From contig CAVQAL010000010.1 of the NCBI GenBank assembly GCA_963710575.1, positions 71,533 through 135,532 on the forward strand: a DNA stretch of 64,000 bases. The letters run 5' to 3'. The translations under genes and the position numbers were made by a program. This DNA is from an uncultured delta proteobacterium. Its GTDB lineage: Bacteria > Desulfobacterota > Syntrophia > Syntrophales > Smithellaceae. The notes beneath the pieces were generated by a model that was not told the DNA's origin, made no database searches, and worked only from the letters and a program-made list of their open reading frames with translations. The stretch's first letter is position 1. Each line of letters begins with the position of its first letter. This document shows, piece after piece, positions 1 to 64,000 of this stretch.

Positions 1-861
1 TACGACAGTGCCTCGTGCGCCAATGTTGACGCCGTGTGTCGCCATTTTTGTTCAGAGTTGAAAAATACTATTGAGTATATGAAGTTGAAAGGCTCTCTGC
101 AAAATGATCCAACGCATATTACAATAACCGGCGGAGGTGCTTTGTTTGTTCCGCTGCAAAAAGAACTGGGAAAATATTTTTCCCTTCCGCTGGAAGTCCT
201 TGATCTTCTCCGGCTGAAACAATTGGAAATTGAGGAGAGTATCGAGTGTGAATGCCCTCCGCAAATAATGAACACGGCAATTGCCGCGGCAATGAGGGCT
301 TTTGCGGGTCGAAAATCTTTCAATTTCCGGCAGGGGGAGTTTGCGGCTAAAAACGTCCGCTTTAACCGTAAAGGACAATTAAAGTGGGCGGTGGTAGTTG
401 CGGGAATAATTTTCTTTCTGGCTATAGTCAATCAGGTTCTTGACTACAGCTTAAAGACTCAACGCCTGGACAGCATCAAAAAACAAATCTCTCTGATTTT
501 CAGGAAAAATTCCCCCGAAACGAAAATTATGGTTGATCCGGTGCAACAACTCAAAACAAAGCTTGCTGAAAATAAAAAGACTTTTGGTTTTTATAAAGGG
601 GACACGGAAATAACCGCGCTCAATATGTTAAAAGAAATTTCCAGTTTGGTTACACCTTCTCTTGATGTAGTGATCAACAATTTAAGTTACGAAAACAGTA
701 TTGTTTTAATTAAAGGCGAGGCAAAAAAAATTGATGATATTTCCGCGGTCAAATATGAGCTTTTGAAGTCCAGATATTTTAAGGATGTGACCATGGGCTC
801 AACCAGTCTGGCCAAAGACGGCGGCAAAGTTGATTTCGATTTAAGGATTGAACTTAAATGA
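1..861 (+). CDS. GspL / PilM-PilN-like secretion-pilus assembly protein (5' partial)
   Basis: The frame is open from nt 1; the track ORF starts at an internal GTG at 34. The segment ITITGGGALFVPLQKELGKYFSLPLEVLD resembles the C-end of the actin-like PilM/GspL cytoplasmic domain. It is followed by one TM helix (WAVVVAGIIFFLAIV) and a periplasmic part. The stop overlaps the next start (ATGA). Confidence 0.55.
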   Translation, partial: YDSASCANVDAVCRHFCSELKNTIEYMKLKGSLQNDPTHITITGGGALFVPLQKELGKYFSLPLEVLDLLRLKQLEIEESIECECPPQIMNTAIAAAMRAFAGRKSFNFRQGEFAAKNVRFNRKGQLKWAVVVAGIIFFLAIVNQVLDYSLKTQRLDSIKKQISLIFRKNSPETKIMVDPVQQLKTKLAENKKTFGFYKGDTEITALNMLKEISSLVTPSLDVVINNLSYENSIVLIKGEAKKIDDISAVKYELLKSRYFKDVTMGSTSLAKDGGKVDFDLRIELK

Positions 862-1418
862 TCAAAACATTCTGGGAAAAATTAGACGCCAAACAGCGAA
901 AACTAGTCGCCGGCGCGGCAATATTCGTTTTGATTGCTTTAATTTTGGAAATCGCTGTTTTTCCTTTTTGGGAAGCTAAAGCAAAACTTACAAAAGCAAT
1001 ACAGATTAATCAAAAGAAACTGGACGAAATGAGCAAACTAGATGCCGAGTTTACTTTGCAGGAAGCGGCAATGTCGAAAATAAAAAGATCCATGTCCGCG
1101 CGCGGCGCTGACTTTACTTTATTTGCCTATTTGGAAAAAAAGGCGGCGCAGGCAAATGTCCGGGAAAGGATTAAACAAATGAATTCTTCAAAAGGGATAC
1201 AATCCGTTTCTTTGGAAGAATCGTTAATAGACATGAAACTGGAAAAAATTACCATCAAACAACTAACCGATTTTTTATATTTTGTCGAATCACCGGTCGA
1301 TTTAGTGAGAATAAAAAAGATTATCATAAATAAAATGAAAGAAAATCCGGAATACTTAAGCGTGCAGTTGCAAATATCTTCTTTTCAGACATTGAGTCAG
1401 CCGCAGAGGGGAAAATAG
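858..1418 (+). CDS. GspM / PilO-like inner-membrane assembly protein
   Basis: 186 aa with a single N-terminal TM helix (LVAGAAIFVLIALILEIAVFPFW) followed by a coiled-coil/periplasmic domain. It is translationally coupled to the upstream L-like gene. The call rests on position and architecture only. Confidence 0.45.
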   Translation: MIKTFWEKLDAKQRKLVAGAAIFVLIALILEIAVFPFWEAKAKLTKAIQINQKKLDEMSKLDAEFTLQEAAMSKIKRSMSARGADFTLFAYLEKKAAQANVRERIKQMNSSKGIQSVSLEESLIDMKLEKITIKQLTDFLYFVESPVDLVRIKKIIINKMKENPEYLSVQLQISSFQTLSQPQRGK

Positions 1419-1422
1419 CAAA

Positions 1423-2247
1423 ATGAGCATCCTGAGAAAAAAGTCATTATGGTTTACGCTCTACGGGATATTTATTGCCTTGGTATTTTTATATTTGCTG
1501 TTTCCTTCGGATATTGTCCGGAGCCGACTGGAAGACGCTGTCAATTCGTCGGGTTTGATTTTAAAGATGGAAACATTGCGGCCCTCCCTGCCGTTGGGTT
1601 TGGGGCTGAAAAATATAACAATAAGTTCAACCTCATCGGCTGATATTTTCTTTCAAGGTGATTTGCTCGATTTGCAACTGCGTCCATTGAGCTTTTTTCA
1701 AAGACATAAATATATCGGATTGAGCGGCAAAGCTTATGGCGGCAAGTTTAATGGAAGCGTTGGTCTGGCTTCTCTGTCGAAAATCTATCCACCAGTGGAA
1801 GGAGAAATGAATTTTCAAAATATTAATCTGGCTGGATACGCTTTTATTAAAACCTTGTTGGGGAAAGAAATTGCCGGAAAGGCAAAGGGCGATCTGACTT
1901 ATACTTCCGCCAAAGAACTCGGTGGCAATGGTTCCGGAACAATCGCATTTTTTTTAACAAAGGGAAGTTATCCTTTAGCCGAACCATTTCTGGGATTAAA
2001 GCAAATTGAATTTGATCGCGGAGAAATAAAAGCTCAATTTAAAAACGGCAGCCTGAAGATGGAAAAACTGGAAATAGCAGGTAATCAAATAAATTGTTTC
2101 TTAAAAGGTGAAATAATGCTTGCTGACGATTTTAAATTGAGCCAGCTTAATTTAAACGGCGTGATAGAAATATTAGGACAGAACAAAGCTAAAATGAATG
2201 TCACGATCGGCGGAACATTGACCAATCCGATATTCCGCTATATGTGA
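1423..2247 (+). CDS. GspN-like secretion system protein
   Basis: 274 aa with an N-terminal TM helix (LWFTLYGIFIALVFLYLLFP) and a beta-rich periplasmic body. It sits between the M-like and C-like genes. This is an architecture-based call. Confidence 0.4.
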   Translation: MSILRKKSLWFTLYGIFIALVFLYLLFPSDIVRSRLEDAVNSSGLILKMETLRPSLPLGLGLKNITISSTSSADIFFQGDLLDLQLRPLSFFQRHKYIGLSGKAYGGKFNGSVGLASLSKIYPPVEGEMNFQNINLAGYAFIKTLLGKEIAGKAKGDLTYTSAKELGGNGSGTIAFFLTKGSYPLAEPFLGLKQIEFDRGEIKAQFKNGSLKMEKLEIAGNQINCFLKGEIMLADDFKLSQLNLNGVIEILGQNKAKMNVTIGGTLTNPIFRYM

Positions 2248-3176
2248 TAATGGCAAAGAGTATGTTGCTTAAAATAACACAACTTATAAAAGAATGGTCC
2301 AACCGGATCAGGAATGTCAGCGTCCTTCCGGCGATTGATATTACTTTATTGCGGCCATTTCTAATTTTGCTGGCAATAACAATATTGTCTTATGAAGCAA
2401 TCGATCTTTTTTACAAAATTATCAGTTTCTCCCTGACAAAACAAACGGCCGCCGTTAGAAACAATGGTTCTTCTTCTATCACTACGGATAATTCCCAACC
2501 CAATCAACTTCAGGATTACGGAATCATCACTGAACGCAATCTATTTTTTTCAACTTTGAAAGCTGTGAATGATAAACAGTCGGAAGGCGGACTGATGGAT
2601 TCCGATGAGAATTTTATGAACATTGATTTGAAAGGCACAGTCGCCTGCAATTCTTCTTTCGGCTTTATTTTTATTGAAGAACGCGATAGTCACAAACAGA
2701 AATTATACCGGATAGGAGACAATATCGGTTCGGCCAAACTTATCAAAATAACTCGTAATACGGCAACATTAAGAAGCGATGGCCGGGAAATAACATTAAA
2801 AGTAAAAGCGATGATAGAAGGTTCGTTACTTCCCAATTCACCGGGCCGTGCCACTTCCAGAAATATGACTTTGAGCAAAAAAACAGTAAGTGAAAATTTG
2901 AATGATTTGAAGTCCATAATGAATCAGGCCGTTGTGCGTCCCTTTTTAAACGAAGGCATGCAGGAAGGATTGATTATATCCAATATTGCTTCTAATAGCC
3001 TTTACGAAAAGATGGGGCTGCAAAATGGCGATATAATAATTGATATAAATAACAAGCCTGTACAAAGCACTGATAATTTACTGCAGACGGTAAACTTAAT
3101 ACAGTCCGGCGGCAGTGTAACTTTGAATGTTAAGAGAAACGGCCGAATCGAAACCATCAATTACTCATTTAACTGA
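2244..3176 (+). CDS. GspC-like protein with C-terminal PDZ domain
   Basis: The N-terminal TM helix is followed by a C-terminal PDZ-like segment (GLIISNIASNSLYEKMGLQNGDIIIDINNKPVQS...GGSVTLNVKRNG). The GTG start overlaps the upstream stop. Confidence 0.55.
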   Translation: MIMAKSMLLKITQLIKEWSNRIRNVSVLPAIDITLLRPFLILLAITILSYEAIDLFYKIISFSLTKQTAAVRNNGSSSITTDNSQPNQLQDYGIITERNLFFSTLKAVNDKQSEGGLMDSDENFMNIDLKGTVACNSSFGFIFIEERDSHKQKLYRIGDNIGSAKLIKITRNTATLRSDGREITLKVKAMIEGSLLPNSPGRATSRNMTLSKKTVSENLNDLKSIMNQAVVRPFLNEGMQEGLIISNIASNSLYEKMGLQNGDIIIDINNKPVQSTDNLLQTVNLIQSGGSVTLNVKRNGRIETINYSFN

Positions 3177-3199
3177 TCGGATCAGGGGAATATATTCAT

Positions 3200-4066
3200 A
3201 TGTATGCCGCTTATTTTGGTTTAAAAGAAAATCCTTTCAGCTTATCGCCGGAACCGCGCTTTCTGTTCCTTAGCGAGCAGCATCGCGACGCCTTAAACTG
3301 TTTAATTTATGGCATTAAAGAAAAAAAAGGATTCATTTTAATTTCCGGCGGCATTGGCACCGGAAAAACAACAATTTGCCGCAGTTTGATCAACTCGCTG
3401 GATGATTCGGTGGAAACGGCGTTGATTTTCAACACAGCCATCTCCGACATTGATTTACTGGAAACGATTCTTGGCGAATATGGCATCGCCATCAAAGGTG
3501 AGTTAAAGATCAAAAAGAATTATATTGACGCTTTGAATGATTTTTTGCTCCGGAATTTTGCCGCCGGGAAAACAGCGGTGCTTTTGATTGACGAAGCGCA
3601 GAATCTTTCACACGGAGTTCTGGAACAAATACGAATGCTTTCGAATCTGGAAACCGAAACAGAAAAACTCATTCAGATAATTTTAGTCGGCCAGCCGGAA
3701 TTGAATAATAATTTAATGCTGCCTGCGCTTAGGCAGTTAAATGAGAGAATCACGGTGAGATATGATCTGAAGCCTTTGTCGCCGCGGGAAGTGCGTGAAT
3801 ATATACAACATCGCCTAGTAATCGCGCAGGGTCCCGGCTCGCTTAAATTTACCAGAGGAGCATTTAATCTTATTTACACCTTTTCCGAGGGCATTCCCCG
3901 CCGGATCAATGCTCTTTGCGACAGGGCATTATTGATTGCCTACACAAAAAATGTAAATAAAATTGACCGTAAAATTGTCAAACTGGCGGTTCATGATATC
4001 GGGATCAATTATTTCCAAAAAACAATAAGCCGCGCCAGAAAAATATGGTCGCGCCTGACAACTTAG
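3200..4066 (+). CDS. ExeA/GspA/MshM-type AAA ATPase
   Basis: Walker A is SGGIGTGKTT and Walker B is VLLIDEAQNL. At 288 aa it has no C-terminal peptidoglycan-binding domain, so it is MshM-sized. The N-terminus YFGLKENPFSLSPEPRFLF is typical of the family. Confidence 0.8.
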   Translation: MYAAYFGLKENPFSLSPEPRFLFLSEQHRDALNCLIYGIKEKKGFILISGGIGTGKTTICRSLINSLDDSVETALIFNTAISDIDLLETILGEYGIAIKGELKIKKNYIDALNDFLLRNFAAGKTAVLLIDEAQNLSHGVLEQIRMLSNLETETEKLIQIILVGQPELNNNLMLPALRQLNERITVRYDLKPLSPREVREYIQHRLVIAQGPGSLKFTRGAFNLIYTFSEGIPRRINALCDRALLIAYTKNVNKIDRKIVKLAVHDIGINYFQKTISRARKIWSRLTT

Positions 4067-4099
4067 CGGACACTGGAAATCCTTGACCAAAGGAATATT

Positions 4100-4903
4100 A
4101 TGAGTTACATAAATGACGCATTACGTAAGGTGCAAAAAGAGAAAGAATCACGCTATGCAGCCTATGAACATATGGTCTCGGCACCCGGGAGAAAACCGGA
4201 CTGGTCTAAAAAATGGCTTTCCATAACCGGGATATTGATAGTATTTTTCTTGGCGTCAGGGATTATAGTCCTGTTGTACTGGCTTGAGGATACAAGAATT
4301 CCGGCAAAGATAATAAGCGCATCTCCTTTGACGGTAAAAGCCCCGGCACAGAAAACAAGCGCACCTTCTGTGGCGCCGGCTGTGGTTAACGCTGTTTCAA
4401 CAAAGCCACAGGTTGTTAAAGAAACGACAGCGGACAAAAAAAATAAAACCGGTTTAAATAGGGAAACAGCCTCCTCCTCAACGCCTAAAGTTAAGCCGGA
4501 GATTGCCAAAGTTAAAGCTAAAGCTCTTTTCGCGCAAGCTCTGGAGCGGCAACGTGAAGGAAAATTAGAAGAAGCCAAGGAACTTTATCGAAAAGTGATC
4601 AAAATTGATCAAAATAACGCACAGGCATTTAATAATCTTGGCGTGATTTATATGGGTGAGAAGCAATACAAGCGGGCGATTATGCGTTTTAACGACGCGC
4701 TCAATATAAAACACGATTATCCCGACGCCTATTATAATCTGGCCTGTCTTTACGCGCAAGAAAATGATGCGGCCCGAAGTTTGCTTTATCTAAAGAATGC
4801 CATTGGGTTTAACCCGGAAGTGAGACATTGGGCGGAAAATGACGGCGATCTGAAGACTATGGCTGAGTTGCCTGAATTTAAAAAATTATTGGAGAAACAA
4901 TAA
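4100..4903 (+). CDS. Membrane-anchored TPR-repeat protein (MshN/GspB-like position)
   Basis: One TM helix (ITGILIVFFLASGIIVLLYW) is followed by an Ala/Pro/Lys-rich linker and C-terminal TPR repeats (AQAFNNLGVIYMGEKQYKRAIMRFNDALNIKHDYPDAYYNLACLY). Confidence 0.6.
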   Translation: MSYINDALRKVQKEKESRYAAYEHMVSAPGRKPDWSKKWLSITGILIVFFLASGIIVLLYWLEDTRIPAKIISASPLTVKAPAQKTSAPSVAPAVVNAVSTKPQVVKETTADKKNKTGLNRETASSSTPKVKPEIAKVKAKALFAQALERQREGKLEEAKELYRKVIKIDQNNAQAFNNLGVIYMGEKQYKRAIMRFNDALNIKHDYPDAYYNLACLYAQENDAARSLLYLKNAIGFNPEVRHWAENDGDLKTMAELPEFKKLLEKQ

Positions 4904-4926
4904 TTAAGATGAAAATTTCGCATTCT

Positions 4927-5058
4927 TTTATTTATGAAACTCCAATTCCGAAAGCGAAGCGTATTGGAATTGGTAAGATGAACAATCCCGCGAAGCGAAG
5001 GGTACAATACTTCGTAGCTTGCTGCAAAATGTTTCCAAAGCTTGCTTTGGGGTTCATA
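4927..5058 (+). repeat. Hairpin repeat family A, copy 1
   Basis: About 130 nt, near-identical to 12861-13000 and 14123-14238. The core is aaactCCAATTCCgaaagcgaagcgtattGGAATTGGtaag followed by tcccgcgaagcgaaggg. It lies between the TPR gene stop and the real gspD start. Confidence 0.85.
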
Positions 5059-5061
5059 CCA

Positions 5062-7230
5062 ATGAGGATAAGACCAGGCCTGCTCTCCAGCGGCATCATC
5101 GCGCTGATAATAATGCTTTGTGTCGGCGGACCGGTCTTTGCGGCTCGTGTTGCCGGCACTGACGAAAATGTTAACAAAACAATTGTAGGCGCACCTGCGC
5201 CTCCAGCCGCCCAACCATCAACGAAAGTTAAAACAGAAAATATAATACAAAATACTGAAGAAATTCAGGACGAAAAACTGCCAAGCCATCCCACGAAAAA
5301 GGAAGCCTCTAAGAAATATGTAACCCTTGATTTTGACAATGTCGATATAAGTGTGCTGGTAAAATTTGTCAGTGAACTTACCGGAAAGAATTTCATCATT
5401 GATGACAAAGTCAAAGGCAAGGTCACCATTATATCTCCCAAAAAAATTCCCATGAAAGATGTCTATAAAGTATTTCTGTCTGTTCTGGAAATTAACGGGT
5501 TTACCGTCGTTCCCGCGGGGAATATGATCAAGATCATTCCCGCGACTTTAGCGCGGGAAAAGGGCATAGAGACAAGGCTGAAAAATGAGCTGGTCAATCC
5601 AGAAGACCGCATGGTCACTCAAATAGTTACCCTGGAGCGCGCCAATCCTGATGAAATAAAACGTGTTCTGGATCCGATTATTTCCAAGTCCAGTTCGGTG
5701 CTTTCTTATCCGCCAGCGGGTATTTTGATCATTACCGACTATCTGTCCAACATCAAACGGCTGCAGGAAATTATCTTCGCCCTTGATATTGAAGGCGCTG
5801 GAGAGCAGATATCCTATATTCCGCTGCAGAATGCTTCCGCTTCCGAAGTGGTGAAATCCTTGACGACAATTTTTCAACAGCGCCGCACCAATACAACGGC
5901 CATCAAAATCGTACCGGACTCCCGGACTAACTCAATTATAATTCTGGCGAGTGTTGCGGATACGGAAAGTGTGCGCAAACTGGTTGCCTTTATGGATAAA
6001 GACGTGCCCCGCGGTGAATCCAATATTCAGGTTTACCGCCTGCAAAACAGCAATGCCGATGACTTGGCGAAAGTTCTCAATAATATTGTCAAGGATAGCG
6101 GCGCGACGGCTACGGCCGGCGCGGCGGCGACTCAAAAAGCGATTACCCCGGTGGTTTCAAAAAATGTTCAGGTCGTTTCGGATAAAGCAACCAATACGCT
6201 GGTGGTTATGGCTGAGCGGGAAGATTATAAGATTGTCGAAAGTATTATCAAACAGCTCGATGTGCCGCGGCCCATGGTTTATATAGAGGCCTTAATTATG
6301 GAAGTCAACGCCACCAAGGATTTCAAGCTGGGCGTAGAGTGGCGCGGCATGAGAGGTACAGGTGATGTCCTTGGTGCCGGTACAGCCGGCAATACGGCGG
6401 CTTTTATCGGTTCCGGCGGCGCCAGCAGTACAACAACGGGCGGCTACAATATTCTTGATGGTTTAATTAATACAACAACAACCACCCCGACTGGTGTTTT
6501 TCCGAGTGGTTTTTCTATGGGTATAATTGGTGGCGGCATTACGATAGGCGGCGTTACCTTTCCTACTATCGGCGCAGTTATACAGGCTTATAAAACCGAT
6601 ACAGACGTATCCATTCTTTCCACTCCCCAGATCATGACGCTGGATAATGAAGAAGCGGAAATAAATGTGGGCTCCAATGTGCCTTACATAACCCAGCAAC
6701 AGCAATCGACGACGAGCACGCTGGTTGGTTACAACACTTATGAATATAAAGATGTCGGCGTAATCCTGAATATCACACCGCATATCAATGAGGAAAACTT
6801 CGTTCGTCTAAAAATATCGCAGCAGGTAACCAAAGTTACATCCGCCTCCAATTCTCCAACACCGACAACTTTAAAAAGAACGGCTAAAACGACTGTAGTG
6901 GTCAAGGATAATGAAACAGTTGTCATCGGTGGTCTGGTAGGGGACAGTACGGAGGCCGATACATATAAAGTGCCAGTGCTGGGCGATATTCCTATTCTGG
7001 GCTGGCTTTTTAAAACACATTCAACCGCCCGTGAAAAAACAAACCTGTATGTCTTTTTGACGCCGCATATTGTCCGCACTCAGAAAGATGCCGCCGGCCT
7101 TTATCAGGAAAAAAGAGAAACAATGGGAGAAGTGGTGGAGGGAATTATCAAGTTAGATGAAAAGAAATCGGAGCCTAAACCTTACAGCATACCAATTCCT
7201 TCCGGAAACAAAACGCCGGCTGCCCCCTAG
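5062..7230 (+). CDS. gspD: Secretin (GspD/MshL family)
   Basis: The start is moved to M52 of the track ORF (MRIRPGLLSSGIIALIIMLCVGGPVFAA is a signal peptide), because the upstream 51 codons are repeat A. The N0 domain (YVTLDFDNVDISVLVKFVSELTGKNFIIDDKVKGKVTI) and the C-terminal secretin domain (VPVLGDIPILGWLFK) are both present. Confidence 0.9.
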   Translation: MRIRPGLLSSGIIALIIMLCVGGPVFAARVAGTDENVNKTIVGAPAPPAAQPSTKVKTENIIQNTEEIQDEKLPSHPTKKEASKKYVTLDFDNVDISVLVKFVSELTGKNFIIDDKVKGKVTIISPKKIPMKDVYKVFLSVLEINGFTVVPAGNMIKIIPATLAREKGIETRLKNELVNPEDRMVTQIVTLERANPDEIKRVLDPIISKSSSVLSYPPAGILIITDYLSNIKRLQEIIFALDIEGAGEQISYIPLQNASASEVVKSLTTIFQQRRTNTTAIKIVPDSRTNSIIILASVADTESVRKLVAFMDKDVPRGESNIQVYRLQNSNADDLAKVLNNIVKDSGATATAGAAATQKAITPVVSKNVQVVSDKATNTLVVMAEREDYKIVESIIKQLDVPRPMVYIEALIMEVNATKDFKLGVEWRGMRGTGDVLGAGTAGNTAAFIGSGGASSTTTGGYNILDGLINTTTTTPTGVFPSGFSMGIIGGGITIGGVTFPTIGAVIQAYKTDTDVSILSTPQIMTLDNEEAEINVGSNVPYITQQQQSTTSTLVGYNTYEYKDVGVILNITPHINEENFVRLKISQQVTKVTSASNSPTPTTLKRTAKTTVVVKDNETVVIGGLVGDSTEADTYKVPVLGDIPILGWLFKTHSTAREKTNLYVFLTPHIVRTQKDAAGLYQEKRETMGEVVEGIIKLDEKKSEPKPYSIPIPSGNKTPAAP

Positions 7231-7249
7231 CGAAAGACAGTGAAGCATT

Positions 7250-9043
7250 ATGTCTAAAATCCATACGGCCTTAAAAGAATCCGCAGGCTCTGCTCATAGC
7301 TTTTCCCCTTCCCAGGACGCGGTTTTTTCTTCTCTGGATAAAAAATTAATTTCAGCCGGAGTTGCTTCGGATACACTTGTCGAAGCGCACAATCTGAAGG
7401 AAAACAAAGGGACCGGATTTTTTGATTCGCTCGTAAGGAGAAAAGCCATCGATGAAAGCCAATTATTAAAAATACTGGCCCAGCACTTTGGACTTGCACT
7501 CTGGCCGGAACTGCCAATGGAAAGCATCAATACTGATTTCACGCAAAACGTTTCCATCCAATATTTAAAGAAGCATAAAATTGTTCCACTCATTACCTCT
7601 CAAGATTCAGTTATCGCCGTAAATGATCCCACGGATTTTCAGCCTGTTGATGACCTGCGGCGGCTTCTTCAGAACCCGGATTTGCCGGTTGTCCTTTCCT
7701 CGCAGGACGCGATCATGGCGGCAATTAATATGGCTTACGATATGAGTCGCGCTTCCGCCAAGGACTATTTCGAAGAGATAAATGAATCCTCTACAGATGA
7801 TCTTATTTCAAAAATTGACGAAACAGCCGATTTGCTTGATGAAACCAGCGACGCGCCGATTATCAAACTGGTCAATTTACTTGTTGCCGGAGCGATTAAA
7901 GATCGCGCCAGTGACATTCACGTTGAGCCTTATTCCGGCAATCTCAAAATCCGTTATCGTATTGACGGCATTTTATATGATATTTTGAACTTACCCAGAC
8001 GAATTCAATCTCCTCTTATTTCCCGCATAAAAATCATGGCCAAACTCAACATTGCGGAAAAACGGTTGCCTCAGGACGGTCGCATTGAAATAAAAATAGC
8101 CGACCGCCTTGTTGATATCCGCGTATCGGTGATTCCCACAGCTTTTGGGGAAAGAGTTGTATTACGTTTACTGGACAAAACTTCTAATATCCTGATGCTT
8201 TCCGATTTAGGCATGCATGATGAACGGATCAGGTTGCTCAATCGCTTGATTAAATCTCCTTACGGGATAATTTTGGTAACAGGCCCCACTGGCAGCGGTA
8301 AAACAACAACCTTATATGCGGCTCTTTCCACAATCAATCACCCGGAAATAAACATTATCACGATAGAAGACCCTATTGAGTACCAAATGGATGGTGTCGG
8401 GCAAATTCAGGTTAATCCGAAGATTGATCTGACTTTTGCCGCAGGCCTCCGTTCTATTGTCCGTCAGGACCCTGACGTTATCCTGATTGGTGAAATTCGT
8501 GACCGGGAAACCGCGGAAATCGCTATTCAATCATCACTTACCGGCCATCTAGTGTTTTCCACACTGCACACCAATGACGCCGCCAGCGCCGTAACTAGAT
8601 TAATTGATATGGGCATAGAACCGTTTTTAGTCACCTCGTCTATTATCGCGATAATAGCACAGCGCCTTGTGCGCGTGCTCTGTCCGCACTGCAAAGAAGT
8701 TTACGTGCCGGATGAAGAATCTTTGTCCAACCTTGGATTGGACAGGTCTGTATTGCAGAACAATACTTTTTACCGGAAGAAAGGCTGTAACCTGTGCATG
8801 CAGACAGGCTTTCGGGGACGAACAGCTATTTTTGAGATCATGATTGTTGATGACGAAATCAAAAGGCTTGTTTTGAAAACATCCGATGCCAATCAAATTA
8901 ATGAATTGGCTTTAAAACGGGGCATGATCACGTTGCAGAAAGATGGTATCGACAAAGTACTTGCCGGCATAACGACTACGGAAGAAGTCCTGCGTGTAAC
9001 GCGTTCGCTGAATCGCGCAGACAATCTTGTCCTGGAAATATAG
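7250..9043 (+). CDS. gspE: GspE/MshE/PilB-family secretion ATPase
   Basis: Walker A is VTGPTGSGKTTTL. The Asp box, Walker B (DPDVILIGEIRD), His box (TGHLVFSTLHTND) and a tetracysteine motif (CPHC...CNLC) are present, along with an N-terminal T2SSE_N-like domain. Confidence 0.9.
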   Translation: MSKIHTALKESAGSAHSFSPSQDAVFSSLDKKLISAGVASDTLVEAHNLKENKGTGFFDSLVRRKAIDESQLLKILAQHFGLALWPELPMESINTDFTQNVSIQYLKKHKIVPLITSQDSVIAVNDPTDFQPVDDLRRLLQNPDLPVVLSSQDAIMAAINMAYDMSRASAKDYFEEINESSTDDLISKIDETADLLDETSDAPIIKLVNLLVAGAIKDRASDIHVEPYSGNLKIRYRIDGILYDILNLPRRIQSPLISRIKIMAKLNIAEKRLPQDGRIEIKIADRLVDIRVSVIPTAFGERVVLRLLDKTSNILMLSDLGMHDERIRLLNRLIKSPYGIILVTGPTGSGKTTTLYAALSTINHPEINIITIEDPIEYQMDGVGQIQVNPKIDLTFAAGLRSIVRQDPDVILIGEIRDRETAEIAIQSSLTGHLVFSTLHTNDAASAVTRLIDMGIEPFLVTSSIIAIIAQRLVRVLCPHCKEVYVPDEESLSNLGLDRSVLQNNTFYRKKGCNLCMQTGFRGRTAIFEIMIVDDEIKRLVLKTSDANQINELALKRGMITLQKDGIDKVLAGITTTEEVLRVTRSLNRADNLVLEI

Positions 9044-9215
9044 TGAGTCCCAAATTTCAGAAGCGTAGCACACTGAAATTTGTTGGACGAACTATCCTAG
9101 GAGCATAGCGACGTAGGATAATGAGCACCTTTAAATTATACCCTATGGGGATTCGAAGCGAAGCATATCGGGATAAGGTACAATGTCTACCGCTGCTTGC
9201 GGCGAGATTGTTCAT
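9043..9215. repeat. Hairpin repeat cluster (family B copy 1 plus further modules)
   Basis: 9043-9097 gtgagtcCCAAATTTCAGaagcgtagcacaCTGAAATTTGttggacgaactatcc is the reverse complement of 17268-17322. It is followed by ATCCTAggagcatagcgacgTAGGAT and a ...ttcgaagcgaagcat... hairpin. Confidence 0.7.
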
Positions 9216-9252
9216 TCAAGAAATAAAGTACAGTTAGTCTTTAGGAAGAAAG

Positions 9253-10074
9253 TTGATCGAATTTTATAAAATGAGCGGCAGCGGCAATGATTTCATCATT
9301 ATTGATAACCGCGATTTATCTTTGAATGTGGGCGATTTGTCCGCGTTTGCCCGCCGCGTTTGCGAACGTAAAATTTCCGTAGGCGCCGATGGTCTGCTTT
9401 TAATTGAACCATCTAAAACAGTGAATTTTAAATGGCAGTTTTTCAACTCGGACGGCTCCATAGCGGAAATGTGCGGCAATGCCAGCCGGTGCGTCGCGCG
9501 TTATGCTTATCTGAAAGGCATTGCCCCGGAGAAAATGTCCTTTGAAACGATAGCCGGTATTATTTCTGCTGAGGTCAAGGATGATGTGGTTAAGGTCAAA
9601 TTGACTGATCCTTCTCATGTCCAGCCAATAGGAAAGCTCGTTATTGACGATTGCCAGTTTGTTTTGGACAGTGTTGATACCGGCGTTCCCCATGCCGTGG
9701 TTTTTGTGGATAATCTGGAGACTTGCACTGTTTTTGACTGGGGTCGTAAGATCCGCCGCCACGAACATTTTGCGCCTCGGGGAACCAACGCCAATTTTGC
9801 AAAAGTTATTGACCAGCATAAAATGAAGGTAAGAACCTATGAGCGTGGCGTCGAGGATGAGACACTTGCCTGCGGCACCGGGGTGGTGGCTTCCGTACTG
9901 GCCGGAGCCTCGCGAGGTTTGGTGGATTCACCTGTTGACGTCATCGTCCACGGCGGTGAAACTCTGCGCATTTACTTTACAAAAAAAGAAGACCGCTTTG
10001 ATGAAGTTTATCTTGAAGGTAAAGTAAAAATAATCTATCACGGGTTTCTTTTTGAGGAGGCTTATAAATCATGA
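9253..10074 (+). CDS. dapF: Diaminopimelate epimerase
   Basis: The N-terminal KMSGSGNDFIIIDNR and both catalytic Cys motifs (MCGNASRC, LACGTGVVA) are present. The TTG start follows aggaag; an alternative ATG lies at 9271. Confidence 0.92.
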   Translation: MIEFYKMSGSGNDFIIIDNRDLSLNVGDLSAFARRVCERKISVGADGLLLIEPSKTVNFKWQFFNSDGSIAEMCGNASRCVARYAYLKGIAPEKMSFETIAGIISAEVKDDVVKVKLTDPSHVQPIGKLVIDDCQFVLDSVDTGVPHAVVFVDNLETCTVFDWGRKIRRHEHFAPRGTNANFAKVIDQHKMKVRTYERGVEDETLACGTGVVASVLAGASRGLVDSPVDVIVHGGETLRIYFTKKEDRFDEVYLEGKVKIIYHGFLFEEAYKS

Positions 10075-10077
10075 TTA

Positions 10078-10235
10078 TGATATTACCCTCCGCTTTACGG
10101 GATAATTTCCTTGACTGCGGCAGGATAATTCGATCTGCAAACTTCAGCGCACGTCGTTACTGAAGTTTGGATCTCATTACGGCTGGCAATCTTCAATTCG
10201 GTTTCCTTTTGAAGATTGAGCCTCATTATCAGGGA
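10078..10235. repeat. Hairpin repeat cluster
   Basis: 10081-10105 ttaccctccgctttacgggataa is the reverse complement of the middle module of family A (cccgcaaagcggagggtataa). 10144-10177 CAAACTTCAGcgcacgtcgttaCTGAAGTTTG is a family B-type hairpin. Confidence 0.6.
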
Positions 10236-10288
10236 TTGCTTTTTGAAGAAGCTTATAAATGATTAATGCTAATTATTTCTAGAGGAGA

Positions 10289-11461
10289 TTGACCTTGCAA
10301 ACAGCCGAGCGATTAACGAAGATACCGCCATACCTATTTATGGAATTGAGAAAAAAAATCAATAAAGCCAAGGCCGATGGAATAGATGTTATTTCCCTGG
10401 CTATCGGTGATCCGGTGGAGGCAACGCCGGATTCGATCATTGATGAACTTTGCGCCACAGCGCGCGAACCTTTAAATCATCGTTATCCGATTGATGAAGA
10501 AAAAGGCATGTTCGCTTTTCGCCGGGAAGTAGCTAAGTGGTATGAGACACGCTATGGCGTGAGGCTTAATCCGGAAAAAGAAATCCTGGGTCTTATCGGC
10601 TCTAAAGAAGGCTGTCATCATTTTATTCTGGCGCGAGTCAACCCAGGCGATACGGTTCTAATGACCGATCCCGGCTATCCCGCCTACAGAGCGAGCATCC
10701 TGATGGGCGGCGGCATTCCGTACAATGTTCCCATTCTGCCGCAAAATAATTATCTGCCCGTATTCGAAGATATCCCGGTGGACGTGGCCAGGAAAGCGAC
10801 CGCCATGTTCCTCAATTATCCGAACAATCCGACCGGCACTTGCGCGACTCCCGAATTTTTGAATAAACTTGTCGATTTTGCCCGCAACTGCGACATTGCC
10901 ATTTGTTACGATAATCCCTACAGCGAAATAGTTTTTGCAGGCCAGAAGCGCATCAGTTTCCTGATGGCGCAAGGCGCAAAAGAGGTCGGCATCGAACTTA
11001 ACTCTCTTTCCAAACCGTTTAATATGTGCGGGTGGCGACTGGGAATGGCCTGCGGCAATCCCGAATTGATCGCCGCCATCAGCAAGGTTAAGGAAAATAC
11101 GGATTCGGGAATTTTTAATGCCGTGCAATTTGCGGGGATTCAGGCATTAAGGCATGAAGCTGGGTTTATCGAAGAAATGCTTGTCGTGTATGGAAAACGC
11201 CGCGAACTGGTGCTTAGCACATTGAAAAAAATCGGCATTGATTTCAATCCGCCGCGCGGAACATTTTACCTGTGGGTGCCGGTACCCAAGGGGATGACTT
11301 CGCTGGAATTCACCAATCGCCTGTTCGATAAAACGGCCGTTGTTGTAGCTTCCGGCACTGCTTACGGCACATATGGCGAGGGCTTTGTACGCATATCGCT
11401 GACCGTACCGGATGAACGGTTGCGCGAAGCAATGACCCGGATTGAGAAAGAGTTCAAGTAA
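10289..11461 (+). CDS. dapL: LL-diaminopimelate aminotransferase-like class I/II aminotransferase
   Basis: The PLP-lysine context SLSKPFNMCGWRLG and NYPNNPTG are present, and the gene is adjacent to dapF. The start is TTG at 10289, or in-frame TTG at 10295, which has better spacing from GAGGAG. The dapL assignment is inferred from context. Confidence 0.7.
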   Translation: MTLQTAERLTKIPPYLFMELRKKINKAKADGIDVISLAIGDPVEATPDSIIDELCATAREPLNHRYPIDEEKGMFAFRREVAKWYETRYGVRLNPEKEILGLIGSKEGCHHFILARVNPGDTVLMTDPGYPAYRASILMGGGIPYNVPILPQNNYLPVFEDIPVDVARKATAMFLNYPNNPTGTCATPEFLNKLVDFARNCDIAICYDNPYSEIVFAGQKRISFLMAQGAKEVGIELNSLSKPFNMCGWRLGMACGNPELIAAISKVKENTDSGIFNAVQFAGIQALRHEAGFIEEMLVVYGKRRELVLSTLKKIGIDFNPPRGTFYLWVPVPKGMTSLEFTNRLFDKTAVVVASGTAYGTYGEGFVRISLTVPDERLREAMTRIEKEFK

Positions 11462-11464
11462 ATT

Positions 11465-11506
11465 GTCATTATGTCATTGCAAGGAGCGAAGCGACGCGGC
11501 AATCTC
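11465..11506 (+). repeat. GTCATTGC...GCAAT hairpin repeat
   Basis: The sequence is gtcattatgtcATTGCaaggagcgaagcgacgcgGCAATctc. It has a related copy at 44316-44354 (gtcatccctgtcattgcgggtg...gacgcggc). Confidence 0.6.
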
Positions 11507-11564
11507 TTTGGCGTTACCTAATTCTACTTTAGATATATAACCTGCGAAAGAAAGATGATTAATT

Positions 11565-12596
11565 ATGGAAATGGGTATTCTCGGCCTTCCCCAAAGCGGG
11601 AAGAGCACATTATTTGAAATTATGACCGGTGTGAAAAGCGGCCAGTCGCACAACGAAACCGTCGTGCGCGGTCAGGCTTCCGTGCCGGATGAGCGTTTTG
11701 ATAAGCTCGTCGAAATATACAAGCCGGTAAAGGTGTCTCCGGCTAAAGTTCCTTTTGTGGATGTTCATGCAGTGGGCGAACATCCCTGGGAAGCCATTCG
11801 TCAGAACTTGAGCGGCACAGACGGTGTTTTGCATGTTGTTGACGGCTTTTCTTTGCCGGATGTTTCTCTGAGTCTCGAAGCATACCGCAAGTTGGAAGAC
11901 GAGCTGGTTCTTTCCGATTTATTAATCATTGAAAAAAAACTGGAGCGCCTGACTAAAACATCCAAGAAAGCGCTCACGCCGCAGGATGTGGCGCAAAACG
12001 ACCTTCTACCCAAATTAAAAGAATGCCTGGAAGCGGGCAAACCCTTGCGCACTGCAGGGCTCACCCCTATGGAAGTTTTTACACTGCGTAGTTTTTCTTT
12101 CTGGACAATCAAGCCGGAGCTGGTCGTGGTCAATGTGGCCGAAGATAATCTTTCCTTTGCCGATGCCTTTGCCAAGGAAGCGAAATTAGAAGAACCTGTT
12201 CTGGGAATTTGCTGCAAGATAGAAGCGGAAATGGCCGGACTCGATGCGGTTGATCAAAAAGAATTTCTGGAGTCGATGGGAATTGACGAACCGGCGTTTG
12301 GCCGGATTATCCGCGCGGCTTTTTCTCTTTTAGGGCGCATGTCCTTTTTTACCGTCGGCGAAGATGAAGTTAAGGCTTGGGTTATTCCTCTGGAGACCAA
12401 AGCCCCCAAAGCAGCCGGTGCCATTCACAACGATTTTGAAAGAGGCTTTATCAAAGCTGAAGTCATGCACTATGATGATTTCATTGCGCATGGCTGCTCT
12501 CATGCGCAGGTAAAATCAGCCGGGCGTCTGCGCCTGGAAGGGAAAGAATATGTTGTGAAGGACGGCGATATTATCACCTTCCGTTTCAATGTCTGA
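11565..12596 (+). CDS. ychF: YchF/OLA1-family ribosome-binding ATPase
   Basis: The P-loop GLPQSGKSTLFEIMT is present, and the C-terminal TGS-like end KDGDIITFRFNV is characteristic of YchF. Confidence 0.85.
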   Translation: MEMGILGLPQSGKSTLFEIMTGVKSGQSHNETVVRGQASVPDERFDKLVEIYKPVKVSPAKVPFVDVHAVGEHPWEAIRQNLSGTDGVLHVVDGFSLPDVSLSLEAYRKLEDELVLSDLLIIEKKLERLTKTSKKALTPQDVAQNDLLPKLKECLEAGKPLRTAGLTPMEVFTLRSFSFWTIKPELVVVNVAEDNLSFADAFAKEAKLEEPVLGICCKIEAEMAGLDAVDQKEFLESMGIDEPAFGRIIRAAFSLLGRMSFFTVGEDEVKAWVIPLETKAPKAAGAIHNDFERGFIKAEVMHYDDFIAHGCSHAQVKSAGRLRLEGKEYVVKDGDIITFRFNV

Positions 12597-12700
12597 TGGC
12601 AATTCTAAAGGAAGTTTTCGCCATGTTGGCGAAAATTCTCGGCAAGGTAAGGTTCTATTTATTATGTGCTCTCCTTATGGGAATGCGCTTCCGATCAAAG

Positions 12701-12843
12701 CGCTATTTTTGTTAGCGCCGGTGTCGGCTTCCTCAACGTATAACCTAAATAACCTAAAGGTCACTTCGGGTCACGCGTGCATAATACGCCTGCGGAGCCT
12801 TCTCCTGGCCGCCGCGTTATTTTTTGAATGCAACTCGGTATCA
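12701..12843 (+). repeat. Hairpin repeat family C, copy 1 (with nested insertion)
   Basis: It matches the reverse complement of 20846-20962 (cgtcggcttcctcaacgtat ... atacgcctgcggagcc..ctcct.g..gccgcgttat). It carries an extra ~42-nt module at 12742-12783 (aacctaaataacctaaaggtcacttcgggtcacgcgtgcata) where copy 2 has tttcat. Confidence 0.8.
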
Positions 12844-12860
12844 TTTTTAATCAATTAATT

Positions 12861-13000
12861 TTATTGTTGAAACTCCAATTCCGAAAGCGAAGCGCAGCGG
12901 AATTGGTAAGTTGAACAATCTTGCGAAGTGGAGGGTTTAATACCCCGCAGCTTGCTGCGGAATCTGTTGCCAAGGCTTGCTTTGTGGTTCATTCCCGTGA
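12861..13000 (+). repeat. Hairpin repeat family A, copy 2
   Basis: The sequence is ttattgttgaaactCCAATTCCgaaagcgaagcgcagcGGAATTGGtaagttgaacaatcttgcgaagtggaggg...CCGCAGCttGCTGCGG. It overlaps the 3' end of the minus-strand metallophosphoesterase ORF. Confidence 0.85.
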
Positions 13001-14109
13001 TTCCCGATCAAATCAATAACTGTAATTTCCGGCGGTGCAAAAACGCGCACTGGCGGTCCCCAAGTGCCGGCGCCTCTGGAGACATAAAGCAATTTATTTT
13101 TCCCCAACTCAAAATATCCATAGTTCTTCGGGAAAAACAGGCGTGTTACCAACATAAAAGGAAAAATTTGGCCGCCATGCGTATGGCCGGAAAGCTGCAA
13201 GTTGAAATTCTCCCCGGCATCAACAAAAGGCTGATGTTTTAGAAGAAGAACAAAACCATTATCCTGGTGCGAAAGCATTTCTTCAAAAAGCCGTTTATCT
13301 TTACTTACACCCATCCTTTGTCCCGTGATATCATCAGCGCCGAAGATGCTTAGCCCTGCTATATGCCGGACATCATCCCTGAGTAAATCAAAGCCGGCTG
13401 CTTTGGTAAACTCCAGTGATCGTTTCAGGCCGGCGTAATATTCATGATTGCCTAAGATGGCATATTTGCCATACTTTGGTGTGATGGATGCAAATCGCTG
13501 AGACTGTGTCATCACATTATCAAGTTCTCCGTCCATTAAATCTCCGGTGGAAACAAGAATATCGGGCTTGGCTTCTTTTACGCGATCCAGAATAGCCTGC
13601 AGACGATTATCCCGGATAATTAACCCGATATGCATATCGGATATTTGGACAATCCTGATTTTACCATCGTTCGGCAATATTTTTTCGGTTTTCACTTCCA
13701 GAGTTTTTACTCTGATTTGCCTTGCATCCATAAAGCCGTAAATAACAAAAATAAAGGAAAGGAAAATAGCCGTCCCGAAAGCAATATTGTGAAGGACTGG
13801 CGAGCCGGTTCCACTTCCGGTAAGTTTATATGAAAATACGATAATTTCAAAAGAGACGTTGAAAAAGAAAAAGAGAAAAATAAAAGCCATCCAGATATAA
13901 CCGGTATAGGCAATTGCTCTCGCCATAAATTCCTGATGATAAGCTTCTGCCACCCTCACCAGAATCGGAGCACAAATCAGCAATAACAACACAATTACTA
14001 TTATGATTTGAGGGAAACCGGAAAAATTAAAAACACTTCTGGCCTGGAAAAAGGCATAGAAATTAATGCCGCCATAAAGGCATAAAAAAATTAAAACGAA
14101 AAGAATCAT
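12937..14109 (-). CDS. Membrane-anchored calcineurin-like metallophosphoesterase (YkuE-like)
   Basis: Four to five N-terminal TM helices are followed by the metallophosphoesterase motifs QISDMHIG, GDLMDGE, GNHEYY and GHTHGGQ. The last ~20 codons are encoded by repeat A copy 2. Confidence 0.8.
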   Translation of the reverse strand: MILFVLIFLCLYGGINFYAFFQARSVFNFSGFPQIIIVIVLLLLICAPILVRVAEAYHQEFMARAIAYTGYIWMAFIFLFFFFNVSFEIIVFSYKLTGSGTGSPVLHNIAFGTAIFLSFIFVIYGFMDARQIRVKTLEVKTEKILPNDGKIRIVQISDMHIGLIIRDNRLQAILDRVKEAKPDILVSTGDLMDGELDNVMTQSQRFASITPKYGKYAILGNHEYYAGLKRSLEFTKAAGFDLLRDDVRHIAGLSIFGADDITGQRMGVSKDKRLFEEMLSHQDNGFVLLLKHQPFVDAGENFNLQLSGHTHGGQIFPFMLVTRLFFPKNYGYFELGKNKLLYVSRGAGTWGPPVRVFAPPEITVIDLIGNHGNEPQSKPWQQIPQQAAGY

Positions 14110-14122
14110 AATTCAATAAACC

Positions 14123-14238
14123 TTATTGTGAAACTCCAATTCCGAAAGCGAAGCGTATTGGAATTGGTAAGTTGAACAATCCCGCAAAGCGGAGGGTATA
14201 ATACCCCATAGCTTGCTTTCGGGTTTATACCCGTGATC
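14123..14238 (+). repeat. Hairpin repeat family A, copy 3
   Basis: The sequence is ttattgtgaaactCCAATTCCgaaagcgaagcgtattGGAATTGGtaagttgaacaatcccgcaaagcggagggtataatacccc. It lacks the ~24-nt gcggaatctgttgccaaggcttgct segment of copy 2. Confidence 0.85.
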
Positions 14239-14404
14239 ATGTGGAATATTCTACCGGAAGCTAAAGGAAAATAACACAGATGTCAATCCCGCAGTTTTGA
14301 ATCCCCAGCCATTACCGGAGGGGGCTCCACTAATTATAAGTAGACACAGATTGATGTTGACAAGGTAAACCCCTTGATATAAATACGTCATCTCTTTAAT
14401 GGAT

Positions 14405-14480
<76 letters not shown>

Positions 14481-14835
14481 GTGAAATCAAGTAGTTATCT
14501 TGTAACAGTCAATCATTTTTTTAAAAGTGTTTAACCTATTGCTAATTTTTGTTATGATTTTCTATTATCTCTTGTGAGATTTGAATAATCATAAATCTCA
14601 ATGAAAAAATGCAGTTATGTGTGATGCGAAAATTTTATTTCTCTGTTGAAAAGAAGACTAACGTTTGAAAACAGCAATGCAAACCTGAAGAGTGAAGTAT
14701 TTGTTTCTTTCTACAAAGTTTCAGTAGCGAGTGGTTTTTAGAATTGAGGGTTACTGATTGGAAGCAAGTATGTTCGTGAAGGATCCTAAATGCTCACTTA
14801 CAGAAAAAAGTGCTTGTTGAGTTTGCCTGATACAG

Positions 14836-15876
14836 TTATTTATCTTTCATCTTATCCAGTCTTGACTGCGCCTCCTTGTGTCCTTGCTCAGCCGCCTCAC
14901 CGTACCACACCGCAGCCGAAGCAGAATCCCGTTTAACGCCTCTACCTTCTTCTAATATCACACCAATATTGAACTGTGCATCTGCAATTCCTTGTTCAGC
15001 AGATTTTATAAACCATCTTGCAGCCTCGGTATAGTCTTGCAGTCCTTTACTATACATCAAACCCAGATGATACTGGGCATTAGCATGACCCTGTTCAGCA
15101 GCCTTGAGATACCATCTGATAGCTTCAGCCTTATCTTGCGGAACACCTCTACCTTCTTCGTATATCAAACCCAAATTGAACTGTGAAGATGCAATTCCTT
15201 TTTCAGCAGCCTTGCGACACCATTTGACGGTCTCAGAATCGTCTCGCAGAATACCTCTACCATTTTTGTACATCATATTCAGATTATTCTTGGCATCATC
15301 ATTACCCTGTTCAACTGCCCTGAGATACCATTTGATAGCCTCAGTATCATCGCGTCGAACGCCTCTACCTTCTTCGTATATCAAACCCAAATTGAACTGC
15401 GCAGAAGCAATTCCTTGTTCAGCCGCCTTGCTGATAGCCTCAATATCTTCTTGCGGGTATATCAACTCCAAATTGAACTGTGCATTAGCAATTCCTTGTT
15501 CTGCAACCTGGCTGATATCCTCAGAATCGCCTAGTGGAACATCGTTACTTTCTTCTAAATCCTTGCTGATAATTTCAGATTCGTCTAGCGGAATATCGTA
15601 CATCAAACCCAAATTGAACTGTGCACCAGTATGACCTTGTTCAGCAGCTTTGAGAAACCATTTTATGGCCTCAGTTTGATACATCAAGCCAAGATTGTTC
15701 TGGGCATCAGCATGGCCCTGTTCAGCAGCCTTGAGAAACCATTTTATGGCCTCAGCATTGTCTTGCGAAACACCTTTACCATTCTGGTACATCATACCCA
15801 AGTTATTCTGGGCATCAGCGTCTCCCAGTTCAGCGGCATTACGAATATCTGTTAAAGATGGTGTATTTTTTTTCAT
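14836..15876 (-). CDS. Sel1-like (SLR) repeat protein
   Basis: There are about 9 repeats of the form AEAIKWFLKAAEQGHADAQNNLGLMYQNGKGV. The start is moved to MKKNTPSL (ATG at 15876). The middle contains truncated repeats and an acidic linker (DESEIISKDLEESNDVPLGDSEDIS). Confidence 0.85.
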   Translation of the reverse strand: MKKNTPSLTDIRNAAELGDADAQNNLGMMYQNGKGVSQDNAEAIKWFLKAAEQGHADAQNNLGLMYQTEAIKWFLKAAEQGHTGAQFNLGLMYDIPLDESEIISKDLEESNDVPLGDSEDISQVAEQGIANAQFNLELIYPQEDIEAISKAAEQGIASAQFNLGLIYEEGRGVRRDDTEAIKWYLRAVEQGNDDAKNNLNMMYKNGRGILRDDSETVKWCRKAAEKGIASSQFNLGLIYEEGRGVPQDKAEAIRWYLKAAEQGHANAQYHLGLMYSKGLQDYTEAARWFIKSAEQGIADAQFNIGVILEEGRGVKRDSASAAVWYGEAAEQGHKEAQSRLDKMKDK

Positions 15877-16216
15877 ATATATATTCCCGATGAGTTGGGA
15901 ATATAATAGCACTATTCATTTTTTTTAAAAGAGGAAATTACACGGCACCATTGACAAGGACTTGTTGAGTACACCTACCAAGAAACAATTGTCAGGTTTA
16001 AAATAATTGAGGATTACCATTTGAAAGAGAACTATGCCAATTTTCAGCGGTGGTGCGGTTTCTCGACGTACGCTGCAAAAAATGGTTCAGCTAAGCCTTT
16101 CTGTGATTTATTAGGTGACCTGCCCAAAATTCTAATTTAATAGCTGGGTTTGTTTTCGGGAAGCAGGCTAGTATTCGTCCTAGTAGGAGTGTTCAGGATC
16201 CTTCGTAGGCGCGAAA

Positions 16217-16256
16217 AATCTAAAATTGTGTGTTGCGTAATTTTAGATTATTTTTT
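16217..16256. terminator. Bidirectional hairpin terminator
   Basis: A perfect 11-bp stem AATCTAAAATT / AATTTTAGATT with an 11-nt loop. It is followed by TTTTTT on the plus strand and TTTT on the minus strand. The right arm contains the stop codon of the small minus-strand ORF. Confidence 0.5.
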
Positions 16257-16418
16257 CCCTTTTTCTTTTAGCAATTCATCCACTTTTTTACTCATGTTTT
16301 CCTGTTTTTGATCTATTTCTTTACTGATGGTATTCAGTTGGATTTGCATTACTAGCACGAGCACCAGCAGACACGCGACAACCAAACAAAGAACGGTCAT
16401 GTTCATGTCCAAGTCCAT
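16248..16418 (-). CDS. Small (56 aa) single-pass membrane protein, unannotated in ORF track
   Basis: An ATG is preceded by GAGGAG (caagaggagtgtgctATG). The translation is MDLDMNMTVLCLVVACLLVLVLVMQIQLNTISKEIDQKQENMSKKVDELLKEKGKK, that is one TM helix plus a charged coiled tail. A terminator hairpin sits at its stop. Confidence 0.5.
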   Translation of the reverse strand: MDLDMNMTVLCLVVACLLVLVLVMQIQLNTISKEIDQKQENMSKKVDELLKEKGKK

Positions 16419-16609
16419 AGCACACTCCTCTTGTTAAGTTAGAATTGTACCATTTCAACCAATATCGATTTTAATATAGCATAAAATTAATAATTTGAAA
16501 CATAAGATTTACAGGAAGAAGTCTATTATTTGTTTCATCTACTAACAAACAATATGTCCTTGTCAACTGACTTGCAGATTAGCAAAAGAAAGTCACAGGA
16601 AGGCTTTTC

Positions 16610-16960
16610 TTAACGAGGTTTGACCCCAGATATGCCGCCCGTTACGCTCGAATGAAATCCTACAAAACTGGAATTAGACATTGTCTTGCTGTCGATGTTC
16701 ATATCCACGCTTTTACTTTCCGTGCTCACCGATGGGGCGTCCTTATTGACGGTTTCATTGGTCTGCAACATTTCCTGTTTGAGCACATCTTGCGCAATGT
16801 CGACTTCCTGATTTTTGACGGATGCCCCTGTCACGGATGCATTTATCCGGGCCATTTCCACATCGTCCGCCTTCTTCATCGCTGCAAAAACCGGGGCAGT
16901 GAGGAGCGAACAAAACAGGAGGGCAGCATAAATAATCGCTAAACCATTGTAAACTTTCAT
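16610..16960 (-). CDS. Secreted hypothetical protein
   Basis: The signal peptide MKVYNGLAIIYAALLFCSLLTAPVFAA is followed by a Ser/Thr/Asn-rich, probably disordered, body. A strong promoter lies upstream. I recognise no family. Confidence 0.6.
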   Translation of the reverse strand: MKVYNGLAIIYAALLFCSLLTAPVFAAMKKADDVEMARINASVTGASVKNQEVDIAQDVLKQEMLQTNETVNKDAPSVSTESKSVDMNIDSKTMSNSSFVGFHSSVTGGISGVKPR

Positions 16961-17035
16961 TTCGATTCCCTTTTGATATTTAAGAAAATACTTCCTGCAT
17001 TTGCCTATGAAGTATCAACCGTGTCTATAATAAGA

Positions 17036-17086
17036 TGATCAAGCTTGGATGTCAACACAAAACTGAACACAAAATGTGGGGTGTGA
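17036..17086 (-). promoter_or_regulatory. Sigma70-type promoter with shared upstream module
   Basis: The minus strand reads ACATTTTGTGttcagttttgtgTTGACA-N17-TATTAT, with -35 at 17059-17064 and -10 at 17036-17041. It lies about 75 nt upstream of the 16960 start. Confidence 0.55.
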
Positions 17087-17267
17087 TGTCGATGTTTGTC
17101 GGATGCGAATGGTGTTTATTACTGATTTGAGGATTATGGGAAGAAAGAAACAAAATTTCTATTTCCGAACCGTCAAAAATGTTTCTTTCACCTAAGTTTT
17201 AGTAGGGGGTGTCTATCCCACTCCGCTGCGTTTCGGGGATAATGCGTCCCGCCAAACACCGTTTGGG

Positions 17268-17322
17268 GGATAGTTCGTCCAACAAGTTTCATTGCGCTAC
17301 GCTTCTGAAACTTGGGACTCAC
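17268..17322 (-). repeat. Hairpin repeat family B, copy 2
   Basis: The reverse complement gtgagtcccaagtttcagaagcgtagcgcaatgaaacttgttggacgaactatcc matches 9043-9097. It is flanked by TATCCCactccgctgcgtttcGGGGATA and by a family C nested-module copy at 17345-17364. Confidence 0.75.
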
Positions 17323-17455
17323 TAACTTACGCTTCAAACCTACAGTGACCTTTAGGTTATGCACTGCGTTTATTTTCAGCTTGTCTCATTAGAATTGATG
17401 ATTACTGGTTGAAAGGTGCAACGAAAATTAGCCGGAATGTTATTTGGCAAAAGGT

Positions 17456-18643
17456 CTATATATTCTCCCTGTTAATGTGCGCGACTTTGGCAACCGGGAA
17501 GCCGTTAAAGTCCGTAGCCGAGGCTAAAGTGTAAGCGCCAATATTTTCCGCGTAAAGCAAATCGCCAATTTGCAAATCTTCCGGCAGTTCATCAGCCAGT
17601 GAGATTGTATCAAAAGCGTCGCAGGTCGGTCCAAAAGTGGCACAAAGTTTGAGTTCGCCATCTTTAAAAGCGTGAAGAGGGTATTGCTGGTGATCATAAA
17701 CCTGGCCGGAAAAAGTATGATACACGCCATCATCAAGATAATAACAAGTTTTGCCGTCGCGAATGGATTTGCCAATAATTTTTGTCACCAAGGTGCAGGC
17801 TGTGGCCACCATAAATCGGCCAGGTTCGGCAATAACCTGAATGTTGTCTTTGCCGAACAAGCGTTTAATTTCCGAATTCAATTTTTTAGCCAAAACAGAA
17901 AAAGATTTTACATCCGGTGTGTATTTAACCGGAAACCCGCCGCCAATATCCAAAACTTTTTTCTTTTTACCCTCTTTATCCGTAAAACCAATTTCAAAAT
18001 TCCGCAAAGCAACTTCCTTCAAAATAGAATGCGCAAAATTTAGCGCTTGCAAATAGTTGTCAAAATTATTGCATTGACTGCCCACGTGAAAACTAATGCC
18101 TTCCACATCCAAACCCATGCCAATGGCCTCGGCAATGAGATCCACGGCTTCGCCGGGATGTGCGCCAAATTTGGAAGACAGCTCCACCATACTTCCGGTG
18201 TTGGGCACGCGAATGCGTAAAATTAGCCCTACGTCCGGTGCGTGTTGCTTGATTTTTTTCAGTTCCTCAATATTGTCAAAAGTTACCAAAATTTTGTACG
18301 GGTTTAATTTTGTCAAAACTTTGAACGGTTTAATAGTGTTGGCGTAAATAATTTTGTCCCAAATAAAATCCTGACGTTCTTTGTCCGGCCAGGTTTCAAT
18401 ATTTTTATAAACAAGCTTGAATTCGTAAATTGAAGCCACGTCAAAGCTGGAGCCAAGGTCAAACATGGTTTTAATTATCTCAGGATTGGAATTAGCCTTA
18501 ACCGCAAAATACGGTTGCACATCCGGCAATTTTTCACGGAATTCCTTAAAATTGTTGCGCAGGATTTCGTGGTCAACCACAAACAGCGGCGTGCTGTTTT
18601 TAGCAGCCAATTCCTGCAAAAGTTTTTTCCTTGTCTCAATCAT
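17456..18643 (-). CDS. Ornithine (Orn/Lys/Arg) decarboxylase, PLP-dependent fold-type III
   Basis: The PLP-lysine motif YFAVKANSNPEI and the glycine-rich LDIGGGFP are present, with a C-terminal beta-barrel containing FGPTCDAFD. The gene sits downstream of, and overlaps, the hss-like gene. Confidence 0.8.
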   Translation of the reverse strand: MIETRKKLLQELAAKNSTPLFVVDHEILRNNFKEFREKLPDVQPYFAVKANSNPEIIKTMFDLGSSFDVASIYEFKLVYKNIETWPDKERQDFIWDKIIYANTIKPFKVLTKLNPYKILVTFDNIEELKKIKQHAPDVGLILRIRVPNTGSMVELSSKFGAHPGEAVDLIAEAIGMGLDVEGISFHVGSQCNNFDNYLQALNFAHSILKEVALRNFEIGFTDKEGKKKKVLDIGGGFPVKYTPDVKSFSVLAKKLNSEIKRLFGKDNIQVIAEPGRFMVATACTLVTKIIGKSIRDGKTCYYLDDGVYHTFSGQVYDHQQYPLHAFKDGELKLCATFGPTCDAFDTISLADELPEDLQIGDLLYAENIGAYTLASATDFNGFPVAKVAHINRENI

Positions 18644-20130
18644 GGAATAAACCGGAAGTTTTCAAATTGCCAAACGTCGGCAGTAGGCGTGTTGGCCGGG
18701 TTTTCTTTAAAATAGACTACGCGGTTTTTAATGGGAGTCCAGTCCGAGGCTTTGGAAATAAAATTGCCTAAATAAGGTTTAGAAATATCCAGAACAAAGT
18801 CGTGCGGTAAATCATCGGGTAAATTCAATCCCCTTTTCGGGTTTTCTATCATCCAAAGTACTGCGCTGATAACCCCGAGCGCTACCTGCAAAGTTGTGGC
18901 ATTTTGTCCTGGTGCCAGCCTTCTGGCTTCTTCTATGGAAAGATCGCTGCCTGTCCACCAGGAATTGTATTCATGGCCCATAAGCAAAGCGCCTAAGATA
19001 TCCGCTCCGGTAGTAATTTCATCGCCCATAATTCTTAATTTTGGCGGCAAAACATAATTTCTGCCGCGAAGTTCGTAAATGGAAGACAAAGTTTCGTGGC
19101 AAGGCATGTATGCGTAATGCACGGTGGGACGGAAAACGGCCTTTTCTTCTTCCCAAACTGTAAGCCGATCTGATAATCCAAAAGCTTCGCCATGGCGGAT
19201 AACCATGCCCACAATTTCCTGATCCGGAATCCAAGATCTGACCCAGGTGTTTATACCCATTTGCGCCAAAGCGATTTGGTTTTTTGGGCCATATGGCGGA
19301 ACATGCGCCAGGTCTGGAAGTTTTTGCTCATGTGTACCCCAGCCCATTTCCGCTGGCGCTGTGCCTTCTTCCCGAAGGCCTTCTATGCTCCAGGTGCCCA
19401 CGAATTCATCCACGTCCTTGGGACGATTAGTAATTTGCGTGTCGCGCTCGCTGCAATGAATGACTTTGATCTTTAGTTTTTGGGCAAGCAAATTAAATTT
19501 TTGGGATTTGATTAATTCTTCCAGTTCTTCTTTGCCTTTCACGGTTACCTTGCCATCAGCTATCATTTTATTTGCAATATCAATCAGTCCCTGTTTTGCA
19601 AAATGTGAAATCAGCCCTGGATTAGCGCCATGGTCAACCACTGCGCTGGTGGAGTCTTTTGGCCAGCTTTTGATCATTTCGCGGAGTTTCATTTGCCGCC
19701 AGTACAAAGATTTTTCAAACGGACTGTCTTTGTGTATCCCTTCTAAAGAATCCCAAACCTCAACGGAAGTATTGATGTACAAAATATTATTGTCATGGCA
19801 CCAGCCAATAATATCATTGGCGCCAATATTCCAGGCCAAATCTATAATCAGGCCGCCATTGTCAGTATATTTGGCAAGCTCTTTTCCCATATTTTCCGGG
19901 GTAATGCGGTTTCGGACAAATTGTACACCTTTATCAGTAAATTTCTTTAAACTTTGGACTTTGTCTTCAAAATCCATAATAGTGACATTTTTCGGGTCCA
20001 CTTTCAAATGCTCAAAAAGAATTGGCAAAGTGCATTGCGAAACCGAGCCATAGCCGATAATTAAAATTTTGTGGTCAAATTTTTTCTTAGTCATTTTTTT
20101 GATCCGTATCCGCCGAATAATAGTGTTCAA
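18640..20130 (-). CDS. hss: Homospermidine synthase-like (saccharopine dehydrogenase fold)
   Basis: About 480-496 aa with an N-terminal Rossmann motif KILIIGYGSVSQCTLPIL. Its size and its pairing with ODC fit bacterial homospermidine synthase. The start is TTG at 20130 or ATG at 20094 (MTKKKF). Confidence 0.7.
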   Translation of the reverse strand: MNTIIRRIRIKKMTKKKFDHKILIIGYGSVSQCTLPILFEHLKVDPKNVTIMDFEDKVQSLKKFTDKGVQFVRNRITPENMGKELAKYTDNGGLIIDLAWNIGANDIIGWCHDNNILYINTSVEVWDSLEGIHKDSPFEKSLYWRQMKLREMIKSWPKDSTSAVVDHGANPGLISHFAKQGLIDIANKMIADGKVTVKGKEELEELIKSQKFNLLAQKLKIKVIHCSERDTQITNRPKDVDEFVGTWSIEGLREEGTAPAEMGWGTHEQKLPDLAHVPPYGPKNQIALAQMGINTWVRSWIPDQEIVGMVIRHGEAFGLSDRLTVWEEEKAVFRPTVHYAYMPCHETLSSIYELRGRNYVLPPKLRIMGDEITTGADILGALLMGHEYNSWWTGSDLSIEEARRLAPGQNATTLQVALGVISAVLWMIENPKRGLNLPDDLPHDFVLDISKPYLGNFISKASDWTPIKNRVVYFKENPANTPTADVWQFENFRFIP

Positions 20131-20169
20131 GCTTGTTTTATTTTTTTAAGAGATTGCTTTTAGAGGGTT

Positions 20170-20220
20170 GAACTATAGGAATTACGGTCTTGTGTCAAGG
20201 AAATCTTGGCCACAAAATGT
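20170..20220 (-). promoter_or_regulatory. Promoter with shared upstream module (hss-ODC operon)
   Basis: The minus strand reads ACATTTTGTGGCCAAGATTTCCTTGACAcaagac..., which is 27/28 identical to 37690-37717. The -10 is either TATAGT (15-nt spacer) or TAGTTC (17-nt spacer). Confidence 0.5.
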
Positions 20221-20283
20221 AGGGTCGAATTATGTTTATTACCGATTGAAATGTAGCGTGAATTGAGAAAATAAGAAAAATAA

Positions 20284-20772
20284 CATTTTCCAATTATCAT
20301 CAATGGATCCAGCATAAATGGTGCACCTTATCATCCCGGAATCATTCAAGACATCTCATTGGATGGATTATGTGTCTGCGTTCCGAAAGACTTCAGCCAC
20401 GGGATCAATTTTCACGACAAGGCACACTTCGACATCGTCTTCGCCCTTCCGGAAGAAACCAGCCCCTTCAGCGGGCAATGTAGACCTCATCACTTTGTTG
20501 ATAAAAAGAATGAAATCCTTATCGGTGCTACGTTTTTGGATAAAGGTGACAAATGGAATCCATTACTACAGAAATATTTGAGTTTGAAAGCAGGTGCATT
20601 TGTCACAAAATCAAATCTAATTTTCATATTTGCTCCATTTTGGGAATTGTCGTCAGGTGCGGTGCCCTATTATATCGCATCATTCCACTGCTTAATGATT
20701 CCGCCGCAGACAGGCCACAATTTTTTTATTCACTGCCCTTTCAGTGAAATATTACTATCCGCAAAATCATAG
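20284..20772 (+). pseudogene. PilZ-domain gene remnant (paralog of the C-terminal half of 23267-23755)
   Basis: The frame opens after the TAA at 20281 and has no ATG. GIIQDISLDGLCVCVPKDFSHGINFHDKAHFDIVFALPEETSP...LLQKYL aligns with GAITDISLGGVKVLIPKDF...FDIIFNLPIENKP...ALQNYL. The RxxxR half and the RHH domain are missing, and the reading frame runs on past the homologous stop. Confidence 0.4.
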
Positions 20773-20845
20773 TGCACGCTAAAATGTAAATGTTTTCTTT
20801 GTTGCAAAAATTAATCCCCTAAGGTACAAAAACACAAGTAATCAA

Positions 20846-20962
20846 TCATACCATTTCGATTTCAAAGGATAACGCGGCAGCAAGGAGGAGGCTCCGCAGG
20901 CGTATATGAAAATACGTTGAGGAAGCCGACGACGCTGCCAACAAAGTTAGCCAAAGAAAGCG
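20846..20962 (-). repeat. Hairpin repeat family C, copy 2
   Basis: The reverse complement cgtcgtcggcttcctcaacgtattttcatatacgcctgcggagcctcctccttgctgccgcgttatcc matches 12701-12843 minus the nested module. Confidence 0.8.
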
Positions 20963-20984
20963 AATTGGTATCAGGAGAAATATT

Positions 20985-22334
20985 ATGAATAAATTATTCG
21001 GCACCGACGGAATCAGAGGAATTGCCAATGAATATCCCATGACCACTGAGATTGCCTTAAATGTCGGCCGGGCTATAGCCTATCTTTCCAAAAGAAAAGG
21101 ACACACCCCTCGAATAATTATCGGCAGGGACACCAGGCTCTCCGGCGATATGTTTGAAAGCGCGATCATCTCCGGCATTTGCTCGATGGGCGTCAACGCT
21201 ATTTCCGTGGGTGTAATGCCCACACCGGGTATCGCCTTTTTAACTCACGATATGCGAGCCGACGCGGGCATTGTTATTTCCGCCTCCCACAATCCATCGC
21301 AGGATAACGGCATAAAAATTTTCAACAATGAAGGCTTTAAGCTTTCCGATGAAAAAGAAAATCAAATCGAGGAACTCATTTTTGCCAACAATATGCACAA
21401 GCTTCATCCCGTCCCCAAAGAGTTAGGTAAAGTATCCCGGCTGGATGATGCCGCCGGACGTTACGTGGATTTCCTGAAATCCACCTTTCCGCAGGATATC
21501 AATCCGGAAGGCATGAAAGTCGTTCTGGATTGCAGCAATGGCGCAACTTATCGCGTGGCCCCCGAAGTTTTTGCGGAACTGGGTGTTGAGGTTACCACTC
21601 TTTTTAATCAGCCCGACGGCAAAAACATCAACCTCAATTGTGGTTCGCAGCATATTGAAAGCCTGGCTGCCGAAGTACTGCGGCAGAAGGCCGATGTGGG
21701 CTTTGCGTTCGATGGTGACGGCGACCGGGTAATTGCAGTGGATGAAAAAGGAACGGTTCTTACCGGCGACCGGATGCTGGCCATTTGCTCAGTCATTTTG
21801 AAAAAAGAAGGAAAACTGAAAAATAATTTAGCTGTCCGTACAGTCATGAGCAATCTGGGTTTGACCGTTGCCTTTCAGGAACTGGGCATTGATTCCGTTT
21901 TTGCTAACGTGGGCGACCGCTTCGTCCTGGAAGAAATGCTCTCTAGAGGCGCCATCATCGGCGGCGAAGATTCCGGTCATTTAATTTTTCTGCAACACCA
22001 TACCACAGGCGACGGTTTGATTACGGCCCTGCAGGTTCTGGCCGCGATGAAAACAGAAGACAAATTTCTATCGAAGTTAGCGCACGTGATGAAGGTGTTT
22101 CCGCAAATGCTCATCAACATTGACGTAAAAAGAAAGCCGGAAATTGAAACCGTGCCGGAAATTATGTCCGCCATCAAGAAAGCGGAAAAAGCGCTGGGAG
22201 ATAAAGGCCGCGTGCTTGTGCGCTACTCCGGCACCCAGAACATGTGCCGCGTGATGGTCGAAGGCCCCACAAAAAAAGAAACCGAAACCCACTGCCGTCA
22301 AATCGCAGATGTAGTGAAAAAAATGCTGGCCTGA
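20985..22334 (+). CDS. glmM: Phosphoglucosamine mutase
   Basis: The N-terminus LFGTDGIRG, the phosphoserine loop SASHNPSQDNGIK, the metal loop FDGDGDR and GGEDSGH are all present. AGGAG precedes the ATG. Confidence 0.93.
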   Translation: MNKLFGTDGIRGIANEYPMTTEIALNVGRAIAYLSKRKGHTPRIIIGRDTRLSGDMFESAIISGICSMGVNAISVGVMPTPGIAFLTHDMRADAGIVISASHNPSQDNGIKIFNNEGFKLSDEKENQIEELIFANNMHKLHPVPKELGKVSRLDDAAGRYVDFLKSTFPQDINPEGMKVVLDCSNGATYRVAPEVFAELGVEVTTLFNQPDGKNINLNCGSQHIESLAAEVLRQKADVGFAFDGDGDRVIAVDEKGTVLTGDRMLAICSVILKKEGKLKNNLAVRTVMSNLGLTVAFQELGIDSVFANVGDRFVLEEMLSRGAIIGGEDSGHLIFLQHHTTGDGLITALQVLAAMKTEDKFLSKLAHVMKVFPQMLINIDVKRKPEIETVPEIMSAIKKAEKALGDKGRVLVRYSGTQNMCRVMVEGPTKKETETHCRQIADVVKKMLA

Positions 22335-22559
22335 ATGGAAACAGATAATCTCATAAGCATAGGGGATGGAGCGTTTGGATGCCTCTTCAACTGTCACATT
22401 TCTAGTTTGTTAAATATTTTCTGGATTCCCGTCTGTGTTGCCTGAAGGTCACATGAGGTCATTCCCGCGTCGAAATTGGTAAACTGAAGTAAGATTAATT
22501 CTTAAAAAGAGGTGATTCTCATGAGGAAGATTATATATGGTATAGCGCATGAATTCACT

Positions 22560-22646
22560 TGGTGCCGGAGCTCGGAATCGAACCGAGATGTCCTTGCGAA
22601 CGGGGGATTTTGAGTCCCCTGCGTCTACCAGTTTCACCACTCCGGC
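22560..22646 (-). tRNA. tRNA-Leu (anticodon CAA)
   Basis: The reverse complement is gccggagtggtgaaactggtagacgc-aggggaCTCAAAAtcccc-long variable arm-ggttcgattccgagctccggcacca. It is a type II tRNA with anticodon loop ctCAAaa, and the CCA end is encoded. Confidence 0.93.
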
Positions 22647-22656
22647 ACGGTCAGCG

Positions 22657-22684
22657 ATTATATAGACGGGGTATAAAAAGTCAA
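22657..22684 (-). promoter_or_regulatory. Sigma70-type promoter for tRNA-Leu
   Basis: The minus strand reads TTGACT-N16-TATAAT and ends about 10 nt upstream of the tRNA 5' end. Confidence 0.6.
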
Positions 22685-22751
22685 GCTAAAAACTGTTGAC
22701 AAGCCATAAATGCACATGTTAAGTGGGCTGCTCAATTCAAGAAGTCTTATT

Positions 22752-22827
22752 GGGGCTGTAGCTCAGCTGGGAGAGCGCTTGAATGGCATTCAAGAGGCCA
22801 GCGGTTCGATCCCGCTCAGCTCCACCA
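22752..22827 (+). tRNA. tRNA-Ala (anticodon GGC)
   Basis: The sequence is ggggctgtagctcagctgggagagcgcttgaatGGCattcaag...ttcgatcccgctcagctccacca. The G3:U70 identity pair is present, and a TTGACA box lies at 22696-22701 upstream. Confidence 0.95.
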
Positions 22828-23266
22828 GGAACATATCCAAGATAATCCAAGGAAGTGCAAAAACCCGTTAGAAATAGCGGGTATTTTGTTGCTTTTAGTC
22901 CAAGGAGGTGTTAATTGTGGATCACCATTTGCATAGTTGTATTTGACAGCGCTAATGAACGAAACAAAGATTTGATCCATCCTTTCTATACTTTTCGATA
23001 ATTTATAAATTGAAACAAAAAAAGCCGCCCTGGAAATAATGAGACGGCTCAAAATGAAAATGAGAGTATTTGCTGTCGTAATTCTTTACAATTCAGCGCA
23101 GGCATTGTATAAGGAAAACCATTCATCCCTGTTATTGTAGTTTTCGAATAAAAAAAAGACAATGATTGAAAGGCTTAACATCAATAACCGGCCGGAAATG
23201 ATTTATCAGGCACAGTTTATGCTTTTTAGTGTTGAATTAGATATTTATTGAATATAAGGTATCCTC

Positions 23267-23755
23267 ATGAAAAAAGACAGCCTCATATGTTTTCGTGCCA
23301 GCAGTGATTTGCATGAGTCCCTGGCTCAAATTGCAAAAGAAGACCGGCGGTCTTTATCATCAACGATTGAAATGGCTCTGAACAATTACCTTAAAGAGAG
23401 GAGAGCATTTCCTGGTGTTGAAAAAGAAAAACGTCAATATCCGAGAAAGACTCTTTCTGTTTCGGCTGTGATTAATCAACAGAAGCCTGGGCAAATGGGC
23501 ATAGGAGCCATAACAGATATTTCTCTTGGCGGTGTAAAAGTTTTAATTCCCAAAGATTTTAAGCAACAGATCATTATTGATTCGCAAAATTCAAGATTTG
23601 ACATTATTTTCAATTTGCCTATTGAGAACAAGCCTATAAGGTTGTCTTGTGAGTCGAACAGAGTTATTGACACCGAAGACAGCATTAATGTCGGGGCTTT
23701 CTTTGTAGATGCTGATTTTAAGGGTTATAAAGCCCTTCAAAACTACCTGATGTAA
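23267..23755 (+). CDS. Ribbon-helix-helix (CopG-like) + PilZ domain fusion protein
   Basis: The N-terminus SLICFRASSDLHESLAQIAKEDRRSLSSTIEMALNNYLKE is RHH-like. It is followed by both halves of the PilZ c-di-GMP motif: RQYPR (RxxxR) and, about 22 residues later, DISLGG (DxSxxG). Confidence 0.7.
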   Translation: MKKDSLICFRASSDLHESLAQIAKEDRRSLSSTIEMALNNYLKERRAFPGVEKEKRQYPRKTLSVSAVINQQKPGQMGIGAITDISLGGVKVLIPKDFKQQIIIDSQNSRFDIIFNLPIENKPIRLSCESNRVIDTEDSINVGAFFVDADFKGYKALQNYLM

Positions 23756-23853
23756 AACCTTGTCTTACTTTTCTCTTTCATTAATATTTATAATATAATT
23801 ATCATATTAATATATCTATCCTTATTAAATTATCTAATGGTAATATTTTAATA

Positions 23854-23973
23854 TGTCGGAATTCTTTACAAAAACGCAATAAATTGTAATACATTGTAAA
23901 ATCATAGTTTTATCCCTAAATATGACCCTATACATACCCCATCAAACAATAAAATGTGTCGGAATATTTTACA
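23854..23973 (+). promoter_or_regulatory. Pair of TGT-N11-ACA sites (candidate enhancer-binding-protein UAS)
   Basis: TGTCGGAATTCTTTACA (23854-23870) and TGTCGGAATATTTTACA (23957-23973) are 15/17 identical. Their centres are 103 bp apart, and they lie about 65-180 bp upstream of the -24/-12 element. Confidence 0.4.
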
Positions 23974-24035
23974 TAATTATTTAAGCTATCAATGCATCAA
24001 TATAAAATTACAATAAAATTAAATAGTTGTACAAT

Positions 24036-24051
24036 TGGCATGTCAAATGCA
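24036..24051 (+). promoter_or_regulatory. Sigma54-type -24/-12 promoter
   Basis: TGGCATGtcaaATGCA compares with the consensus TGGCACG-N4-TTGCW, with correct GG-N10-GC spacing. It lies 70 nt upstream of the PEP-CTERM gene ATG. Confidence 0.6.
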
Positions 24052-24120
24052 TATAGTATCATCATTAATATAAAAACATTGAGAAAAGAGAGAGAAACAA
24101 AAGAAAAGGAGGTTTATGAG

Positions 24121-24771
24121 ATGAAATTAAAGAATTGTTTTGTAATTTGCATTCTAGCTTTTATCTGTTTCGCTGCAACGGCTTCGGCGTCCATCATAGA
24201 ATACACTGATATGGCATCCTTTGATGCTGCTGTCTCGGGCACGACCCAGTACAACTTCGATAGCGTCGTCAGCCCCAATACCTATTTAATCGGCAGTACT
24301 ACCGTTGGAGGCGTCACATTTGATACCTTAGCCAACACCACCAACATTCCTTTTCTCTTCGGCTCCAATTACTATCAAAACACATTGGGGGGCGCATCAT
24401 TCTTCTCCGGCCAGACAACTACAGACTTTAATCTATCATACGTGACAGTGGCATCTACTGGCGTGACAGCGATAGGTTTTTACTATAGTCCTGCTGATGA
24501 TGCAGGTGGGGCAATCACTGTGACTATCAACGGCGTCATTTACTCCCTTGCTATACCGGCGTTCAATACTACCGATTTCGTCGGCTTTACTTCGGACACG
24601 CCGATCACGAGCCTTACCTTTTCCGAATCAGGAGATGGTATGGATATAACACAATTTGTCTTGGGCACGGCTAGTCCTACCACGACTTCGGTGCCCGAAC
24701 CCGCCACGATGCTTCTTCTTGGCCTTGGTCTAATGGGATTAGCAGGAGTAAGGAGAAAGTTTAAGAATTAA
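24121..24771 (+). CDS. PEP-CTERM sorting-domain secreted protein
   Basis: The start is moved to the ATG after AAGGAGG (MKLKNCFVICILAFICFAATASA is a signal peptide). The C-terminus VPEPATMLLLGLGLMGLAGVRRKFKN is a PEP motif plus TM helix plus basic tail. Confidence 0.85.
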   Translation: MKLKNCFVICILAFICFAATASASIIEYTDMASFDAAVSGTTQYNFDSVVSPNTYLIGSTTVGGVTFDTLANTTNIPFLFGSNYYQNTLGGASFFSGQTTTDFNLSYVTVASTGVTAIGFYYSPADDAGGAITVTINGVIYSLAIPAFNTTDFVGFTSDTPITSLTFSESGDGMDITQFVLGTASPTTTSVPEPATMLLLGLGLMGLAGVRRKFKN

Positions 24772-24795
24772 ATTCATCTACGTTTTAAAACAAAA

Positions 24796-24828
24796 GGCAG
24801 GGCCGATTGGCTCTGCCTTTTTTATTTT
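24796..24828 (+). terminator. Rho-independent terminator
   Basis: GGCAGGGCC-gatt-GGCTCTGCC forms a 9-bp stem with one mismatch. It is followed by TTTTTTATTTT. Confidence 0.7.
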
Positions 24829-24938
24829 ATGAGATAACGATTATGGTTTGAGAGTGTATTAGCTTGCAGAATGAGAAAAACAAAATTACAGCAAGAAATG
24901 TTTGTTGTGCCCATGATCTTGTTGATGGTGCTACTATA

Positions 24939-26540
24939 CTAAAAATGAAAATCTAGATCCACTCCCCAAAAGTAATTTTTCTGGCGTTCACCCTGAATAT
25001 TACCATAGTTATTGATGTCTTCATAAGCACACCGAAGGGTGATTTTTGTGTTTGGTCTGATTTGGTAACCAATTTCTCCGGAATACGTAAAATCAAACTG
25101 CGGATAATTTTTTGTTTGAATGCCGCTTTTTACACGGTCAAAACTCAGTTTGTAAGATAATAGGTCAAAGTTTTGAGACCATTCGATGAAAATATCTTCA
25201 GCATCGCTACCTATATGATCGCCGAAGACCTGACCCTCGTATCTCATGGGATATGAATCATGGTTATACCAGACAAACGGCGCACCGTAGGGCGATAAAA
25301 TGGCATATTCTCCGCGAAAGACCGCCCGCTCTAATGCAAAGGGCTTGTAAAACGCAAAACCGGTGACATAAGCTCTTTTGTCCGGCGGATAACCGGTATC
25401 TTCCGCGCCGACTTCACAGTAAAGTTTTATGCCATCAACCAGGAGAATGTAATTTTTGAGGTTCGGTATGGTCAAGGCAAAGTCAATGGCAAACTCCTGG
25501 TTACTGTCCGTTTTCGAATTTATGCCTTGGTTAGTGTTACTATAGAGTGTCGTGATGATCTCGCCTAAGCTCATGTCACTCCGTCCCGACCCGCCGAAAA
25601 GGACCAGATGAGATGCGCCCAGTTCCAGATAAGGATGAGGTTTAATGCCCAGCCGTAAGCCGTAATAGAAAGGATTGGCCAGCTCACTACCTGGTCGGTC
25701 GTCATTGAGCTGAGAAAAAACCAGATTAAATTGTGCAGGTCCCAGGTAAGAAAAAATCCACGGCAGAAGGACCGGTTCCGGATTGGATAATTTGATCATG
25801 TCCATGGGGGGGGCATTGTTGGACATAAGCAGCGCAGCATGATAACCCGGTCCCCACCATAGGGAATCTCTGCCTACTTCCACTTCAAAATTATAGATGT
25901 TTAGTTTTACGTATCCTTTGTGCAGTTGCAAGTTTGTGCTGCCGCCATCTGCGGCGTAGGTTGTGGAATCGCCATACGCATAATTTGTGGATGTAAACGT
26001 CCAACCGGAGTGCTGATTGTATATCAAAGCGGGTTGCACAAAGAAGGAAAACACGTCCCAGAGCCTTGCCTCTGCTTGGAATTGAATCATAGCGTTGCTG
26101 CCTTCGCCGTAATGGATCCCTTCATTGTTGTAAATGGAAAAAGGGCCGTTCAGATAATTGTAGGAAACGGAAAAGGCTTCTACCGGTTTCACAAATGTGC
26201 TGCCGGTGTGCTGGGGAGATCGCGCCTCGGCAATTTCCGCTTCGAAAAGCTTCGCGTAATGCTCCCGAATATTTCTGCAAGTCGCGGATTTATTTTCCAT
26301 CGCGTCACATTTATCCAGTGCCGCGAGAATTTGTTTTCCGGCTTCACTTCTGGTAAGAGGCTTGATCGAAGAAATTTGGCTTTCGATAAGTCCTTCCGCG
26401 GTCCAGAATTCCATGTCGCGGTAAAGATCATTCTCCAGCGTAACATTTGTTGAGGAAGCCGCATGGGACGAAAAAACAAATGCAATCGGTGTCAAAAAAA
26501 GTGCAGATAGGATAATTAGTATTGCATTTTTTATATTCAC
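24939..26540 (-). CDS. Outer-membrane beta-barrel protein, capsule-assembly Wzi-like
   Basis: The signal peptide MNIKNAILIILSALFLTPIAFVFSSHA precedes an N-terminal helical segment (DLYRDMEFWTAEGLI...KPLTRSEA) that resembles the Wzi family. The protein ends in an aromatic-rich beta-barrel with terminal ...DLDFHF. It has a GTG start. Confidence 0.55.
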   Translation of the reverse strand: MNIKNAILIILSALFLTPIAFVFSSHAASSTNVTLENDLYRDMEFWTAEGLIESQISSIKPLTRSEAGKQILAALDKCDAMENKSATCRNIREHYAKLFEAEIAEARSPQHTGSTFVKPVEAFSVSYNYLNGPFSIYNNEGIHYGEGSNAMIQFQAEARLWDVFSFFVQPALIYNQHSGWTFTSTNYAYGDSTTYAADGGSTNLQLHKGYVKLNIYNFEVEVGRDSLWWGPGYHAALLMSNNAPPMDMIKLSNPEPVLLPWIFSYLGPAQFNLVFSQLNDDRPGSELANPFYYGLRLGIKPHPYLELGASHLVLFGGSGRSDMSLGEIITTLYSNTNQGINSKTDSNQEFAIDFALTIPNLKNYILLVDGIKLYCEVGAEDTGYPPDKRAYVTGFAFYKPFALERAVFRGEYAILSPYGAPFVWYNHDSYPMRYEGQVFGDHIGSDAEDIFIEWSQNFDLLSYKLSFDRVKSGIQTKNYPQFDFTYSGEIGYQIRPNTKITLRCAYEDINNYGNIQGERQKNYFWGVDLDFHF

Positions 26541-26845
26541 GTATGGAGTCTCTCCTTCTTACGCATGTTTTTAACCTTCTGTCCGAACAGGTCAGAAACA
26601 TCTTTTTTGTTTCATCTCATCAGGCATAGCTTTTATGTCAATTATTATGACAATAATTGGATACTTCACGTTTAGCGTGTCGTTTTTTAATTTGTGAACA
26701 TTATAGGATTGAAGGGCAATTGTCAATTAATCGCTCAAAGGTGTCCTACCCCTGAAAAAGGTAAGCCTTTTTTCAAAAAAAGTGACATCTTAAAACATTT
26801 TTTCAATCGCATCGTCAGCCCTTGCTTTCTGATGCAAAATATTCT

Positions 26846-26874
26846 TTGACAAACAAAAACCACCTTTCTATACT
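26846..26874 (+). promoter_or_regulatory. Sigma70-type promoter
   Basis: TTGACA-N17-TATACT matches consensus -35 exactly and -10 at 5 of 6 positions. It lies about 75 nt upstream of the 26949 GTG. Confidence 0.6.
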
Positions 26875-26948
26875 CAATTACACAGAAAGCAAGTTCTTAT
26901 CAAATCAAACCTTTCAAAGATCTTGTAATTGGCAATGAAGGATTACCC

Positions 26949-28082
26949 GTGGAATCTCCATTAATAGAAATCTTGTCTCCTTTTTCTGTCTCTGCAATTT
27001 CAATAAACAGTACGGAATTTTCCCGGTGTGTGGAAATTGCCCGCCGGTATGACGTGGAGATGCTTTTCTATTCCAGACTGAAGAAATATTATGCCGGATC
27101 TAATAACTGTATCGATGACTATCTGAAACAAATTGAACATTCATACCTGAAGGCCGTTGCCGTATCAATACGGCAGGAGGTTGTGGAAAAAGAGATTGTT
27201 GCCGCGCTTAGCAAACAGAGCATCTCTGCCTGCATCATCAAGGGAAATGAGATTGCGCGTGTCCTTTATGAAGATCCCAATTGCCGCAGTTCGGCGGACA
27301 TTGATGTGCTCATTCGAACGTCAGATCTGATTGACGCGGATAAGATTCTTTGCGGCAAAGGTTTCACTCGTCAAGATACATTGCCCTTACCGTTTTGGAT
27401 AGGCCGGTTACATCACGCAGTGTATCGTAATGCAAAAAACGGTTGCTTGCTTGAGTTGCACTGGGATTTCGGCTACCCGTTATATTTTAATTTGACTCCC
27501 GATGAAATATGGAAGGAAGTGGCCGGAAGCGACGCGGAAGGATATTCCCTTACACCGGAGGCCATGGTTATCATGCTCTTTACTCATCATTTCAGGCACG
27601 GCTTCAGGGAATTCAAAATACTGGTGGACATCCTCTGGAGCTTCCATAGATATGACGGGATAATCAATTGGCAGGAATTTACAGGAAGGCTCAAGAAGAT
27701 AGGACTTATTAAAACAACCTTAATCATCCTCGATCAATTGGATTCCCTATGGTGCTTGAGTGACAGACGGCTTGAATCCTTTAAGATTCTCCAGAAACAG
27801 CTTGCATCTTTGTCCATCCATACACCGAAATTTTTACTGCGGTATTTCAAAATTGATATAGAAAAAGAATATAAAACAAGCGGTGCACTAGACATGGAAA
27901 TGTCGAAACTTGTTCTCGATAAAAAGTCAAAGATTCTGTATTCTTTCGTTAAAATATTTTTCCCGAGACCTCAGGACATCAGAGGCTTTTATCCTGACAC
28001 CAGCAAACTAACACTTCCGTTAAACTATCTACGTTTTATCTGCTGGCGTGTAAAGCAATCGACTTGTTTTAAAAAGAAGTAA
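26949..28082 (+). CDS. Uncharacterised nucleotidyltransferase-fold protein (PF14907/NTP_transf_5-like)
   Basis: The segment CRSSADIDVLIRTSDLIDADKILCGKGF, a later HHAVYRN...LELHWDF, and the ~380 aa size are typical of the family found next to PqqD/HprK-like genes in peptide-modification clusters. The assignment is from memory of the family, not from an HMM. Confidence 0.6.
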   Translation: MESPLIEILSPFSVSAISINSTEFSRCVEIARRYDVEMLFYSRLKKYYAGSNNCIDDYLKQIEHSYLKAVAVSIRQEVVEKEIVAALSKQSISACIIKGNEIARVLYEDPNCRSSADIDVLIRTSDLIDADKILCGKGFTRQDTLPLPFWIGRLHHAVYRNAKNGCLLELHWDFGYPLYFNLTPDEIWKEVAGSDAEGYSLTPEAMVIMLFTHHFRHGFREFKILVDILWSFHRYDGIINWQEFTGRLKKIGLIKTTLIILDQLDSLWCLSDRRLESFKILQKQLASLSIHTPKFLLRYFKIDIEKEYKTSGALDMEMSKLVLDKKSKILYSFVKIFFPRPQDIRGFYPDTSKLTLPLNYLRFICWRVKQSTCFKKK

Positions 28083-28123
28083 TGGTGGTAAGTTAAAAAC
28101 ATAATGGTCGGTTACTCACTTTT

Positions 28124-29941
28124 TTAACGGTAATGTTGTGCCTGTATTTCGTAAAGGTGGGCGTACTGACCGCCCAGTTGAATCAATTCTTCATGGCTGC
28201 CACTCTCCACGATCCGTCCTTCCTTAAGAACGCAGATTAAATCAGCCATACGGACGGTGGAAAAGCGGTGGCTGATAATCAGGGCGGAACGGCCGTTGAG
28301 CAATGTGCGAAAGGCATGAAAAACCTCATGTTCCATACGGGCGCTCATAGAGCTGGTGGGCTCGTCCAAGATAATCAACTGGGCTTCTCTTAGAAATGCC
28401 CTGGCCAGCGCCACCTTCTGCCATTCGCCGATGCTGAGTTCTACACCTCCGTCAAATTGATTCCCCAAGACCGTTTCATACCCATGCGGCAGATTGCTGA
28501 TAGTTCCGTCAGCCCCTGCCTGTTGCGCAGCAAAGCAGATACGGTCGTCGTCGGGACTAATGCTCACGTCTCCGATCCAGATGTTTTCCCGTACTGTGAG
28601 CGGGTAATGTATATAATCCTGAAAGATCATGGTAATTTCCCGGCGTAGTGCTTGTGTGTCAAAATCACGGAAATCTATGCTGTCCATGGTGATCCGCCCG
28701 CCCGCAGGATCGTAGAGACGGCACAGCAGCTTGGCCAGCGTCGTCTTGCCTGCGCCATTATCGCCTACGAGAGCAACAACCTCTCCGGGACGGATTGTCA
28801 GCTCGATGTCGTGAAGAACCTCGCTACTCGCGGCGGGATACCGGAAAGAAACATGCTCCAGCGCAATGCCCACCTGCATGGGCCGGGGAACATCCGCACA
28901 ATGCGCAGGTAAGGCTGTCTGTGGCTTCAGATCCAAAAAATCATAGAAATGATTCAAAAACATACTGTCTTCATATAGACCGGCTAGTCCTCCCATGATT
29001 TCCTGCAAGTAACCTTGCGCCCGTTGAAAGGCCTGAAAATACATTACCATGTCGCCTAAAGTCATAAACCCTCGTATCGTCCGTGAGGCGATAAAGGCAA
29101 ACATACCGAAAAGCGCCATGATAGCTCCGGCTTGGGCAATCAGATCGAAAGCAGAGCGGCTTTTTACAAGTCGGAGTTGTTCCCTGCGGAGCATTTCTCG
29201 TAGGTCCCGGTACCGCCTCCGGAAGAGGTTGCCCAAATCAAACAGTCGTACTTCTTTGGCGTGGAGCTCGCCCGTTAACATCCAGTGATAGTAGTAAGTC
29301 CGCCGTTCCGTCTCTGTGCGGCTGGATTGCCATTTATAAAGACGATCGGCATGACGGATCTTAACTATTATGCCGGGTAAAACAGCGATGAATAAGACCG
29401 CGGCAACAGCCCAGTGCAGATAAAATAGGAGTCCCGCCAATGCTAGCAGGGAGATGCCGTTTTGGCTAAACTGCGTCAGGGCCTGGACTATATGGTTAGG
29501 CCGGTAGGGGGCCTCTTGCTGAGCCCTGTGGAGTGTGTCGTAGTAGCTTGGATTTTCGTAATAGACTAGATCCACTGCCGCCGATTTACGGTGAATCACA
29601 TCCGTGACGTGATCGGTAACCAACTGGCTCTGGTGTTCCCGGACGACGTCGGCCAGAGCACGGCATCCGGCAGCCAGGAGAGCCACCAGACCTGTCAGAC
29701 CGATCAATAAAAGGACATGATGCAGGGTGGCCGCTTTATTTGGGGCGCTTATTCCCGCAGTAACGGTATCCACAATCAGCTTGATCAGGTAGAGGGGCAG
29801 CAAAGGCAGAAACGCCTGTATCGCTATGAGTCCCAAACCCGCTGTCGTCCATACCCGGGCACTATCCCAGACCAGAACAAGGGCGCGGTGCAATTGCATC
29901 AGTCCACGGATTTTCTGAAAATAACTAACTTTCAAGACCAC
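28124..29941 (-). CDS. ABC exporter, fused permease + ATPase (MsbA/ABCB type)
   Basis: Six TM helices precede the NBD, with Walker A GDNGAGKTT, signature LSIGEWQ and Walker B LIILDEPTS. There is no N-terminal C39 peptidase domain. The GTG start lies 6 nt after the upstream rSAM stop. Confidence 0.88.
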   Translation of the reverse strand: MVLKVSYFQKIRGLMQLHRALVLVWDSARVWTTAGLGLIAIQAFLPLLPLYLIKLIVDTVTAGISAPNKAATLHHVLLLIGLTGLVALLAAGCRALADVVREHQSQLVTDHVTDVIHRKSAAVDLVYYENPSYYDTLHRAQQEAPYRPNHIVQALTQFSQNGISLLALAGLLFYLHWAVAAVLFIAVLPGIIVKIRHADRLYKWQSSRTETERRTYYYHWMLTGELHAKEVRLFDLGNLFRRRYRDLREMLRREQLRLVKSRSAFDLIAQAGAIMALFGMFAFIASRTIRGFMTLGDMVMYFQAFQRAQGYLQEIMGGLAGLYEDSMFLNHFYDFLDLKPQTALPAHCADVPRPMQVGIALEHVSFRYPAASSEVLHDIELTIRPGEVVALVGDNGAGKTTLAKLLCRLYDPAGGRITMDSIDFRDFDTQALRREITMIFQDYIHYPLTVRENIWIGDVSISPDDDRICFAAQQAGADGTISNLPHGYETVLGNQFDGGVELSIGEWQKVALARAFLREAQLIILDEPTSSMSARMEHEVFHAFRTLLNGRSALIISHRFSTVRMADLICVLKEGRIVESGSHEELIQLGGQYAHLYEIQAQHYR

Positions 29942-29947
29942 ACCCGT

Positions 29948-31081
29948 TTATCTCTCTAAATTAATCGGGAGCAATTCCGTCCCCTTCTTAATATTTTCCG
30001 CCCTTCTGTGAGCCACTTTGCAGAAATAAGGCGTTGAACCATCCAACATGCCCGTTTCCAAATGTGCATGGGCGGGACACCACAGGCATAGATTCACCAG
30101 CGCGCATTTTCGGCATGATTCAAGAAATTCCTTGCGTTTAGAGCGTAAATCCCGGACGCGGGGAACTAAGTTTTTCCATGCGTCCGCCAGTGTTCCCTTG
30201 CGCAAATCATAAGTTGTTCCGTCCGCCCACAAAGAAGAACACAGGCGGAAACGGCCATCGTGACTTATAGTGAAGCTGCCGTTTCCCGCGCCGCAATGGA
30301 AAAGGTGGTCGCAGCCGTAATGGGTAAATTCCTCGTTAATCAGCGTATCGCATTCCTTCCGCATGGCGTTGATGCGCTGGTCATCGCTGTTTTCCAGCGA
30401 CACGATTTGTTCCGGCGTCAAACGCTGGACACGGATTTCCTCATTGCGTTTTTGATTGCCGTCGAAGCGCAGGTGCAGTTGCGGGTCGAAACGGTAATAG
30501 TCCTTCGTCCTGGAGCGGCAAAAATCGGCAATGGCCTGCTGTTCATGTAGATTTGCCTGAATCACCATCGCTTTTAAGCGGACCCGGACATCGTTTTTCA
30601 CCAGAGCATTAAGCCCGTTAATGAACCTTTCGAATGATTCGGGGCGGCGTGTCACTGCTCCATAAGTTTCTTTCGTCACGCCGTAAACAGTGATTTCGAT
30701 GTCCCGCGGCGGGTATTTCTTGAAAAGCGCGATATGCTCTTCGTTAACCAGTGTGGCGTTGGTAAAAACCGCGACAAGCAACCCCAGACGCTTCAATCCC
30801 ATGTATATCTCGGAAAAATCTTCCCGCAAAAGCGGCTCACCTCCGGTGATGAGACACCACATAGCGCCCATTCCCGCTGCCTCGCTGGCGATGGTCATAA
30901 TTTCCGCTACCGTAAGCTCACGGCTTTGTGCCTCTTGGTCTGCTGCCGGCAAGTTTATATAGCAGTGGGCGCAGTTCATGTTGCAACGTGCCGTGATCTC
31001 GATGTCAAAAGAGATGGGCGCCTGTTTGGCCATGAGTTTATCCCAGAGAGGGAATTGCTGTATTTCGATGGTATCGGTCAT
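29948..31081 (-). CDS. Radical SAM / SPASM-domain peptide-modifying enzyme (paralog 1)
   Basis: The CxxxCxxC cluster is ARCNMNCAHCY and the SAM-binding motif is GGEPLL. The SPASM-type Cys-rich tail reads CGAGNGSFTISHDGRFRLC...CRKCALVNLCLWCPA. Confidence 0.88.
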   Translation of the reverse strand: MTDTIEIQQFPLWDKLMAKQAPISFDIEITARCNMNCAHCYINLPAADQEAQSRELTVAEIMTIASEAAGMGAMWCLITGGEPLLREDFSEIYMGLKRLGLLVAVFTNATLVNEEHIALFKKYPPRDIEITVYGVTKETYGAVTRRPESFERFINGLNALVKNDVRVRLKAMVIQANLHEQQAIADFCRSRTKDYYRFDPQLHLRFDGNQKRNEEIRVQRLTPEQIVSLENSDDQRINAMRKECDTLINEEFTHYGCDHLFHCGAGNGSFTISHDGRFRLCSSLWADGTTYDLRKGTLADAWKNLVPRVRDLRSKRKEFLESCRKCALVNLCLWCPAHAHLETGMLDGSTPYFCKVAHRRAENIKKGTELLPINLER

Positions 31082-31235
31082 ATGCCTGCCTCAATTTTTT
31101 TATTACAATTCGTCGCCGTATGGTTTTTACCTTTTCTTCATAAAGCTTTGGTTTAAGAATGGACAGAGTAATACGGAACGCAAGGGTTAAACAGGTCATG
31201 AACTACTTTCATATCACCTTCATCCGCCACAGAAA

Positions 31236-31829
31236 TCATTGCCTGAAGCGCAGTTTGCCAAGCCAGCGGTAAACTGAAAATGATTGAAAGCTACGCAAGC
31301 CATAACTTGCCGCGCGCCGCGGCATAATCAAGAGCTTTTTCAAACACAAAAGCGCTTTGCCGCGATTAAGAATCGCGATGAGTTCCCCGGCTTTCCCGAT
31401 TCCCCGATGCGCTTCCATTCCCTGGCGTTCAACGCGGCAAACACGGCCTATAATATTTTCGGTTGCAACTACTCCGTCCGAATCCGGGCAATTATCTCCC
31501 CTGATAAGCCAACCGTCGTCTGTTCGTCCAATAATGCGATGGATGGCAAGTTTTCCGGTACTGGGTTTTTTAAAGGCGACAACATCTCCCAGCGACGGTT
31601 GCATTTCTTTTATAGGCGAAATCGTCAAGACATCTTTATCGCGAATGAAAGGCTGCATGCTGAATCCCCGCGCCGTCGTGCGTAAAGCCACGCCGCTTTC
31701 CATCATAGCAAGAAGCAACTCAAGTTGTCCCAGGTCGGATAGGCTTAACTCTCCGCCTTGAAAAACGTATTGTGAATCCGATATGCCTGATGATGAAATA
31801 TTGTTAGAGTAATTCATCTCGCTCGACAT
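31236..31829 (-). CDS. S26B (SipW/Sec11-like) or S24-type serine peptidase, candidate leader peptidase
   Basis: The nucleophile motif is GFSMQP. It is followed by AIHRIIG...IRGDNCPDSD, which resembles the Ser/His-type signal peptidase motifs (HR...GDN). No TM anchor is obvious. Confidence 0.6.
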   Translation of the reverse strand: MSSEMNYSNNISSSGISDSQYVFQGGELSLSDLGQLELLLAMMESGVALRTTARGFSMQPFIRDKDVLTISPIKEMQPSLGDVVAFKKPSTGKLAIHRIIGRTDDGWLIRGDNCPDSDGVVATENIIGRVCRVERQGMEAHRGIGKAGELIAILNRGKALLCLKKLLIMPRRAASYGLRSFQSFSVYRWLGKLRFRQ

Positions 31830-31889
31830 TTAACCTTTTTCCATTGTTTGGAAAATCAACATTTGACTCATTCGTCAATTCTTATAAGA

Positions 31890-32198
31890 TCAATCATTTT
31901 TAACTGCCAGAATTCCCCGTTTGACCATCTCGGCGGCAAACCCCAGCACATCGGCTTTTATTTCCTCGGCAGTTGAGGAAAATTCGTCCATCAATTCCAC
32001 CGAAATCTTCTTCAACGATCGATGCCCGTTGAGTTTTTTCCAGATTGCTTTGCCGGTTTCGTTGAGCGTATAGAGTTCATCGTCCGCATCGCCGATCCCG
32101 GCAACCAGCGGCACAATGATCATGTCTCCTTCAATTTCCCGCGCCACCACATCATCCGACGGCACGCAGATGGTATCCACTGTCACTTTTGTTTCCAT
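31890..32198 (-). CDS. PqqD-family RRE (peptide chaperone) protein
   Basis: The start is moved to METKV (AGAGG lies 9 nt upstream). The segment AREIEGDMIIVPL...ELYTLNETGKAIWKKLNGHRSLKKISVELMDEFS...IKADVLGFAAEMVKRGIL is the classic PqqD winged-helix pattern. Confidence 0.75.
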   Translation of the reverse strand: METKVTVDTICVPSDDVVAREIEGDMIIVPLVAGIGDADDELYTLNETGKAIWKKLNGHRSLKKISVELMDEFSSTAEEIKADVLGFAAEMVKRGILAVKND

Positions 32199-32339
32199 AA
32201 AAATCAACCTCTTTAAGTAATATTTCCCCCATGCAATTCGGGTGTGCTTTTGCTTTTTCAATCTGCTATAGTAAAGTACCTAAAATGACAAAAAAGTAAA
32301 AAGTCATGATCATTCCTTACTTGTTCTAGATACTTGGAA

Positions 32340-32368
32340 AATATATCATAAACTATTTCAATATGCAA
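32340..32368 (-). promoter_or_regulatory. Possible internal sigma70-type promoter upstream of pqqD-like gene
   Basis: The minus strand reads TTGCAT-N17-TATATT, inside the 360-nt gap between the methyltransferase and PqqD genes. Confidence 0.4.
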
Positions 32369-32558
32369 ATTGGACATTCATCTTCCTGTCACTTGCCGGT
32401 AGACAGGAACGAATCCAAGGGGATAAATAAGCCGTAGCAGTGCGCGACCTCCCTGCCTTGATGGATGCAGTGCGGTTTAAGGCCATCGGATGCAATGATA
32501 GAACGGCGCGTTTTGTGTTAGGATAAGTCCAGCCGCAAACGCATTACTGTGGCAAGGA

Positions 32559-33347
32559 TTATGTCTGCCGTTTCTGAAGAAGCGCCTCACCGCGCCCAGG
32601 AATATTGTTGGGAATATGCAGCCAAACCACATCAAATCCGCCTGCGGCGAATTCTGCCCGCAGATCACTTTCCGACGAAAAAGTGTGGATAAACTCAACA
32701 TTGCCCCACAACATATCGCCGCGCTCATACGAACGGTTGCCCATTGTGAGCCAGGTGATTATTTGGCATAAGAATGCACCTTTGGAAGAAAATTGCTGGC
32801 GTGTGTCCCATTGGAATTGGCAGGCTAAATAGCCGCCCGGTTTTAGTGCGCGGCACGCGTGCCGGAGCATTTGCACGCGGCGGGCACGAGAGGGTAAACA
32901 TGAATACATCCCGGCAAAGATCCAGACGACATCATATGCTTCGGTGGGCACGTCAAGGGCGGCAATATCCTGCACGAGCCCTTTGATTTGCACGTTGTAG
33001 CGGGCGGCATTGGCTATAGCGCCTTCAACCATCTCCGGAATAAAATCTACGCCGGTTACATCAAATCCCATTCGGGCAAAGGAAATGGCTTCCCTTCCTC
33101 CTCCCACACCAAGCAACAATAGTTGCCCTGTTCTGGGTGGAAGGCGTTCCAACAGTTGCAACTCTTCGGGATGGAGTCCTTCCGCGACAACATCATCTCT
33201 GTTCCAACCTTCTATGCTCCTTAGCTTTGCATAATGCTGACGGCTGAACTCTACCAACTCGTCGGAAGTCATAACCATCACAGCTGATTTCTGGATGAAA
33301 GCACCCAGGCGAATCAATCCGCGCGCCAGCGCGATATGCAATTTCAT
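32559..33347 (-). CDS. Class I SAM-dependent methyltransferase
   Basis: Motif I is LLLLGVGGGREAI, with the acidic post-I FDVTGVDF. GAGAGGA precedes the ATG. Confidence 0.75.
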   Translation of the reverse strand: MKLHIALARGLIRLGAFIQKSAVMVMTSDELVEFSRQHYAKLRSIEGWNRDDVVAEGLHPEELQLLERLPPRTGQLLLLGVGGGREAISFARMGFDVTGVDFIPEMVEGAIANAARYNVQIKGLVQDIAALDVPTEAYDVVWIFAGMYSCLPSRARRVQMLRHACRALKPGGYLACQFQWDTRQQFSSKGAFLCQIITWLTMGNRSYERGDMLWGNVEFIHTFSSESDLRAEFAAGGFDVVWLHIPNNIPGRGEALLQKRQT

Positions 33348-33502
33348 CGAATATTCCTCTCACTATATGCAGCCACCATCTTGCGCTTCACCAGCTCGCC
33401 CACCAGATTGTTCACATCATGCGTAATGCCAGTTGCTGACGCGCTGTACCCAGCAGCGAGGCCGGCGATATGGCGCAAGAAATGTGTTCCAGTCAACGGC
33501 AT
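33344..33502 (-). CDS. Unannotated 52-codon ORF coupled to the methyltransferase gene
   Basis: The translation is MPLTGTHFLRHIAGLAAGYSASATGITHDVNNLVGELVKRKMVAAYSERNIR. Its TGA overlaps the methyltransferase ATG (ATGA), and its GC-rich, coding-like composition contrasts with the AT-rich 33520-33833. The SD is weak and I recognise no family. Confidence 0.3.
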   Translation of the reverse strand: MPLTGTHFLRHIAGLAAGYSASATGITHDVNNLVGELVKRKMVAAYSERNIR

Positions 33503-33833
33503 TTCTTGCGAGTTATAATATAAAGAAAATCAAAGACCATTTAAAGTGCAAGGAGTACAATCATGCGAAGGATAATAAAACGGGCAACGCTCAACGTGTT
33601 TAGGTTAAATGCTGAAGACCGAAAACTAATCTCTTTTCCTTCAGCTTAAAGTCTAACTCCCTCCGGCCTCATTGTTTTGGGTGCAACCCCGTCCGGATAC
33701 ACGTACATCGACTCATAAAGATAAAAACCAAACGTTAAACCTTTCTGATTTATCGGTTGGTTTTTATTCGCGAGTTGGGATGCCAGCGTGGAGCGGAAGG
33801 ATCCCGTAGTGGTTATAATATTGGATAACCTTA

Positions 33834-34010
33834 TTATGAGGTTACATTTGTATTGCAAAAGGTACCACACCCGGCGGTTGTACCACAATTGTTGTGGTGC
33901 GTGCCGGTTGCTCCGGCTGCTGTTCCTTTGCAAGTTGTCAAAACTTGTTCTTGGCTGTTTGTTTTAACAAGTACTGTAATTTTGGGCTTTGTCCACATAA
34001 GTTTTTTCAT
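33834..34010 (-). CDS. RiPP precursor peptide (58 aa), unannotated in ORF track
   Basis: AAGGAGGG lies 8 nt upstream of the ATG. The translation is MKKLMWTKPKITVLVKTNSQEQVLTTCKGTAAGATGTHHNNCGTTAGCGTFCNTNVTS. It sits in the middle of the rSAM/PqqD operon and has its own promoter-like element. Confidence 0.7.
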   Translation of the reverse strand: MKKLMWTKPKITVLVKTNSQEQVLTTCKGTAAGATGTHHNNCGTTAGCGTFCNTNVTS

Positions 34011-34033
34011 ATATTTTGCCCTCCTTTTTGTAA

Positions 34034-34062
34034 AGGATATGTAATAGTTGATTGTATGTCAA
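34034..34062 (-). promoter_or_regulatory. Sigma70-type promoter directly upstream of the precursor gene
   Basis: The minus strand reads TTGACA-N17-TATCCT and ends about 24 nt before the ATG. Confidence 0.5.
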
Positions 34063-34175
34063 GGAAAAATATTGTAGGAATTTACTTATTCGAAGCATAA
34101 TCATCTATAAAGCGATAAAGATAAAGCATGCGAGGGTGAACAAGAAAAATTGTTTCAAGTTCTGACCTGACTTCG

Positions 34176-35387
34176 TTACCCTTTCACTCTTTCTTCCCAA
34201 TAAAGAACCTCCCACGCTTTTTCTCTATTCTTCAGCCAGCCCAAAGATCTGCCTTGGGCGTGGGCAACTTCACATAGATATTCAACCGGCGTATCCAGAG
34301 TCCCGTGCTCCGCCCAGGATTTTGCCGGACACTGTTCGCACAGCCCCTTAAGAAAACAGACAGCGCAACGGCGCAGGTAGTCGGGATTGGTAGCTTTGAT
34401 GGTCTTAAGATTTTTGAAAAAATCAAGGGCTTCAGATAACATATTATGCTTCTGATATACCGGTTCATTTTCGGGATTGCTTTGGTGGCTTTCGCCCCCT
34501 CGCAATAACAAATTCCGCAGAAGATTGAAGGACAACTCCGGCGCGCGCACGCCCATGCAGAGATGAGCAAATCCATAGGCATCAATACACATGCCGTTAC
34601 CAGCTCCGCATCGGAAAAGTGCGTCGCCCGGCGGTCCCATGAATTTTCCCGCAAATTCTTTCATAGCCTTACGATATTTTGCCGCATCCCTCATCAATAT
34701 AGCCACGCCTTCTTGGGGTGAAAGACGAAGTGACGCTATCAAAGTATTCTTTTTCTCATTGTCTCGTCGATTGCGCAGATCTAAGAACAGGGAATAGCTC
34801 GGGCGTTCGTCCATCCAGGGGATTGTGTTTGCCCATGCTTCAAATTCATTCATCTCGGCTTTGTTGGGTGGCAAAATGGCGCTTTTGACGACAAAAGGAA
34901 TCTTGCGATCGAATAGCAAATCCACGCCCCGCTTGAATTGGGCAAACGAACCTGGCATGCGCGAGACCGCCTCATACGATTCCTTTCGCATGCCGTAAAC
35001 GGTGATTTCCATGAACACGAGCGGCGGAATGTGTACTAAAAGATCCGCCAATTGCGGCGTAATCAGGCGGGCGTTAGTGAAGATGAGGACTTTCAGACCC
35101 AATCGGCGGGCGAAAAGATATAGATCCTCGAAGTCAGGCCGCAAAAGCGGTTCGCCGCCGGTGAAGCGCACTTGCAGGCAACCCAGATCCGCGGCCTCAG
35201 TAAGAATGCTTTTTACCTGTCCGGTCGTCATCTCGCGTGCTTTGGCCGCGCGGTCATTGGCCGGCAGATTAATACAACAATGGATGCAGTCGTTATCACA
35301 CCGCTCGGTAAGTTCAATATCCAGAGATCCTAAGCGTGAGGCAATCTTTTTTTCCGAGTTTTTCACAAGTTGAACAAATTCAGACAT
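34176..35387 (-). CDS. Radical SAM / SPASM-domain peptide-modifying enzyme (paralog 2)
   Basis: The start is moved to MSEFVQL (35387), because the longer track ORF would overlap the upstream gene by 115 nt. The cluster is ERCDNDCIHCC, with GGEPLL. The SPASM tail reads CGAGNGMCIDAYGFAHLC...CAVCFLKGLCEQCPA. Confidence 0.88.
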   Translation of the reverse strand: MSEFVQLVKNSEKKIASRLGSLDIELTERCDNDCIHCCINLPANDRAAKAREMTTGQVKSILTEAADLGCLQVRFTGGEPLLRPDFEDLYLFARRLGLKVLIFTNARLITPQLADLLVHIPPLVFMEITVYGMRKESYEAVSRMPGSFAQFKRGVDLLFDRKIPFVVKSAILPPNKAEMNEFEAWANTIPWMDERPSYSLFLDLRNRRDNEKKNTLIASLRLSPQEGVAILMRDAAKYRKAMKEFAGKFMGPPGDALFRCGAGNGMCIDAYGFAHLCMGVRAPELSFNLLRNLLLRGGESHQSNPENEPVYQKHNMLSEALDFFKNLKTIKATNPDYLRRCAVCFLKGLCEQCPAKSWAEHGTLDTPVEYLCEVAHAQGRSLGWLKNREKAWEVLYWEERVKG

Positions 35388-35410
35388 GGCTTGATATAAC
35401 CTTAGTATCT

Positions 35411-37474
35411 CTATTCTATCTTTAACAACTCTTCGACAATCGCGCCTGATTTGTCGAAGCGCATGGTATAGCAGGGGATCTCTTGGACTATGCGCTCCAG
35501 AAGGTCCAACTCCTTTTGCCACCATTCGGCAGTAACCATGGGGCGGATAAGCGTGGCCAAAAGATTATGCCAAATCTTTTTGCGGTCGGTCAAAGCCTCA
35601 ATTTTATTTAACCTATCCTGCTTTAAAAACAAGATAGCGCAAAGAGGCGCCGAAGACGGCGATACATCGGCGGTAGTGCCGTGGCTCCATGTGCCGTGGA
35701 CAAGCCATTGACCATTACCATTTCTTTTTCCCCCTTTCACTCGGGCGGAAGTTGGCTTTTGCCCTGTCGTCTTGTCGGGCCAGTAGCGCAAGATATTGCG
35801 GTCGTCGCACAGAATTTCCAGCGAAATTCTATCTTTGCGATTTTCCGCTTTGAGCAATTCCATCGTCGTGGATTTGCCGGCTTCGGAATGGCCGACAAAG
35901 ACCAGTCCCTTGCCGTTGACAATAGCCGCCGCCGAATGCACAAGGATTGCGTCGCGGTCGGCAAGCAGAGGCCCCAGCCAGATCTGATCCGTCGGGAAGT
36001 GAGAAAGCGATTGCCAGCCGTCGGTGAGAATGCGGTCGATTTCGCCAGGCTCGCTGTAAATTGTGCCACGGACATGGTCGGCGCTGAAAACGGCCAGACG
36101 GTGATGGAAGTCATCTCCTTTTGTGTGCGGGATGATACGATAGAACCAGGCACCGTTATTGTTGCGGGAAATTGCCCAAGGCGGATTGTGGAAGAGTTCT
36201 TTGCCCAAACTCTTTCCCTCCAAATCCGGCAACTCGAAGTAGTGGCGAAACTCTACATTGTCTTTGCCGGGGCCTTCCACAGAAAATACCATCAGTTCAT
36301 CCTTGAATTTGATCTTGCTGAAATCCAGATCGCTTTCGATCCGGGCGGTAATGCCCGCAATCCGGAAATAGCGGCGATGATTCTTCTGCCAATCCTCCTT
36401 GCATTTGCGCTCTTCTTTTGCAATGGCGCATAAATCCGGGACGGGAGCGGAATAACGCTCCGTTTCCAGATACGCATAGCCAGGGCACCAACAGCAATCA
36501 TTTCGGCTTTCACAGGAGGCGCAATTTGTTCGCCATTCATTGTCACCTCGTATCTTGTCGGCACAGGAGGGAATGAAAGTATTCCAAGCCTCTGCAAAGG
36601 TTCCTCGTCGCAAATCATAGCGTAGGGCATTGTCCTTAATCAACTCGCACCACGACATCCGGCCGTAGGGGTCAATATGAAATATTCGCCGCTCGGCTAT
36701 ACACCGGGCAAACAGGCGGTCGTCACCTTCGTTAACAGCACCGCAAGCCGCTTCGATATGATTTTCCCCCTCCATTTCGCAGGCGCGTTTTCCCAATTCG
36801 GCTATCCGCTCATAATAGGTCAAATCGGGTTTATCTAGATTGATAACATCCGAGGGAGATAATCTCTGTTTCTGAATCTCTTTGTTCCTCTGCATTGAAC
36901 TATCGCAGGAAAGGCAAAGCCAAGATGCGCCGCAACGCCAATGTTTGCTCAGTGATTTCGCAAGGGCGATCATTTCCTCCCATTGATGATAATTGGCTCG
37001 CATGGGAACCAACTGGACAATGAAGCCGGCTCTCTCTTTCTTCAGGTAATCAAAGCCGTTCATCACCTTTTCGAATCCTCCGGGATTGCGGGTGACGTGA
37101 TCATAGACCTCGGCGGTCGCACCATAGAGAGCGATCATCTTTGTTCCTTTGCGGGTCAGTAAGCGGGCAATTTCCGGCGTTATAAGCGTCCCGTTGGTGT
37201 TGATGCTGTAGGAGACAGCCTTGCGGGTGAGGTAATCGAATATCTCAGGAAAATCAGGCCGCAGCAGCGGCTCGCCGCCGGAAATGTTCCAGTGGCGGCA
37301 ACCCATGGCGCGGGCGTCGTCAACGATACGCCGGATTTCGTCAAATGTTAGTTCGTTTTTCTTCTCCGGCGCGTTGATGGGCAGGGAAATCCAACAGTGA
37401 CGGCAGTTGTTGTTGCACCGGTAGGTCAAGTCAATGTGGCCTTCCAGGGGGAGACGAGGAATTTCGTTGATCAT
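35411..37474 (-). CDS. Radical SAM/SPASM enzyme fused to a C-terminal HprK-like P-loop kinase domain
   Basis: Residues 1-~360 carry YRCNNNCRHCW, GGEPLL and CASCESRNDCCWCPG (SPASM). Residues ~370-687 carry LVHSAAAIVNGKGLVFVGHSEAGKSTT, typical of HPr kinase-related proteins. It is one uninterrupted 687-codon frame. Confidence 0.8.
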   Translation of the reverse strand: MINEIPRLPLEGHIDLTYRCNNNCRHCWISLPINAPEKKNELTFDEIRRIVDDARAMGCRHWNISGGEPLLRPDFPEIFDYLTRKAVSYSINTNGTLITPEIARLLTRKGTKMIALYGATAEVYDHVTRNPGGFEKVMNGFDYLKKERAGFIVQLVPMRANYHQWEEMIALAKSLSKHWRCGASWLCLSCDSSMQRNKEIQKQRLSPSDVINLDKPDLTYYERIAELGKRACEMEGENHIEAACGAVNEGDDRLFARCIAERRIFHIDPYGRMSWCELIKDNALRYDLRRGTFAEAWNTFIPSCADKIRGDNEWRTNCASCESRNDCCWCPGYAYLETERYSAPVPDLCAIAKEERKCKEDWQKNHRRYFRIAGITARIESDLDFSKIKFKDELMVFSVEGPGKDNVEFRHYFELPDLEGKSLGKELFHNPPWAISRNNNGAWFYRIIPHTKGDDFHHRLAVFSADHVRGTIYSEPGEIDRILTDGWQSLSHFPTDQIWLGPLLADRDAILVHSAAAIVNGKGLVFVGHSEAGKSTTMELLKAENRKDRISLEILCDDRNILRYWPDKTTGQKPTSARVKGGKRNGNGQWLVHGTWSHGTTADVSPSSAPLCAILFLKQDRLNKIEALTDRKKIWHNLLATLIRPMVTAEWWQKELDLLERIVQEIPCYTMRFDKSGAIVEELLKIE

Positions 37475-37518
37475 GGTAATATGGTCCTATAAAATCATAA
37501 TAAATTTTCACTTTGAAA

Positions 37519-37547
37519 TATATAACGTGCCGGCCTCGTTGAGTCAA
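37519..37547 (-). promoter_or_regulatory. Sigma70-type promoter for the minus-strand rSAM operon
   Basis: The minus strand reads TTGACT-N17-TATATA, about 45 nt upstream of the 37474 ATG. Confidence 0.55.
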
Positions 37548-37689
37548 CGTAGCCATTATATAATAGGCAAATTGTTTATATCAAAAGCACCAAAAATGCA
37601 ACTGATGTCGTCATCTTCGCTCAATAACATTTATTTATAAGGCAATAAAAGCCCCGTATCTTCAGCGTGATCATTAGTGCCACACACTC

Positions 37690-37740
37690 ACATTTTGTGG
37701 TCAAGATTTCCTTGACACACAAGACTTGGTTTCTTATACT
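37690..37740 (+). promoter_or_regulatory. Sigma70-type promoter with shared upstream module
   Basis: ACATTTTGTGGTCAAGATTTCC-TTGACA-N17-TATACT. The near-palindrome TGTGGTCAAG-N5-CTTGACACA spans the -35. It lies about 170 nt upstream of the HemN-like gene. Confidence 0.6.
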
Positions 37741-37910
37741 TCTTCTACAAAAAGGAAATTTTTATCACAAGACCGCGTAAGAAGATTATCTGCGCCACAC
37801 AGAAGAGGAACCCATAATCTTTAACAATAGTTGAGTAACTACGACCGGGACGAAATCCTGATGCAGCTGGAATATGACCGCGCGAATAGCGGGCAGGGCA
37901 AGAAAAGAAA

Positions 37911-39173
37911 ATGACTAAACCTTTAAACGATGAGGTGAAAAATTTACGCGATATATCTTTATTATATGTAAATATACCTTTTTGCAAATCCAGATGCCAT
38001 TTTTGTTGTTTCTGCAGGACTTTTGGCCGTGATTTATTATCGTTAAAGAAGCTGAAAAGCTCATACATAAAAGCTGTCAAGTATGAACTTGCAGTAAAAA
38101 GTTTTTATTATACTGCAAAACACAGCGTCAATTTAAAGGCGATCAATTTCGGAGGCGGTACCCCTACCCTGCTTGCAGCTGACGAGTTGGGTGATCTCCT
38201 TTCCTCGATCGTAGAGCTTTTCGGTCAGAAAATCGAAGATATAAAAGATATTAGCATAGAAGCGACGCCCGATTCTTTAACGCTTTCTAAATTAAAACAG
38301 TTGAGGTGTGCAGGATTTAACAGGATAAGTATCGGGGCCCAGACATTCGAAAAGCGGATCTTAAATAAATTAAATCGTTCCCATTCCATCGAAGATTTTT
38401 ATAACGCTTACGACCGGGCGCGTTTGGCGGGGTTTAAGAATATCAATATTGATCTATTGTATGGTATTCCGACCCAAACCTTTGAAGATTTAAAAAACGA
38501 CCTTGAAACAATTGTCAAAATTGATCCGGAGCACATATCTCCATCTCCATTGATGGCGGTAAAGAGCGTTTTATTTGAGCCGGCAGATAAGAAGAAAAGT
38601 AAGGCTGTAATGAAAGAAAATAGATGGGCAGGCTATGTCCACGAGTTTTTAGAAGATAAGGGGTACCGGAATTATTTTCATAAGTATTTTTCGAAGATCG
38701 GACGGGAATCTATAACGGAATTGGTCTACTTTTATGATATTCCGTATATTGGCATAGGTCCTGGAGCTACAAGTTGGTTCGGGGATAACCCTTCTGACAT
38801 CAAATCTTATATCGATAAACCTGTTTCGGGTGAGATATTCACAAAGAATACGCCATACAATCCATTGAGAGTAATATTTTCGATGCTTCTTTTCCCGGAG
38901 GGTATTTATATACCGTATTTTAACGAACGATACGCGTGTGATTTAGAGGAGCTAGTGGGAAATCCACGACTAGGGCTAGATTTTTTTACGAAATTTGGAG
39001 ATTGTTCGCAGGAGACCATAAAAGAAGTTAGAACGCGGCAAAAGGAACTTGTAATGACGATAAAGAAATGGAAAGCGAAAGGCGCAATCGAAAAGAAAGG
39101 CGATTATCTTCGTATTACTCCGTCGGCACGATTCTCCAAAGAAATGTGGGGATTGTATATGACATCGATATAA
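37911..39173 (+). CDS. HemN/HemW-like radical SAM protein (class C rSAM methyltransferase-like)
   Basis: The cluster is YVNIPFCKSRCHFCCF, with GGGTPTLL and a HemN-like C-terminal domain. It is divergent from the rSAM operon. Confidence 0.8.
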   Translation: MTKPLNDEVKNLRDISLLYVNIPFCKSRCHFCCFCRTFGRDLLSLKKLKSSYIKAVKYELAVKSFYYTAKHSVNLKAINFGGGTPTLLAADELGDLLSSIVELFGQKIEDIKDISIEATPDSLTLSKLKQLRCAGFNRISIGAQTFEKRILNKLNRSHSIEDFYNAYDRARLAGFKNINIDLLYGIPTQTFEDLKNDLETIVKIDPEHISPSPLMAVKSVLFEPADKKKSKAVMKENRWAGYVHEFLEDKGYRNYFHKYFSKIGRESITELVYFYDIPYIGIGPGATSWFGDNPSDIKSYIDKPVSGEIFTKNTPYNPLRVIFSMLLFPEGIYIPYFNERYACDLEELVGNPRLGLDFFTKFGDCSQETIKEVRTRQKELVMTIKKWKAKGAIEKKGDYLRITPSARFSKEMWGLYMTSI

Positions 39174-39819
39174 ACGTCATCCGTGCGTACCGGAAACAAA
39201 TAAGTGAGCACCTATTTATCCCACACCTTTTTTGGCGATCCGGAATGAACGTGTGATGGATATATATATCCTAAATAACCTGAAGATCACGCGGGGAAAC
39301 AAGCATTCATAACGCATCATAAAAAAGATGAACATATTTTTAAAAATAACAAATGTCACCATAGAGCACGCAGGAGAAATTTTTTAAAACTCAAATGGCT
39401 ACTCCACATGTAAAGAGGGAGTGCTATTTGGATAGTTAATATTCAGGAGAAACAGCATGTGAAAAAGGAAGTTGTATAAATCTGATATTAAAATAAATAT
39501 TTTTCAACAGAAAACCGCCAAATCTTTATTCAAATAGCTTTTAATTTCAATCACCCATATAAGACAGAGTTATATCAAATGATATATTACAACAAATAAC
39601 TAATACTTATTTGACAAAACCATTAATAATTAATAAGAAATACAGATAATTTTATTCAAACAGCTTTAGGTTTTACTGACCTTTATGTAAGTCAGAGGGC
39701 GGAGCAGTATCAACTGCCTGCGATTTCGATAAGCGGAATATATAAAAGACATAGTTCACAAATTTGATTTTGTTGGAAAATATTGATATGCCGTTAACTG
39801 CAATTTTAATCGGAGGGTT

Positions 39820-41001
39820 ATGAAACATAAAACAATACTATTGAAATCCAAATCCTGCAGCTATCTGATGGTTTTGTTGCTGTTCATAACTGCTTTCCTG
39901 CTGGTTGGCTGTGAGAACCATTATGTGAAATGGAATCAAGAAACAAAAAGGTTCGAGTCGGTTGATTCCACGCGGGATGAGACCGGCACTGCAAAAGAAA
40001 TCAGTGACAAAAGAACAATCTCACCTTTGCAGAAACCAAGTGCAACTCAGGCGAAAAGTCCCATTGTTGAGATGAAAACAGTAACAATTCCCGCGCTGAA
40101 AGAGCCGCCACCGCCTGCTGATTACATTGTTGGCCCTAATGACTCTATCGTGGTCACCGTCATTAACGCCCCCGAATATTCTTCAGGTAGCAGCGGCGGC
40201 AGCAGTAATAATACACAGCGTGGCAGCCGAGTGGACGGCAACGGTAACATCCAAATGCCAACGCTGGGACTGGTAAAAGTTAACGGCATGACATTGTCCC
40301 AGATACGCGACCACATACAAGACCTTCTGAAGCAATATATTAAAAAGCCATCCGTGGTGGTTGAGATTACAGAATATAAAAGTTATCCTCTATATATTTT
40401 AGGACAATTTAAAAACACCGGCATTTTCTATATGGATCGTCCCTTTAATGTTCTTCAGGGACTTGCCCTGGGAGGCGGATACGATTCGTTTGCCAATCCG
40501 AAATCAGCGAGGATTATCCGGGACAAAAGAGTATTGCCTGTGGACGTTTACGAATTGCTGATGAATGCTGACCAGACACAGAACATCTGGCTGAAACCCG
40601 GCGATACAATCTTCATGCCGGACAATAAAAATCAAACGGTTTTTGTTTTCGGAGTGGGAAAACCCGGCGTGTCCATTACGCTGCCACCGTCCGGTCTTAA
40701 CCTTCTGCAGGCTATAGCCACCGCCGGTTTGGAGAAAGTCGGCTATCACGCCAGACGTGTTTATCTCATCCGTTCTCTCTCCCCCACTCGCGGGCAATTA
40801 ATAGTGGTTGATGTTGAAGCAATCATACAGAGCGGCGCTCGTCCCCTGCAACTTTGCGAAGGCGACGTCATTTACATACCCAAGAGCGGATTGACAAGCT
40901 GGAACGAAGCCATCACCGAAATGCTGCCCACACTTCAGGCTTTCGGCGCGATACTCACGCCCTTTGTTCAGCTTAAATACCTTTTCGACAAAAATAATTA
41001 A
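39820..41001 (+). CDS. Polysaccharide export outer-membrane lipoprotein (Wza/Poly_export + SLBB)
   Basis: The lipobox is LLVGC. The Poly_export motif region is YIVGPNDSIVVTV...VDGNGNIQMPTLGLVKVNGMT, and SLBB-like repeats follow. GGAGGG precedes the ATG. Confidence 0.8.
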   Translation: MKHKTILLKSKSCSYLMVLLLFITAFLLVGCENHYVKWNQETKRFESVDSTRDETGTAKEISDKRTISPLQKPSATQAKSPIVEMKTVTIPALKEPPPPADYIVGPNDSIVVTVINAPEYSSGSSGGSSNNTQRGSRVDGNGNIQMPTLGLVKVNGMTLSQIRDHIQDLLKQYIKKPSVVVEITEYKSYPLYILGQFKNTGIFYMDRPFNVLQGLALGGGYDSFANPKSARIIRDKRVLPVDVYELLMNADQTQNIWLKPGDTIFMPDNKNQTVFVFGVGKPGVSITLPPSGLNLLQAIATAGLEKVGYHARRVYLIRSLSPTRGQLIVVDVEAIIQSGARPLQLCEGDVIYIPKSGLTSWNEAITEMLPTLQAFGAILTPFVQLKYLFDKNN

Positions 41002-41035
41002 CAAAACTAATAACGAGCAACAACTAGAGGAATTT

Positions 41036-43432
41036 ATGAGCCCTACATCTGCCATGCCACCACCCAGATCAGTACGTCCCTGGGAAAAAGAAATCAATAT
41101 CTTGGGCTATATCACCGTTATCATGCGGCACTGGAAAACAATTGCCGTTATCACTTGCGTCGTCCTTGCAATAGTTGCCTTTAATACTTTCAGAATGAAA
41201 CCGATTTATGAAGCCTCTTCCACCATTTATATCAAGGAAGATAAGGGTAGCTTACTTCAAACAAACCAAAATTTTTGGTACGATCCAGTCACTACCATTA
41301 ACACAGAGATCGATATAATGAAATCGCGTTCCATGGCCGAGCAGGTTGTACAGCAGCAGCATCTCAACTGGCAGGTCTCGAAAAAATCTGATGGGCTCTC
41401 ATTTAAAATTCTTGAGTTCACATCCACCGCGAAAAACCCTGTTTACCAAATTAAAATGACTGCCGCGGATACATTCTCTGTGAAAGATGAAAACGGAGAA
41501 TTAGTCGGCAATGGCCAGACTGGAGTTATAATGAAGAAAAATGGCTTCAGCCTTCTCATAAACGATCTCAACGGTAAAATCGGCGACAGTTTCAATCTCA
41601 ATCTTGTGCCATTGGTAGATAAAGCTTTGGAGTTGCAGGGTGGTTTCAACGCAGCCCTATATGGTAAGCAGTCCAACATAATCCGGACTTCTTACACCAG
41701 CACAGATCCCGTTTTAGCGCGGGATATGGCAAATGCCTTTGTTCAGGCATATATAGAACATACAATTATATTAAAGACAGAAGAGACAAACAGAACCGTA
41801 TCTTTTATAGATGAACAAATTAAGAAATTGAACAAGGATCTGGATATTTCAGAAGAAAATCTCCAATCTTACAAGAGTAAAACCGGTACGATAAAGCTGG
41901 ACAACGAGGCCATATCACTGATTAACAAGATAACGGAAATGGAAAAGAGCCGCACCGATATCGCTCTTCAGAAACAGCAGTTGGAATTTGCCCGCAACGA
42001 TCTTAAAAAAGCAATAAAGACAGGGGCCATCTATTCTCCCGGTATTATGAGGAAGGATTCTCCTGTGGGAGGTCTCGCGACAAAATTATCCGAACTTGAA
42101 GTGCAGAAGAAGGCACTTCTGACCCAATATACCGAAGCCCATCAGGCTGTAAAAGCACTCCAGAATCAAATTGAAGAAGTGCAGAACAAGATGCTTGCTA
42201 TTTACGAGACGAGTTTGAATGATCTTGCCAAAGAGGGGCAGGGTATTTCCAGGCAGTTGTCCGTTTACGAGGGGCAAATGCATGAACTCCCCGATGTCGA
42301 GCGCAAACTTGCGCAACTCACCCGGGTATCAAAGGTCAGCGCCGACAACTACACTTTCCTGCTTCAGAAACACGAGGAAGCTCGTCTTGCAAGAGCTGCC
42401 ACTATCAGCAACATAAATATCATTGATCCGGCCATTACTCCCAAGGCGCCGATCAAACCGAACAAGCAAAAAAACATTCTCGTTGGCCTGCTAGTTGGCT
42501 TTGCGCTGGGAATATTCATTGCCTTTTTCATGGAATTCTTAGATGACACCATTAAGAATATCGATGAGGCAAAGCAATCAACAGGATTGCCAATATTAGC
42601 TGTCATTCCCTATATTGCCAGATTCAAATCAAAACAAAACGGAAGTGCGCCGGAAAAGAATAGACTGATAATAAAGAGTGAACCGCATTCCAGCGCTGCC
42701 GAGGCGTTTCGTTCATTGCGCACCAATCTGCATTATACCGCCATCAACAAACAAAAGAAGATAATGCTCTTCACAAGCACATTCCCTCATGAAGGTAAAA
42801 GCACCGTCACTTCCAATATCGCCATTGTTTTCTCCCAGACCGGAGCGCGGGTTCTTCTTATTGACTGCGATTTGCGCCGCTCATCCATACACGAAAAATT
42901 CGAGTTCAGCAAAACACCCGGACTCAGCGAAATTTTGGCCGGAGATGTCACTTTTGAAAAAGCAAAACGTACAAACGACGTTCACGGCCTTGACATTATA
43001 ACTGCCGGAACCACCCCACCCAATCCTTCGGATCTTCTTGGTTCGGAGGCTATGCAACAGCTTCTTATGACTCAACGGGAAAACTACGACTACATAATAA
43101 TAGATGCGCCGCCGGTTCTGGCCGTCACAGACGCTCCCGTTCTGGCAACTATTTCGGATATCGTCATTCTGGTTATGGAAGCAGGGCGAGTCCCTGTTAA
43201 AGCCGCCCAGCACATGAAAGATACCCTTGCCAGCTTACAAGTTACAATCGGAGGCATAGTAATGAATGACATGACCGGTAAAGGAGAACGCTACGAATAT
43301 TACAGTAGGGGATATGGATATTATTCCGATGAAAAACAAAAATCACACAGAAAAATTTACCGGTGGGAAAAATACATAAAATTCATCCCTGAAAAATGGC
43401 GGAGAGAATTAGAAAAATATCTGCCCCGATAA
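41036..43432 (+). CDS. Polysaccharide co-polymerase / tyrosine autokinase (Wzc/GumC-like)
   Basis: The start is moved to MSPTSA (RBS agagga). It has a Wzz-like N-domain with 2 TM helices and a coiled coil. The CpsD-like kinase has Walker A FPHEGKST and Walker B IIIDAPPV. The C-terminal Tyr cluster is YEYYSRGYGYYS. Confidence 0.85.
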   Translation: MSPTSAMPPPRSVRPWEKEINILGYITVIMRHWKTIAVITCVVLAIVAFNTFRMKPIYEASSTIYIKEDKGSLLQTNQNFWYDPVTTINTEIDIMKSRSMAEQVVQQQHLNWQVSKKSDGLSFKILEFTSTAKNPVYQIKMTAADTFSVKDENGELVGNGQTGVIMKKNGFSLLINDLNGKIGDSFNLNLVPLVDKALELQGGFNAALYGKQSNIIRTSYTSTDPVLARDMANAFVQAYIEHTIILKTEETNRTVSFIDEQIKKLNKDLDISEENLQSYKSKTGTIKLDNEAISLINKITEMEKSRTDIALQKQQLEFARNDLKKAIKTGAIYSPGIMRKDSPVGGLATKLSELEVQKKALLTQYTEAHQAVKALQNQIEEVQNKMLAIYETSLNDLAKEGQGISRQLSVYEGQMHELPDVERKLAQLTRVSKVSADNYTFLLQKHEEARLARAATISNINIIDPAITPKAPIKPNKQKNILVGLLVGFALGIFIAFFMEFLDDTIKNIDEAKQSTGLPILAVIPYIARFKSKQNGSAPEKNRLIIKSEPHSSAAEAFRSLRTNLHYTAINKQKKIMLFTSTFPHEGKSTVTSNIAIVFSQTGARVLLIDCDLRRSSIHEKFEFSKTPGLSEILAGDVTFEKAKRTNDVHGLDIITAGTTPPNPSDLLGSEAMQQLLMTQRENYDYIIIDAPPVLAVTDAPVLATISDIVILVMEAGRVPVKAAQHMKDTLASLQVTIGGIVMNDMTGKGERYEYYSRGYGYYSDEKQKSHRKIYRWEKYIKFIPEKWRRELEKYLPR

Positions 43433-43569
43433 AATAATTAAGATTGAAGGTGGATGCCGCGCCATCATTTATAAGGAAACATCTGAATCGAAAAAGTGGA
43501 TAGAACGAGTTGGTAGCTATCGGGACGGATACTGGAAATTAAATAATTGAACTTAAATCTTATTTTTTT

Positions 43570-44274
43570 ATGATCGATTTTCACTGTCACATTCTACCCG
43601 GTCTTGACGACGGCCCCGCCCACATAGACGAATCCGTGGCAATGGCGGCGGCCCTGCGGGATGCCGGTTTCAGAACAATCTACTGCACGCCCCATCTCAT
43701 CAAAGGATGCTTCGAGGCGGACAACCAGAACGTGCTGTCATCCGTGTCAACCTTGCAGACAAGGCTGAACGCGGAAAATATCGAACTTGAAATCCTACCG
43801 GGCCGTGAATATTACCTGGATGAATTTCTTGGCAATTATCTGAAAGATCCTCTGCCCCTTGGTAAAACACGTTATATAATGGTAGAAATTCCCAACAACA
43901 CACCCGCCAAATACGTTAAAGAAACCTTTTTTCGGATAAAATGCGGCGGGTTTATCCCGATGATTGCCCATCCTGAGCGATGCAGACTTTTTTCCGTGAT
44001 TCAAAAACAAACAACATCAAGGTTTTGGTTTTCCGGATCAAAACGTAAAACTTCAGATTCAAAAATAAAAGAACCTGCACTGATAGATTACCTGAAAGAC
44101 ATTGATTGCGCTTTTCAGGGCAACCTTGGCAGTTTTGATGGCTTGTACAGCTCGGAAGTACAGCAAACGGCGGACTATCTTAAGAAAAATAAAGTATACA
44201 CACATTTCGGCACCGACGCCCATTCCCTTCATGCCATCACCCTTTTGAATCTGTCCTCCGTTGGCGCGAAGTAG
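43570..44274 (+). CDS. PHP-family protein-tyrosine phosphatase (CpsB/YwqE-like)
   Basis: The N-terminus MIDFHCHILPGLDDGP, a later CTPH and IAHPERC are the metal-binding His motifs of CpsB. Confidence 0.8.
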   Translation: MIDFHCHILPGLDDGPAHIDESVAMAAALRDAGFRTIYCTPHLIKGCFEADNQNVLSSVSTLQTRLNAENIELEILPGREYYLDEFLGNYLKDPLPLGKTRYIMVEIPNNTPAKYVKETFFRIKCGGFIPMIAHPERCRLFSVIQKQTTSRFWFSGSKRKTSDSKIKEPALIDYLKDIDCAFQGNLGSFDGLYSSEVQQTADYLKKNKVYTHFGTDAHSLHAITLLNLSSVGAK

Positions 44275-44500
44275 GGATAATTTTCGAGGGGTGTAGGTAG
44301 GTAGCTATAAGTAGTGTCATCCCTGTCATTGCGGGTGTAATGGCAGACGCGGCCTTGTGGAGATAAAAAATGAGAATTGTTAAATCATCTAATTATGCTA
44401 AGCCGTCTAAATTTTTAAATTGCCAATCCTCTAATGACGCAATCTTCTATTCTTTGTTCTTAACCCTTGATTACTTAAATCTTAACTACTTTTCTATTAC

Positions 44501-45649
44501 ATGAAAAAGAAGATATCATTCATATTCGGTACACGCCCCGAAGCAATTAAACTTAGCCCGCTGATTCTGGCATTAAAAAATCACCCCGATATTGAGGCAC
44601 ATGTCTGTGTTACCGCGCAGCATCGTGAAATGTTGGATCAGGTCCTTGAAGTATTTGACATACAGCCGGATGTTGACCTTAACTTAATGCAGCCTAACCA
44701 AACTCTTGCAGGATTAACGGCGGAAACCATTTCCGCCATTGATAGCTACCTTGTGGAGCACAAGCCAGACATGGTAATTATCCAAGGCGATACAACAACG
44801 GTTTTTTGCGCTGCCTTATGCGCATTTTACCACCAGATTCCCATAGGCCATGTTGAAGCCGGACTACGCACATGGAATAAGTATTCTCCATTTCCTGAGG
44901 AAACAAATCGTGTTTTGGCATCACACCTTAGCACTTTACATTTCGCCCCGACAAACAAATCAAGAGACAATCTTATAAAAGAAGGCATATCGCCCAACAG
45001 GATTTATGTTACAGGGAATACGGTGATTGACGCTCTATTCATTGCCCTTGAAAAGATAAAAACCGAACCGCCGGATATATCAGGCCTTCCGCAACAACTG
45101 TTACAGCGAGGCGCAAATGAGCCTCTGATTTTGATTACCGGCCATCGGCGTGAGAACTTCGGAGAAGGTTTTAAAAATATCTGCCAGGCCATATCAAAAC
45201 TTGCAGAAAGATTTCCTAATGCCGCGTTTATCTATCCCGTTCATCTTAACCCGAATGTAAAAAGCCCTGTATTCAATCTTCTGAGCAAATATAAAAATAT
45301 ACATTTGATTGAACCACTGAGCTACCTGCCATTTGTCGCGCTTATGAATCGCGCAAAAATCATTCTCACAGATTCCGGTGGAGTGCAGGAAGAAGCACCT
45401 TCTCTAGGCAAGCCAGTGCTCGTGATGAGAGAAACGACGGAAAGGCCGGAAGCTGTGGAAGCGGGAACGGTAAAGCTTGTGGGAACTGACCCCGCGCTTA
45501 TCTGCTGTGAAGCAGAGAACCTTTTGAATAGCACAGAGGCCTACAAAGCCATGTCTCGCGCGCATAATCCCTATGGAGATGGGCAGGCTACTCATAGGAT
45601 CATAAATGCATTGCTAACATCCGAATGGAATAACTCTTGGGGCAAGTAA
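44501..45649 (+). CDS. wecB: UDP-N-acetylglucosamine 2-epimerase (non-hydrolysing)
   Basis: The motifs FGTRPEAIKLSPL, VQGDTTT, HVEAGLRT, TDSGGVQEEAPSLGKPVLVMRETTERPE and NPYGDG are all present. Confidence 0.92.
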   Translation: MKKKISFIFGTRPEAIKLSPLILALKNHPDIEAHVCVTAQHREMLDQVLEVFDIQPDVDLNLMQPNQTLAGLTAETISAIDSYLVEHKPDMVIIQGDTTTVFCAALCAFYHQIPIGHVEAGLRTWNKYSPFPEETNRVLASHLSTLHFAPTNKSRDNLIKEGISPNRIYVTGNTVIDALFIALEKIKTEPPDISGLPQQLLQRGANEPLILITGHRRENFGEGFKNICQAISKLAERFPNAAFIYPVHLNPNVKSPVFNLLSKYKNIHLIEPLSYLPFVALMNRAKIILTDSGGVQEEAPSLGKPVLVMRETTERPEAVEAGTVKLVGTDPALICCEAENLLNSTEAYKAMSRAHNPYGDGQATHRIINALLTSEWNNSWGK

Positions 45650-45992
45650 AATAATCCCGCATATTCAATCTTTCGGACACTTAATAAAACTCGACGGTTT
45701 GCGTGGCATTACCATTTTGATGGTCATGATGCTTCATTTTTAAAACGAGACCATTATTGATGATGGTTATCTGTCATTGGTTTTATCAGAATTATATGGC
45801 GTTGAATTATTCTTTTTACTATCAGGCTTTCTCATCACAAAAATACTGCTAGATTCAAAGAATGCACCAAATCTCTTTCACATCTTTTATGTGCGAATGT
45901 TTCTCATAATATTCCCCATTATCAAAACTTGTGGTGAATTCGCATATTGCATAAATGTGTCTTACACACGGTTCTGCCTGATTGGAAGATAG
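45618..45992 (+). pseudogene. Acyltransferase-3 family gene remnant
   Basis: A single frame reads ...IKLDGLRGITILMVMMLHF*NETIIDDGYLSLVLSELYGVELFFLLSGFLITKILLDS.... This is the conserved N-terminal ~100 aa of OafA-type acyltransferases. There is no start codon and an in-frame TAA at 45741, and the rest of the gene is absent. Confidence 0.65.
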
Positions 45993-46038
45993 CCAAACAG
46001 AAAAGCAAGAACTCCTTCCATTTAAATTACTCACTAAA

Positions 46039-47502
46039 ATGACTTCACTGAAAGAAAAAAGTTTAAAAGGCCTGTTTTTTGATTTTACCGGCCGTATCGG
46101 TCTGCAAGGGGTAGGATTCTTTGTTTCAATTATCCTGGCTCGGATTCTGGCGCCTGAGGATTTTGGATTACTTGCCATTATTACGGTATTCATTAATTTG
46201 TCAGCCGTTTTTCTCGACTTTGGTTTTGGCACAGCCCTGATCCAACGAAGCGAAGTGCAAGAAAGCCATTATGCATCAGTATTTTATATGAATGTAGCTA
46301 TGGGGTCGGTTCTTGCCATACTTCTCTTTTTTGCGGCACCCTTTTTAGCCAAATTTTACGGAAATTCACAACTTACTAACCTTACCAGATTGATGTCGTT
46401 CAGTTTCATCATCAATTCATTTGGTATCGTACCTCGTGCTAGGTTACGACGCGAGATGAATTTCAAGATTATTTCCATCACAAATATATTAGCTGCGTTC
46501 GTCAGTGGAGTTATCGCAATATACATGGCGTGGAATGGTTATGGCGTCTGGAGCCTGGCTGTTCAAACCATTACCAACCAGTTTCTGGCCAATGTTTTAT
46601 TGTATTTTTTTTATCGCCAGCGCATCAAACTACGTTTCAGCATCCATTCCATACAAGAACTGTGGGGGATGGGTTCGCGCATATTTTTCAACGGAATTAT
46701 AGATACACTCTTCATTAATGCTGATTCTTTAATTATAGGGAAAGTTCTGAACACATCAATTTTGGGCTATTATTATAGGGCGAGATCTCTGGAAAATTTT
46801 ACTTTTCGTTACACTTCATCAACATTAGCCAACGTTTTCCTTCCCGGCATAAGTTCTCTGCAGACTGATCCTGAAAGATTGAAACAGGCTGTAATAAAAA
46901 TTTTTCATATACTGTCCTTCATTTCATTTTTAGGATGTGGTTTACTGCTGGTGACCAGCCGCGAAATAATTATCCTACTTTTCTCTGCCAAATGGGAACC
47001 AACTGTAATTATGTTTCAGATTATTATTTCTTGCGGCTTTGCTTCGCAGATTTTCGGACTGTTCTACACCACGCTCATAAGCACGGGTAATGTTAATAAA
47101 TATCTGACTATCAATGCAGTGAACAAAATCTTGTTATTTCTTAATTTCGGTGTTCTTATTGCGTGGGGAATAAATACATATCTTATCTTTTTCACGGTTA
47201 TCATGCTAATCACATTCTTTATGGGAATGTTCTCTGTTACCACATTATTGCATCTAGGTGGTCTTCTATATGGGCAAACCATAAAATATATTTTCGTTTA
47301 CTGCAGCTCGATTGTTTTGATCTTTATTATCAAAAATATTTATTCTATAAATAATCTTTATGTCAGCTTTCTATTGACAGCATTAAGCTTCCTCTTTATT
47401 TTTCTTTTTTTAGCATGGGTGGCAAAATGTGAAGGCATGAAATTGCTGGCTGCGGAATTAGTTAAACATTTACGGAAATGGGGCAGGAGAAATAATGTTT
47501 AA
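46039..47502 (+). CDS. Wzx-type polysaccharide flippase (MOP superfamily)
   Basis: The start is moved to MTSLKEKS. The protein is about 487 aa with ~12-14 TM helices, and the N-terminus GLQGVGFFVSIILARILAPEDFGLLAI is typical of Polysacc_synt-type flippases. Confidence 0.75.
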   Translation: MTSLKEKSLKGLFFDFTGRIGLQGVGFFVSIILARILAPEDFGLLAIITVFINLSAVFLDFGFGTALIQRSEVQESHYASVFYMNVAMGSVLAILLFFAAPFLAKFYGNSQLTNLTRLMSFSFIINSFGIVPRARLRREMNFKIISITNILAAFVSGVIAIYMAWNGYGVWSLAVQTITNQFLANVLLYFFYRQRIKLRFSIHSIQELWGMGSRIFFNGIIDTLFINADSLIIGKVLNTSILGYYYRARSLENFTFRYTSSTLANVFLPGISSLQTDPERLKQAVIKIFHILSFISFLGCGLLLVTSREIIILLFSAKWEPTVIMFQIIISCGFASQIFGLFYTTLISTGNVNKYLTINAVNKILLFLNFGVLIAWGINTYLIFFTVIMLITFFMGMFSVTTLLHLGGLLYGQTIKYIFVYCSSIVLIFIIKNIYSINNLYVSFLLTALSFLFIFLFLAWVAKCEGMKLLAAELVKHLRKWGRRNNV

Positions 47503-47713
47503 TATCCTCGAATGGACGTTAGACGATTTCGGTCGACTCCGGGATATGTCTGTATTTGAGTACGATATTTTGAATGGGCGCACAAGGTTGTGTGAAGGGT
47601 TTTCATTGTGGATGGATTAGTTTGTGTGCTGCCGCGACCGTTCGTTGTATATAGCCACGTTGCTTTGTAAAGCCGAAGCGTTAGGATCTTCTAAGAAATA
47701 ATAAGGAACATAA

Positions 47714-48550
47714 ATGAAAACGACAAAACCAAATGTTACTGATCAGAACAAGATTATGTGGGGCTTATTAAGGTTGATTAGTTTTTTATCCCGTCATCCG
47801 AGACTTCGCCACATGTTCTTTAAAAGATTTATCCCTCTTCTGCCAATGCAGCTCAGAACTCCAACTTTGGAGCTTCATGGTTTCAGGATATGTCTCGATT
47901 TGATGGAGGAACTTGATTATTCATATGCAGAGGGTTTTTATGACAGAGAGGAGTTGGAGTTCTTGGTTGAGGCATATGAAAATGATTCGTATTTTGTGGA
48001 TATTGGAGCCAATATTGGTTTTTATTCACTATTTCTTAAACATAAATTGCCGCAGGCAAAAATAATCGCCTTTGAACCAGATCCTGTAAATATAGTCAAA
48101 CTAAAGAAAAATATTGCGCTGAACGGCTATACCGATGTCGCAATATGTGAATATGCTTTGTCAACGGACAATAAATCAAAACAGTTGATGATCAACATAA
48201 ATCGTAACAGAGGCGGAAACAGCCTTCTCCAGCCGCAGAAGACTTTCAACAAGAGTGACACTGAGGTAACCGTTAAGGTAGAATGTAAAACTCTCTTTGA
48301 TGCACTTAAAGAAAACGCTGTAAAGAAGGTCAGCGCTCTGAAAATTGACATCGAAGGTTTTGAGTATCCAGTATTGAAAAAGTTTTTTGAGGAGGCAGAC
48401 AGAGACCTTTTCCCTAAGGTCGTTGTCATGGAGGCATTTGGGAATAACATATCTGCCGCAGGAGGTAGTCCCATAGAATTAATGATTCTAAACGGGTATA
48501 AACTCGTTAATCATGATGCAAGCTGCAATTACTTTTTTCAACTGAAATAA
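47714..48550 (+). CDS. FkbM-family methyltransferase
   Basis: The SAM motif YFVDIGANIGFYSL, FEPDP and LKIDIEGFEY are present. Confidence 0.75.
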   Translation: MKTTKPNVTDQNKIMWGLLRLISFLSRHPRLRHMFFKRFIPLLPMQLRTPTLELHGFRICLDLMEELDYSYAEGFYDREELEFLVEAYENDSYFVDIGANIGFYSLFLKHKLPQAKIIAFEPDPVNIVKLKKNIALNGYTDVAICEYALSTDNKSKQLMININRNRGGNSLLQPQKTFNKSDTEVTVKVECKTLFDALKENAVKKVSALKIDIEGFEYPVLKKFFEEADRDLFPKVVVMEAFGNNISAAGGSPIELMILNGYKLVNHDASCNYFFQLK

Positions 48551-48632
48551 TGCTTCGCGTACGCTGACGCCCAATAATATCTATTCAGAATCCAATAAGC
48601 GTGGGTTATCATGACCCCAAAGAGTTGAAGAA

Positions 48633-49949
48633 TTGAAAATTCTTTTAGTCGGCCCAGATAAACTTGACAGCGAGTATGGCGGAGGGCAAGTCTATGTCAG
48701 AAATCTGATCGTGGGTTTGCTGAACAGTCAACATAATGTTGAATATCTATCTCTAGTTTTTTCAAATATTAAATATCCGCAGTTTAATCAACAAACGACA
48801 AATGGAATTCTTGCACGACAAATTGTTCTGCCTGTTTCATGGAAAGAAATAGATACTGATAAATTCGACTCGGCTATTGGTGTTTTAGCACAAGCCTTTC
48901 AAGACATATCGCCCGATATCGTCCATGCCCATGGCTGGAAAGAGCTTGCCTGCCTTGGTGCAAATAGAGCAGGCATCCCATGTGTGGTTACGGCACATCA
49001 TGGCGGCATAGTCTGCCCGGCTGGTGCACTACTCAACCATCATGATGAGATTTGCTCTGCACCCGTCGATCAACACGCCTGCCTTCCATGCTGTGTCCGA
49101 AATATTAGGGGGAGTAAGTTCTGGCTGCCACTGCTGCGGTTGATACCTCTTGATGTACAATTAAGATTTGGACGATGGTTGCAGACGCAAAGATTCATGT
49201 ATTTTATTACACCTCTTGGCACCTTGGCATTGTCCATCCATCAAAAGCTGGCCTCTATCGATACACTAGGCAGATACGCCAAGCGCCTGATCGCGCCATC
49301 CAATGCTATACGTGATGCTCTGGTTCGCAACGGCATTCCGGCAAGCAAGGTTTTGGTTGTGCCGCATGGAATACCGCTGCCACAGCGACAACCACTGCGC
49401 CCAGACATAGGTAAGGGGCCAATGCGCTTCCTATATTTAGGTCGCATCAGCTATGTCAAGGGCTTGCATGTAATGCTTGAGGCTTTCTCTGGTTTGCCGC
49501 ACGACGCATACGAACTGCATATCATTGGAGGTGCGGTTACTGAGCCGGATAAACGCTACCTGGCAAAACTACAACGGCGATATGCGTCGGTAAATACCAT
49601 TTGGCACGGATGTCAATCGCATGGGATGATACCTGAACACATAGCAGCTTGTGACGTGATGGTGCATCCGGCTATTTGTCTTGAGGTTTATGGTTTGACA
49701 ATGGCCGAAGCTCTCGCCGTTGGTCGCCCGGTGATTGCTACACGATGCGGTGGTGCAGAAATGCAGATTCGTGATGGAGAGAACGGCTTTTTGGTCTCTT
49801 CAAATGACCCTGCTGCGCTGGAAAATAAAATCGAATATTTATTGCACAATCCAGCCGAGATCCTGCGGCTTGCATCCAATATTCGGCCTGTCATGTCCCT
49901 GACAACACACGTGCAGGACCTACTTGCTATTTATCGGGAAGTGATATGA
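48633..49949 (+). CDS. Glycosyltransferase family 4 (with Cys-rich insert)
   Basis: The C-terminal GT-B motif is EVYGLTMAEALAVGRPVIATRCGGAEMQIRDGENGFLV. Five Cys residues lie between residues 128 and 154. It has a TTG start. Confidence 0.8.
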   Translation: MKILLVGPDKLDSEYGGGQVYVRNLIVGLLNSQHNVEYLSLVFSNIKYPQFNQQTTNGILARQIVLPVSWKEIDTDKFDSAIGVLAQAFQDISPDIVHAHGWKELACLGANRAGIPCVVTAHHGGIVCPAGALLNHHDEICSAPVDQHACLPCCVRNIRGSKFWLPLLRLIPLDVQLRFGRWLQTQRFMYFITPLGTLALSIHQKLASIDTLGRYAKRLIAPSNAIRDALVRNGIPASKVLVVPHGIPLPQRQPLRPDIGKGPMRFLYLGRISYVKGLHVMLEAFSGLPHDAYELHIIGGAVTEPDKRYLAKLQRRYASVNTIWHGCQSHGMIPEHIAACDVMVHPAICLEVYGLTMAEALAVGRPVIATRCGGAEMQIRDGENGFLVSSNDPAALENKIEYLLHNPAEILRLASNIRPVMSLTTHVQDLLAIYREVI

Positions 49950-50065
49950 AGATGGTTGTTGTGAATATTAGTTCTGCACGGCTTGTTGGGACGTCAAAGG
50001 AACGTATTATTGCAGAAACCGCGGAACTGCTGGTTAATCAGAAAACATACGACACTATTATATGA
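49946..50065 (+). pseudogene. 39-codon fragment resembling the C-terminal part of a UDP-GlcNAc 2-epimerase
   Basis: MKMVVVNISSARLVGTSKERIIAETAELLVNQKTYDTII aligns with the wecB segment AGTVKLVGTDPALICCEAENLLNSTEAYKAM (44501-45649 product). The rest of the gene is absent. Confidence 0.45.
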
Positions 50066-50096
50066 TTTTATCTATTGAATCAAACTGGACAACCTC

Positions 50097-51368
50097 ATGA
50101 CGCTAGCTTCTAAAAATCCCGAAATTTATGTTGCTCGGAAGCTGGAAGAGGCAGAACGTTTCGTACAGAACGCAGAAAAATCTCCGCTACACAAATTTCC
50201 ATCACGAATTTTTCTTTTTTCGTGGGTTCATTTTACAAACATTTTCTTATCCTTTCTACGTCGCATTCTTTTTAGATCCCTGAATACTTCGTCAAAAATT
50301 AATGGAATTGTTGTTTACACGGTCGGCATTCTTGGTGATAATGCGACGTTGCTCCCATCATTAAGGGCAATCAGGCAGCACTTCAGCAAAGCAACAATCA
50401 CGATTGTTACCAACTGTCAGCACTGGAACCCAGATGCTGCAGAAGGTATCCTTGGTCCTTCACCCTTCAAAGATCGGCTCATCATTCTGAACGACCATCC
50501 GGTTAGACGAGAAGGCTTCCATTTTGTTTATGACAAGGCACATTTTATAGATGTTCCCTGCGATCTTTTCATAAATTTTTCTCCTTTTGGTAATCGAGGC
50601 TGGCTGGGAGCCGTCTTGCGCGAGATGATTTTTGCGAGGTTCCTCGGCGCACGTCATGCGGTCGGATTCCGCATGTCAACCTTGAGCAGAGGCGCTCTTT
50701 TTAATCCAGTCCAATACCGCTTTGTCAGAAACGAACCACGGCGCGGCGCGGAAGTGCTTCGCGAACTTAATCTTGATGCGCTGATAAATGACGATTTATT
50801 TCCGGTATCGAAAGAAGCTCATAATGCGATGATAGCTAAGTTGGCGGCTGTTGCAGCCAAGAATAAACCTTTCTTTGTTTTGAATCCCGGGGCAAAATTC
50901 CAATCCAAGTGCTGGCCTGCTGAACGTTTTGGATTAGTCGCACGCCGCCTTTTCGAAAAATTCGGAGTAACGTCTGTTGTTATCGGGAATGTAGATGAGA
51001 TTGAAATTGCTAAAAAAGTAGTTGCATCATCCCAGGGTTGTGCGGTCAGTTTGGCGGGAGAAACAACTGTTCCCGAACTAATCGAACTTCTTCGCCATTC
51101 ATCAGGATGCGTCACTAATGATACGGGCACAATGCACCTTTCGGCATTATTGGAAATTCCGACAGTGGCGCTATTCAGTACACGCCACAGTCCGACCCAC
51201 TGGCTACCACAGGGGCGACGAATCACGTCGCTCTTCACATTGCTCGCCTGCCGCTATTGCTATGATGATGATTGCAATAAGCCAATATGCCTTCATGCCA
51301 TTGGTGTAGATGATGTAATGAAAAATCTTATTAACCTTATTAATGAACAGGGAGGCTTGAATGCCTGA
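50097..51368 (+). CDS. Glycosyltransferase family 9 (heptosyltransferase-like)
   Basis: The segments FFVLNPGAKFQSKCWPAERF, LAGETTVPELIELL and CVTNDTGTMHLSALLEIP are typical GT9 motifs. Confidence 0.7.
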   Translation: MTLASKNPEIYVARKLEEAERFVQNAEKSPLHKFPSRIFLFSWVHFTNIFLSFLRRILFRSLNTSSKINGIVVYTVGILGDNATLLPSLRAIRQHFSKATITIVTNCQHWNPDAAEGILGPSPFKDRLIILNDHPVRREGFHFVYDKAHFIDVPCDLFINFSPFGNRGWLGAVLREMIFARFLGARHAVGFRMSTLSRGALFNPVQYRFVRNEPRRGAEVLRELNLDALINDDLFPVSKEAHNAMIAKLAAVAAKNKPFFVLNPGAKFQSKCWPAERFGLVARRLFEKFGVTSVVIGNVDEIEIAKKVVASSQGCAVSLAGETTVPELIELLRHSSGCVTNDTGTMHLSALLEIPTVALFSTRHSPTHWLPQGRRITSLFTLLACRYCYDDDCNKPICLHAIGVDDVMKNLINLINEQGGLNA

Positions 51369-52530
51369 AAGGATAAGGCATGTTTTAATAGGACTCCCCG
51401 TCCTTCTAGTTGGAGGTACCGAAGTTCAAGCATTATCTCTTGTCAGGGCGCTTCTTTCTGGAGGATACAGGGTCACAGTCTGTTGCTATTATGAGTTTGA
51501 CGAAGAGGTTGCAATATGGTTTCGTGAAGCGGGAGCAGAGGTTTTATTGCTCCGACTCGTACGCGATCAGCAACGGTTTAGCATCGGCACTATATTACGC
51601 CTTGTTATGATGCTTTTTTCACTGTTTCGTCGGGTTCGGCCAGATGTAGTCCATATTCAATATCTTGCACCGGGACTTATCCCTGTTTTGGCGGCCAGTC
51701 TTGCGCGTGTTCCTGTAATATTTGCCACTGTTCATATTGCAGGCAGTATTGTCTATGGTAGGAAGGCCAAGACACTACTGAGGCTAGCCGCTCTTTTCTG
51801 TACTTGTTTCATCTGTGTTTCCCGCGGTGTTGAAGAATTCTGGTTCGGCGATAGTGAGATTTTCGATCCCGCCAATGTGAATAAAAGCCGAAAACATTTT
51901 ACGGTTTATAATGCAATTGACACGGTTGCTATTGCTAACGCTATAAGTGCTGTTGATAAGCATAAGATGAAAGAGATGCTTGGCATAGCGGGGCGACCGG
52001 TGATAGGTATTGTTGGACGTCTTGCCCATCAAAAGGGCCACACCATCTTGATCAATGCAATGGCAGAAGTAATTAAAGCATTTCCAGACGTTGTTCTTAT
52101 GATTATAGGCGAAGGTCCTGAGCGCAAAAAGCTGGGTGAAAAAGCTTCAGCGTTGAATATAAATAAAAATATTCTTTGGATGGGAGAACAACGGCAAAAT
52201 AAAGTTTTCGAGTTCTATGCAATTATGGACATCTTTGCCATGCCGTCGCTTTATGAAGGTTTTGGTCTTACCGCTGCAGAAGCGATGGCTGCGGATGTTC
52301 CCGTTGTGGAACTAAAGTTGAAGGGTTATCGGAAGTTATTGAAGATGGCGTTACGGGCTATCTTGTGCCAGCAGGTGACAGCTGGCATTTGGTGAAGCAG
52401 TGATTTAACTTCTTAAAGATCTCCCGAAAAGCTAAAGCTATTGGCCAAAATGGTTGTAAAAGAGCAGAAAGACTTTTTTCATTAAAACATTTCAGCGATT
52501 CAATGAAAGGGCTTTATAATATTTTAAAAT
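51361..52530 (+). pseudogene. Glycosyltransferase family 4, 3' end disrupted by frameshifts
   Basis: The intact frame reads to ...EGFGLTAAEAMAADVPVV. The expected continuation GTKVEGLSEVIEDGVTGYLVPAGD is in the +1 frame (GG at 52308-52309 where GGG is needed). The C-terminal KAKAIGQNGCKRAERLFSLKHFSDSMKGLYNIL follows an in-frame TGA at 52395-52397. The alternative frame QLAFGEAVI also ends in a stop. Confidence 0.65.
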
Positions 52531-53782
52531 GGTTGATAAAAAACTCCGCATTTTAATGTTTGCCCCTTTATGCTATCCGCCGGCAGGGTCTGAGGCGATA
52601 GTAACATCCAAACTTGTGCTCGCCATGATCGGTGCGGGATGGAATGTCAAGATTATTTCTCAGTCCGACTTCGGACATTTCTACCCAACTACCGATAACG
52701 ATAATTGGAAACCTCTTCTTTCTGTCGTTGACAATATTTCCGGCATGAGTGACCAAGGATTTATGGCGCATATCCTGGGCCCTGCATTAACAAATAAGCT
52801 TAGAACATTGTTATGGGTCATAAAAGCTATCTTTACAGGTCTTGTTGCTTTAAGAAAGGAAAGATATGATGTCTTGCTTTCCCGCGCCGCACCCCAATAT
52901 GGCCATTTACCGGCTTTAATTATAAATCGGATTGTGGGAATACCATGGATCGCAAACTGGAGCGATCCCATGCCACCCCAAAAGGCTCCGCCCCCTTATG
53001 GCGGAGGGATAGATGCCAAGATATCATTTTTTTTAAATATGTACTGCCGGGCAGTGTTTCGATATGCTGATTGGCATACATTTCCCTGTGAACGTTTGAT
53101 GAAATATTACTGGCGAATGGCACTAGAACTGGAAGGGAAAAGTTCCGTCATTCCGCACATTGCTTTTAAAAAATTTTGTGTCTCACAGGATCAAGAAAAG
53201 AATGTTTTTTCACTGTGTCATACCGGCAGCATTGCACTTCGTGATCCGTCTGTGTTCTTCGAAGGATTGAAGCGCTTTCTTAAAGATTATAAACCAACTA
53301 AAGAAGTAAAAGTTATTTTCATTGGTGATCCTGTGGACGAAATTCGCGCAAAAGCGCATGAGTCTGGCGTCGGTGATATTGTTTGGATAGAAGCACCGAA
53401 AACTTATGAGGAAACACAATCGCGTGCCGCATCGTCGAGTGTCCTTTTTGTAATTGAGGCAAAATGTGATGAAGGCATATTTTTCCCTTCTAAATTTGTT
53501 GATTTCATACAGACTGGCCGTCCTGTCCTTGCTATATCACCACGGGTTGGGACACTCTCCGACATTTTAAGTAAAAATGGAGGTGGTATCGCAGTTGATA
53601 ACCGTTCTCCCGATGAGATCTCATGTGCGTTAAATAAATTTTACACGACATGGGAAAAAGAGACGTTGACAACGACTTATGGGTCACATAAATTACTCAA
53701 TTATTTCTGTGAGGAGATCGTTATTTCGAAATATTCAGATATTTTCTTTCAATTGCACAGAAGGATGAAAGGTAATCAGTGA
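52529..53782 (+). CDS. Glycosyltransferase (GT-B fold, GT4-like)
   Basis: The N-terminus LRILMFAPLCYPPAGSEAIVTSKL, the size (417 aa) and the locus context support the call. No sharp motif was recognised. Confidence 0.5.
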   Translation: MVDKKLRILMFAPLCYPPAGSEAIVTSKLVLAMIGAGWNVKIISQSDFGHFYPTTDNDNWKPLLSVVDNISGMSDQGFMAHILGPALTNKLRTLLWVIKAIFTGLVALRKERYDVLLSRAAPQYGHLPALIINRIVGIPWIANWSDPMPPQKAPPPYGGGIDAKISFFLNMYCRAVFRYADWHTFPCERLMKYYWRMALELEGKSSVIPHIAFKKFCVSQDQEKNVFSLCHTGSIALRDPSVFFEGLKRFLKDYKPTKEVKVIFIGDPVDEIRAKAHESGVGDIVWIEAPKTYEETQSRAASSSVLFVIEAKCDEGIFFPSKFVDFIQTGRPVLAISPRVGTLSDILSKNGGGIAVDNRSPDEISCALNKFYTTWEKETLTTTYGSHKLLNYFCEEIVISKYSDIFFQLHRRMKGNQ

Positions 53783-53899
53783 ATCGTCTTAGAATGCCTA
53801 TATTTTTTTATGTAATATTTATATTTACGGTTCTCACTCTTGCCATTGGGGATATTACAATAGTTTACAATATAACAGGATGGGGATGGTTCGTTCCTT

Positions 53900-54970
53900 T
53901 TGTACTTTCAATTTTCATTCTTATCAGCAGCAAGACGCAGAGTTAATTTCCCATTTTTCTTATGGTTACCTTGGGGATTTTTTGTTTTAATATACTTAAT
54001 CATATCTGACTATCCTGCATTGCAGAGAAGCGCTCAACTGTTATGTCCGGTCATCGTAGGCATGGCCGCTTCGACGTTTCAATTTGACGAAGAAATGCTT
54101 ACCGTTTTTGTAAATCACTGTCGCTATTTGGCATTTGCCTTGCTTGGCATTGTGGGTATTAAGAGTGGTCTATTGCTTACGGGTAGCTTGCCGGATATAA
54201 CCGGTCTTGCAGCCGAAGTCATGACCGCGACACTCCTCGGCACATTATTTGTAGCGCAGTATACTATCGGTGACCGTAAAGGTTTGTATTGGTGGTTATT
54301 GATGTCATGCATTCCAATTATAGCCGTCACGAGAACGGCAATAGTTATAGCAGGACTAAGCCTGCCTTTGAATTTAGGTCCCATAAGAATAAGTAAAAGA
54401 ATTTTGTTTATATTAATAATATGTATTATTGGTATCAGTATATTCAACACACCAAGAGTGCAACAAAAAATGTTTTATACTGGAAGTGGTGAGATGAGCG
54501 ATGTTCTAAGCGATGATTTTAGAACAACAGGCAGATATGCTATGTGGGAACAGTTTGATGATGAAATTAGAAAAGAGCCGTGGTTCGGCCATGGCACAGG
54601 TGCAGGTGAAGCATTTACGCGTCAAATAACGCATGGCATTTCTGGATATCCTCATAATGACTGGTATTTATCATTGTATGATTTCGGAATTACCGGCACT
54701 ATAATCTTCGCCATGACGATTATCGTTTTTTCTGTAAATTTATATAAAGGATCTCAATTTTCAACAGGCACAGCAAAGTGTCTGTTCATCGCAGGAGCAT
54801 CCTCTTTTATCCCTTTCGCACTTTTTATGTTTACCGATAACATCATGGTGTACGCATCTTTTTTTGAAAATTTGCAGTTTACTATGATTGGTCTTGCTTA
54901 TGGCGCTTACCAGACAACTGTCGATAATGAAAATAGTTACCTATCCATTACTACAACAAACTTTGAGTAA
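53900..54970 (+). CDS. O-antigen ligase/polymerase family membrane protein (Wzy-like)
   Basis: There are about 9-10 TM helices and a periplasmic loop GHGTGAGEAFTRQITHGISGYPHNDWYLSLYDFGITG typical of the Wzy_C family. The start is TTG. A 50-codon two-TM ORF (53794-53946) in another frame overlaps the 5' end and may be the true N-terminus, displaced by a frameshift. Confidence 0.7.
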   Translation: MYFQFSFLSAARRRVNFPFFLWLPWGFFVLIYLIISDYPALQRSAQLLCPVIVGMAASTFQFDEEMLTVFVNHCRYLAFALLGIVGIKSGLLLTGSLPDITGLAAEVMTATLLGTLFVAQYTIGDRKGLYWWLLMSCIPIIAVTRTAIVIAGLSLPLNLGPIRISKRILFILIICIIGISIFNTPRVQQKMFYTGSGEMSDVLSDDFRTTGRYAMWEQFDDEIRKEPWFGHGTGAGEAFTRQITHGISGYPHNDWYLSLYDFGITGTIIFAMTIIVFSVNLYKGSQFSTGTAKCLFIAGASSFIPFALFMFTDNIMVYASFFENLQFTMIGLAYGAYQTTVDNENSYLSITTTNFE

Positions 54971-54989
54971 AGGAACACTCTGTGAAAAA

Positions 54990-55514
54990 ATGAAAGAAAG
55001 CAAAAAACTCAACATAGGTTGTGGCAGAGATGTAAAAATTGGGTATGTTAATCTGGATTCTGTAAAGCTGTCCGGTGTAGATTTTGTACACAATCTCAAC
55101 GAATATCCTTGGCCTTTCAAGGATAATTCTTTTGAAGAAATCTATTGCGACAATATCTTAGAGCACCTTGACAGTATAATAGATCCCATGGAAGAGATTT
55201 TTAGAATCTTAAAAAATGAGGGTAGGGTTATAATAAAAGTGCCTATATATCCTAGTATCTGGGCAATGGCAGATCCGACACATAAACGTTTTTTTACGTA
55301 CATGACTTTCAATTATTTCAGGCCTGAAGACTGCTTTAACTATTATACCAAGGCACGATTCAAGATAATTAAAAGAAAGATTGTATTTAAATACTATTCT
55401 CCATTAACATGGTTAATCAACGTCTCAGAACTGACACAAAAAATATATTACGTATTCTTTTCTTTTTTGATTCCTGCGTATTCACTTCATTTTGAATTGA
55501 AAGCTGTGAAATAA
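54990..55514 (+). CDS. Class I SAM-dependent methyltransferase
   Basis: The start is moved to MKESKKLNIGCGRDVKIGYVNLD (motif I). It is followed by FEEIYCDNILEHL. Confidence 0.7.
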   Translation: MKESKKLNIGCGRDVKIGYVNLDSVKLSGVDFVHNLNEYPWPFKDNSFEEIYCDNILEHLDSIIDPMEEIFRILKNEGRVIIKVPIYPSIWAMADPTHKRFFTYMTFNYFRPEDCFNYYTKARFKIIKRKIVFKYYSPLTWLINVSELTQKIYYVFFSFLIPAYSLHFELKAVK

Positions 55515-55656
55515 AAACAATCCATTACAGTATCGGTAAAGAATCTAATATAATATCTAAAATTATCTGGTAGTTGTCGAAAAGTCAGCAATGAATAATT
55601 ATAATTGTTATTTTCAAAAAATTTTATAAAGCTAATCTCTCAAACAAATAAAAACT

Positions 55657-56694
55657 ATGTCTAAATATATTAGTAAATTTATATCGATTTGTATTCCAAG
55701 TTATAATCGGCCTCACACATTAGAAGTGCTACTGCATAGTATTGATGAAAATTGTAGTCAATATATTGAAATTGTTATTTGCGAGGATTGCAGTCCCAAG
55801 AGAGAACAAATACGAGAGGTCGTTAAGACTTTCAAAGAACAACATATGTTTGATATTAAATACATAGAAAATGAATATAATTACGGATATGATGTAAATT
55901 TAAGAAATCTAATAAAACATGCAGATGGCGAATACATAATATTTATGGGTGATGATGATGTATTCGTAAAATACAATCTCATTCAATTCATAAAATTTCT
56001 TCAATATAATAAACATTTAGGATATGTTTTAAAAACATGGCAGCTTCTTTATCCAAATGGTGAAATTGAATATTTTAATTATTTCAAAAATAGTTGTTTT
56101 TTCGAACCAGGTATAAACTCATATGTGGCACTTTACAGGATAAGCGTATTTGTTTCAGGATTTACTTTTAAGAGAGAGTATGCAATTCCTTATCTTAATA
56201 TAGATGAGTTTGATGGTACGCTTCTATATCAAATGTATCTATTAGCGGAAATTACATTAAAATACCCATCGGCATTTTTTTCAGTTCCATTAACGCAACA
56301 AAGTTACCAAAAATTAGATGTTCCTCATTTTGGCTCTTCAAAAACTGAAAAGAATTTGTATACGCCAGGTGAAATTACAATTTCGAACTCCATAAATTTC
56401 ATGAAAGGTCATTTTAAAATACTTAAATATGTAGATGAGAAATATTTAATCAATGCATCAGACAGTATACGTAGAGATTATTCAAAATACTCTTATAGAA
56501 TATTGGCAATACAACGGAAAAGAGGTGTCATAGAATTCCTCAAATATCATAAACGACTTGCAAGAGAAGTAAAGATTAATAGCACCATACATTATTATAT
56601 TTATTTGATTGTTTTGATAATATTAGGCGATAAATTAAGTGATAAAATAATAATTCTCCTAAAAAAAGTGATAGGCAAAACGCCAAGTCAGTGA
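55657..56694 (+). CDS. Glycosyltransferase family 2
   Basis: The segment ISICIPSYNRPHTLEVLLHSI and the DxD-like FMGDDDVF are present. The gene is very AT-rich by spot count. Confidence 0.85.
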   Translation: MSKYISKFISICIPSYNRPHTLEVLLHSIDENCSQYIEIVICEDCSPKREQIREVVKTFKEQHMFDIKYIENEYNYGYDVNLRNLIKHADGEYIIFMGDDDVFVKYNLIQFIKFLQYNKHLGYVLKTWQLLYPNGEIEYFNYFKNSCFFEPGINSYVALYRISVFVSGFTFKREYAIPYLNIDEFDGTLLYQMYLLAEITLKYPSAFFSVPLTQQSYQKLDVPHFGSSKTEKNLYTPGEITISNSINFMKGHFKILKYVDEKYLINASDSIRRDYSKYSYRILAIQRKRGVIEFLKYHKRLAREVKINSTIHYYIYLIVLIILGDKLSDKIIILLKKVIGKTPSQ

Positions 56695-56697
56695 TTT

Positions 56698-57882
56698 ATG
56701 ATCCATAAGGTTATAAAAAGAGTCGCTATAGTCCATAACGCATACGGAAAAGTAAGCGGAGAAGAGATCGTCATTGACAATCTGGCTGCCCTGCTGGAGA
56801 AACAAGGGGTAACTGTCCTGCGGTTTAGCCGGTCCAGCGCGGAAATCGAAGATGAAAGGCTGGGGAAAATCCCGGCCTTTTTTTCTGGAATTCATAATCC
56901 TTTTTCAAAAAAAGCATTCGGTCGCTTCCTGAGAGAGACACGTCCGGACGTCGTCCACATCCATAACCTGTATCCTTTGATTTCTCCTTCTATCCTGCCG
57001 GAGTGCACGGCTCAGGGCATCCCTGTCGTGATGACAGTTCACAACTTCCGGCTGGTCTGTCCGAATGGATTGCTTTTAAGTCATGGCGAGGTATGCCATC
57101 GCTGTCTGGGCGGGAGGGAATACTGGTGCGTTCTGCACAATTGTGAAAATGATATTTTTAAAAGTACTGGCTACGCGCTTAGAACCGCAGTTGCCCGCAT
57201 TCTGCGCCGATATTATGACCATGTAAATCATTTTATATGTCTGAATGAGTTTCAAAGAGATTTGCTCATTGAGGAAGGTCTTCCTGCCGATCGCGTGACG
57301 GTTTTGGCTAATCCCATGTCATTTATAAGCGAAACAATTAGCACTAAGGAAAACAATGGTTATGTCGCTTATGTCGGACGTATCAGCCCGGAAAAAGATG
57401 TTCCGACTCTTATTGAGGCCGCACGTCGGCTTGGTGATTTGCAATTTAAGTTTGCCGGTGATTATCATCGTCTGCCGGACGTGATAAAACAAAAACCAGA
57501 TAACTGTGAGTTTTTAGGGCAACTGAATGCTGAAGATATTGTTCAGTTCTATCATCATGCCCGAATGGTGGTTTTTGCCACACGCTGTTATGAGGGCTTT
57601 CCTACGGTTCTTTTGGAGGCGATGTCTTACGGTTTGCCGGTTGTTTGCTCACGCATCGGTGGTTTGCCGGAGATTGTCGATGATGGGATAACTGGACTGT
57701 TGTATGAACCGGGCAACGTTGATGAATTGGCTGATCGTATCCGAACGCTTTGGCAGAATCCTGCGCTGTGCCAAAAGCTTGGTGAGGCTGGGCGGCGGAA
57801 GGTGCAGAAAGACTACGCGGCGGAGCGCTTGATGGATCGCCTTTTGGGGATTTATGAAAAAGTCATTGCTGAAGTCAGATGA
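56698..57882 (+). CDS. Glycosyltransferase family 4 (with Cys-rich insert)
   Basis: The motif is EGFPTVLLEAMSYGLPVVCSRIGGLPEIVDDGITGLL. Five Cys residues lie between residues 121 and 149 (VCPNGLLLSHGEVCHRCLGGREYWCVLHNC). Confidence 0.88.
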   Translation: MIHKVIKRVAIVHNAYGKVSGEEIVIDNLAALLEKQGVTVLRFSRSSAEIEDERLGKIPAFFSGIHNPFSKKAFGRFLRETRPDVVHIHNLYPLISPSILPECTAQGIPVVMTVHNFRLVCPNGLLLSHGEVCHRCLGGREYWCVLHNCENDIFKSTGYALRTAVARILRRYYDHVNHFICLNEFQRDLLIEEGLPADRVTVLANPMSFISETISTKENNGYVAYVGRISPEKDVPTLIEAARRLGDLQFKFAGDYHRLPDVIKQKPDNCEFLGQLNAEDIVQFYHHARMVVFATRCYEGFPTVLLEAMSYGLPVVCSRIGGLPEIVDDGITGLLYEPGNVDELADRIRTLWQNPALCQKLGEAGRRKVQKDYAAERLMDRLLGIYEKVIAEVR

Positions 57883-57904
57883 CAGAGGCGAGAATGAACC
57901 TATT

Positions 57905-58859
57905 ATGAATAACACTTCTTTTCTTAGATTTATTGCAATTGTATTGATTGCTAATTCACATCTTCATAGTTTGTATCCCATTCCTGAACTTGCCACAGGT
58001 GGCGCTATCGGCAATGCGCTCTTTTTTCATGTTATCTGGTTATGGAATGTTTCTTAGTGAAAATCATCAGAGCAGAACTTTTCTGCCTTGGTATAAACGG
58101 CGAATTGTCAGGATTTATCCTACTCTCATACTGGCGACACTTTTTCTGATTATTATTCCTCAGGCCGTTTGGCATCAATGGAATGTATCAGACTACATCC
58201 GGATGCTTGTCTGGCCAACAAATTATTGGTTTATTTCCGCGCTGATGATTTTCTATGTAATTTTCTTTCTGATTTTAAAAATGAAAAATTATAAATATTT
58301 TCTAACAGGTATTTTTATCCTTATAATTCCTTATTTGTTTTTTTACATAACAAGGGTTGACCTTTCCCGATATTCGATTGAAGGCCCTGGCTATTTCAAA
58401 TGGATATTCTATCTTCAAACCATGTTTTTTGGCGGCTATATGGCAGGCAGGGCAAAGTTTGCCAAAACTAGTTTTATCAAAGACGGCTTGGCCCTTATTT
58501 TTGTTATCGGGCTTTATTACGGCATTTTAATTCTGATGAGTAAAGGTTGCGGCTGGCCATTTCAAGCAGTGACACATTTACTGATGTTCCCAATATTGTT
58601 TTTGTTTCTTAAAGTTTCTGAATCAGGTGTAATAACATCTCTGATGACTACGAGATATGCCGGTACGGCGATATCTCTGATGGCCGCACTGACTCTTGAG
58701 ATTTATCTGCTTCATGGCGCTGTGTACAGTCATCCAATTATACAGAACCTTCTATTTCCATTAAATATCGTAATCTTTTGGCTAGTCGTTATTTTTTTAT
58801 CATTCGTGCTGAATCGCATATCCCGTTTTATAATCCGGAGATTAATTAATGCAGACTGA
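57905..58859 (+). pseudogene. Acyltransferase-3 family membrane protein, frameshifted in a T6 run
   Basis: MNNTSFLRFIAIVLIANSHL...GGAIGNALFF continues as MLSGYGMFLSE... only if the T6 run at 58022-58027 is read as T5. The remaining ~280 codons are intact. Confidence 0.7.
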
Positions 58860-59624
58860 GAATATACTGGACTATTCAATTGTGGCCGCTTCACCTGATG
58901 TGTGCATAGCTGAACTCTTCTTTTGCATAATTAAAAAGGAAACGAAATGCGAAGACAGAAATCCCTTTCTGGCTTGCCTGCTTTAATCCGCACTCTTACG
59001 CGATGACACTGAAGGATGAAATGTTTTCCCGTGCGCTGAAAGCCGCTGACTGGCTGGTGCCGGATGGTGCGGGCGTGGTGCTGGCATCGCGCCTTTTAGG
59101 CGGCGCGATACAGGACAGGGTTACAGGCTCGGATGTGTTTGCTGAGTTTGCACAAGCGGTTGAATGCCGCCGGCGGTATGAGTGTTTTCTTTCTTGGCGC
59201 AACAGAAGAAACTCTTGCGCTAATCAGACAAAGAATGGCGCGTGATTATCCGAATATCAAGGTTGCCGGTACGTATTCGCCTCCGTTCAAGGAGGTCTAT
59301 TCTTCCGCTGAACTCGATGAGATGATTAAAGCTGTTAATACTGCAGTTCCTGATGTTTTGTGGGTGGGGATGTCCGCCCCCAAGCAGGAAAAATGGATTT
59401 ATTTAAATAAGGATAAAATGAAAGTGAAATTTATCGGCGCGGTCGGCGCGGTTTTTGATTTTTACTCGGGGAATATCAGGCGTGACAAAGATTCATGGTT
59501 TGTCAATCACCATTTGGAATGGCTGCCAAGGCTTATTCAGGAACCCCGAAGGCTTTGGCAAAGGATGTTTGTGTCCGCACCTGTGTTTGTTTGGCATGTA
59601 GTGAGACAAAGATTTAAGGGGTAA
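58849..59624 (+). pseudogene. WecB/TagA/CpsF (GT26) glycosyltransferase with at least two frameshifts
   Basis: Three frames are needed. The first gives MQTENILDYSIVAAS...NPFLACL (stop at 58984). The second gives FNPHSYAMTLKDEMFSRALKAADWLVPDGAGVVLASRLLGGAIQDRVTGSDVFAEFAQ. The third gives LNAAGGMSVFFLGATEE...MSAPKQEKWI...HHLEWLPRLIQEPRRLWQR. Confidence 0.7.
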
Positions 59625-59738
59625 GGATTACGAAAAAACAGTTTTAGTTTTTATGTGTTAGGTGTTAAATATAAATTGTTTTAAGTGTTACAAAAAACTC
59701 AACGCTTCAAACCTTCCATGTTTTAGGAACATAATAGT

Positions 59739-61331
59739 ATGATTACTAGTTTCTCTACTTTCATCCTCGCGTTTGTCCTTGCGCTAGTGCTTACGCCCTT
59801 GGCGCGATGGCTGGGAAATCGTTTTGGCGCTGTTGATGAACCTACGGCACGTAATGTTCATATAAAGCCAATCGCCCGCAGCGGCGGGCTGGCTATATTG
59901 TTTTCGTTTGTTCTGGCGTTGATTGCGTCGTCCCTAAGCCCTACTGCCGGCCCCTCTTATCATATGTTTATTCGTTCACAAATATCTTTCTCTTTATTGG
60001 GCGGACTTGTGATTTTCTGCGTTGGATTTTTTGATGATTTCCACCGGCTCAAACCAGGGATCAAGTTTCTCGGCCAGATATTAGCCGCATCGCTGGCTTA
60101 TTACGGAGGATTGCAGATAGAGGTTATCGCGTTCGGCGCGACTGCTATCCATTTAGGCATTCTCAGTTATTTTATTACTGTCTTCTGGTTTCTCCTGCTG
60201 ATTAACGCGATAAATCTAATTGACGGTCTGGATGGCCTGGCCGCCGGTGTCGCTTTTTTCGCGTGTTTTGTTATGGCTATCCTGGCAACTTTTTCGCAAC
60301 CTGATTATATGATCGCAATAGAATTTGCCGCCATAGCCGGCGCGCTTCTGGGATTCCTCCGCTATAATTTCAATCCGGCAAGTATATTTATGGGTGATGG
60401 CGGAAGCTATTTTGTCGGCTATATCATTGCCGCTTTATCTGTGCTGGGTTCGATCAAGAGCCAGTTGGGCACGGCGCTGCTTATTCCCCTGCTGGCGCTT
60501 GGGGTGCCGATCTTCGATACGCTTCTATCGCCGATTCGCCGCTGGGTAATCGGGCGCAGAATGTTCAATCCCGATAAAGGGCATATTCATCATCGTTTGC
60601 TGGAGAAAGGGATTTCTTCAAGGCAAGCTGTTTTGATTATTTATGGCATTTCCTTTATGTTATGCGTCGCGGGAATTATTCTCGCCCATCTTCGCAACAC
60701 GCTGGCAGGCGTGCTTCTAATAGTTCTGATTGCAGCGTTTTTTATCGTCGTCCGAAAATTGGTTTATCTGGAATATCTGGCGATAGACAAGTTTTTCGGC
60801 TGGTTCAGGGATTTATCGTACGAGGCCGGTTTTACCCATGGCAGGCGAAGTTTTTTGAATATCCAGATAGAAATCGAACGTGCGCAGAATATGGAAGCAA
60901 TCTGGGAGAATATGTGCCAGGCTATGGAGATAATGCATTTCGACAGAGGAGAAATGTACTTCTACTGCACGGATGAAGCTCAGGCAGGATCTGTGTATTT
61001 CGGGAAGCCCGCTGAGGGAATGGCAAAGCTTTGCGAGCCGACGGGGCAAATCATCAAAGAAAATAATGTTGGGACGAAAAGTGAGGATATCTATAGGAAG
61101 TTTTCCCGTGTATGGACGCGTGACGAGAACCTGAGGTGGGAGGATGTTTCGGATAAAGGGATTTTTCGTATCGAGATTCCACTGGTCGCTGGAACTTTAA
61201 GCGTGGGCAGGCTTGTTTTGATGAAGGATTTGACACTGGACCCCATGCAACCTTATACTCTGCGACGGGTGGAATATCTGCGCCGCTCCATAACAGAGGC
61301 GTTGAAGACAGTTTTAAATGTTAAGTGCTAG
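59739..61331 (+). CDS. Polyprenyl-phosphate HexNAc-1-phosphate transferase (WecA/MraY family) with ~170-aa C-terminal extension
   Basis: The motifs FFDDFHRL, NAINLIDGLDGLAAG and FMGDGGSYFVG lie within ~11 TM helices. Residues ~360-530 are soluble and have no obvious family. Confidence 0.85.
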   Translation: MITSFSTFILAFVLALVLTPLARWLGNRFGAVDEPTARNVHIKPIARSGGLAILFSFVLALIASSLSPTAGPSYHMFIRSQISFSLLGGLVIFCVGFFDDFHRLKPGIKFLGQILAASLAYYGGLQIEVIAFGATAIHLGILSYFITVFWFLLLINAINLIDGLDGLAAGVAFFACFVMAILATFSQPDYMIAIEFAAIAGALLGFLRYNFNPASIFMGDGGSYFVGYIIAALSVLGSIKSQLGTALLIPLLALGVPIFDTLLSPIRRWVIGRRMFNPDKGHIHHRLLEKGISSRQAVLIIYGISFMLCVAGIILAHLRNTLAGVLLIVLIAAFFIVVRKLVYLEYLAIDKFFGWFRDLSYEAGFTHGRRSFLNIQIEIERAQNMEAIWENMCQAMEIMHFDRGEMYFYCTDEAQAGSVYFGKPAEGMAKLCEPTGQIIKENNVGTKSEDIYRKFSRVWTRDENLRWEDVSDKGIFRIEIPLVAGTLSVGRLVLMKDLTLDPMQPYTLRRVEYLRRSITEALKTVLNVKC

Positions 61332-61497
61332 GTGCTAGGTGTTACATAAAGCTTTTTATCCATCGCTATCTTCACAATATTACATCCGTGCGTATACTCG
61401 AAATGTACGTTTTAAAAAGGTTTTGGATAAATTAGATCAAAAATAAAGAAACTTAATGATTTAAAATTGTTAAGCCATTATTTCGATAGCGCTCAGC

Positions 61498-63093
61498 TTA
61501 TAGATCCTCTACTTGTTTTTTAATCTTAATTCTTTTTTCCTTAATCATAGCCGCTTTATTGCCCTCCAGCCATGTCTTCCAGGCTTCTTCTCTTTTTATG
61601 GAAATCAACATCTTTGTGTACGTGTCTTTTTTTGCTTCAAAATCTTTATCGTCCAGTTTGCTCACATCCTTAAGCTTTAATATTACATAAGCATTATTGA
61701 TTAAAAGCGGCTTTTCCGCATATGGTTTATTGGGTGAGAGTTGAAAAAGAACTTCAGCCGCATCCTGATTAGAGCCCAATTTGGGAATAGCATCCCCCGG
61801 CTGGAAAAATCCTGTTTCGTTAACTTTCAAACCGTATTTCCCGGCAATTTTATCGAAAGTGTCTCCTGATTTTATACTATCTAAAATTGACTGAGCTTCT
61901 TTTTCGGCAAGGATCTGCATTTCGCTTTCTATAAAGCGGTGTCTGACTTCATTTTCTATGGTGTCCAGTTTCGGCAGGTAAGCTGGTTTCTTGTCGATAA
62001 CTTTCAAAAGATAATAGCCATTTTCGGCAGCCAGGACTTTACTGATCTCGCCTTTCTGCAATTCCAAAAGCATCGCGGTAAAGTTTTTAATGGATGTAAA
62101 TTCCTGCGGCGGTTTATTAATCGGGAAAAATTCCACATCCTGAATTTTTAAATTATTTTTATTGCCATAGGCTTCAAATTTATCTTCTTGATAAATAATA
62201 TCATGGGCTTTTTTCGCTTCTACATAAGCGTTTTGCAGTCCCCTTGTTTTCTTTAATTCTTTAACGATGGCGCCCTTTGCATCGTCCAGGGATAATTGTT
62301 TGCCGTCTTTCGTCTTATATTTATCTTTATAGCTGCTGTAATAGCCCCTGATATCGGAATCACTGATATCCGAGGGAAAAGAATCGCCTGCAAAAAATAT
62401 ATATTTAATTTTTGTCTGTTCAGCGACACTAAATAAATTACTGTTACGCTTCAGATAGTCTTCCAATTCGGTCTGGGTCGGAGTAATTTCCTTTTTGATA
62501 TCTTTACCTGAAATTTGCAAAAAATTAACGTTAATTTTTTGGTTCTGTAAAGCGTACAAATCGTAGATTTCCTGACTGGAAATTTTAATGCCTTCACGCA
62601 CAATCGTTTCAATTTTATTGGCAGTCAGCTCGGATTTTTGGAGAGCTTCAAAATCTTCGGCGGAGAGTTGATTATAGCGAAGCATTTGCTGGTACTTGCG
62701 TTCATCAAATACACCGTTTGTTTGCAATGCCGGAACCGACATGAGTATATTGCTTAATTCCTCATCCGAAACCTGAATCTTTAAATCCGCAGCTTTGGCA
62801 ATGATAATCTGCCGGTTCAGCAAATCATTATACGCTTGTCGTTTGAGATCCATTTTTTTGAGTATTTCGGGGGTAAACTTATTGCCAAGGCGAAGCTGAG
62901 CGTTATCCAGCAATCTTCCATATTCGTTATGAAATTCGGCTTCGCTGATTATTCTTCTATCAACGATGGCAATTGCATTTGCGGTGCGACTGCCTCTGCT
63001 GGAACCGAAGTAAAGAACAAAGACAACAATGATGATGCCTATAATTGCAATCATGAACCAGCCGCGCGCATGTTTACGAAAAAATCTCAGCAT
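61498..63093 (-). CDS. ppiD: Periplasmic chaperone / peptidyl-prolyl isomerase PpiD-like
   Basis: The N-terminal TM anchor is GWFMIAIIGIIIVVFVLYF. A SurA-N-like chaperone region follows, and the central/C-terminal parvulin-like segment shows FFQPGDAIPKLG. Confidence 0.75.
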   Translation of the reverse strand: MLRFFRKHARGWFMIAIIGIIIVVFVLYFGSSRGSRTANAIAIVDRRIISEAEFHNEYGRLLDNAQLRLGNKFTPEILKKMDLKRQAYNDLLNRQIIIAKAADLKIQVSDEELSNILMSVPALQTNGVFDERKYQQMLRYNQLSAEDFEALQKSELTANKIETIVREGIKISSQEIYDLYALQNQKINVNFLQISGKDIKKEITPTQTELEDYLKRNSNLFSVAEQTKIKYIFFAGDSFPSDISDSDIRGYYSSYKDKYKTKDGKQLSLDDAKGAIVKELKKTRGLQNAYVEAKKAHDIIYQEDKFEAYGNKNNLKIQDVEFFPINKPPQEFTSIKNFTAMLLELQKGEISKVLAAENGYYLLKVIDKKPAYLPKLDTIENEVRHRFIESEMQILAEKEAQSILDSIKSGDTFDKIAGKYGLKVNETGFFQPGDAIPKLGSNQDAAEVLFQLSPNKPYAEKPLLINNAYVILKLKDVSKLDDKDFEAKKDTYTKMLISIKREEAWKTWLEGNKAAMIKEKRIKIKKQVEDL

Positions 63094-63279
63094 AAAGTCA
63101 CCTCGAAAGAATAATGAATTTGTCCAACAGTAAATGAAACTTTTGCTTTATTATTATAGTCATTTGTAAAATGCAAACATAATTTAAAAAGGCGTTGATT
63201 AGGATAATGAAATACGGTATAGAAAATGACTCGTAGAGGGGAAGTCATTATCTTAATTTGTGAAAAAACGGGAGGATAA

Positions 63280-64000
<721 letters not shown>

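What the first reader, a model, noticed from the sequence alone, without database searches (positions are those of the whole stretch)
26846..39173. Multi-radical-SAM RiPP-type gene cluster that fits no class I can name
Eight co-directional minus-strand genes (37474 down to 28124) plus two flanking plus-strand genes make up the cluster. It encodes three paralogous radical SAM/SPASM enzymes (CNNNCRHCW, CDNDCIHCC, CNMNCAHCY), a HemN-like radical SAM (CKSRCHFCC) and a PqqD-type RRE protein. It also encodes a class I methyltransferase, a SipW/S24-like peptidase, an MsbA-type ABC exporter, a PF14907-like nucleotidyltransferase and an HprK-like kinase domain. All of these surround a 58-codon peptide gene. 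I see no lasso cyclase or B protease, LanB/C/M, YcaO or ATP-grasp gene. Three paralogous SPASM enzymes acting on one short Cys/Thr-rich core, together with kinase and nucleotidyltransferase tailoring, is an unusual combination. This is the best candidate in the window for an undescribed system.
Basis: partly seen in the sequence, partly recalled or inferred. Interest (0 to 1): 0.88.

Follow-up and report, generated by a model that had tools for sequence, protein, structure and literature searches.

The report
Unnamed three-radical-SAM peptide maturation cluster
This is a real gene cluster for making a small, heavily modified, exported peptide; it belongs to a large, unnamed and unstudied family found in oxygen-free environments across many bacterial phyla and in methanogenic archaea, so the chemistry of its product is still open.

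Summary
Nine belong together. They encode a 58-aa precursor, a PqqD-type leader-binding protein, three paralogous radical SAM/SPASM enzymes, a signal-peptidase-like Ser-His protease, an ABC exporter, a PF14907 nucleotidyltransferase and an accessory methyltransferase. The first radical SAM enzyme carries a C-terminal ScmC (PF27840) domain with an HprK/PEPCK kinase fold. The HemN-like gene is only a neighbour; none of the 80 related loci has a convincing copy.

The same cassette, in the same order, occurs in genomes of a dozen or more phylum-level lineages, including Methanomicrobiales. It comes with a precursor family that no database names. The leader is W-x-K-P-x-L-x-V-L-x-R-x-x-P-E-E-x-V-L-x-x. 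It is followed by an invariant Cys-Lys, a hypervariable core of three or four Cys, and a fixed C-x5-Ser end.

No curated radical SAM maturase model reaches its cut-off. The nearest named relative is the SynChlorMet cassette, which as I recall is only computationally defined. The kinase, nucleotidyltransferase, PqqD and exporter set matches the tailoring module of paeninodin/pseudomycoidin lasso clusters, which phosphorylate a C-terminal Ser.

Best reading: an uncharacterised RiPP family with Cys-centred radical SAM cross-links and C-terminal Ser tailoring. The chemistry is inferred, not shown.

The parts
26949..28082 (+). PF14907 (NTP_transf_5) nucleotidyltransferase, convergent with the operon. 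Candidate tailoring enzyme.
   Evidence: Pfam 118.5 bits against a gathering score of 31.2. It contains an A-D-I-D-V-L DxD motif. A gene of this kind is detectable in 24 of 48 loci that hold all five core genes. It sits in the same convergent position in the near relatives L003, L005 and L010 (63-80% identity) and is co-directional in distant ones.
28124..29941 (-). ABC exporter of MsbA/HlyB architecture (TMD plus NBD, no C39 peptidase domain).
   Evidence: Pfam ABC_membrane plus ABC_tran. Best NCBIfam hits are MsbA-like and all fall below cut-off. It follows rSAM3 in 28 of 48 complete loci.
29948..31081 (-). Radical SAM/SPASM enzyme 3 (CNMNCAHCY).
   Evidence: Radical_SAM plus SPASM Pfam hits. 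The CxxxCxxC motif and a 7-Cys SPASM set are conserved in 52 homologues. The best NCBIfam full-length match is ScmE at 93 bits against a cut-off of 400. It is a core gene in synteny.
31236..31829 (-). Signal-peptidase-like (clan SF, S24/S26) Ser-His protease. Presumed leader peptidase. This copy lacks the GNAT domain that many homologues carry.
   Evidence: Weak S24/S26/sigpep_I_arch/SodX HMM hits. G55, S57, M58, P60, H97, R98, G111 and D112 are invariant. AF2 model at pLDDT 78.8. Best PDB matches are SEC11A/C, SpsB, SipA, LexA and UmuD. Fusions to PqqD exist, as do fusions to GNAT.
31890..32261 (-). PqqD-family RRE (leader-binding protein). The true start is probably Met22 at about 32198.
   Evidence: Pfam PqqD 51.7 bits against 23.4. 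Below cut-off for the PQQ, SCM, lasso and GeoRSP PqqD models. It is a core gene in synteny. Conserved positions begin at residue 34.
32559..33347 (-). Class I SAM methyltransferase. Accessory tailoring gene, variable among relatives.
   Evidence: Methyltransf_25/11. Present in only 6 of 80 related loci and at different positions.
33834..34010 (-). Precursor peptide gene (58 aa): MKKLMWTKPKITVLVKTNSQEQVLTT|CKGTAAGATGTHHNNCGTTAGCGTFCNTNVTS.
   Evidence: Shine-Dalgarno AAGGAGG about 8 nt upstream. Family profile E=8e-19. It has the invariant W, P, E, L and C-K, a second invariant Cys, C-x5-S at the C-terminus and 4 Cys in all. The identical peptide occurs on two other metagenome contigs. It is the only family member in the window.
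34034..34062 (-). Sigma-70-like promoter match directly upstream of the precursor gene.
   Evidence: TTGACA-17-TATCCT, 10 of 12 matches. This is a consensus match only; the number of such sites in the region is no higher than in shuffles.
34176..35387 (-). Radical SAM/SPASM enzyme 2 (CDNDCIHCC), 403 aa counted from Met47 of the 449-aa ORF.
   Evidence: Radical_SAM Pfam hit. CxxxCxxC plus a 7-Cys SPASM set are conserved in 52 homologues. Called as 403 aa on an identical contig. It is a core gene immediately after rSAM1 in almost all loci.
36380..37474 (-). Radical SAM/SPASM domain 1 (CNNNCRHCW). N-terminal half of the 687-aa fusion protein.
   Evidence: Radical_SAM Pfam hit. Invariant C20/C24/C27 plus C258, C276, C318, C321, C327, C330 and C349. 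The best NCBIfam hit is MftC at 105 bits against a cut-off of 265. This domain is absent in the two-rSAM variant loci.
35411..36379 (-). ScmC-like (PF27840) HprK/PEPCK-fold P-loop domain. C-terminal half of the same 687-aa protein. Presumed kinase acting on the precursor.
   Evidence: PF27840:ScmC is precomputed on this protein and on nearly all homologues. AF2 model at pLDDT 87.3. Foldseek matches PEPCK at E=1e-8 and HprK/P 1kkl at E=6e-5. Invariant H513-S514, G528-H-S-x-A-G-K534-S-T and C556-D-D-R-N. The domain is standalone (about 310 aa) in six loci.

Best explanation
The region is a biosynthetic operon for a ribosomally made, post-translationally modified and exported peptide. It is one member of a large unnamed family.

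Shown:
- A 58-aa precursor with a strongly conserved leader and a hypervariable Cys-containing core.
- A PqqD-type leader-binding protein.
- Three paralogous radical SAM enzymes, each with a complete SPASM auxiliary-cluster motif.
- A signal-peptidase-fold Ser-His protease.
- An ABC exporter.
- An HprK/PEPCK-fold P-loop domain fused to the first radical SAM enzyme.
- A PF14907 nucleotidyltransferase.

Inferred pathway:
1. PqqD binds the W-x-K-P-x-L-x-V-L strand of the leader and presents the core to the enzymes.
2. Each radical SAM/SPASM enzyme installs one cross-link centred on a core Cys. A thioether of the sacti/ranthi type is most likely. The fused enzyme serves the extra Cys of the C-terminal CxxC/CxxxC pair.
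3. The ScmC-like domain uses ATP to phosphorylate the invariant C-terminal Ser. That Ser always lies six residues after the last Cys.
4. The nucleotidyltransferase may decorate the phosphate further, as in pseudomycoidin.
5. The methyltransferase adds a strain-specific methyl group.
6. The protease removes the leader, plausibly just before the invariant Cys-Lys, where position -3 is Leu and -1 is small.
7. The ABC transporter exports the product.
For: Gene content and domains.

Synteny:
- 48 of 80 related loci hold all five core genes (fused rSAM1-ScmC or standalone ScmC, rSAM2, PqqD, protease, rSAM3), nearly always in that order. Most of the others are truncated contigs.
- The ABC exporter is in 28 of those 48 and the nucleotidyltransferase in 24.

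Precursor family:
- 122 ORFs in 63 of 80 loci, 1-10 per locus.
- 433 database proteins match the profile. Where a source names them they are 'hypothetical protein', and the 120 listed carry no Pfam domain.
- Invariant W, P, E, L, C-K and a second Cys.
- The C-terminal residue is Ser in 102 of 120 and Thr in 6. Most other endings belong to visibly truncated ORFs.
- Exactly six residues follow the last Cys in 87 of 101.
- 4 Cys in 72 of 101 and 3 Cys in 17 of 101.

Enzyme number tracks Cys number:
- Six loci have a standalone ScmC and only two radical SAM genes. All six have 3-Cys precursors.
- 47 of 52 fused, three-rSAM loci have a precursor with at least 4 Cys. Fisher p=1e-5, not corrected for phylogeny.

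Kinase fold and motif:
- Searches give the fold.
- Invariant His, Lys and Asp-Asp match the His-Lys-Asp-Asp motif reported as essential in lasso-peptide kinases. Those kinases phosphorylate the conserved C-terminal Ser of their precursors (review PMC9266682).
- PsmN, an 'uncharacterised nucleotidyltransferase', adds hexose to that phospho-Ser.

Protease:
- Fold and Ser/His motif.
- PqqD-protease fusion proteins exist.
- Leader position -3 is Leu in 78 of 79, and -1 is A/G/S/T in 51 of 79.

Precedent: two radical SAM enzymes co-operate on one thioether peptide in thuricin CD (PMC12093266) and ruminococcin C (PMC8188230), as seen in the abstracts listed.
Against: - No chemistry is known for any member.
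- The three radical SAM enzymes are only generically similar to characterised enzymes. Their best PDB sequence matches are BlsE, PqqE and SkfB at E=1e-7 to 1e-9 over the core domain only. Thioether formation is therefore a guess from the Cys pattern.
- Their best NCBIfam hits are cofactor enzymes (AhbD, MftC, NirJ), not sacti/ranthi synthases.
- Direct sequence homology of the ScmC-like domain to a lasso kinase was not tested, because no lasso kinase sequence was at hand. Similarity to HprK is at fold level (TM about 0.25-0.48).
- Five fused loci carry only 3-Cys precursors. The Cys-to-enzyme correspondence is therefore not strict, and the six standalone loci could descend from a single evolutionary event.
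- The nucleotidyltransferase is detectable in only about half of the complete loci.
- The cleavage site is inferred from a rule for membrane signal peptidases.
Confidence: 0.6

Rival explanations
1. It is an ordinary sactipeptide or ranthipeptide cluster. The radical SAM enzymes make Cys-S to C-alpha or C-beta/gamma thioethers, and the kinase-like domain and nucleotidyltransferase are incidental. On this view it is a new member of a known class rather than a new kind.
For: - SPASM radical SAM enzymes plus an RRE plus a Cys-containing precursor plus an ABC exporter.
- There are sub-threshold hits to StsB, AlbA, SkfB and PapB maturase models.
- Multi-rSAM sactipeptide clusters exist (thuricin CD and RumC).
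Against: - All sacti/ranthi maturase models score 46-72 bits against cut-offs of 300-850, lower than the hits to cofactor enzymes.
- The precursor has its donor Cys at the C-terminal end, an invariant Cys-Lys and an invariant C-x5-Ser terminus. As far as I recall, no characterised sacti/ranthipeptide shows these features.
- The ScmC-like domain is fused to, or adjacent to, the radical SAM genes in every locus. The loci were found through that domain, but 1531 sequence clusters carry it.
Confidence: 0.2
2. It is a peptide-derived redox cofactor or enzyme-maturation system, like PQQ, mycofactocin or heme d1/AhbD-type chemistry, and not a secreted natural product.
For: - The best NCBIfam hits of the radical SAM enzymes are AhbD, MftC, NirJ and PqqE.
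- A PqqD partner is present.
- MftC acts on the C-terminal residues of its peptide (my knowledge of the family), and here the C-terminus is the conserved part of the core.
Against: - All of those hits are far below cut-off.
- The core is hypervariable apart from Cys and the terminal Ser, and it is multi-copy in many loci, up to 10. That is the signature of diversifying natural products, not of a cofactor.
- A dedicated ABC exporter follows in most complete loci.
- No cognate oxidoreductase is conserved nearby.
Confidence: 0.07
3. The cassette serves the capsule/EPS locus in which it sits. It might make a peptide that is attached to, regulates or anchors surface polysaccharide or PEP-CTERM proteins, rather than a free bioactive peptide.
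For: - In the window the cassette lies between Wzi and a PEP-CTERM protein on one side and Wza-Wzc-CpsB and the rest of a polysaccharide locus on the other.
- Wzc-like genes flank the cassette in 13 loci from several phyla.
- A PMT_2 glycosyltransferase is an occasional neighbour.
- From memory, HprK-related kinase, PqqD and nucleotidyltransferase sets have been noted by NCBIfam curators near exosortase loci. I did not test this.
Against: - Most loci with at least 4 kb of flank show no EPS gene.
- The cassette carries its own exporter.
- EPS loci are common landing sites for islands, and the cassette has a higher G+C (0.475-0.51) than its flanks (0.37-0.44).
Confidence: 0.08
4. The ScmC-like domain is not a peptide kinase. 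It is a nucleotide-dependent scaffold or substrate-binding module for the radical SAM enzymes. The invariant C-terminal Ser is conserved for another reason, for example as the acceptor of a cross-link from the Cys six residues upstream, or as an export or recognition signal.
For: - The fixed C-x5-S spacing (87 of 101) suggests that the two residues are read or joined together.
- The top Foldseek matches are PEPCK rather than a protein kinase.
- No HMM for HprK reaches significance beyond the P-loop.
Against: - The Walker A Lys, the upstream His and the Asp-Asp pair are invariant, as in active HprK/P and in lasso kinases.
- The occasional replacement of the terminal Ser is Thr. That fits a hydroxyl acceptor.
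- Co-occurrence with PF14907, and sometimes with a sulfotransferase, mirrors lasso tailoring sets.
Confidence: 0.25

Closest known systems
SynChlorMet (SCM) cassette: ScmC, ScmD, ScmE, ScmF (NCBIfam TIGR04248-TIGR04251; Pfam PF27840 ScmC). As I recall it is a computationally defined radical SAM/SPASM cassette with no characterised product.
   Same: Both combine an ScmC-type HprK-like protein, a PqqD homologue and paralogous PqqE-like radical SAM/SPASM enzymes. The window proteins hit ScmE, ScmF, ScmD and ScmC. Pfam's ScmC model marks the C-terminal domain. Six related loci have exactly the SCM layout, with a standalone ScmC-like protein and two radical SAM genes.
   Different: Every SCM model is missed by a wide margin, both here (93, 92, 32 and 15 bits against cut-offs of 400, 400, 100 and 125) and in the two-rSAM variants. 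This family has a third radical SAM domain fused to ScmC. It also has a signal-peptidase-like protease (often with GNAT), an ABC exporter, a PF14907 enzyme and an identifiable precursor family. Whether true SCM cassettes use the same precursor was not tested.
Tailoring module of paeninodin/pseudomycoidin-type lasso peptide clusters (PadeK/ThcoK/PsmK kinase, PsmN nucleotidyltransferase, PqqD-like B1, ABC exporter).
   Same: Both have an HprK-family kinase with a His-Lys-Asp-Asp motif, an 'uncharacterised nucleotidyltransferase', a PqqD RRE, an ABC exporter and precursors that end in a conserved Ser. Sulfotransferases are occasional extras in both.
   Different: There is no lasso cyclase (Asn-synthetase homologue) and no B2 transglutaminase-type protease. 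Three SPASM radical SAM enzymes and a Ser-His signal-peptidase-like protease take their place. The kinase-like domain is fused to a radical SAM enzyme. Phosphorylation is inferred here, not shown.
Sactipeptides and ranthipeptides (for example subtilosin/AlbA, thuricin CD/TrnC-TrnD, ruminococcin C/RumMC1-2, freyrasin/PapB).
   Same: They share SPASM radical SAM maturases, usually with an RRE, acting on Cys of a leader-bearing precursor. Some clusters use two radical SAM enzymes.
   Different: No maturase model reaches its cut-off. The three enzymes here are separate and appear to track Cys number. The Cys-Lys junction, the C-x5-Ser terminus and the kinase-like domain are not features of those classes, as far as I know.
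Mycofactocin system (MftA/MftB/MftC).
   Same: Both pair a radical SAM/SPASM enzyme with a PqqD-family chaperone. MftC is the best NCBIfam hit of radical SAM domain 1, at 105 bits over its full length. From my knowledge of the family, MftC acts on the extreme C-terminus of its peptide, and here the C-terminus is the conserved part of the core.
   Different: The score is below the cut-off of 265. The precursor has no Val-Tyr end, its core is hypervariable, an exporter is present, and there are none of the other mft genes.

Membership tests
RiPP biosynthetic gene cluster (generic) | A small precursor gene with a conserved leader and a variable core, conserved next to the modifying enzymes | tested here: met
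   122 family ORFs in 63 of 80 syntenic loci, with an invariant leader motif and a hypervariable core.
RiPP biosynthetic gene cluster (generic) | RiPP recognition element (PqqD-like) present | tested here: met
   PF05402 at 51.7 bits against a gathering score of 23.4. It is a core gene in synteny.
RiPP biosynthetic gene cluster (generic) | A modified peptide product is demonstrated | not testable with these tools
   This needs expression and mass spectrometry.
Radical SAM/SPASM subfamily | CxxxCxxC plus the C-terminal 7-8 Cys motif for two auxiliary [4Fe-4S] clusters | tested here: met
   All three paralogues have both motifs, conserved across 18-52 homologues. The Pfam SPASM model itself passes only for rSAM3.
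SynChlorMet cassette (TIGR04248-04251) | Each protein reaches the curated cut-off of its ScmC, ScmD, ScmE or ScmF model | tested here: not met
   ScmE 93.3 against 400; ScmF 91.6 and 71.4 against 400; ScmD 32.5 against 100; ScmC 14.9 against 125. The two-rSAM variant loci also miss the cut-offs.
SynChlorMet cassette (TIGR04248-04251) | Architecture: ScmC-type protein plus PqqD homologue plus two paralogous radical SAM/SPASM proteins | tested here: inconclusive
   All component types are present, and the PF27840 ScmC domain is detected. Here, however, ScmC is fused to a third radical SAM domain. Six relatives have the plain layout.
Sactipeptide / ranthipeptide maturases | Match to a curated maturase model (AlbA, SkfB, StsB, PapB and others) at or above cut-off | tested here: not met
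   The best scores are 46-72 bits against cut-offs of 300-850.
Sactipeptide / ranthipeptide maturases | Cys-S to carbon thioether cross-links in the product | not testable with these tools
   This needs MS/MS or NMR.
Lasso peptide cluster | Lasso cyclase (Asn-synthetase-like C protein) and B2 transglutaminase-type leader protease | tested here: inconclusive
   None of the ten cluster genes or the ten flanking genes scanned has such a domain. No recurrent gene of this kind turned up in related loci, though only some of the recurrent gene groups were annotated. The lasso PqqD models are below cut-off, at 27.3 against 80 and 20.7 against 70. No model for the C or B2 protein was run, so their absence is by default, not by test.
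HprK/P-like (PEPCK-fold) P-loop kinases | The fold, plus Walker A Lys, an upstream His and an Asp-Asp catalytic pair | tested here: met
   Foldseek matches PEPCK at E=1e-8 and HprK/P 1kkl at E=6e-5, probability 1.0, on a model of pLDDT 87.3. H513, K534 and D557-D558 are invariant. Residue-by-residue equivalence to HprK/P was not checked.
HprK-related kinase A/B systems (TIGR04352, TIGR04355) | Reaches the curated cut-off | tested here: not met
   HprK_rel_B scores 17.1 bits against 200. There is no hit to HprK_rel_A or to its PqqD partner model.
Lasso-type C-terminal Ser kinases (PadeK/ThcoK/PsmK) | Sequence homology to a characterised member, and phosphorylation of the precursor's C-terminal Ser | not tested
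Only the shared motif and the conserved C-terminal Ser (102 of 120) were compared.
Peptidase clan SF (S24 LexA-like / S26 signal peptidase) | The fold, plus the nucleophile Ser in a GxSMxP-type motif and a general base (Lys, or His in the Sec11/SipW type) | tested here: met
   Foldseek top hits are SEC11A/C, SpsB, SipA, LexA and UmuD. S57 and H97 are invariant. Many homologues carry a precomputed PF00717 hit. The window protein's own Pfam scores are just below the gathering score.
PF14907 nucleotidyltransferase | Pfam gathering score reached; DxD metal-binding motif present | tested here: met
   118.5 bits against 31.2. The sequence contains ADIDVL. Whether PsmN belongs to the same Pfam family was not tested.
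GeoRSP system (TIGR04302-04304) | Reaches the curated cut-offs | tested here: not met
   geo_PqqD_fam scores 23.8 against 100 and GeoRSP_rSAM 48.7 against 400.

The most novel reading that the evidence does not exclude
This is the type example of a new RiPP class, widespread in uncultured anaerobes and exchanged between syntrophic bacteria and methanogenic archaea. In this reading, two or three dedicated SPASM enzymes each install one Cys-derived cross-link. An HprK/PEPCK-fold kinase fused to one of them activates the invariant C-terminal Ser. The phosphate either carries sugar or nucleotide decorations, or serves as a leaving group. In the second case the Cys fixed six residues upstream closes a C-terminal ring, giving a kinase-driven lanthionine-like closure without any LanB/C/M/KC enzyme. 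The same work would supply the missing precursor for the SynChlorMet cassette.
Probability: 0.3. Interest if true: 0.8.

Novelty: new variant of a known kind. Interest (0 to 1): 0.62.

Why it matters
Radical SAM RiPPs have been a rich recent source of new peptide chemistry. Here a whole family is visible only in metagenome-assembled genomes, carries no family-level annotation, and appears in none of the papers I could search. Its size:
- More than 120 full-length homologues of the fusion enzyme, each at 59% identity or more.
- 433 precursors.
- 121 hits among 185,579 species-representative genomes, spanning a dozen or more phylum-level lineages and including Methanomicrobiales.

The precursor rules are sharp enough to design experiments at once. 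They are the Cys-Lys junction, three or four Cys, the C-x5-Ser end, and the correlation of the fourth Cys with the fused third enzyme. Combining a lasso-type kinase/nucleotidyltransferase tailoring set with a radical SAM scaffold would show that this tailoring module moves between RiPP classes. The cassette occurs in syntrophs and in their methanogen partners, and it often lies next to capsule genes. Both points raise an ecological question about what these peptides do in anaerobic consortia.

Tried and rejected
- Curated models. NCBIfam and Pfam scans of all ten proteins gave no radical SAM maturase, PqqD subtype or HprK-related model above cut-off, and nothing at all for the precursor.
- Defence system. 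The PADLOC scan gave only generic radical SAM similarity to viperin models and a generic methyltransferase hit. Rejected.
- HemN-like gene as a member. It is absent from all 80 related loci apart from one weak hit. In the nearest relative, L003, Wza abuts the first radical SAM gene. The gene lies in a low-GC stretch. Rejected.
- Bona fide SCM cassette in the two-rSAM relatives. Their scores are still far below cut-off. Rejected.
- Methyltransferase and GNAT as strict alternatives. 18 complete loci have neither, and one may have both. Not supported.
- Sequence search of the kinase-like domain against PDB sequences gave only P-loop noise. The fold search was needed.
- PDB sequence searches with the three radical SAM enzymes found only distant core-domain matches to BlsE, PqqE, SkfB and MoaA. 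These are no guide to chemistry.
- Extra precursors or an RNA element in the 486-nt spacer after the precursor gene. There was no family match in any frame and no Rfam hit.
- Literature. Eight full-text searches found no description of this cassette. They covered radical SAM with HPr kinase and nucleotidyltransferase, SynChlorMet/GeoRSP/PF27840, C-terminal serine phosphorylation, PF14907, leader motifs such as KPELIVL, 'three radical SAM', and HprK with radical SAM. Two of these were swamped by unrelated meanings of 'SCMC' and 'three RAS'. Subscription-journal papers are not covered, so absence is not proof.

Full report
**What is in the sequence**

On the minus strand, from 37474 down to 28124, lie eight genes:
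- a 687-aa protein (35411-37474);
- a 449-aa ORF (34176-35525), which overlaps the previous gene by 115 nt and most likely starts at Met47 (about 35387, giving 403 aa; a gene caller made the same call on an identical contig);
- a 58-codon ORF (33834-34010);
- a 262-aa methyltransferase (32559-33347);
- a 123-aa PqqD protein (31890-32261);
- a 197-aa protease-like protein (31236-31829);
- a 377-aa radical SAM protein (29948-31081);
- a 605-aa ABC exporter (28124-29941).

On the plus strand, a 377-aa protein (26949-28082) and a 420-aa HemN-like protein (37911-39173) flank them.

Pfam and NCBIfam confirm the following:
- PF14907 (118.5 bits);
- ABC_membrane plus ABC_tran;
- PqqD (51.7 bits);
- Methyltransf_25/11;
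- Radical_SAM in four proteins.

The three paralogues share 28-33% identity. Each has CxxxCxxC plus a seven-Cys SPASM motif that is conserved across homologues.

The cassette is richer in G+C (0.475-0.51) than its flanks (0.37-0.44).

**The two weakly supported domain calls hold up at fold level**

The C-terminal 320 residues of the 687-aa protein give only faint HMM hits: HprK-related kinase B at E=0.0024 and ScmC at E=0.012. Precomputed annotation marks this protein and nearly all its homologues with Pfam PF27840, whose name is ScmC.

An AlphaFold model of the domain built from 30 homologues (pLDDT 87.3) matches ATP-dependent PEP carboxykinases (E=1e-8). It also matches HPr kinase/phosphorylase (1kkl, E=6e-5, probability 1.0). 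These two families share one P-loop kinase fold.

Across 18 homologues the following are invariant: H513-S514, G528-H-S-x-A-G-K534-S-T and C556-D-D-R-N.

The 197-aa protein scores just under the S24 and S26 gathering thresholds. Its model (pLDDT 78.8) is closest to the catalytic SEC11A/C subunits of human signal peptidase, then SpsB, SipA, LexA and UmuD. G55-x-S57-M-x-P, H97-R98 and G111-D112 are invariant in 36 sequences. It is therefore a Ser-His, Sec11/SipW-type member of clan SF.

**The cassette is one member of a very large family**

- The 687-aa protein has thousands of database relatives. The best 120 are all full length and at least 59% identical.
- The ScmC-like domain alone finds 1531 clusters at 50% identity with E<=1e-3 and 126 with E<=1e-30. 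These are split between proteins of about 300 aa and fusions of about 650 aa.
- A scan of one genome per species (185,579 species) returned 121 loci, of which 80 were fetched.
- The record titles name these lineages: Smithella and Syntrophaceae, Geobacter, Desulfomonilia, Desulfobaccales, Anaeromyxobacter, Acidobacteriota, Aminicenantes, Chloroflexi and Dehalococcoidia, Planctomycetota, Omnitrophota, Synergistaceae, Actinomycetes, Bacillota, Spirochaetota and KSB1.
- Methanolinea, Methanoregula, Methanospirillum and other Methanomicrobiales also appear, at 52-61% identity.
- The nearest relative (82%) is a Smithella MAG, and its flanking genes are syntenic with the window. The window therefore probably comes from a Smithella-like syntroph.

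**Synteny defines the unit**

tblastn of the window proteins against the 80 loci shows a recurrent order: rSAM1-ScmC, rSAM2, precursor(s), PqqD, protease, rSAM3, ABC exporter, PF14907.
- All five core genes are present in 48 loci. Most of the rest are truncated contigs.
- The exporter is found in 28 of those 48 and PF14907 in 24. PF14907 was confirmed by Pfam in distant loci.
- The methyltransferase occurs in only six loci and at different positions. It is an accessory.
- The HemN-like gene has no counterpart apart from one weak hit. In the closest relative the polysaccharide exporter Wza abuts the first radical SAM gene directly. It is a neighbour.

**The precursor family**

Weak tblastn hits of the 58-aa peptide were turned into a profile. 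That profile finds 122 small ORFs in 63 of 80 loci, at one to ten per locus, and exactly one in the window. Against the protein database the profile finds 433 sequences. Where a source names them they are 'hypothetical protein', and the 120 listed carry no Pfam domain.

The leader is W-x-K-P-x-L-x-V-L-x-R-x-x-P-E-E-x-V-L-x-x, followed by an invariant Cys-Lys. After that the sequence is hypervariable, except for these features:
- a second Cys lies 13-20 residues on;
- one or two further Cys follow; when two, they are spaced CxxC or CxxxC;
- exactly six residues follow the last Cys (87 of 101);
- the C-terminal residue is Ser in 102 of 120 and Thr in 6, and most other endings belong to visibly truncated ORFs.

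Four Cys is the norm (72 of 101) and three the main alternative (17 of 101).

The window gene has a strong ribosome-binding site and a promoter-like site. Identical copies occur on two other metagenome contigs.

**Enzyme number tracks Cys number**

In six loci the ScmC-like protein stands alone (about 310 aa) and there are only two radical SAM genes. All six have 3-Cys precursors. By contrast, 47 of 52 loci with the fused third enzyme have a precursor with at least four Cys (Fisher p=1e-5, not corrected for relatedness, and with five exceptions).

This suggests one radical SAM enzyme per Cys beyond the Cys-Lys junction. It also places the target of the fused enzyme in the C-terminal CxxC region, next to the terminal Ser that its kinase-like partner would address.

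**Links between parts**

- Some homologues of the protease are fused to PqqD (P0429, P0433 and P0448). This ties the protease to the leader-bound substrate.
- About half are fused to a C-terminal GNAT acetyltransferase. This suggests capping of the new N-terminus. The window copy lacks the GNAT.
- Leader position -3 is Leu in 78 of 79, and position -1 is Ala, Gly, Ser or Thr in 51 of 79. These fit the -3/-1 rule of type I signal peptidases (established knowledge). Cleavage just before Cys-Lys is therefore the simplest guess.

**Comparison with what is known**

- No curated radical SAM maturase model comes near its cut-off. The best are AhbD, MftC, ScmE/ScmF and NirJ at 70-105 bits against cut-offs of 265-500. 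Sacti/ranthi models score lower.
- PDB sequence matches are limited to the radical SAM core of BlsE, PqqE, SkfB and MoaA.
- The nearest named system is the SynChlorMet cassette (ScmC, ScmD, ScmE, ScmF). From memory, its curators describe it as a peptide-modification cassette with an unidentified precursor. It shares all component types, but membership fails for every protein, both here and in the two-rSAM variants.
- The kinase-like domain, PF14907, PqqD, the ABC exporter and the C-terminal Ser precursors reproduce the tailoring module of paeninodin/pseudomycoidin lasso clusters. There, HprK-type kinases with an essential His-Lys-Asp-Asp motif phosphorylate the conserved C-terminal Ser of the precursor. 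An 'uncharacterised nucleotidyltransferase' (PsmN) then adds hexose to the phosphate (PMC9266682; PMC6993621).
- Sulfotransferases, noted in anaerobe lasso clusters (PMC4289311), also appear in three loci of this family.
- No lasso cyclase or B2 protease is present.
- Eight full-text literature searches found no description of the cassette. Paywalled papers are not covered.

**Most likely mechanism**

- Shown: the parts list, the precursor rules and the folds.
- Inferred:
  1. PqqD binds the leader.
  2. Two or three SPASM enzymes each make one Cys-centred cross-link, probably a thioether.
  3. The fused kinase-like domain phosphorylates the C-terminal Ser.
  4. PF14907 may extend that group.
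  5. The methyltransferase (or GNAT elsewhere) adds a strain-specific cap.
  6. The protease removes the leader.
  7. The ABC transporter exports the product.
- The fixed C-x5-Ser spacing leaves room for a more unusual outcome. In that outcome the activated Ser and the last Cys are joined.
- Rivals: an ordinary sacti/ranthipeptide, a cofactor system, a capsule-locus function, or a non-kinase role for ScmC. Each is listed with its evidence. None is excluded by computation alone.

**Verdict**

The interpretation as an unassigned multi-radical-SAM RiPP cluster is supported. The cluster is not unique, however. It is a member of a large, unannotated family related to the SynChlorMet cassette, and its tailoring set has a lasso-peptide precedent. 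I rate it a new variant of a known kind, with interest of about 0.6.

Noticed in passing
window 37911-39173 (+): A HemN/HemW-like radical SAM gene (TIGR00539, 185 bits against a cut-off of 205) sits in a low-GC (0.37) stretch between the cassette and Wza. It is absent from all related loci apart from one weak hit, so it looks like an unrelated neighbour or an insertion. A strain-specific class-C methyltransferase role is not excluded.
   Followed up: partly
window 23992-26540 and 39820-47502; loci L003, L005-L007, L021, L024, L054, L058, L067, L070, L073, L075, L080: The cassette is embedded in a capsule/EPS locus. On one side are a PEP-CTERM protein and Wzi. On the other are Wza, Wzc, CpsB, UDP-GlcNAc 2-epimerase and a Wzx-type flippase. 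Wzc-like genes lie within 10 kb of the cassette in 13 loci from several phyla. No background rate was computed.
   Followed up: partly
L005:12034-13062 and about 25 other loci; proteins P0396, P0399, P0402 and others; P0429, P0433, P0448: In about half of the loci the signal-peptidase-like protease is fused to a C-terminal GNAT acetyltransferase (PF00583, E=4e-19). In a few proteins it is fused to an N-terminal PqqD domain. The window copy (197 aa) has neither.
   Followed up: partly
L033:11500-19300 (uncultured Dehalococcoidia): One locus carries ten precursor genes with near-identical leaders and different cores, spread between the radical SAM genes. This is a prochlorosin-like expansion.
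   Followed up: no
L026, L031, L038, L042, L043, L061 (Methanolinea, Methanospirillum, Methanoregula, Methanomicrobiales): Hydrogenotrophic methanogens carry the whole cassette, with 52-61% identity of the fusion enzyme to the Smithella-like window copy. This points to transfer between bacteria and archaea that share syntrophic habitats.
   Followed up: no
window 33348-33833 (-): A 486-nt non-coding spacer lies between the precursor gene and the methyltransferase, with a GCTGAAG...CTTCAGC hairpin near 33610-33645. It holds no precursor remnant in any frame and gives no Rfam match. The same spacing is seen on contig L001.
   Followed up: partly
L014:4232-4819; L055:16079-17608; L041:13823-15391; L005:9414-9776: Occasional extra genes lie inside or beside the cassette. 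They are a sulfotransferase (3 loci), a PMT_2-type membrane glycosyltransferase (5 loci), a fourth non-SPASM radical SAM protein (3 loci) and a 23S rRNA-intervening-sequence protein inserted between rSAM1 and rSAM2 (5 loci).
   Followed up: partly
window 28000-38000 compared with flanks; L003: G+C is 0.475-0.51 across the cassette against 0.37-0.44 in the flanks. In the closest relative, L003, the outer genes are 80-89% identical, but the central protease (32%) and methyltransferase (34%) are much more divergent, as if the middle of the cassette had been exchanged.
   Followed up: no
window 17456-20130 (-): A pyridoxal-dependent Orn/Arg/DAP-type decarboxylase lies next to a saccharopine-dehydrogenase-like protein, a pairing typical of polyamine (carboxy(nor)spermidine) synthesis. 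It is unrelated to the finding.
   Followed up: no

Follow-up and report, generated by a model that had tools for sequence, protein, structure and literature searches.

Peptides modified by radical SAM enzymes are among the main sources of new enzymatic chemistry and of antibiotics with a narrow spectrum. Of the systems that most resemble the locus described here, the SynChlorMet (SCM) cassette is a bioinformatically defined, uncharacterised system, reportedly defined by Haft and Basu in 2011, whose components in NCBIfam/TIGRFAMs are ScmC (TIGR04249), the PqqD-like protein ScmD (TIGR04248), and ScmE (TIGR04250) and ScmF (TIGR04251) (rSAM/SPASM). The PqqA precursor carries a conserved Glu-x3-Tyr, and the precursors of cofactors have invariant cores. 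In paeninodin-type lasso peptides, HPr-kinase homologues phosphorylate the C-terminal Ser, and in pseudomycoidin a nucleotidyltransferase-fold protein, PsmN, modifies that Ser phosphate (PMC8498205, PMC6993621).

The window, by which we mean the whole 64,000-nucleotide stretch analysed, from an uncultured member of the Smithellaceae, encodes a putative precursor peptide within a cassette of radical SAM (rSAM) enzymes, as follows.

26949..28082, plus strand: NTP_transf_5 nucleotidyltransferase-fold protein (PF14907, E 5e-34), convergent with the cassette; accessory but recurrent
28124..29941, minus strand: ABC exporter, fused permease/ATPase of the MsbA/HlyB type, without a C39 peptidase domain
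29948..31081, minus strand: radical SAM/SPASM enzyme 3 (rSAM3), 377 aa
31236..31829, minus strand: soluble serine peptidase of the S26/S24 type (SipW/archaeal-type) in which the GxSMxPF, HR and GDN boxes are invariant; put forward as the leader peptidase
31890..32198, minus strand: PqqD-family protein, 102 aa (Pfam PF05402, E 1e-13); presumed RiPP recognition element (RRE) for the WxKPxL leader
32559..33347, minus strand: class I SAM-dependent methyltransferase, 262 aa; accessory, in some cassettes only
33834..34010, minus strand: precursor peptide gene, 58 aa, identified as an open reading frame with a conserved family
34176..35387, minus strand: radical SAM/SPASM enzyme 2 (rSAM2), 403 aa, directly upstream of the precursor
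35411..36385, minus strand: ScmC-like domain, C-terminal half of a 687-aa fusion, with a P-loop, a PEP-carboxykinase/HPr-kinase fold and the motifs GHSEAGKST and CDDR; proposed peptide kinase
36386..37474, minus strand: radical SAM/SPASM domain 1 (rSAM1), N-terminal half of the 687-aa fusion, with the motifs CNNNCRHC and CASCESRNDCCWC

Comparison with described systems

In its gene logic this cassette is like SCM, combining a ScmC-type domain and a PqqD-family protein with two rSAM/SPASM paralogues, and the taxonomic spread over syntrophs, Chlorobi and methanogens is similar. Unlike SCM, it also has an S26-type peptidase, a precursor family that can be defined and, often, a third rSAM enzyme fused to the ScmC-like domain. 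The rSAM enzymes fall far below the 400-bit SCM cut-off, with rSAM3 scoring 93.3 bits against ScmE and rSAM1 91.6 bits against ScmF; the PqqD-family protein scores 32.5 bits against ScmD (cut-off 100) and the ScmC model gives 14.9 bits (E 0.012; cut-off 125). The Pfam family PF27840 ('ScmC') is precomputed for all of the top 120 homologues and "faint" for the window protein, and was not returned by a direct Pfam scan. Orthologues from Chlorobiaceae, Aminicenantes and Eubacteriales likewise score under the SCM cut-offs (60–96 against 400 bits for the rSAM enzymes), and membership of SCM was rejected on scores both for the window cassette and for its orthologues from these three other phyla.

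With the paeninodin and pseudomycoidin lasso systems, in which PadeK/PsmK are the HPr-kinase homologues, PsmN the nucleotidyltransferase and B1 the PqqD-like RRE, the locus shares a precursor ending in Ser together with an HPr-kinase-fold domain (a predicted kinase), a PqqD-like RRE, an uncharacterised nucleotidyltransferase-fold protein, an ABC exporter, and a leader with an aromatic-x-x-P-x-L motif. By HMM, the precursor family resembles nothing but the paeninodin-type lasso precursor model NF033524 (lasso_PadeA_fam), and then non-significantly, in 6 of 30 members (best E 0.048); the window peptide itself does not match this model. Pfam and NCBIfam scans of the cluster proteins revealed neither a lasso cyclase (Asn-synthetase-like) nor a B2 transglutaminase-like leader protease and, unlike in lasso peptides, macrocyclisation would be expected from rSAM/SPASM enzymes acting on Cys. 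The kinase-like domain also differs from lasso kinases in having an extra N-terminal β domain, in resembling PEPCK at least as much as HprK and in its frequent fusion to an rSAM enzyme.

A Cys-containing core, rSAM/SPASM maturases with full auxiliary-cluster cysteines and, as suggested by the genes, leader-dependent processing and ABC export are shared with the sactipeptides and ranthipeptides (AlbA, SkfB, CteB/SCIFF, PapB, StsB). Here, however, the RRE is a separate protein and not an N-terminal domain of the maturase, two or three different maturases take the place of one iterative enzyme, and a kinase-like domain accompanies an invariant C-terminal Ser/Thr. Scores against the curated maturase models lie well under their cut-offs (AlbA ≤54 against 850, StsB ≤72 against 625, PapB 48 against 340 and SkfB 48 against 300). 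The PQQ system (PqqA/PqqD/PqqE) similarly combines a discrete PqqD chaperone and an rSAM/SPASM enzyme with a small peptide substrate, and here too the scores are below cut-off for PqqD (36.6 against 46) and PqqE (60–74 against 381). The cassette is best placed, as a further variant, among the RRE-dependent radical-SAM RiPPs.

The precursor gene and its control elements

Direct translation of the minus-strand open reading frame at 33834-34010 gave the same 58 residues, MKKLMWTKPKITVLVKTNSQEQVLTTCKGTAAGATGTHHNNCGTTAGCGTFCNTNVTS, as the initial annotation, which had also described a near-perfect SD with an 8-nt spacer and a TTGACA-N17-TATCCT element, both of which were found. The parts of the peptide and the elements around its gene are listed below.

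Residues 1 to approximately 26: leader (MKKLMWTKPKITVLVKTNSQEQVLTT), followed by the conserved C27-K28 junction
Remainder of the peptide: variable core in which C42 and C52 are invariant, with an additional Cys (C48) and Ser at the C terminus (S58)
34019-34026, minus strand: SD AAGGAGGG, 8 nt upstream of the ATG
34034..34062, minus strand: sigma-70-like promoter TTGACA-N17-TATCCT, with the SD next downstream
33721..33767, minus strand: terminator-like long hairpin followed by a U-rich tract, starting 67 nt past the precursor stop codon

The promoter-like element, read from 34062 to 34034, matches at 10/12 and is the top promoter-like match within a 4-kb scan. The 126-nt region that contains the hairpin (33715-33840) folds at −30.3 kcal/mol, with z = −4.25 against shuffles, and the terminator-like hairpin probably gives rise to a short, abundant precursor-only transcript with partial read-through. 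A promoter of its own together with such a hairpin is how a RiPP precursor is usually expressed at a higher level than its enzymes. A search of positions 26000-40000 against Rfam found no RNA family.

An independent metagenome contig (locus L001) carries a copy of the precursor that is 78% identical and differs from the window gene by 12 synonymous and 13 non-synonymous codons, with a third-position bias of 8/8/20; the −35 element, the SD and the terminator hairpin sequence are all retained there. The identical 58-aa protein is found in public records (NCBI, JGI and ENA) under the label "hypothetical protein", as is a 54-aa form that begins at Met5, so that the gene is not unannotated, as had been thought, because public gene callers already list it. 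Public annotations also call orf52 (33344-33502) as a gene; it was dropped as a member of the system, being broken by indels in L001, where its last ~70 nt alone are conserved.

Searches with the peptide alone were of limited reach: it matches no curated family in NCBIfam and Pfam scans, and a k-mer-seeded protein search returned matches limited to the same species and the one 78% variant. This lack of a curated match, the shortness of the frame and its low complexity (Thr/Gly/Ala-rich) are what a chance open frame or a non-coding spacer in an rSAM operon would present, the true substrate of the enzymes being something else; the strong SD and promoter and the bias of the divergence from its homologue toward synonymous changes argue against such an origin, as does the distribution of the family described next.

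Conservation of the peptide with the cassette

It was only by examining what surrounds rSAM2 orthologues, and not by direct peptide search, that the family was brought to light. The initial annotation had taken the peptide for a leader-plus-core precursor serving the flanking rSAM/PqqD genes and had suggested looking for it beside homologues of the rSAM enzymes. In jackhmmer and HMM searches, peptide homologues were found adjoining orthologous rSAM/PqqD genes at 27 of 37 orthologous genome loci, as compared with 0 of 43 unrelated rSAM loci used as a control, which supports that assignment. The 10 orthologous loci with no recognisable peptide are mostly short contigs, except for L023 (13 kb) and L034 (12 kb), and manual inspection of these two and of L019, L011 and L017 revealed no convincing divergent precursor. 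For the reciprocal test, a hand-built degenerate DNA pattern for the leader alone was searched in metagenomes, where it matched at least 120 stretches, and cassette genes were present at 68 of 80 loci picked by the leader motif alone. At the level of gene neighbourhoods, peptide and cassette predict each other in both directions.

Orthologous cassettes (45–77% identity) occur in Chloroflexota, Smithellaceae, Omnitrophota, Aminicenantes, Cytophagia, Chlorobiaceae, Eubacteriales, Desulfobulbaceae, Actinomycetes and Methanomicrobiales. They consist of two to three rSAM/SPASM enzymes, the ScmC-like domain, PqqD and the S26-type peptidase, with the ABC exporter, the NTP_transf_5 protein and the methyltransferase present variably; these last three are missing from many cassettes, in part because contigs are short. 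As in RaS-RiPP systems, a small precursor gene lies beside rSAM and PqqD-like RRE genes and is conserved across taxa, and a conserved leader is followed by a variable core, both in the alignment and in 87 metagenome peptides. A literature search found no paper on this cassette. Taken together, these comparisons indicate that the precursor family is a widespread, uncharacterised RiPP family of many anaerobic bacteria and some archaea, and that the cassette is conserved and appears horizontally mobile.

That the family keeps invariant positions and follows the cassette from phylum to phylum, with the reciprocal test in agreement, leaves next to no room for a chance frame or spacer, an origin that the conservation data effectively refute. 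On its sequence record, the 58-codon reading frame is a real gene.

Leader, cysteine pattern and terminal residue of the family

The leader follows the consensus (K)WxKPELxVLxRxxPEExVLxxCK, and the family alignment has P9, E21, L24, C27, C42 and C52 as invariant positions. The core is hypervariable in both sequence and length; only two further Cys are invariant in it, along with a C-terminal Ser that is rarely replaced by Thr. Ser is the C-terminal residue in all 31 genome-derived members, against a background of 11%, and of 87 unique metagenome peptides, chosen by their leader alone, 73 end in Ser and 8 in Thr. The terminal Ser that the initial annotation had mentioned turned out to be better conserved than any other feature of the core. 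It is usually preceded, at a distance of exactly six residues, by the last conserved Cys, giving C-x5-S-COOH in 21 of the 31 genome-derived members; in 68 of the 87 metagenome peptides the last Cys is six residues from the end.

The last 30 residues of the window peptide were confirmed by direct reading to contain 8 Thr and 3 Cys with the spacing C-x5-C-x3-C, the fourth Cys being at position 27. Of the Cys/Thr/Gly/Asn character that had been given to the core, the Cys pattern holds across the family, together with the terminal Ser, whereas the Thr/Gly/Asn richness is a trait of the window member itself. A C-x2-3-C motif was seen in 19 of the 22 peptides belonging to three-rSAM cassettes, as compared with 2 of the 8 belonging to two-rSAM cassettes (Fisher p 0.003, uncorrected for phylogeny).

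The leader had initially been described as PqqA-like. The W-x-K-P start, which presumably resembles the PqqA N terminus, is indeed shared, but PqqA models matched neither the window peptide nor 29 relatives at E≤1; homology of the precursor to PqqA was rejected on this lack of a model match, and the likeness is one of analogy between RRE-binding motifs, not of homology. The PqqA comparison would imply another role, in which the peptide gives rise to an intracellular, peptide-derived redox cofactor, as in the PQQ and mycofactocin systems, and not to a secreted bioactive peptide. Such a role would be in keeping with the resemblance of the W-x-K-P start, with the discrete PqqD and the PqqE-like rSAM/SPASM enzymes, and with the presence of the cassette in methanogens and strictly anaerobic organisms, for which novel cofactors are plausible. 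However, the core is hypervariable and not invariant as in cofactor precursors, 2–6 divergent tandem precursors occur at some loci (for example L131 and L041), and an ABC exporter often adjoins. The Glu/Tyr pair is also missing, Glu and Tyr both being absent from the window core by direct reading, no MftA model matched the precursor peptides, and there are no PqqA, pqqB, pqqC, pqqF or mycofactocin-pathway genes. A cofactor precursor is consequently very improbable.

The radical SAM enzymes and their partner proteins

All three rSAM enzymes contain CX3CX2C and a SPASM-type CX2CX5CX3C motif, with 8–12 C-terminal Cys, and SPASM (PF13186) was detected in rSAM3. They are distant relatives at most of characterised enzymes, their best matches in the PDB being PqqE, SkfB and BlsE (E 1e-6 to 1e-9), across the rSAM core only, and no cassette enzyme reaches a curated NCBIfam cut-off. 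To our knowledge, the reaction type of an uncharacterised rSAM enzyme is not predictable from sequence. The PqqD homologue was found 1.6 kb downstream of the precursor, where the initial annotation had placed it. Two components that it had missed are the kinase-like domain fused to the upstream rSAM enzyme and the S26-type peptidase.

The ScmC-like domain and the C-terminal Ser

Sequence-only searches of the ScmC-like domain against Pfam and the PDB were uninformative, giving P-loop noise or weak HprK matches, and comparison at the level of the fold was therefore needed. The AF2 model of the domain has a pLDDT of 88, and in a Foldseek search of the PDB all 46 matches at E≤1e-3 were PEP carboxykinase or HPr kinase/phosphorylase, with modest TM-scores of 0.4 on the query (PEPCK) and about 0.5 on the target (HprK). 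HprK aligned to the ScmC-like profile across the P-loop-to-DD segment with weak sequence-level E-values, and NCBIfam gave weak matches to HprK_rel_B and ScmC. The GHSxAGKST and CDDR motifs are invariant in the ScmC-like family. The modelled fold and these motifs point to an HPr-kinase/PEPCK-fold kinase, for which the C-terminal Ser is a candidate phospho-acceptor, given the invariance of the terminal Ser/Thr and by analogy with the lasso peptides.

The same precursor and cassette could be read differently, with the C-terminal Ser as an rSAM substrate that undergoes MftC-like oxidative decarboxylation or is cross-linked from the Cys six residues upstream to form a C-terminal macrocycle, the ScmC-like domain being an ATP-dependent scaffold or chaperone or acting elsewhere. 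The fixed C-x5-S-COOH spacing resembles a ring constraint, which phosphorylation alone does not need, and the kinase identity is weakly supported at the sequence level. Moreover, among NCBIfam models rSAM1 is matched best by MftC, the mycofactocin maturase, whose site of action is a C-terminal residue; the score of 105 bits is, however, far under the cut-off of 265 and close to those of several unrelated rSAM families. The replacement of Ser by Thr in 8 of 87 peptides would indicate a requirement for a hydroxyl, as for a kinase, and the invariant P-loop and DD motifs and the restriction of all significant fold matches to phosphotransferases also weigh against rSAM action on the Ser, which we consider unlikely. 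The two readings of the Ser, as kinase substrate and as rSAM substrate, are not mutually exclusive.

Proposed pathway

We favour, with a probability of roughly 0.7, the reading in which the gene encodes the A-peptide of a RiPP from a conserved radical-SAM cassette that operates as follows. The discrete PqqD-family protein would be the RRE, binding the WxKPxL part of the leader and handing the peptide to the rSAM/SPASM enzymes. The two core enzymes and the third would then form radical-mediated cross-links at the invariant Cys, sacti- or ranthi-type thioethers being the most likely chemistry at these residues, with the third enzyme acting on the additional Cys in the C-x2-3-C motif, which here is C48. 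The ScmC-like domain fused to rSAM1 would be a kinase and phosphorylate the side chain of the invariant C-terminal Ser, and the NTP_transf_5 protein may decorate the resulting Ser phosphate, as PsmN does in pseudomycoidin. Accessory methylation would fall to the methyltransferase, leader removal to the soluble S26-type Ser/His peptidase and export of the product to the ABC transporter.

A more far-reaching proposal, which we hold to be doubtful, is that of a distinct bacterial and archaeal RiPP class in which the HPr-kinase/PEPCK-fold domain, often rSAM-fused, phosphorylates the invariant C-terminal Ser/Thr and the activated residue is then used chemically. It could close a ring with the Cys six residues upstream, by elimination and then addition or by displacement, or anchor a phosphoglycosyl cap, with separate rSAM/SPASM enzymes each cross-linking one other conserved Cys. 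We know of no described precedent for phosphoryl-transfer and radical chemistry combined on one peptide.

Significance

An odd small reading frame is thereby extended to a defined family, recognisable by a searchable leader motif, by three Cys that do not vary and by an invariant C-terminal Ser/Thr spaced at a fixed distance from the last of them, with a five-gene core cassette. The family, which we put at hundreds to thousands of members, is spread over uncultured anaerobes ranging from Chloroflexota to methanogenic archaea and has no curated annotation. The apparent pattern of one enzyme per extra Cys offers a straightforward way to match the enzymes to the sites on which they act. The cassette, which is compact, lends itself to heterologous expression, which could bring to light as many as three new rSAM reactions and could yield the first peptide kinase outside the lasso, lanthipeptide and cyanobactin pathways.

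Precursor gene and flanking sequence

The minus-strand ORF at 33834-34010 encodes a 58-aa peptide, and the translation given in the initial annotation was reproduced exactly. Direct reading agreed with the cysteine pattern reported there (C42-x5-C48-x3-C52, plus C27) and with the eight Thr counted in the last 30 residues. The proposed Shine-Dalgarno sequence, AAGGAGGG, is located 8 nt 5' of the ATG, and the proposed promoter, TTGACA-N17-TATCCT, was found at 34062-34034, matching at 10 of 12 positions and being the top promoter-like site in a 4-kb scan. The description of the ORF as unannotated did not hold, as an identical 58-aa product is recorded as a "hypothetical protein" at NCBI, JGI, and ENA. 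A long, terminator-like hairpin (33721-33767), beginning 67 nt past the stop codon and followed by a U-rich tract, is included in a region (33715-33840) with a folding z-score of -4.25 against shuffles; with this hairpin and tract, the precursor gene looks like a small transcription unit of its own.

A 78%-identical precursor homologue was found on an independent 2-kb metagenome contig (L001) sharing the order rSAM-peptide-methyltransferase. Between the two genes, 12 codons differ synonymously and 13 non-synonymously (8, 8, and 20 differences at the three codon positions), and the -35 box, Shine-Dalgarno sequence, and hairpin are kept. Met5 is chosen as the start by some gene callers; the second Met is absent from the L001 homologue, which favours Met1.

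An unusually long spacer of 486 nt (33348-33833, minus strand) separates the precursor gene from that of the methyltransferase; it is 75-80% conserved with L001 and gave no Rfam match. Public annotations list a gene at 33344-33502 (minus strand), a 52-codon ORF that shares 4 nt with the start of the methyltransferase gene; in L001, indels and an insertion of ~117 nt disrupt this ORF. The ~70 nt directly 5' of the methyltransferase ATG (33344-33420) share ~90% identity with L001 and, instead of coding for a protein, may be a conserved 5' leader or an element for translational coupling.

Organization and spread of the cassette

The peptide gene lies on the same strand as seven cassette genes, in the order fusion, rSAM2, peptide, methyltransferase, PqqD, peptidase, rSAM3, and ABC exporter:

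35411-37474, minus strand: 687-aa fusion of an rSAM/SPASM enzyme (rSAM1) and a ~320-aa C-terminal, ScmC-like domain
34176-35387, minus strand: rSAM/SPASM enzyme 2 (rSAM2)
32559-33347, minus strand: class I methyltransferase
31890-32198, minus strand: PqqD-family protein
31236-31829, minus strand: S24/S26-type peptidase
29948-31081, minus strand: rSAM/SPASM enzyme 3 (rSAM3)
28124-29941, minus strand: ABC exporter
26949-28082: NTP_transf_5 protein, convergent with the cassette

Relatives of rSAM2 number in the thousands, the best 120 showing 65-100% identity. A scan with one genome per species yielded 37 loci (L008-L044) encoding an rSAM2 relative matched over most of its length at 45-77% identity, in hosts from Chloroflexota, Smithellaceae/Syntrophaceae, Omnitrophota, Aminicenantes, Cytophagia, Bacteroidales, Chlorobiaceae, Eubacteriales, Desulfobulbaceae, Actinomycetes, and Methanomicrobiales. 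Searches with the window proteins (tblastn) revealed a recurring core comprised of the ScmC-like domain, rSAM2, PqqD, the S24/S26-like peptidase, and rSAM3, with the ABC exporter, NTP_transf_5 protein, and methyltransferase as variable additions. The ScmC-like protein is free-standing (~300 aa) in about one-third of the loci, which have just two rSAM enzymes; in the other loci, as in the window, a third rSAM is joined to it. The G+C content of the block at 28-38 kb is 0.48-0.51, compared with 0.37-0.45 in the flanking 2-kb bins; this is consistent with horizontal acquisition and in keeping with the very wide taxonomic spread of the cassette.

The cassette is embedded in a capsule/exopolysaccharide locus, whose genes at 24939-26540 (minus strand) and 39820-44274 (plus strand) include a Wzi-like outer-membrane protein, Wza-like Poly_export, a Wzc-like GNVR/ParA tyrosine kinase, and a CpsB-like phosphatase, as labelled by Pfam on the identical contig L004. 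A 259-aa protein (23992-24771, plus strand) ends in VPEPATMLLLGLGLMGLAGVRRKFKN, read directly as a PEP-CTERM-type sorting signal, which implies an exosortase system in the host. The divergent HemN/HemW-like radical SAM gene at 37911-39173 (plus strand; TIGR00539, 185 bits against a cut-off of 205) adjoins the cassette in the same species only, and its product is therefore probably not part of the system.

A conserved leader and terminal Ser define the peptide family

Starting from the window peptide, a jackhmmer search of every small ORF in the cassette loci converged on ~40 peptides. An HMM made from 30 of these matched 27 of the 37 orthologous loci and none of 43 unrelated rSAM loci from the same scan, bearing out the expected conservation beside orthologous rSAM/PqqD genes. 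In the family alignment, P9, E21, L24, C27, C42, and C52 are invariant and W6, L11, V23, and K28 nearly so, giving a leader of the form (K)WxKPELxVLxRxxPEExVLxxCK. Beyond CK, members differ in both composition and length, two Cys excepted, and the Thr/Gly/Asn-rich core first described is particular to the window member rather than a family trait. Ser is the C-terminal residue in 31 of 31 well-formed members, compared with 11% of large ORFs in the same loci, and the final conserved Cys is six residues from the C terminus in 21 of the 31.

Two orthologous cassettes, L023 (Syntrophaceae UBA6255, 13 kb) and L034 (Eubacteriales, 12 kb), yielded no family peptide; the 1.2-kb rSAM2-PqqD gap of L023 has a low-complexity run and may reflect an assembly problem. 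The Chlorobiaceae MAG locus L022 holds a tandem pair of complete two-rSAM cassettes with one precursor each (2500-13900), and its precursor at 2528-2761, which is without the usual Cys spacing, is the sole well-formed genome-derived peptide ending in Pro, not Ser.

Metagenome contigs were then searched with a degenerate DNA pattern for the leader alone, with the terminal hydroxy-amino acid outside the pattern. At least 120 stretches matched, and 80 loci among the matches listed gave 87 unique complete peptides. Among these, 73 end in Ser, eight in Thr, and six in other residues (mostly frameshifted or truncated), in line with the early remark on the terminal Ser; the final Cys is six residues from the end in 68, and four Cys are present in 58 and three in 21. 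As terminal Ser/Thr was absent from the selection pattern, the C-terminal hydroxy-amino acid is a true family feature. Core cassette genes, one or more per locus, were found in 68 of these 80 listed loci, and the 31 listed loci of at least 6 kb encode PqqD (26), rSAM3 (23), rSAM2 (21), the peptidase (19), and the ScmC-like domain (18).

Several leader-selected loci hold two to six divergent tandem precursors each, e.g. L131, with six copies ~380 nt apart. Tandem arrays of three to six genes with near-identical leaders and diversified cores occur in L131 (2345-4325, minus strand), L168, L098, and L041 (6033-7335).

Predicted maturation enzymes

All three rSAMs contain CX3CX2C and a CX2CX5CX3C SPASM motif, with 8-12 C-terminal cysteines. 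None reached a curated NCBIfam cut-off (top scores of ~100 bits against 265-850), and the closest solved structures, PqqE, SkfB, and BlsE, align over the rSAM core only. From the invariant Cys beside SPASM enzymes, the predicted chemistry is most likely thioether (sacti/ranthi) cross-linking. An extra Cys, two to three residues before the final conserved Cys, is present in 19 of 22 three-rSAM peptides versus two of eight two-rSAM peptides from L008-L044 (Fisher p = 0.003, shared ancestry uncorrected). This suggests that the third rSAM, fused to the ScmC-like domain, may serve the extra Cys (C48 in the window) and that each rSAM may be tied to a particular Cys site.

The S24/S26-like protein is best matched by archaeal/SipW-type signal peptidase I (E = 9e-10), and its GxSMxPF, HR, and GDN boxes are invariant across phyla. 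Direct reading revealed no N-terminal membrane anchor, and the simplest role would be that of a soluble leader peptidase.

PEP carboxykinase and HPr kinase/phosphorylase share one P-loop phosphotransferase fold. NCBIfam matches to the ScmC-like domain were weak (HprK_rel_B, E = 0.0024; ScmC, E = 0.012), and its profile matched HPr kinase structures over the P-loop-to-DD segment (E = 0.008); precomputed Pfam PF27840 "ScmC" is assigned to 120 of its 120 top homologues. The motifs LHS..G.G..F.GHS.AGKST and CDDR are invariant in the family. An AlphaFold2 model built with 30 homologues was confident (mean pLDDT 88, pTM 0.86), and all 46 Foldseek matches in the PDB at E ≤ 1e-3 were PEP carboxykinases or HPr kinases/phosphorylases; with modest TM-scores (~0.4 and ~0.5), the assignment is at the level of fold and no proof of activity.

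Comparison with known systems

Among curated systems, SynChlorMet (ScmC, ScmD, ScmE, and ScmF) comes closest, with the same gene logic; membership was rejected because all window components, and orthologues from three other phyla, fall far under its cut-offs. The PQQ system, raised by the PqqA-like reading of the ORF, was also rejected, with no PqqA match, PqqD and PqqE under cut-offs, no Glu/Tyr, and a variable core. The cassette rSAMs belong to none of the curated sacti/ranthipeptide maturase families, and the cassette probably works in the manner of those systems.

With phosphorylated lasso peptides the cassette shares its tailoring logic, namely a Ser-ending precursor, an HPr-kinase-fold domain, and a PqqD-like RiPP recognition element (RRE), often with an NTP_transf_5 protein and ABC exporter, but it has neither a lasso cyclase nor a B2 protease. 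The sole HMM similarity of the peptide family was to paeninodin-family lasso precursors, non-significant and in six of 30 members (best E = 0.048). In lasso peptides of the paeninodin type, the C-terminal Ser is phosphorylated on its side chain by an HPr-kinase homologue to which the rest of the peptide matters little, and in pseudomycoidin hexose addition to the Ser phosphate requires PsmN, an uncharacterised protein of nucleotidyltransferase fold (PMC8498205, PMC6993621). From this precedent, the shared gene set, and the terminal Ser/Thr, we infer by analogy that Ser58 would be phosphorylated by the ScmC-like domain fused to rSAM1; the occasional terminal Thr fits a hydroxyl-directed kinase. 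The literature that could be searched yielded no paper on the cassette, and an earlier bioinformatic mention may exist.

Taken together, the genome-locus and leader-pattern counts indicate that peptide and cassette predict one another, supporting the core interpretation of the initial annotation, a precursor modified by the flanking rSAM/PqqD system. Collectively, these sequence comparisons support reading the ORF as the gene for the precursor of a radical-SAM RiPP family that is RRE-dependent, uncharacterised, and widely transferred. The family stands out by a kinase-fold domain (often rSAM-fused), an S26-type peptidase, its two or three dedicated rSAM/SPASM enzymes, and an invariant C-terminal Ser/Thr whose distance to the final Cys is fixed.

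Follow-up and report, generated by a model that had tools for sequence, protein, structure and literature searches.

The locus and its genes

The window analysed here is a stretch of 64,000 nucleotides of DNA from an uncultured delta proteobacterium. It carries a cassette in the order rSAM1-ScmC fusion, rSAM2, precursor, PqqD, S24 peptidase, rSAM3 and ABC exporter, often with NTP_transf_5; the fusion gene stands first. The cassette is conserved across phyla, archaea included. Its features in the window are:

37555..37584, minus strand: sigma-70-like promoter match ahead of the fusion gene (11/12 hexamer matches; weak evidence, being a consensus match alone)
35411..37474, minus strand: rSAM1-ScmC fusion gene, 687 aa (open reading frame; Pfam Radical_SAM at aa 16-171; the same protein has PF04055 and PF27840 in another assembly)
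34176..35387, minus strand: rSAM2, radical SAM/SPASM-type maturase, 403 aa (Pfam, NCBIfam; start from the L004 gene call)
33834..34010, minus strand: putative precursor peptide, 58 aa, MKKLMWTKPKITVLVKTNSQEQVLTTCK / GTAAGATGTHHNNCGTTAGCGTFCNTNVTS (AGGAGG 8 nt ahead of the ATG)
32559..33347, minus strand: SAM-dependent methyltransferase, accessory (Pfam Methyltransf_25/11; in 6/80 related loci)
31890..32261, minus strand: PqqD-family peptide chaperone, a RiPP recognition element (RRE) (Pfam PqqD E 1e-13; weak ScmD match; cassette-conserved)
31236..31829, minus strand: S24/S26-type peptidase, likely the leader peptidase (cassette-conserved; sub-cut-off matches)
29948..31081, minus strand: rSAM3, radical SAM/SPASM maturase, 377 aa (Pfam Radical_SAM and SPASM; cassette-conserved)
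28124..29941, minus strand: ABC exporter, permease and ATPase fused (Pfam ABC_membrane and ABC_tran; cassette-conserved)
26949..28082, plus strand: NTP_transf_5 nucleotidyltransferase, convergent with the exporter (Pfam PF14907 E 5e-34)

The rSAM2 gene starts 23 nt past the stop of the fusion gene, a position kept in nearly all loci. A 449-aa reading frame at 34176-35525 that overlaps the fusion gene was set aside as an over-extension, the true rSAM2 start being 35387 (L004 gene call). The frame at 33344-33502 (52 aa, no Cys) was rejected as a precursor, as it is not conserved among related loci. The peptidase has sub-cut-off matches to NCBIfam signal peptidase I and NiSOD maturation protease and to Pfam S24/S26. 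Homologues of NTP_transf_5 adjoin the cassette in at least 11-18 related loci, a minority, and also in L001 and L002. Searches of Pfam and NCBIfam found no RRE domain of its own in rSAM1, rSAM2 or rSAM3. With a precursor of conserved leader and hypervariable core, an RRE, a leader peptidase and an exporter, the cassette qualifies as a RiPP cassette.

In the window, the cassette is flanked by Wzi/PEP-CTERM genes and by Wza/Wzc/CpsB genes. Eleven of 80 loci, belonging to several phyla, have Wzc-like genes within 10 kb of the cassette, and exopolysaccharide (EPS) genes are absent within 10 kb from most of the 80.

An intact fusion gene

The fusion gene reads as a single ATG-to-TAG frame of 687 codons, as the preliminary description had claimed from this DNA alone. 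A Logan assembly made independently (L004) encodes the same 687-aa product, and four more members of this length, at more than 90% identity, derive from separate JGI metagenomes. It had been foreseen that a stop or frameshift near 36370 might separate two genes. None is present, the intact frame recurs in independent assemblies, and the suspected junction lies close to the boundary found here, aa 360-366 (nt about 36380-36395). Domain annotation and the AlphaFold model confirm two domains within one polypeptide. The full-length model has a pLDDT of 86.9 and a pTM of 0.78; in it, helix 346-366 connects straight to the opening strand of the C-terminal domain, and no disordered linker lies between them.

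A long frame of this kind could arise as an artefact, through misassembly or a lost stop joining two adjacent genes, and the two halves do appear as separate genes in some database entries. These split versions are restricted to long-read assemblies with obvious frameshifts, which fall within the rSAM half and not at the domain junction. The identical 687-aa frame in independent assemblies and thousands of fused homologues in bacteria and archaea, down to ~45% identity, also speak against it. With 1755 full-length clusters and 60 of 80 loci intact, the artefact is refuted with next to no doubt left, and the fusion of a radical SAM/SPASM module to an HPr-kinase-like domain is real.

Distribution of fused and free-standing ScmC

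At E <= 1e-50, no fewer than 1755 protein clusters match the fusion protein over its full length. Of these, the top 120 measure 598-801 aa, and PF04055 and PF27840 occur together in 117 of them. Among the 80 best loci of GTDB species representatives, 60 hold an intact fused frame of about 650-760 aa with CX3CX2C ahead of ScmC. Another 11 have a free-standing ScmC; they are dispersed over the ScmC tree and have otherwise the same cassette. In L066, L074 and L078 the reading frames reach contig ends, and these loci were counted neither as fused nor as standalone. Fusion hosts belong to many bacterial phyla and to the Methanomicrobiales archaea, and the system is known from 292 or more species-representative genomes and from metagenomic clusters in the thousands; distant relatives number about 9000.

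The fusion is thus the majority architecture in its family, with PF04055 and PF27840 already given in public Pfam annotation. It is widespread but unstudied: no paper was found on ScmC proteins or on an architecture of HPr kinase plus radical SAM. The preliminary description had presented it as a departure from separate HprK-like proteins and had read it as an obligatory coupling of radical chemistry to phosphorylation, or as substrate handling that depends on a phosphoryl group, on one peptide. It is no oddity within the ScmC-fusion family, and the free-standing ScmC of 11/80 loci shows that any coupling is not strict.

The opposite view, with ScmC normally free-standing and no more than a SPASM tail on its closest relatives, was rejected by the full-length search and the genome census. 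Relatives of 400-540 aa found with the C-terminal domain are either cut off by a contig end or broken by frameshifts in long-read data. In standalone loci rSAM2 and rSAM3 are both retained and there is no rSAM1 orthologue, so an origin of the fusion by joining ScmC to one of these two cassette genes was also rejected.

The radical SAM/SPASM half

36395..37474, minus strand: radical SAM/SPASM half, aa 1-360 (CX3CX2C at nt 37394-37417; SPASM cysteines at nt 36428-36703)

The radical SAM motif of rSAM1 is C20-x3-C24-x2-C27, and PF04055 matches with E 7e-23 (82 bits, cut-off 29.5). A SPASM extension is defined by seven cysteines for two auxiliary 4Fe-4S clusters (CX9-15GX4C ... CX2CX5CX2-3C ... 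C). The seven in rSAM1 are C258, C276, C318, C321, C327, C330 and C349, spaced as C258-x12-G-x4-C276, C318-x2-C321-x5-C327-x2-C330 and then C349. It therefore has both the CX3CX2C core and the seven-Cys extension, and these cysteines are invariant in 54 full-length homologues. The Pfam SPASM model gives no score on the window fusion protein; it does score on the relative P0148. NCBIfam rSAM/SPASM families cover aa 15-353, led by mycofactocin maturase and AhbD, every match staying below its curated cut-off. In the fold search, the closest structures are SuiB, SkfB, BlsE, PqqE, MoaA and anSME.

The ScmC domain

35414..36379, minus strand: ScmC domain, aa 366-687, an N-terminal beta-rich subdomain plus a P-loop subdomain (PF27840, AF2, Foldseek, hhalign)
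35864..35944, minus strand: His513/Walker A segment, aa 511-537, LVHSAAAIVNGKGLVFVGHSEAGKSTT
35795..35812, minus strand: C-D-D-R-N motif
35678..35698, minus strand: HGTWSHG motif

The preliminary description had called the C-terminal half HprK-related, and this holds up on family profile matches, profile-profile alignment to HprK and PEPCK/HprK fold matches. In precomputed annotation, PF27840 is listed for the exact protein (P0270), is marked 'faint' for the same protein in L004, and is given without that mark for more than 200 close homologues. Genuine HprK proteins also match PF27840. Against single profiles the window domain gives weak matches, HprK_rel_B at E 0.0024 and ScmC at E 0.013. 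Among 65 family members, ScmC and HprK-related kinase B are each matched by 64, HPr(Ser) kinase/phosphatase by 51 and HprK-related kinase A by 32. The window domain reaches 14.8 bits on the ScmC equivalog TIGR04249, short of the cut-off of 125, and the best of the 65 relatives reaches E 2e-12. By these scores it is a relative of the equivalog without being a member.

The HPr kinase profiles PF07475 and TIGR00679 gave no match to the window domain, and a Pfam search gave no match of the fusion protein to the N-terminal HprK domain PF02603. The relatives match Hpr_kinase_C in 32/65 (E at least 4e-4) and hpr-ser in 51/65 (E at least 6e-5), all sub-cut-off. Comparison by hhalign to genuine HprK gives E 1.5e-5 at 80% probability and sets H513 and G528...K534-S535 against the His and Walker A of HprK, with His-x7-G-x-G-x4-G-x-S-x2-G-K-S in register. 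His513, G528-x4-G533-K534-S535-T536 and C556-D557-D558-R559-N560 are invariant in 54 full-length homologues. The D557-D558 pair is probably the counterpart of the HprK DD pair, yet hhalign put it outside the HprK DD columns. The HprK signature E-I-R-G-x-G-I has no recognisable alignment, as hhalign ends before it; ScmC has an invariant HGTWSHG.

The AF2 model of the ScmC domain has a pLDDT of 91.3. All 34 PDB fold matches at E <= 1e-3 found by Foldseek are PEP carboxykinases or HPr kinase/phosphatases, and the HprK structures 1kkl, 1jb1, 2qmh, 1ko7, 1knx and 3tqf match at E 4e-5 to 4e-3. The top matches are PEP carboxykinases, which are small-molecule enzymes, with modest TM-scores of 0.26-0.49. 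Single-sequence and profile searches of PDB sequences returned Walker-A matches to ABC ATPases alone and never HprK; since the fold search and profile-profile comparison succeed, this is not counted against HprK homology. In its model, the C-terminal half has the PEP-carboxykinase/HPr-kinase fold.

The lead of PEP carboxykinases among the folds could point to a non-peptide substrate. ScmC would then phosphorylate a sugar, a lipid-linked or an exopolysaccharide intermediate, tying the cassette to the surrounding polysaccharide locus; the flanking genes of the window and the Wzc-like neighbours elsewhere would agree with this. Most loci have no such genes nearby, though, and ScmC keeps company with the PqqD, rSAM, peptidase, exporter and precursor set in nearly every locus, whatever its flanks. 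The C-terminal Ser/Thr of the precursor is moreover an obvious peptide substrate, and a non-peptide role is considered improbable.

Precursor peptides

The precursor of the window matches no curated family in Pfam or NCBIfam. It belongs to a family of 93 reading frames from 55 loci with a conserved leader, W-x-K-P-E-L-x-V-L-V-R-x2-P-E-E-x-V-L-x2-C-K. The last residue is Ser in 86/93, Thr in 6/93 and another in one, from a frameshifted locus; Ser makes up 13% of core residues. The end C-x5-[ST] occurs in 86 of the 93, in fused and standalone loci alike. The strongest case for a phosphorylated peptide is made by this near-invariant C-terminal Ser; neither it nor the precursor gene had been noticed in the preliminary description.

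Cores typically hold three cysteines in fused loci and two in standalone-ScmC loci. At least three are found in 42 fused loci and at most two in five, against none and seven for standalone loci (Fisher p = 4.5e-6, phylogeny ignored). The five fused loci with two-Cys precursors were judged within the DNA fetched. Counting the Cys of the leader-end C-K together with the core, either type of cassette has one cysteine more than it has rSAM genes.

Both the fixed Cys-x5-Ser-COOH spacing and this one surplus cysteine would suit a transient phosphorylation, in which the C-terminal Ser is turned into dehydroalanine and attacked by the Cys that precedes it by six residues, giving a lanthionine-type ring and leaving the other cysteines to the rSAM enzymes. 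Kinase-then-elimination is the established chemistry of class III-V lanthipeptides. The conserved genes of the cassette include no lyase or cyclase homologue, Thr is the last residue of six precursors, and the recurrent NTP_transf_5 neighbour better fits a phosphate that is retained and decorated. The ring is for these reasons held to be unlikely.

Proposed function

The fusion protein is somewhat favoured to be a bifunctional maturase of a Cys-rich RiPP, by analogy with lasso-peptide kinases: the kinase-like domain would phosphorylate the C-terminal Ser of the precursor and the rSAM half would crosslink it. PqqD would bind the leader and present the peptide. Each of the three rSAM/SPASM enzymes may make one Cys-derived crosslink, most likely a thioether, and the ScmC domain would use ATP to phosphorylate the invariant C-terminal Ser/Thr side chain as lasso-pathway HPr-kinase homologues do. 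Where present, NTP_transf_5 may decorate this phosphate. Finally, the peptidase would remove the leader and the ABC transporter export the product. In this scheme, rSAM1 would be an add-on module handling the additional Cys that comes 2-3 residues before the last one, and the fusion would set its active site beside the domain gripping the C-terminal tail.

Several observations run against the kinase model. Sequence similarity to HprK is sub-threshold everywhere, the leading fold matches are the small-molecule PEP carboxykinases, and NTP_transf_5 stands beside the cassette in a minority of loci. The C-x5-S spacing may also have another cause, be it a ring or the way in which an rSAM enzyme, the exporter or the peptidase recognises its substrate.

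The same grip on the tail could be had without catalysis. The ScmC domain might act as a nucleotide-dependent docking or chaperone domain, holding the precursor tail, feeding the rSAM sites and serving as a second recognition element beside PqqD. The rigid junction and confident inter-domain model, the beta-rich N-terminal subdomain with no assigned function, the fixed distance from last Cys to C-terminus and the lack of an own RRE in the three rSAM proteins are all consistent with such a role. The His, Walker A Lys/Ser and DD are invariant over 54-65 homologues, which would be superfluous for pure binding, but ATP-driven binding would still retain Walker A. On balance, a domain that docks and does not phosphorylate seems a doubtful alternative.

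Returning to the kinase reading, a more specific and tentative proposal is that the fusion serves as a molecular ruler in making an undescribed RiPP class, with several rSAM Cys crosslinks and a phosphorylated C-terminal Ser. The kinase-like domain would clamp the C-terminal Ser while the rSAM site fused to it acts on a Cys a set distance ahead of that Ser. The rSAM1 module would be exclusively fused, and its gain and loss would track one Cys in the C-x2-3-C-x5-S tail. The Ser might be further nucleotidylated or glycosylated, and the producers would be anaerobic bacteria of many phyla and methanogenic archaea.

Significance

To our knowledge, HprK-like kinases are proven as RiPP tailoring enzymes in lasso peptides alone, and ScmC and SynChlorMet-type cassettes have so far been database entries without substrate, product or function. 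The locus offers a concrete system, with a precursor family of almost invariant C-x5-Ser end, three rSAM/SPASM paralogues whose number tracks the core cysteines, and a kinase-like domain welded to one of them. Given its wide spread, including the Methanomicrobiales, knowledge of the product and its function would add considerably to what is understood of peptide chemistry in anaerobes and archaea. The recurrent nearness to exopolysaccharide genes hints at a role in the cell envelope. Public annotation reads plain 'radical SAM protein', which makes the kinase-like half invisible to genome miners.

Comparison with known systems

The SynChlorMet (SCM) cassette is a bioinformatically defined, uncharacterised peptide-modification cassette comprising ScmC (TIGR04249), the PqqD-like ScmD (TIGR04248) and the rSAM/SPASM proteins ScmE and ScmF (TIGR04250/04251). 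Common to it and the window cassette are a ScmC-type protein, a PqqD homologue and PqqE-like rSAM/SPASM proteins, and ScmC, ScmD, ScmE and ScmF rank among the best NCBIfam matches of their window counterparts. All scores fall well short of the equivalog thresholds, with ScmC at 15 bits (cut-off 125) and ScmE and ScmF at 93 and 92 bits (cut-off 400), and the window cassette is a distinct sister of SynChlorMet. The window cassette adds to the SynChlorMet set a third rSAM/SPASM module, which is fused to ScmC, the S24/S26 peptidase, the ABC exporter and often NTP_transf_5. The TIGRFAM text is not known to name a precursor for SynChlorMet; for the window cassette, a precursor family has been identified.

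The ScmC domain shares with HprK/P (PF07475, TIGR00679) the P-loop domain fold, the His and Walker A in register and, as in HprK/P, an acidic DD pair after the next strand. Unlike HprK/P, it has no PF02603 domain and no aligned E-I-R-G-x-G-I, and HPr cannot be its substrate in the cassette context. It is also related to the HprK-related kinases A and B (TIGR04352, TIGR04355), all sequence scores being below family cut-offs.

In lasso-peptide pathways, HPr-kinase homologues act on the linear precursor, phosphorylating its C-terminal Ser and making few other demands on its sequence, and in pseudomycoidin a nucleotidyltransferase puts a hexose onto the phosphate after the kinase step (PMC8498205). 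Lasso clusters (paeninodin-type kinases; pseudomycoidin PsmK and PsmN) and the window thus both place a P-loop kinase of HprK lineage in a RiPP cluster. Their precursors have little in common except the C-terminal Ser, and in both a nucleotidyltransferase gene goes along with the kinase (PMC8498205). The scaffold chemistry differs, being rSAM/SPASM crosslinking in the window and lasso cyclase/B protease in lasso clusters. The window domain is fused to an rSAM module, while for lasso clusters the kinase is described as the product of its own gene (PMC8498205). ScmC is likened to these kinases by their published description (PMC8498205), the kinase activity of the window domain being predicted.

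Like SuiB, SkfB, PqqE, MftC and the sacti-/ranthipeptide synthases, rSAM1 combines CX3CX2C with a seven-Cys SPASM, and it shares with RiPP rSAM/SPASM maturases a discrete PqqD partner and a putative Cys-rich substrate. It is unlike them in having no fused RRE and in carrying a 320-aa kinase-like C-terminal domain. Compared with these RiPP systems, the window cassette would also devote three paralogous rSAM enzymes to one short peptide.

The fusion gene: one reading frame, two domains

The fusion gene (35411-37474, minus strand) runs from ATG to TAG; its frame has 687 codons and no interruption, as the preliminary description had stated. Within the first 360 residues lie the CX3CX2C motif (C20-x3-C24-x2-C27) and a complete set of SPASM cysteines (C258-x12-G-x4-C276; C318-x2-C321-x5-C327-x2-C330; C349), so that the full rSAM/SPASM module proposed for the N-terminus is present. 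Pfam Radical_SAM is matched at E 7e-23. Residues 15-353 align to the NCBIfam rSAM/SPASM families mycofactocin maturase, AhbD, ScmF, ScmE and PqqE, all far below their cut-offs. A full-length AlphaFold model (pLDDT 86.9, pTM 0.78) places the ScmC domain after this half in the same polypeptide. In this model the last SPASM helix (346-366) leads straight into the first ScmC strand and a flexible linker is absent.

An artefactual frame is ruled out by three observations. The identical 687-aa protein is also called in an independent Logan assembly; its 90% cluster has four more 687-aa members from separate JGI metagenomes; and where long-read assemblies show the gene broken into two or three, the DNA has frameshifts within the rSAM half. 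Long-read frameshifts have left many spurious "SPASM tail + ScmC" proteins of 400-540 aa in databases, which is why the fusion at first seemed rare. Two loci of long-read metagenome assemblies have the gene frameshifted into 2-3 called genes (L001, 986-2996; L005, 5028-6993).

Family and fold of the C-terminal half

The C-terminal ~320 aa had been called HprK-related on a signature string that corresponds to residues 511-537. Searched alone, aa 355-687 give marginal matches to HprK-related kinase B (E 0.0024) and ScmC (E 0.013), each over ~35 residues around the P-loop, and none to PDB sequences or in the local copy of Pfam. The 1095 relatives in a large protein collection are all pre-annotated as PF27840, named "ScmC" in gene tables. 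Among 65 homologues, NCBIfam ScmC and HprK-related kinase B are each matched by 64 (best 2e-12, and 9e-9), HPr(Ser) kinase/phosphatase by 51 (6e-5) and HprK-related kinase A by 32; Pfam Hpr_kinase_C is also matched by 32. With an AlphaFold2 model built on these homologues (pLDDT 91.3, pTM 0.88), all 34 Foldseek matches in the PDB at E <= 1e-3 are PEP carboxykinases or HPr kinase/phosphorylases. The best is a PEP carboxykinase (7.5e-8) and spans both subdomains; HPr kinase/phosphorylase 1kkl is matched at 3.9e-5 (TM 0.47 over the HprK catalytic domain).

When an alignment of fetched genuine HprK sequences was compared with a diverse ScmC alignment, hhalign gave a probability of 80% (E 1.5e-5). 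It pairs ScmC L-H-S-A-x5-G-x-G-L-x-F-V-G-H-S-x-A-G-K-S-T with HprK V-H-G-V-x5-G-x-G-V-L-I-x-G-x-S-G-x-G-K-S-E, which sets the catalytic His and Walker A in register. Profiles, fold and hhalign thus agree on HprK kinship, and the domain belongs to the HprK/PEPCK fold group. It is a family of its own (ScmC), neither HprK proper nor the TIGR04249 equivalog. Two bona fide HPr(Ser) kinase/phosphatases (P0445, P0458) have a precomputed PF27840 match besides PF07475, independent evidence of an overlap in sequence space between these families.

Across 54 full-length homologues there is little or no variation at H513, the Walker A residues, C-D-D-R-N (556-560) and the ScmC-family-specific H-G-T-W-S-H-G (593-599). 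A Walker A would also suit a non-catalytic, ATP-dependent docking role, which is considered improbable beside such a set of catalytic-type residues.

Distribution of the fusion

The architecture was sought in databases and found widely. The full-length protein retrieves 1755 clusters at E <= 1e-50. The best 120 are of 598-801 aa; 117 are annotated PF04055 + PF27840, and publicly they are named no more specifically than "radical SAM protein" or "MoaA/NifB/PqqE/SkfB family radical SAM enzyme". When 1.8 billion representatives were searched exhaustively with a profile, 210 clusters reached E <= 1e-30. Among the top 150, ~20 are of 617-679 aa with ScmC at about 350-650, and an N-terminal Radical_SAM domain was found in 10/10 of those tested. 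The ScmC profile marks 292 loci in GTDB species representatives. The best 80 comprise 60 with an intact fused ORF and CX3CX2C, 6 with truncated or frameshifted fusions, 11 with genuinely free-standing ScmC, and 3 assigned to neither class, whose ORFs meet contig ends.

Hosts include Smithella/Syntrophaceae (best match 83%, which makes a Smithella-like Desulfobacterota genome the probable source of the window), Geobacter, Chloroflexota, Acidobacteriota, Aminicenantes, Planctomycetota, Synergistota, Chlorobiaceae, Actinomycetota, Omnitrophota and one spirochaete. Archaeal hosts are Methanolinea, Methanospirillum, Methanoregula and other Methanomicrobiales. The fusion is real and not rare, and the gene in the window is unexceptional within its large family. 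An Actinomycetes MAG (L049, 8330-10900) encodes an 851-857-aa fusion with ~170 extra residues ahead of CX3CX2C.

When ScmC domains are placed in a neighbour-joining tree, free-standing forms are scattered among fused ones. On the simplest reading, the ancestor would have been fused and the rSAM half would have been lost repeatedly.

The cassette and its surroundings

Two further genes of the cassette are:

34176-35387, minus strand: rSAM2, a second rSAM/SPASM-type gene, after the fusion gene
33834-34010, minus strand: precursor ORF of 58 aa, AGGAGG 8 nt before the ATG, tblastn relatives in other loci

A longer rSAM2 ORF overlapping the fusion gene was rejected as an over-extension. The minus-strand order after the fusion gene is rSAM2, the 58-codon ORF, a methyltransferase, a PqqD-family protein, an S24/S26 peptidase, rSAM3 (rSAM/SPASM) and an ABC exporter, with an NTP_transf_5 nucleotidyltransferase gene convergent with the last. 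By tblastn across 80 loci, the order rSAM1-ScmC, rSAM2, PqqD, peptidase, rSAM3, exporter is kept nearly everywhere and NTP_transf_5 is often present; the methyltransferase occurs in only 6. Free-standing-ScmC loci retain rSAM2 and rSAM3 and have no rSAM1 orthologue by tblastn, the best "rSAM1" match there being rSAM3 (~33% identity). rSAM1 is thus an extra module seen only fused, and not a neighbouring cassette gene fused by chance.

A 52-codon ORF without Cys (33344-33502, minus strand) shares 4 nt with the start of the methyltransferase gene. The gene calls of the Logan assembly include it, and the related loci have no counterpart. Sigma-70-like hexamer pairs at 34034-34062 (minus, 10/12), before the precursor gene, and 37555-37584 (minus, 11/12), before the fusion gene, hint that the precursor gene may have a promoter of its own, at counts not above shuffled expectation.

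A HemN/HemW-like radical SAM gene (37911-39173, plus strand) is divergent from the fusion gene. In an Acidobacteriota MAG (L079, 17174-18433), a copy with 80% identity lies within the cassette, between peptidase and rSAM3. The other cassette proteins there have far lower identities (44-62%), so the HemN/HemW-like gene may be a mobile accessory for tailoring.

Exopolysaccharide genes lie on either side of the cassette (23992-26540 and 39820-44274): a PEP-CTERM protein and Wzi on one, Wza-like, Wzc-like, CpsB and UDP-GlcNAc 2-epimerase on the other. This setting would fit a ScmC domain that acts on a non-peptide substrate tied to these genes. Wzc-like genes lie no farther than 10 kb from the cassette in 11/80 related loci from several phyla. 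The non-peptide reading is very improbable beside the precursor family.

The precursor peptides

The window precursor is MKKLMWTKPKITVLVKTNSQEQVLTTCK-GTAAGATGTHHNNCGTTAGCGTFCNTNVTS. The search pattern, [WFY]xxPx[LIVMF]xx[LIVM]x[RK]...[ED]x[LIVA][LIVM]xxCK, covers the leader only and constrains nothing downstream; it found 93 ORFs in 55 loci. Their cores are hypervariable, and the last residue is Ser in 86, Thr in 6 and Gln in 1 (a frameshifted locus). The exact end C-x5-[ST] occurs in 86/93, whereas Ser makes up just 13% of core residues. Cores of fused loci usually read C-x3-9-C-x2-3-C-x5-S, 71 of the 85 peptides having three Cys, and those of free-standing-ScmC loci have two Cys (7/7). Counted per locus, 42 fused loci have at least three core Cys and 5 have at most two, against 0 and 7 for free-standing-ScmC loci; without correction for phylogeny, Fisher's test gives p = 4.5e-6. 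A Dehalococcoidia MAG (L062, 10977-18612) has 12 tandem precursor genes by one maturase set, one core being without Cys.

Proposed pathway

On the observed domain composition, fold, conserved catalytic-type residues, cassette and precursor family, a pathway can be outlined. Following established RiPP logic, PqqD would bind the leader, the rSAM/SPASM enzymes would crosslink cysteines in the manner known from sacti- and ranthipeptides, the S24/S26 enzyme would take off the leader and the ABC protein would export the product. The lasso-peptide clusters of the paeninodin type have an HPr-kinase homologue that acts on the linear precursor, phosphorylating its C-terminal Ser with few other demands on the sequence; for pseudomycoidin, a nucleotidyltransferase goes on to put a hexose on this phosphate (PMC8498205). 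The near-invariant C-terminal Ser/Thr and the recurrent NTP_transf_5 neighbour match this precedent point for point. By analogy, we infer that the ScmC domain would phosphorylate the C-terminal Ser of the precursor. The Cys at -6 would also allow phosphorylation by ScmC to be followed by elimination and lanthionine formation; set against the lasso-peptide match, this is unlikely.

The correlation of rSAM1 with the third Cys suggests that rSAM1 may modify the Cys that precedes the last Cys by 2-3 residues, and that fusion to a tail-binding domain may position it.

Comparison with known systems

A literature search found no paper on ScmC, the rSAM-ScmC fusion or the precursor family. The closest characterised enzymes are SuiB, SkfB, PqqE and MftC-type maturases for the N-terminal half and lasso-peptide HprK homologues for the C-terminal half. 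The SynChlorMet cassette (ScmC/D/E/F) is the closest curated system. Its parts correspond, but the window proteins miss every equivalog cut-off by a wide margin, and the window cassette adds further conserved genes and a third rSAM, which is the fused one. As the gene is an ordinary family member whose two-domain architecture is already visible in public Pfam annotation, it represents a variant of rSAM RiPP cassettes and RiPP HprK-like kinases. The main interest lies in the cassette, its substrate and the specific, testable chemistry that can now be stated.
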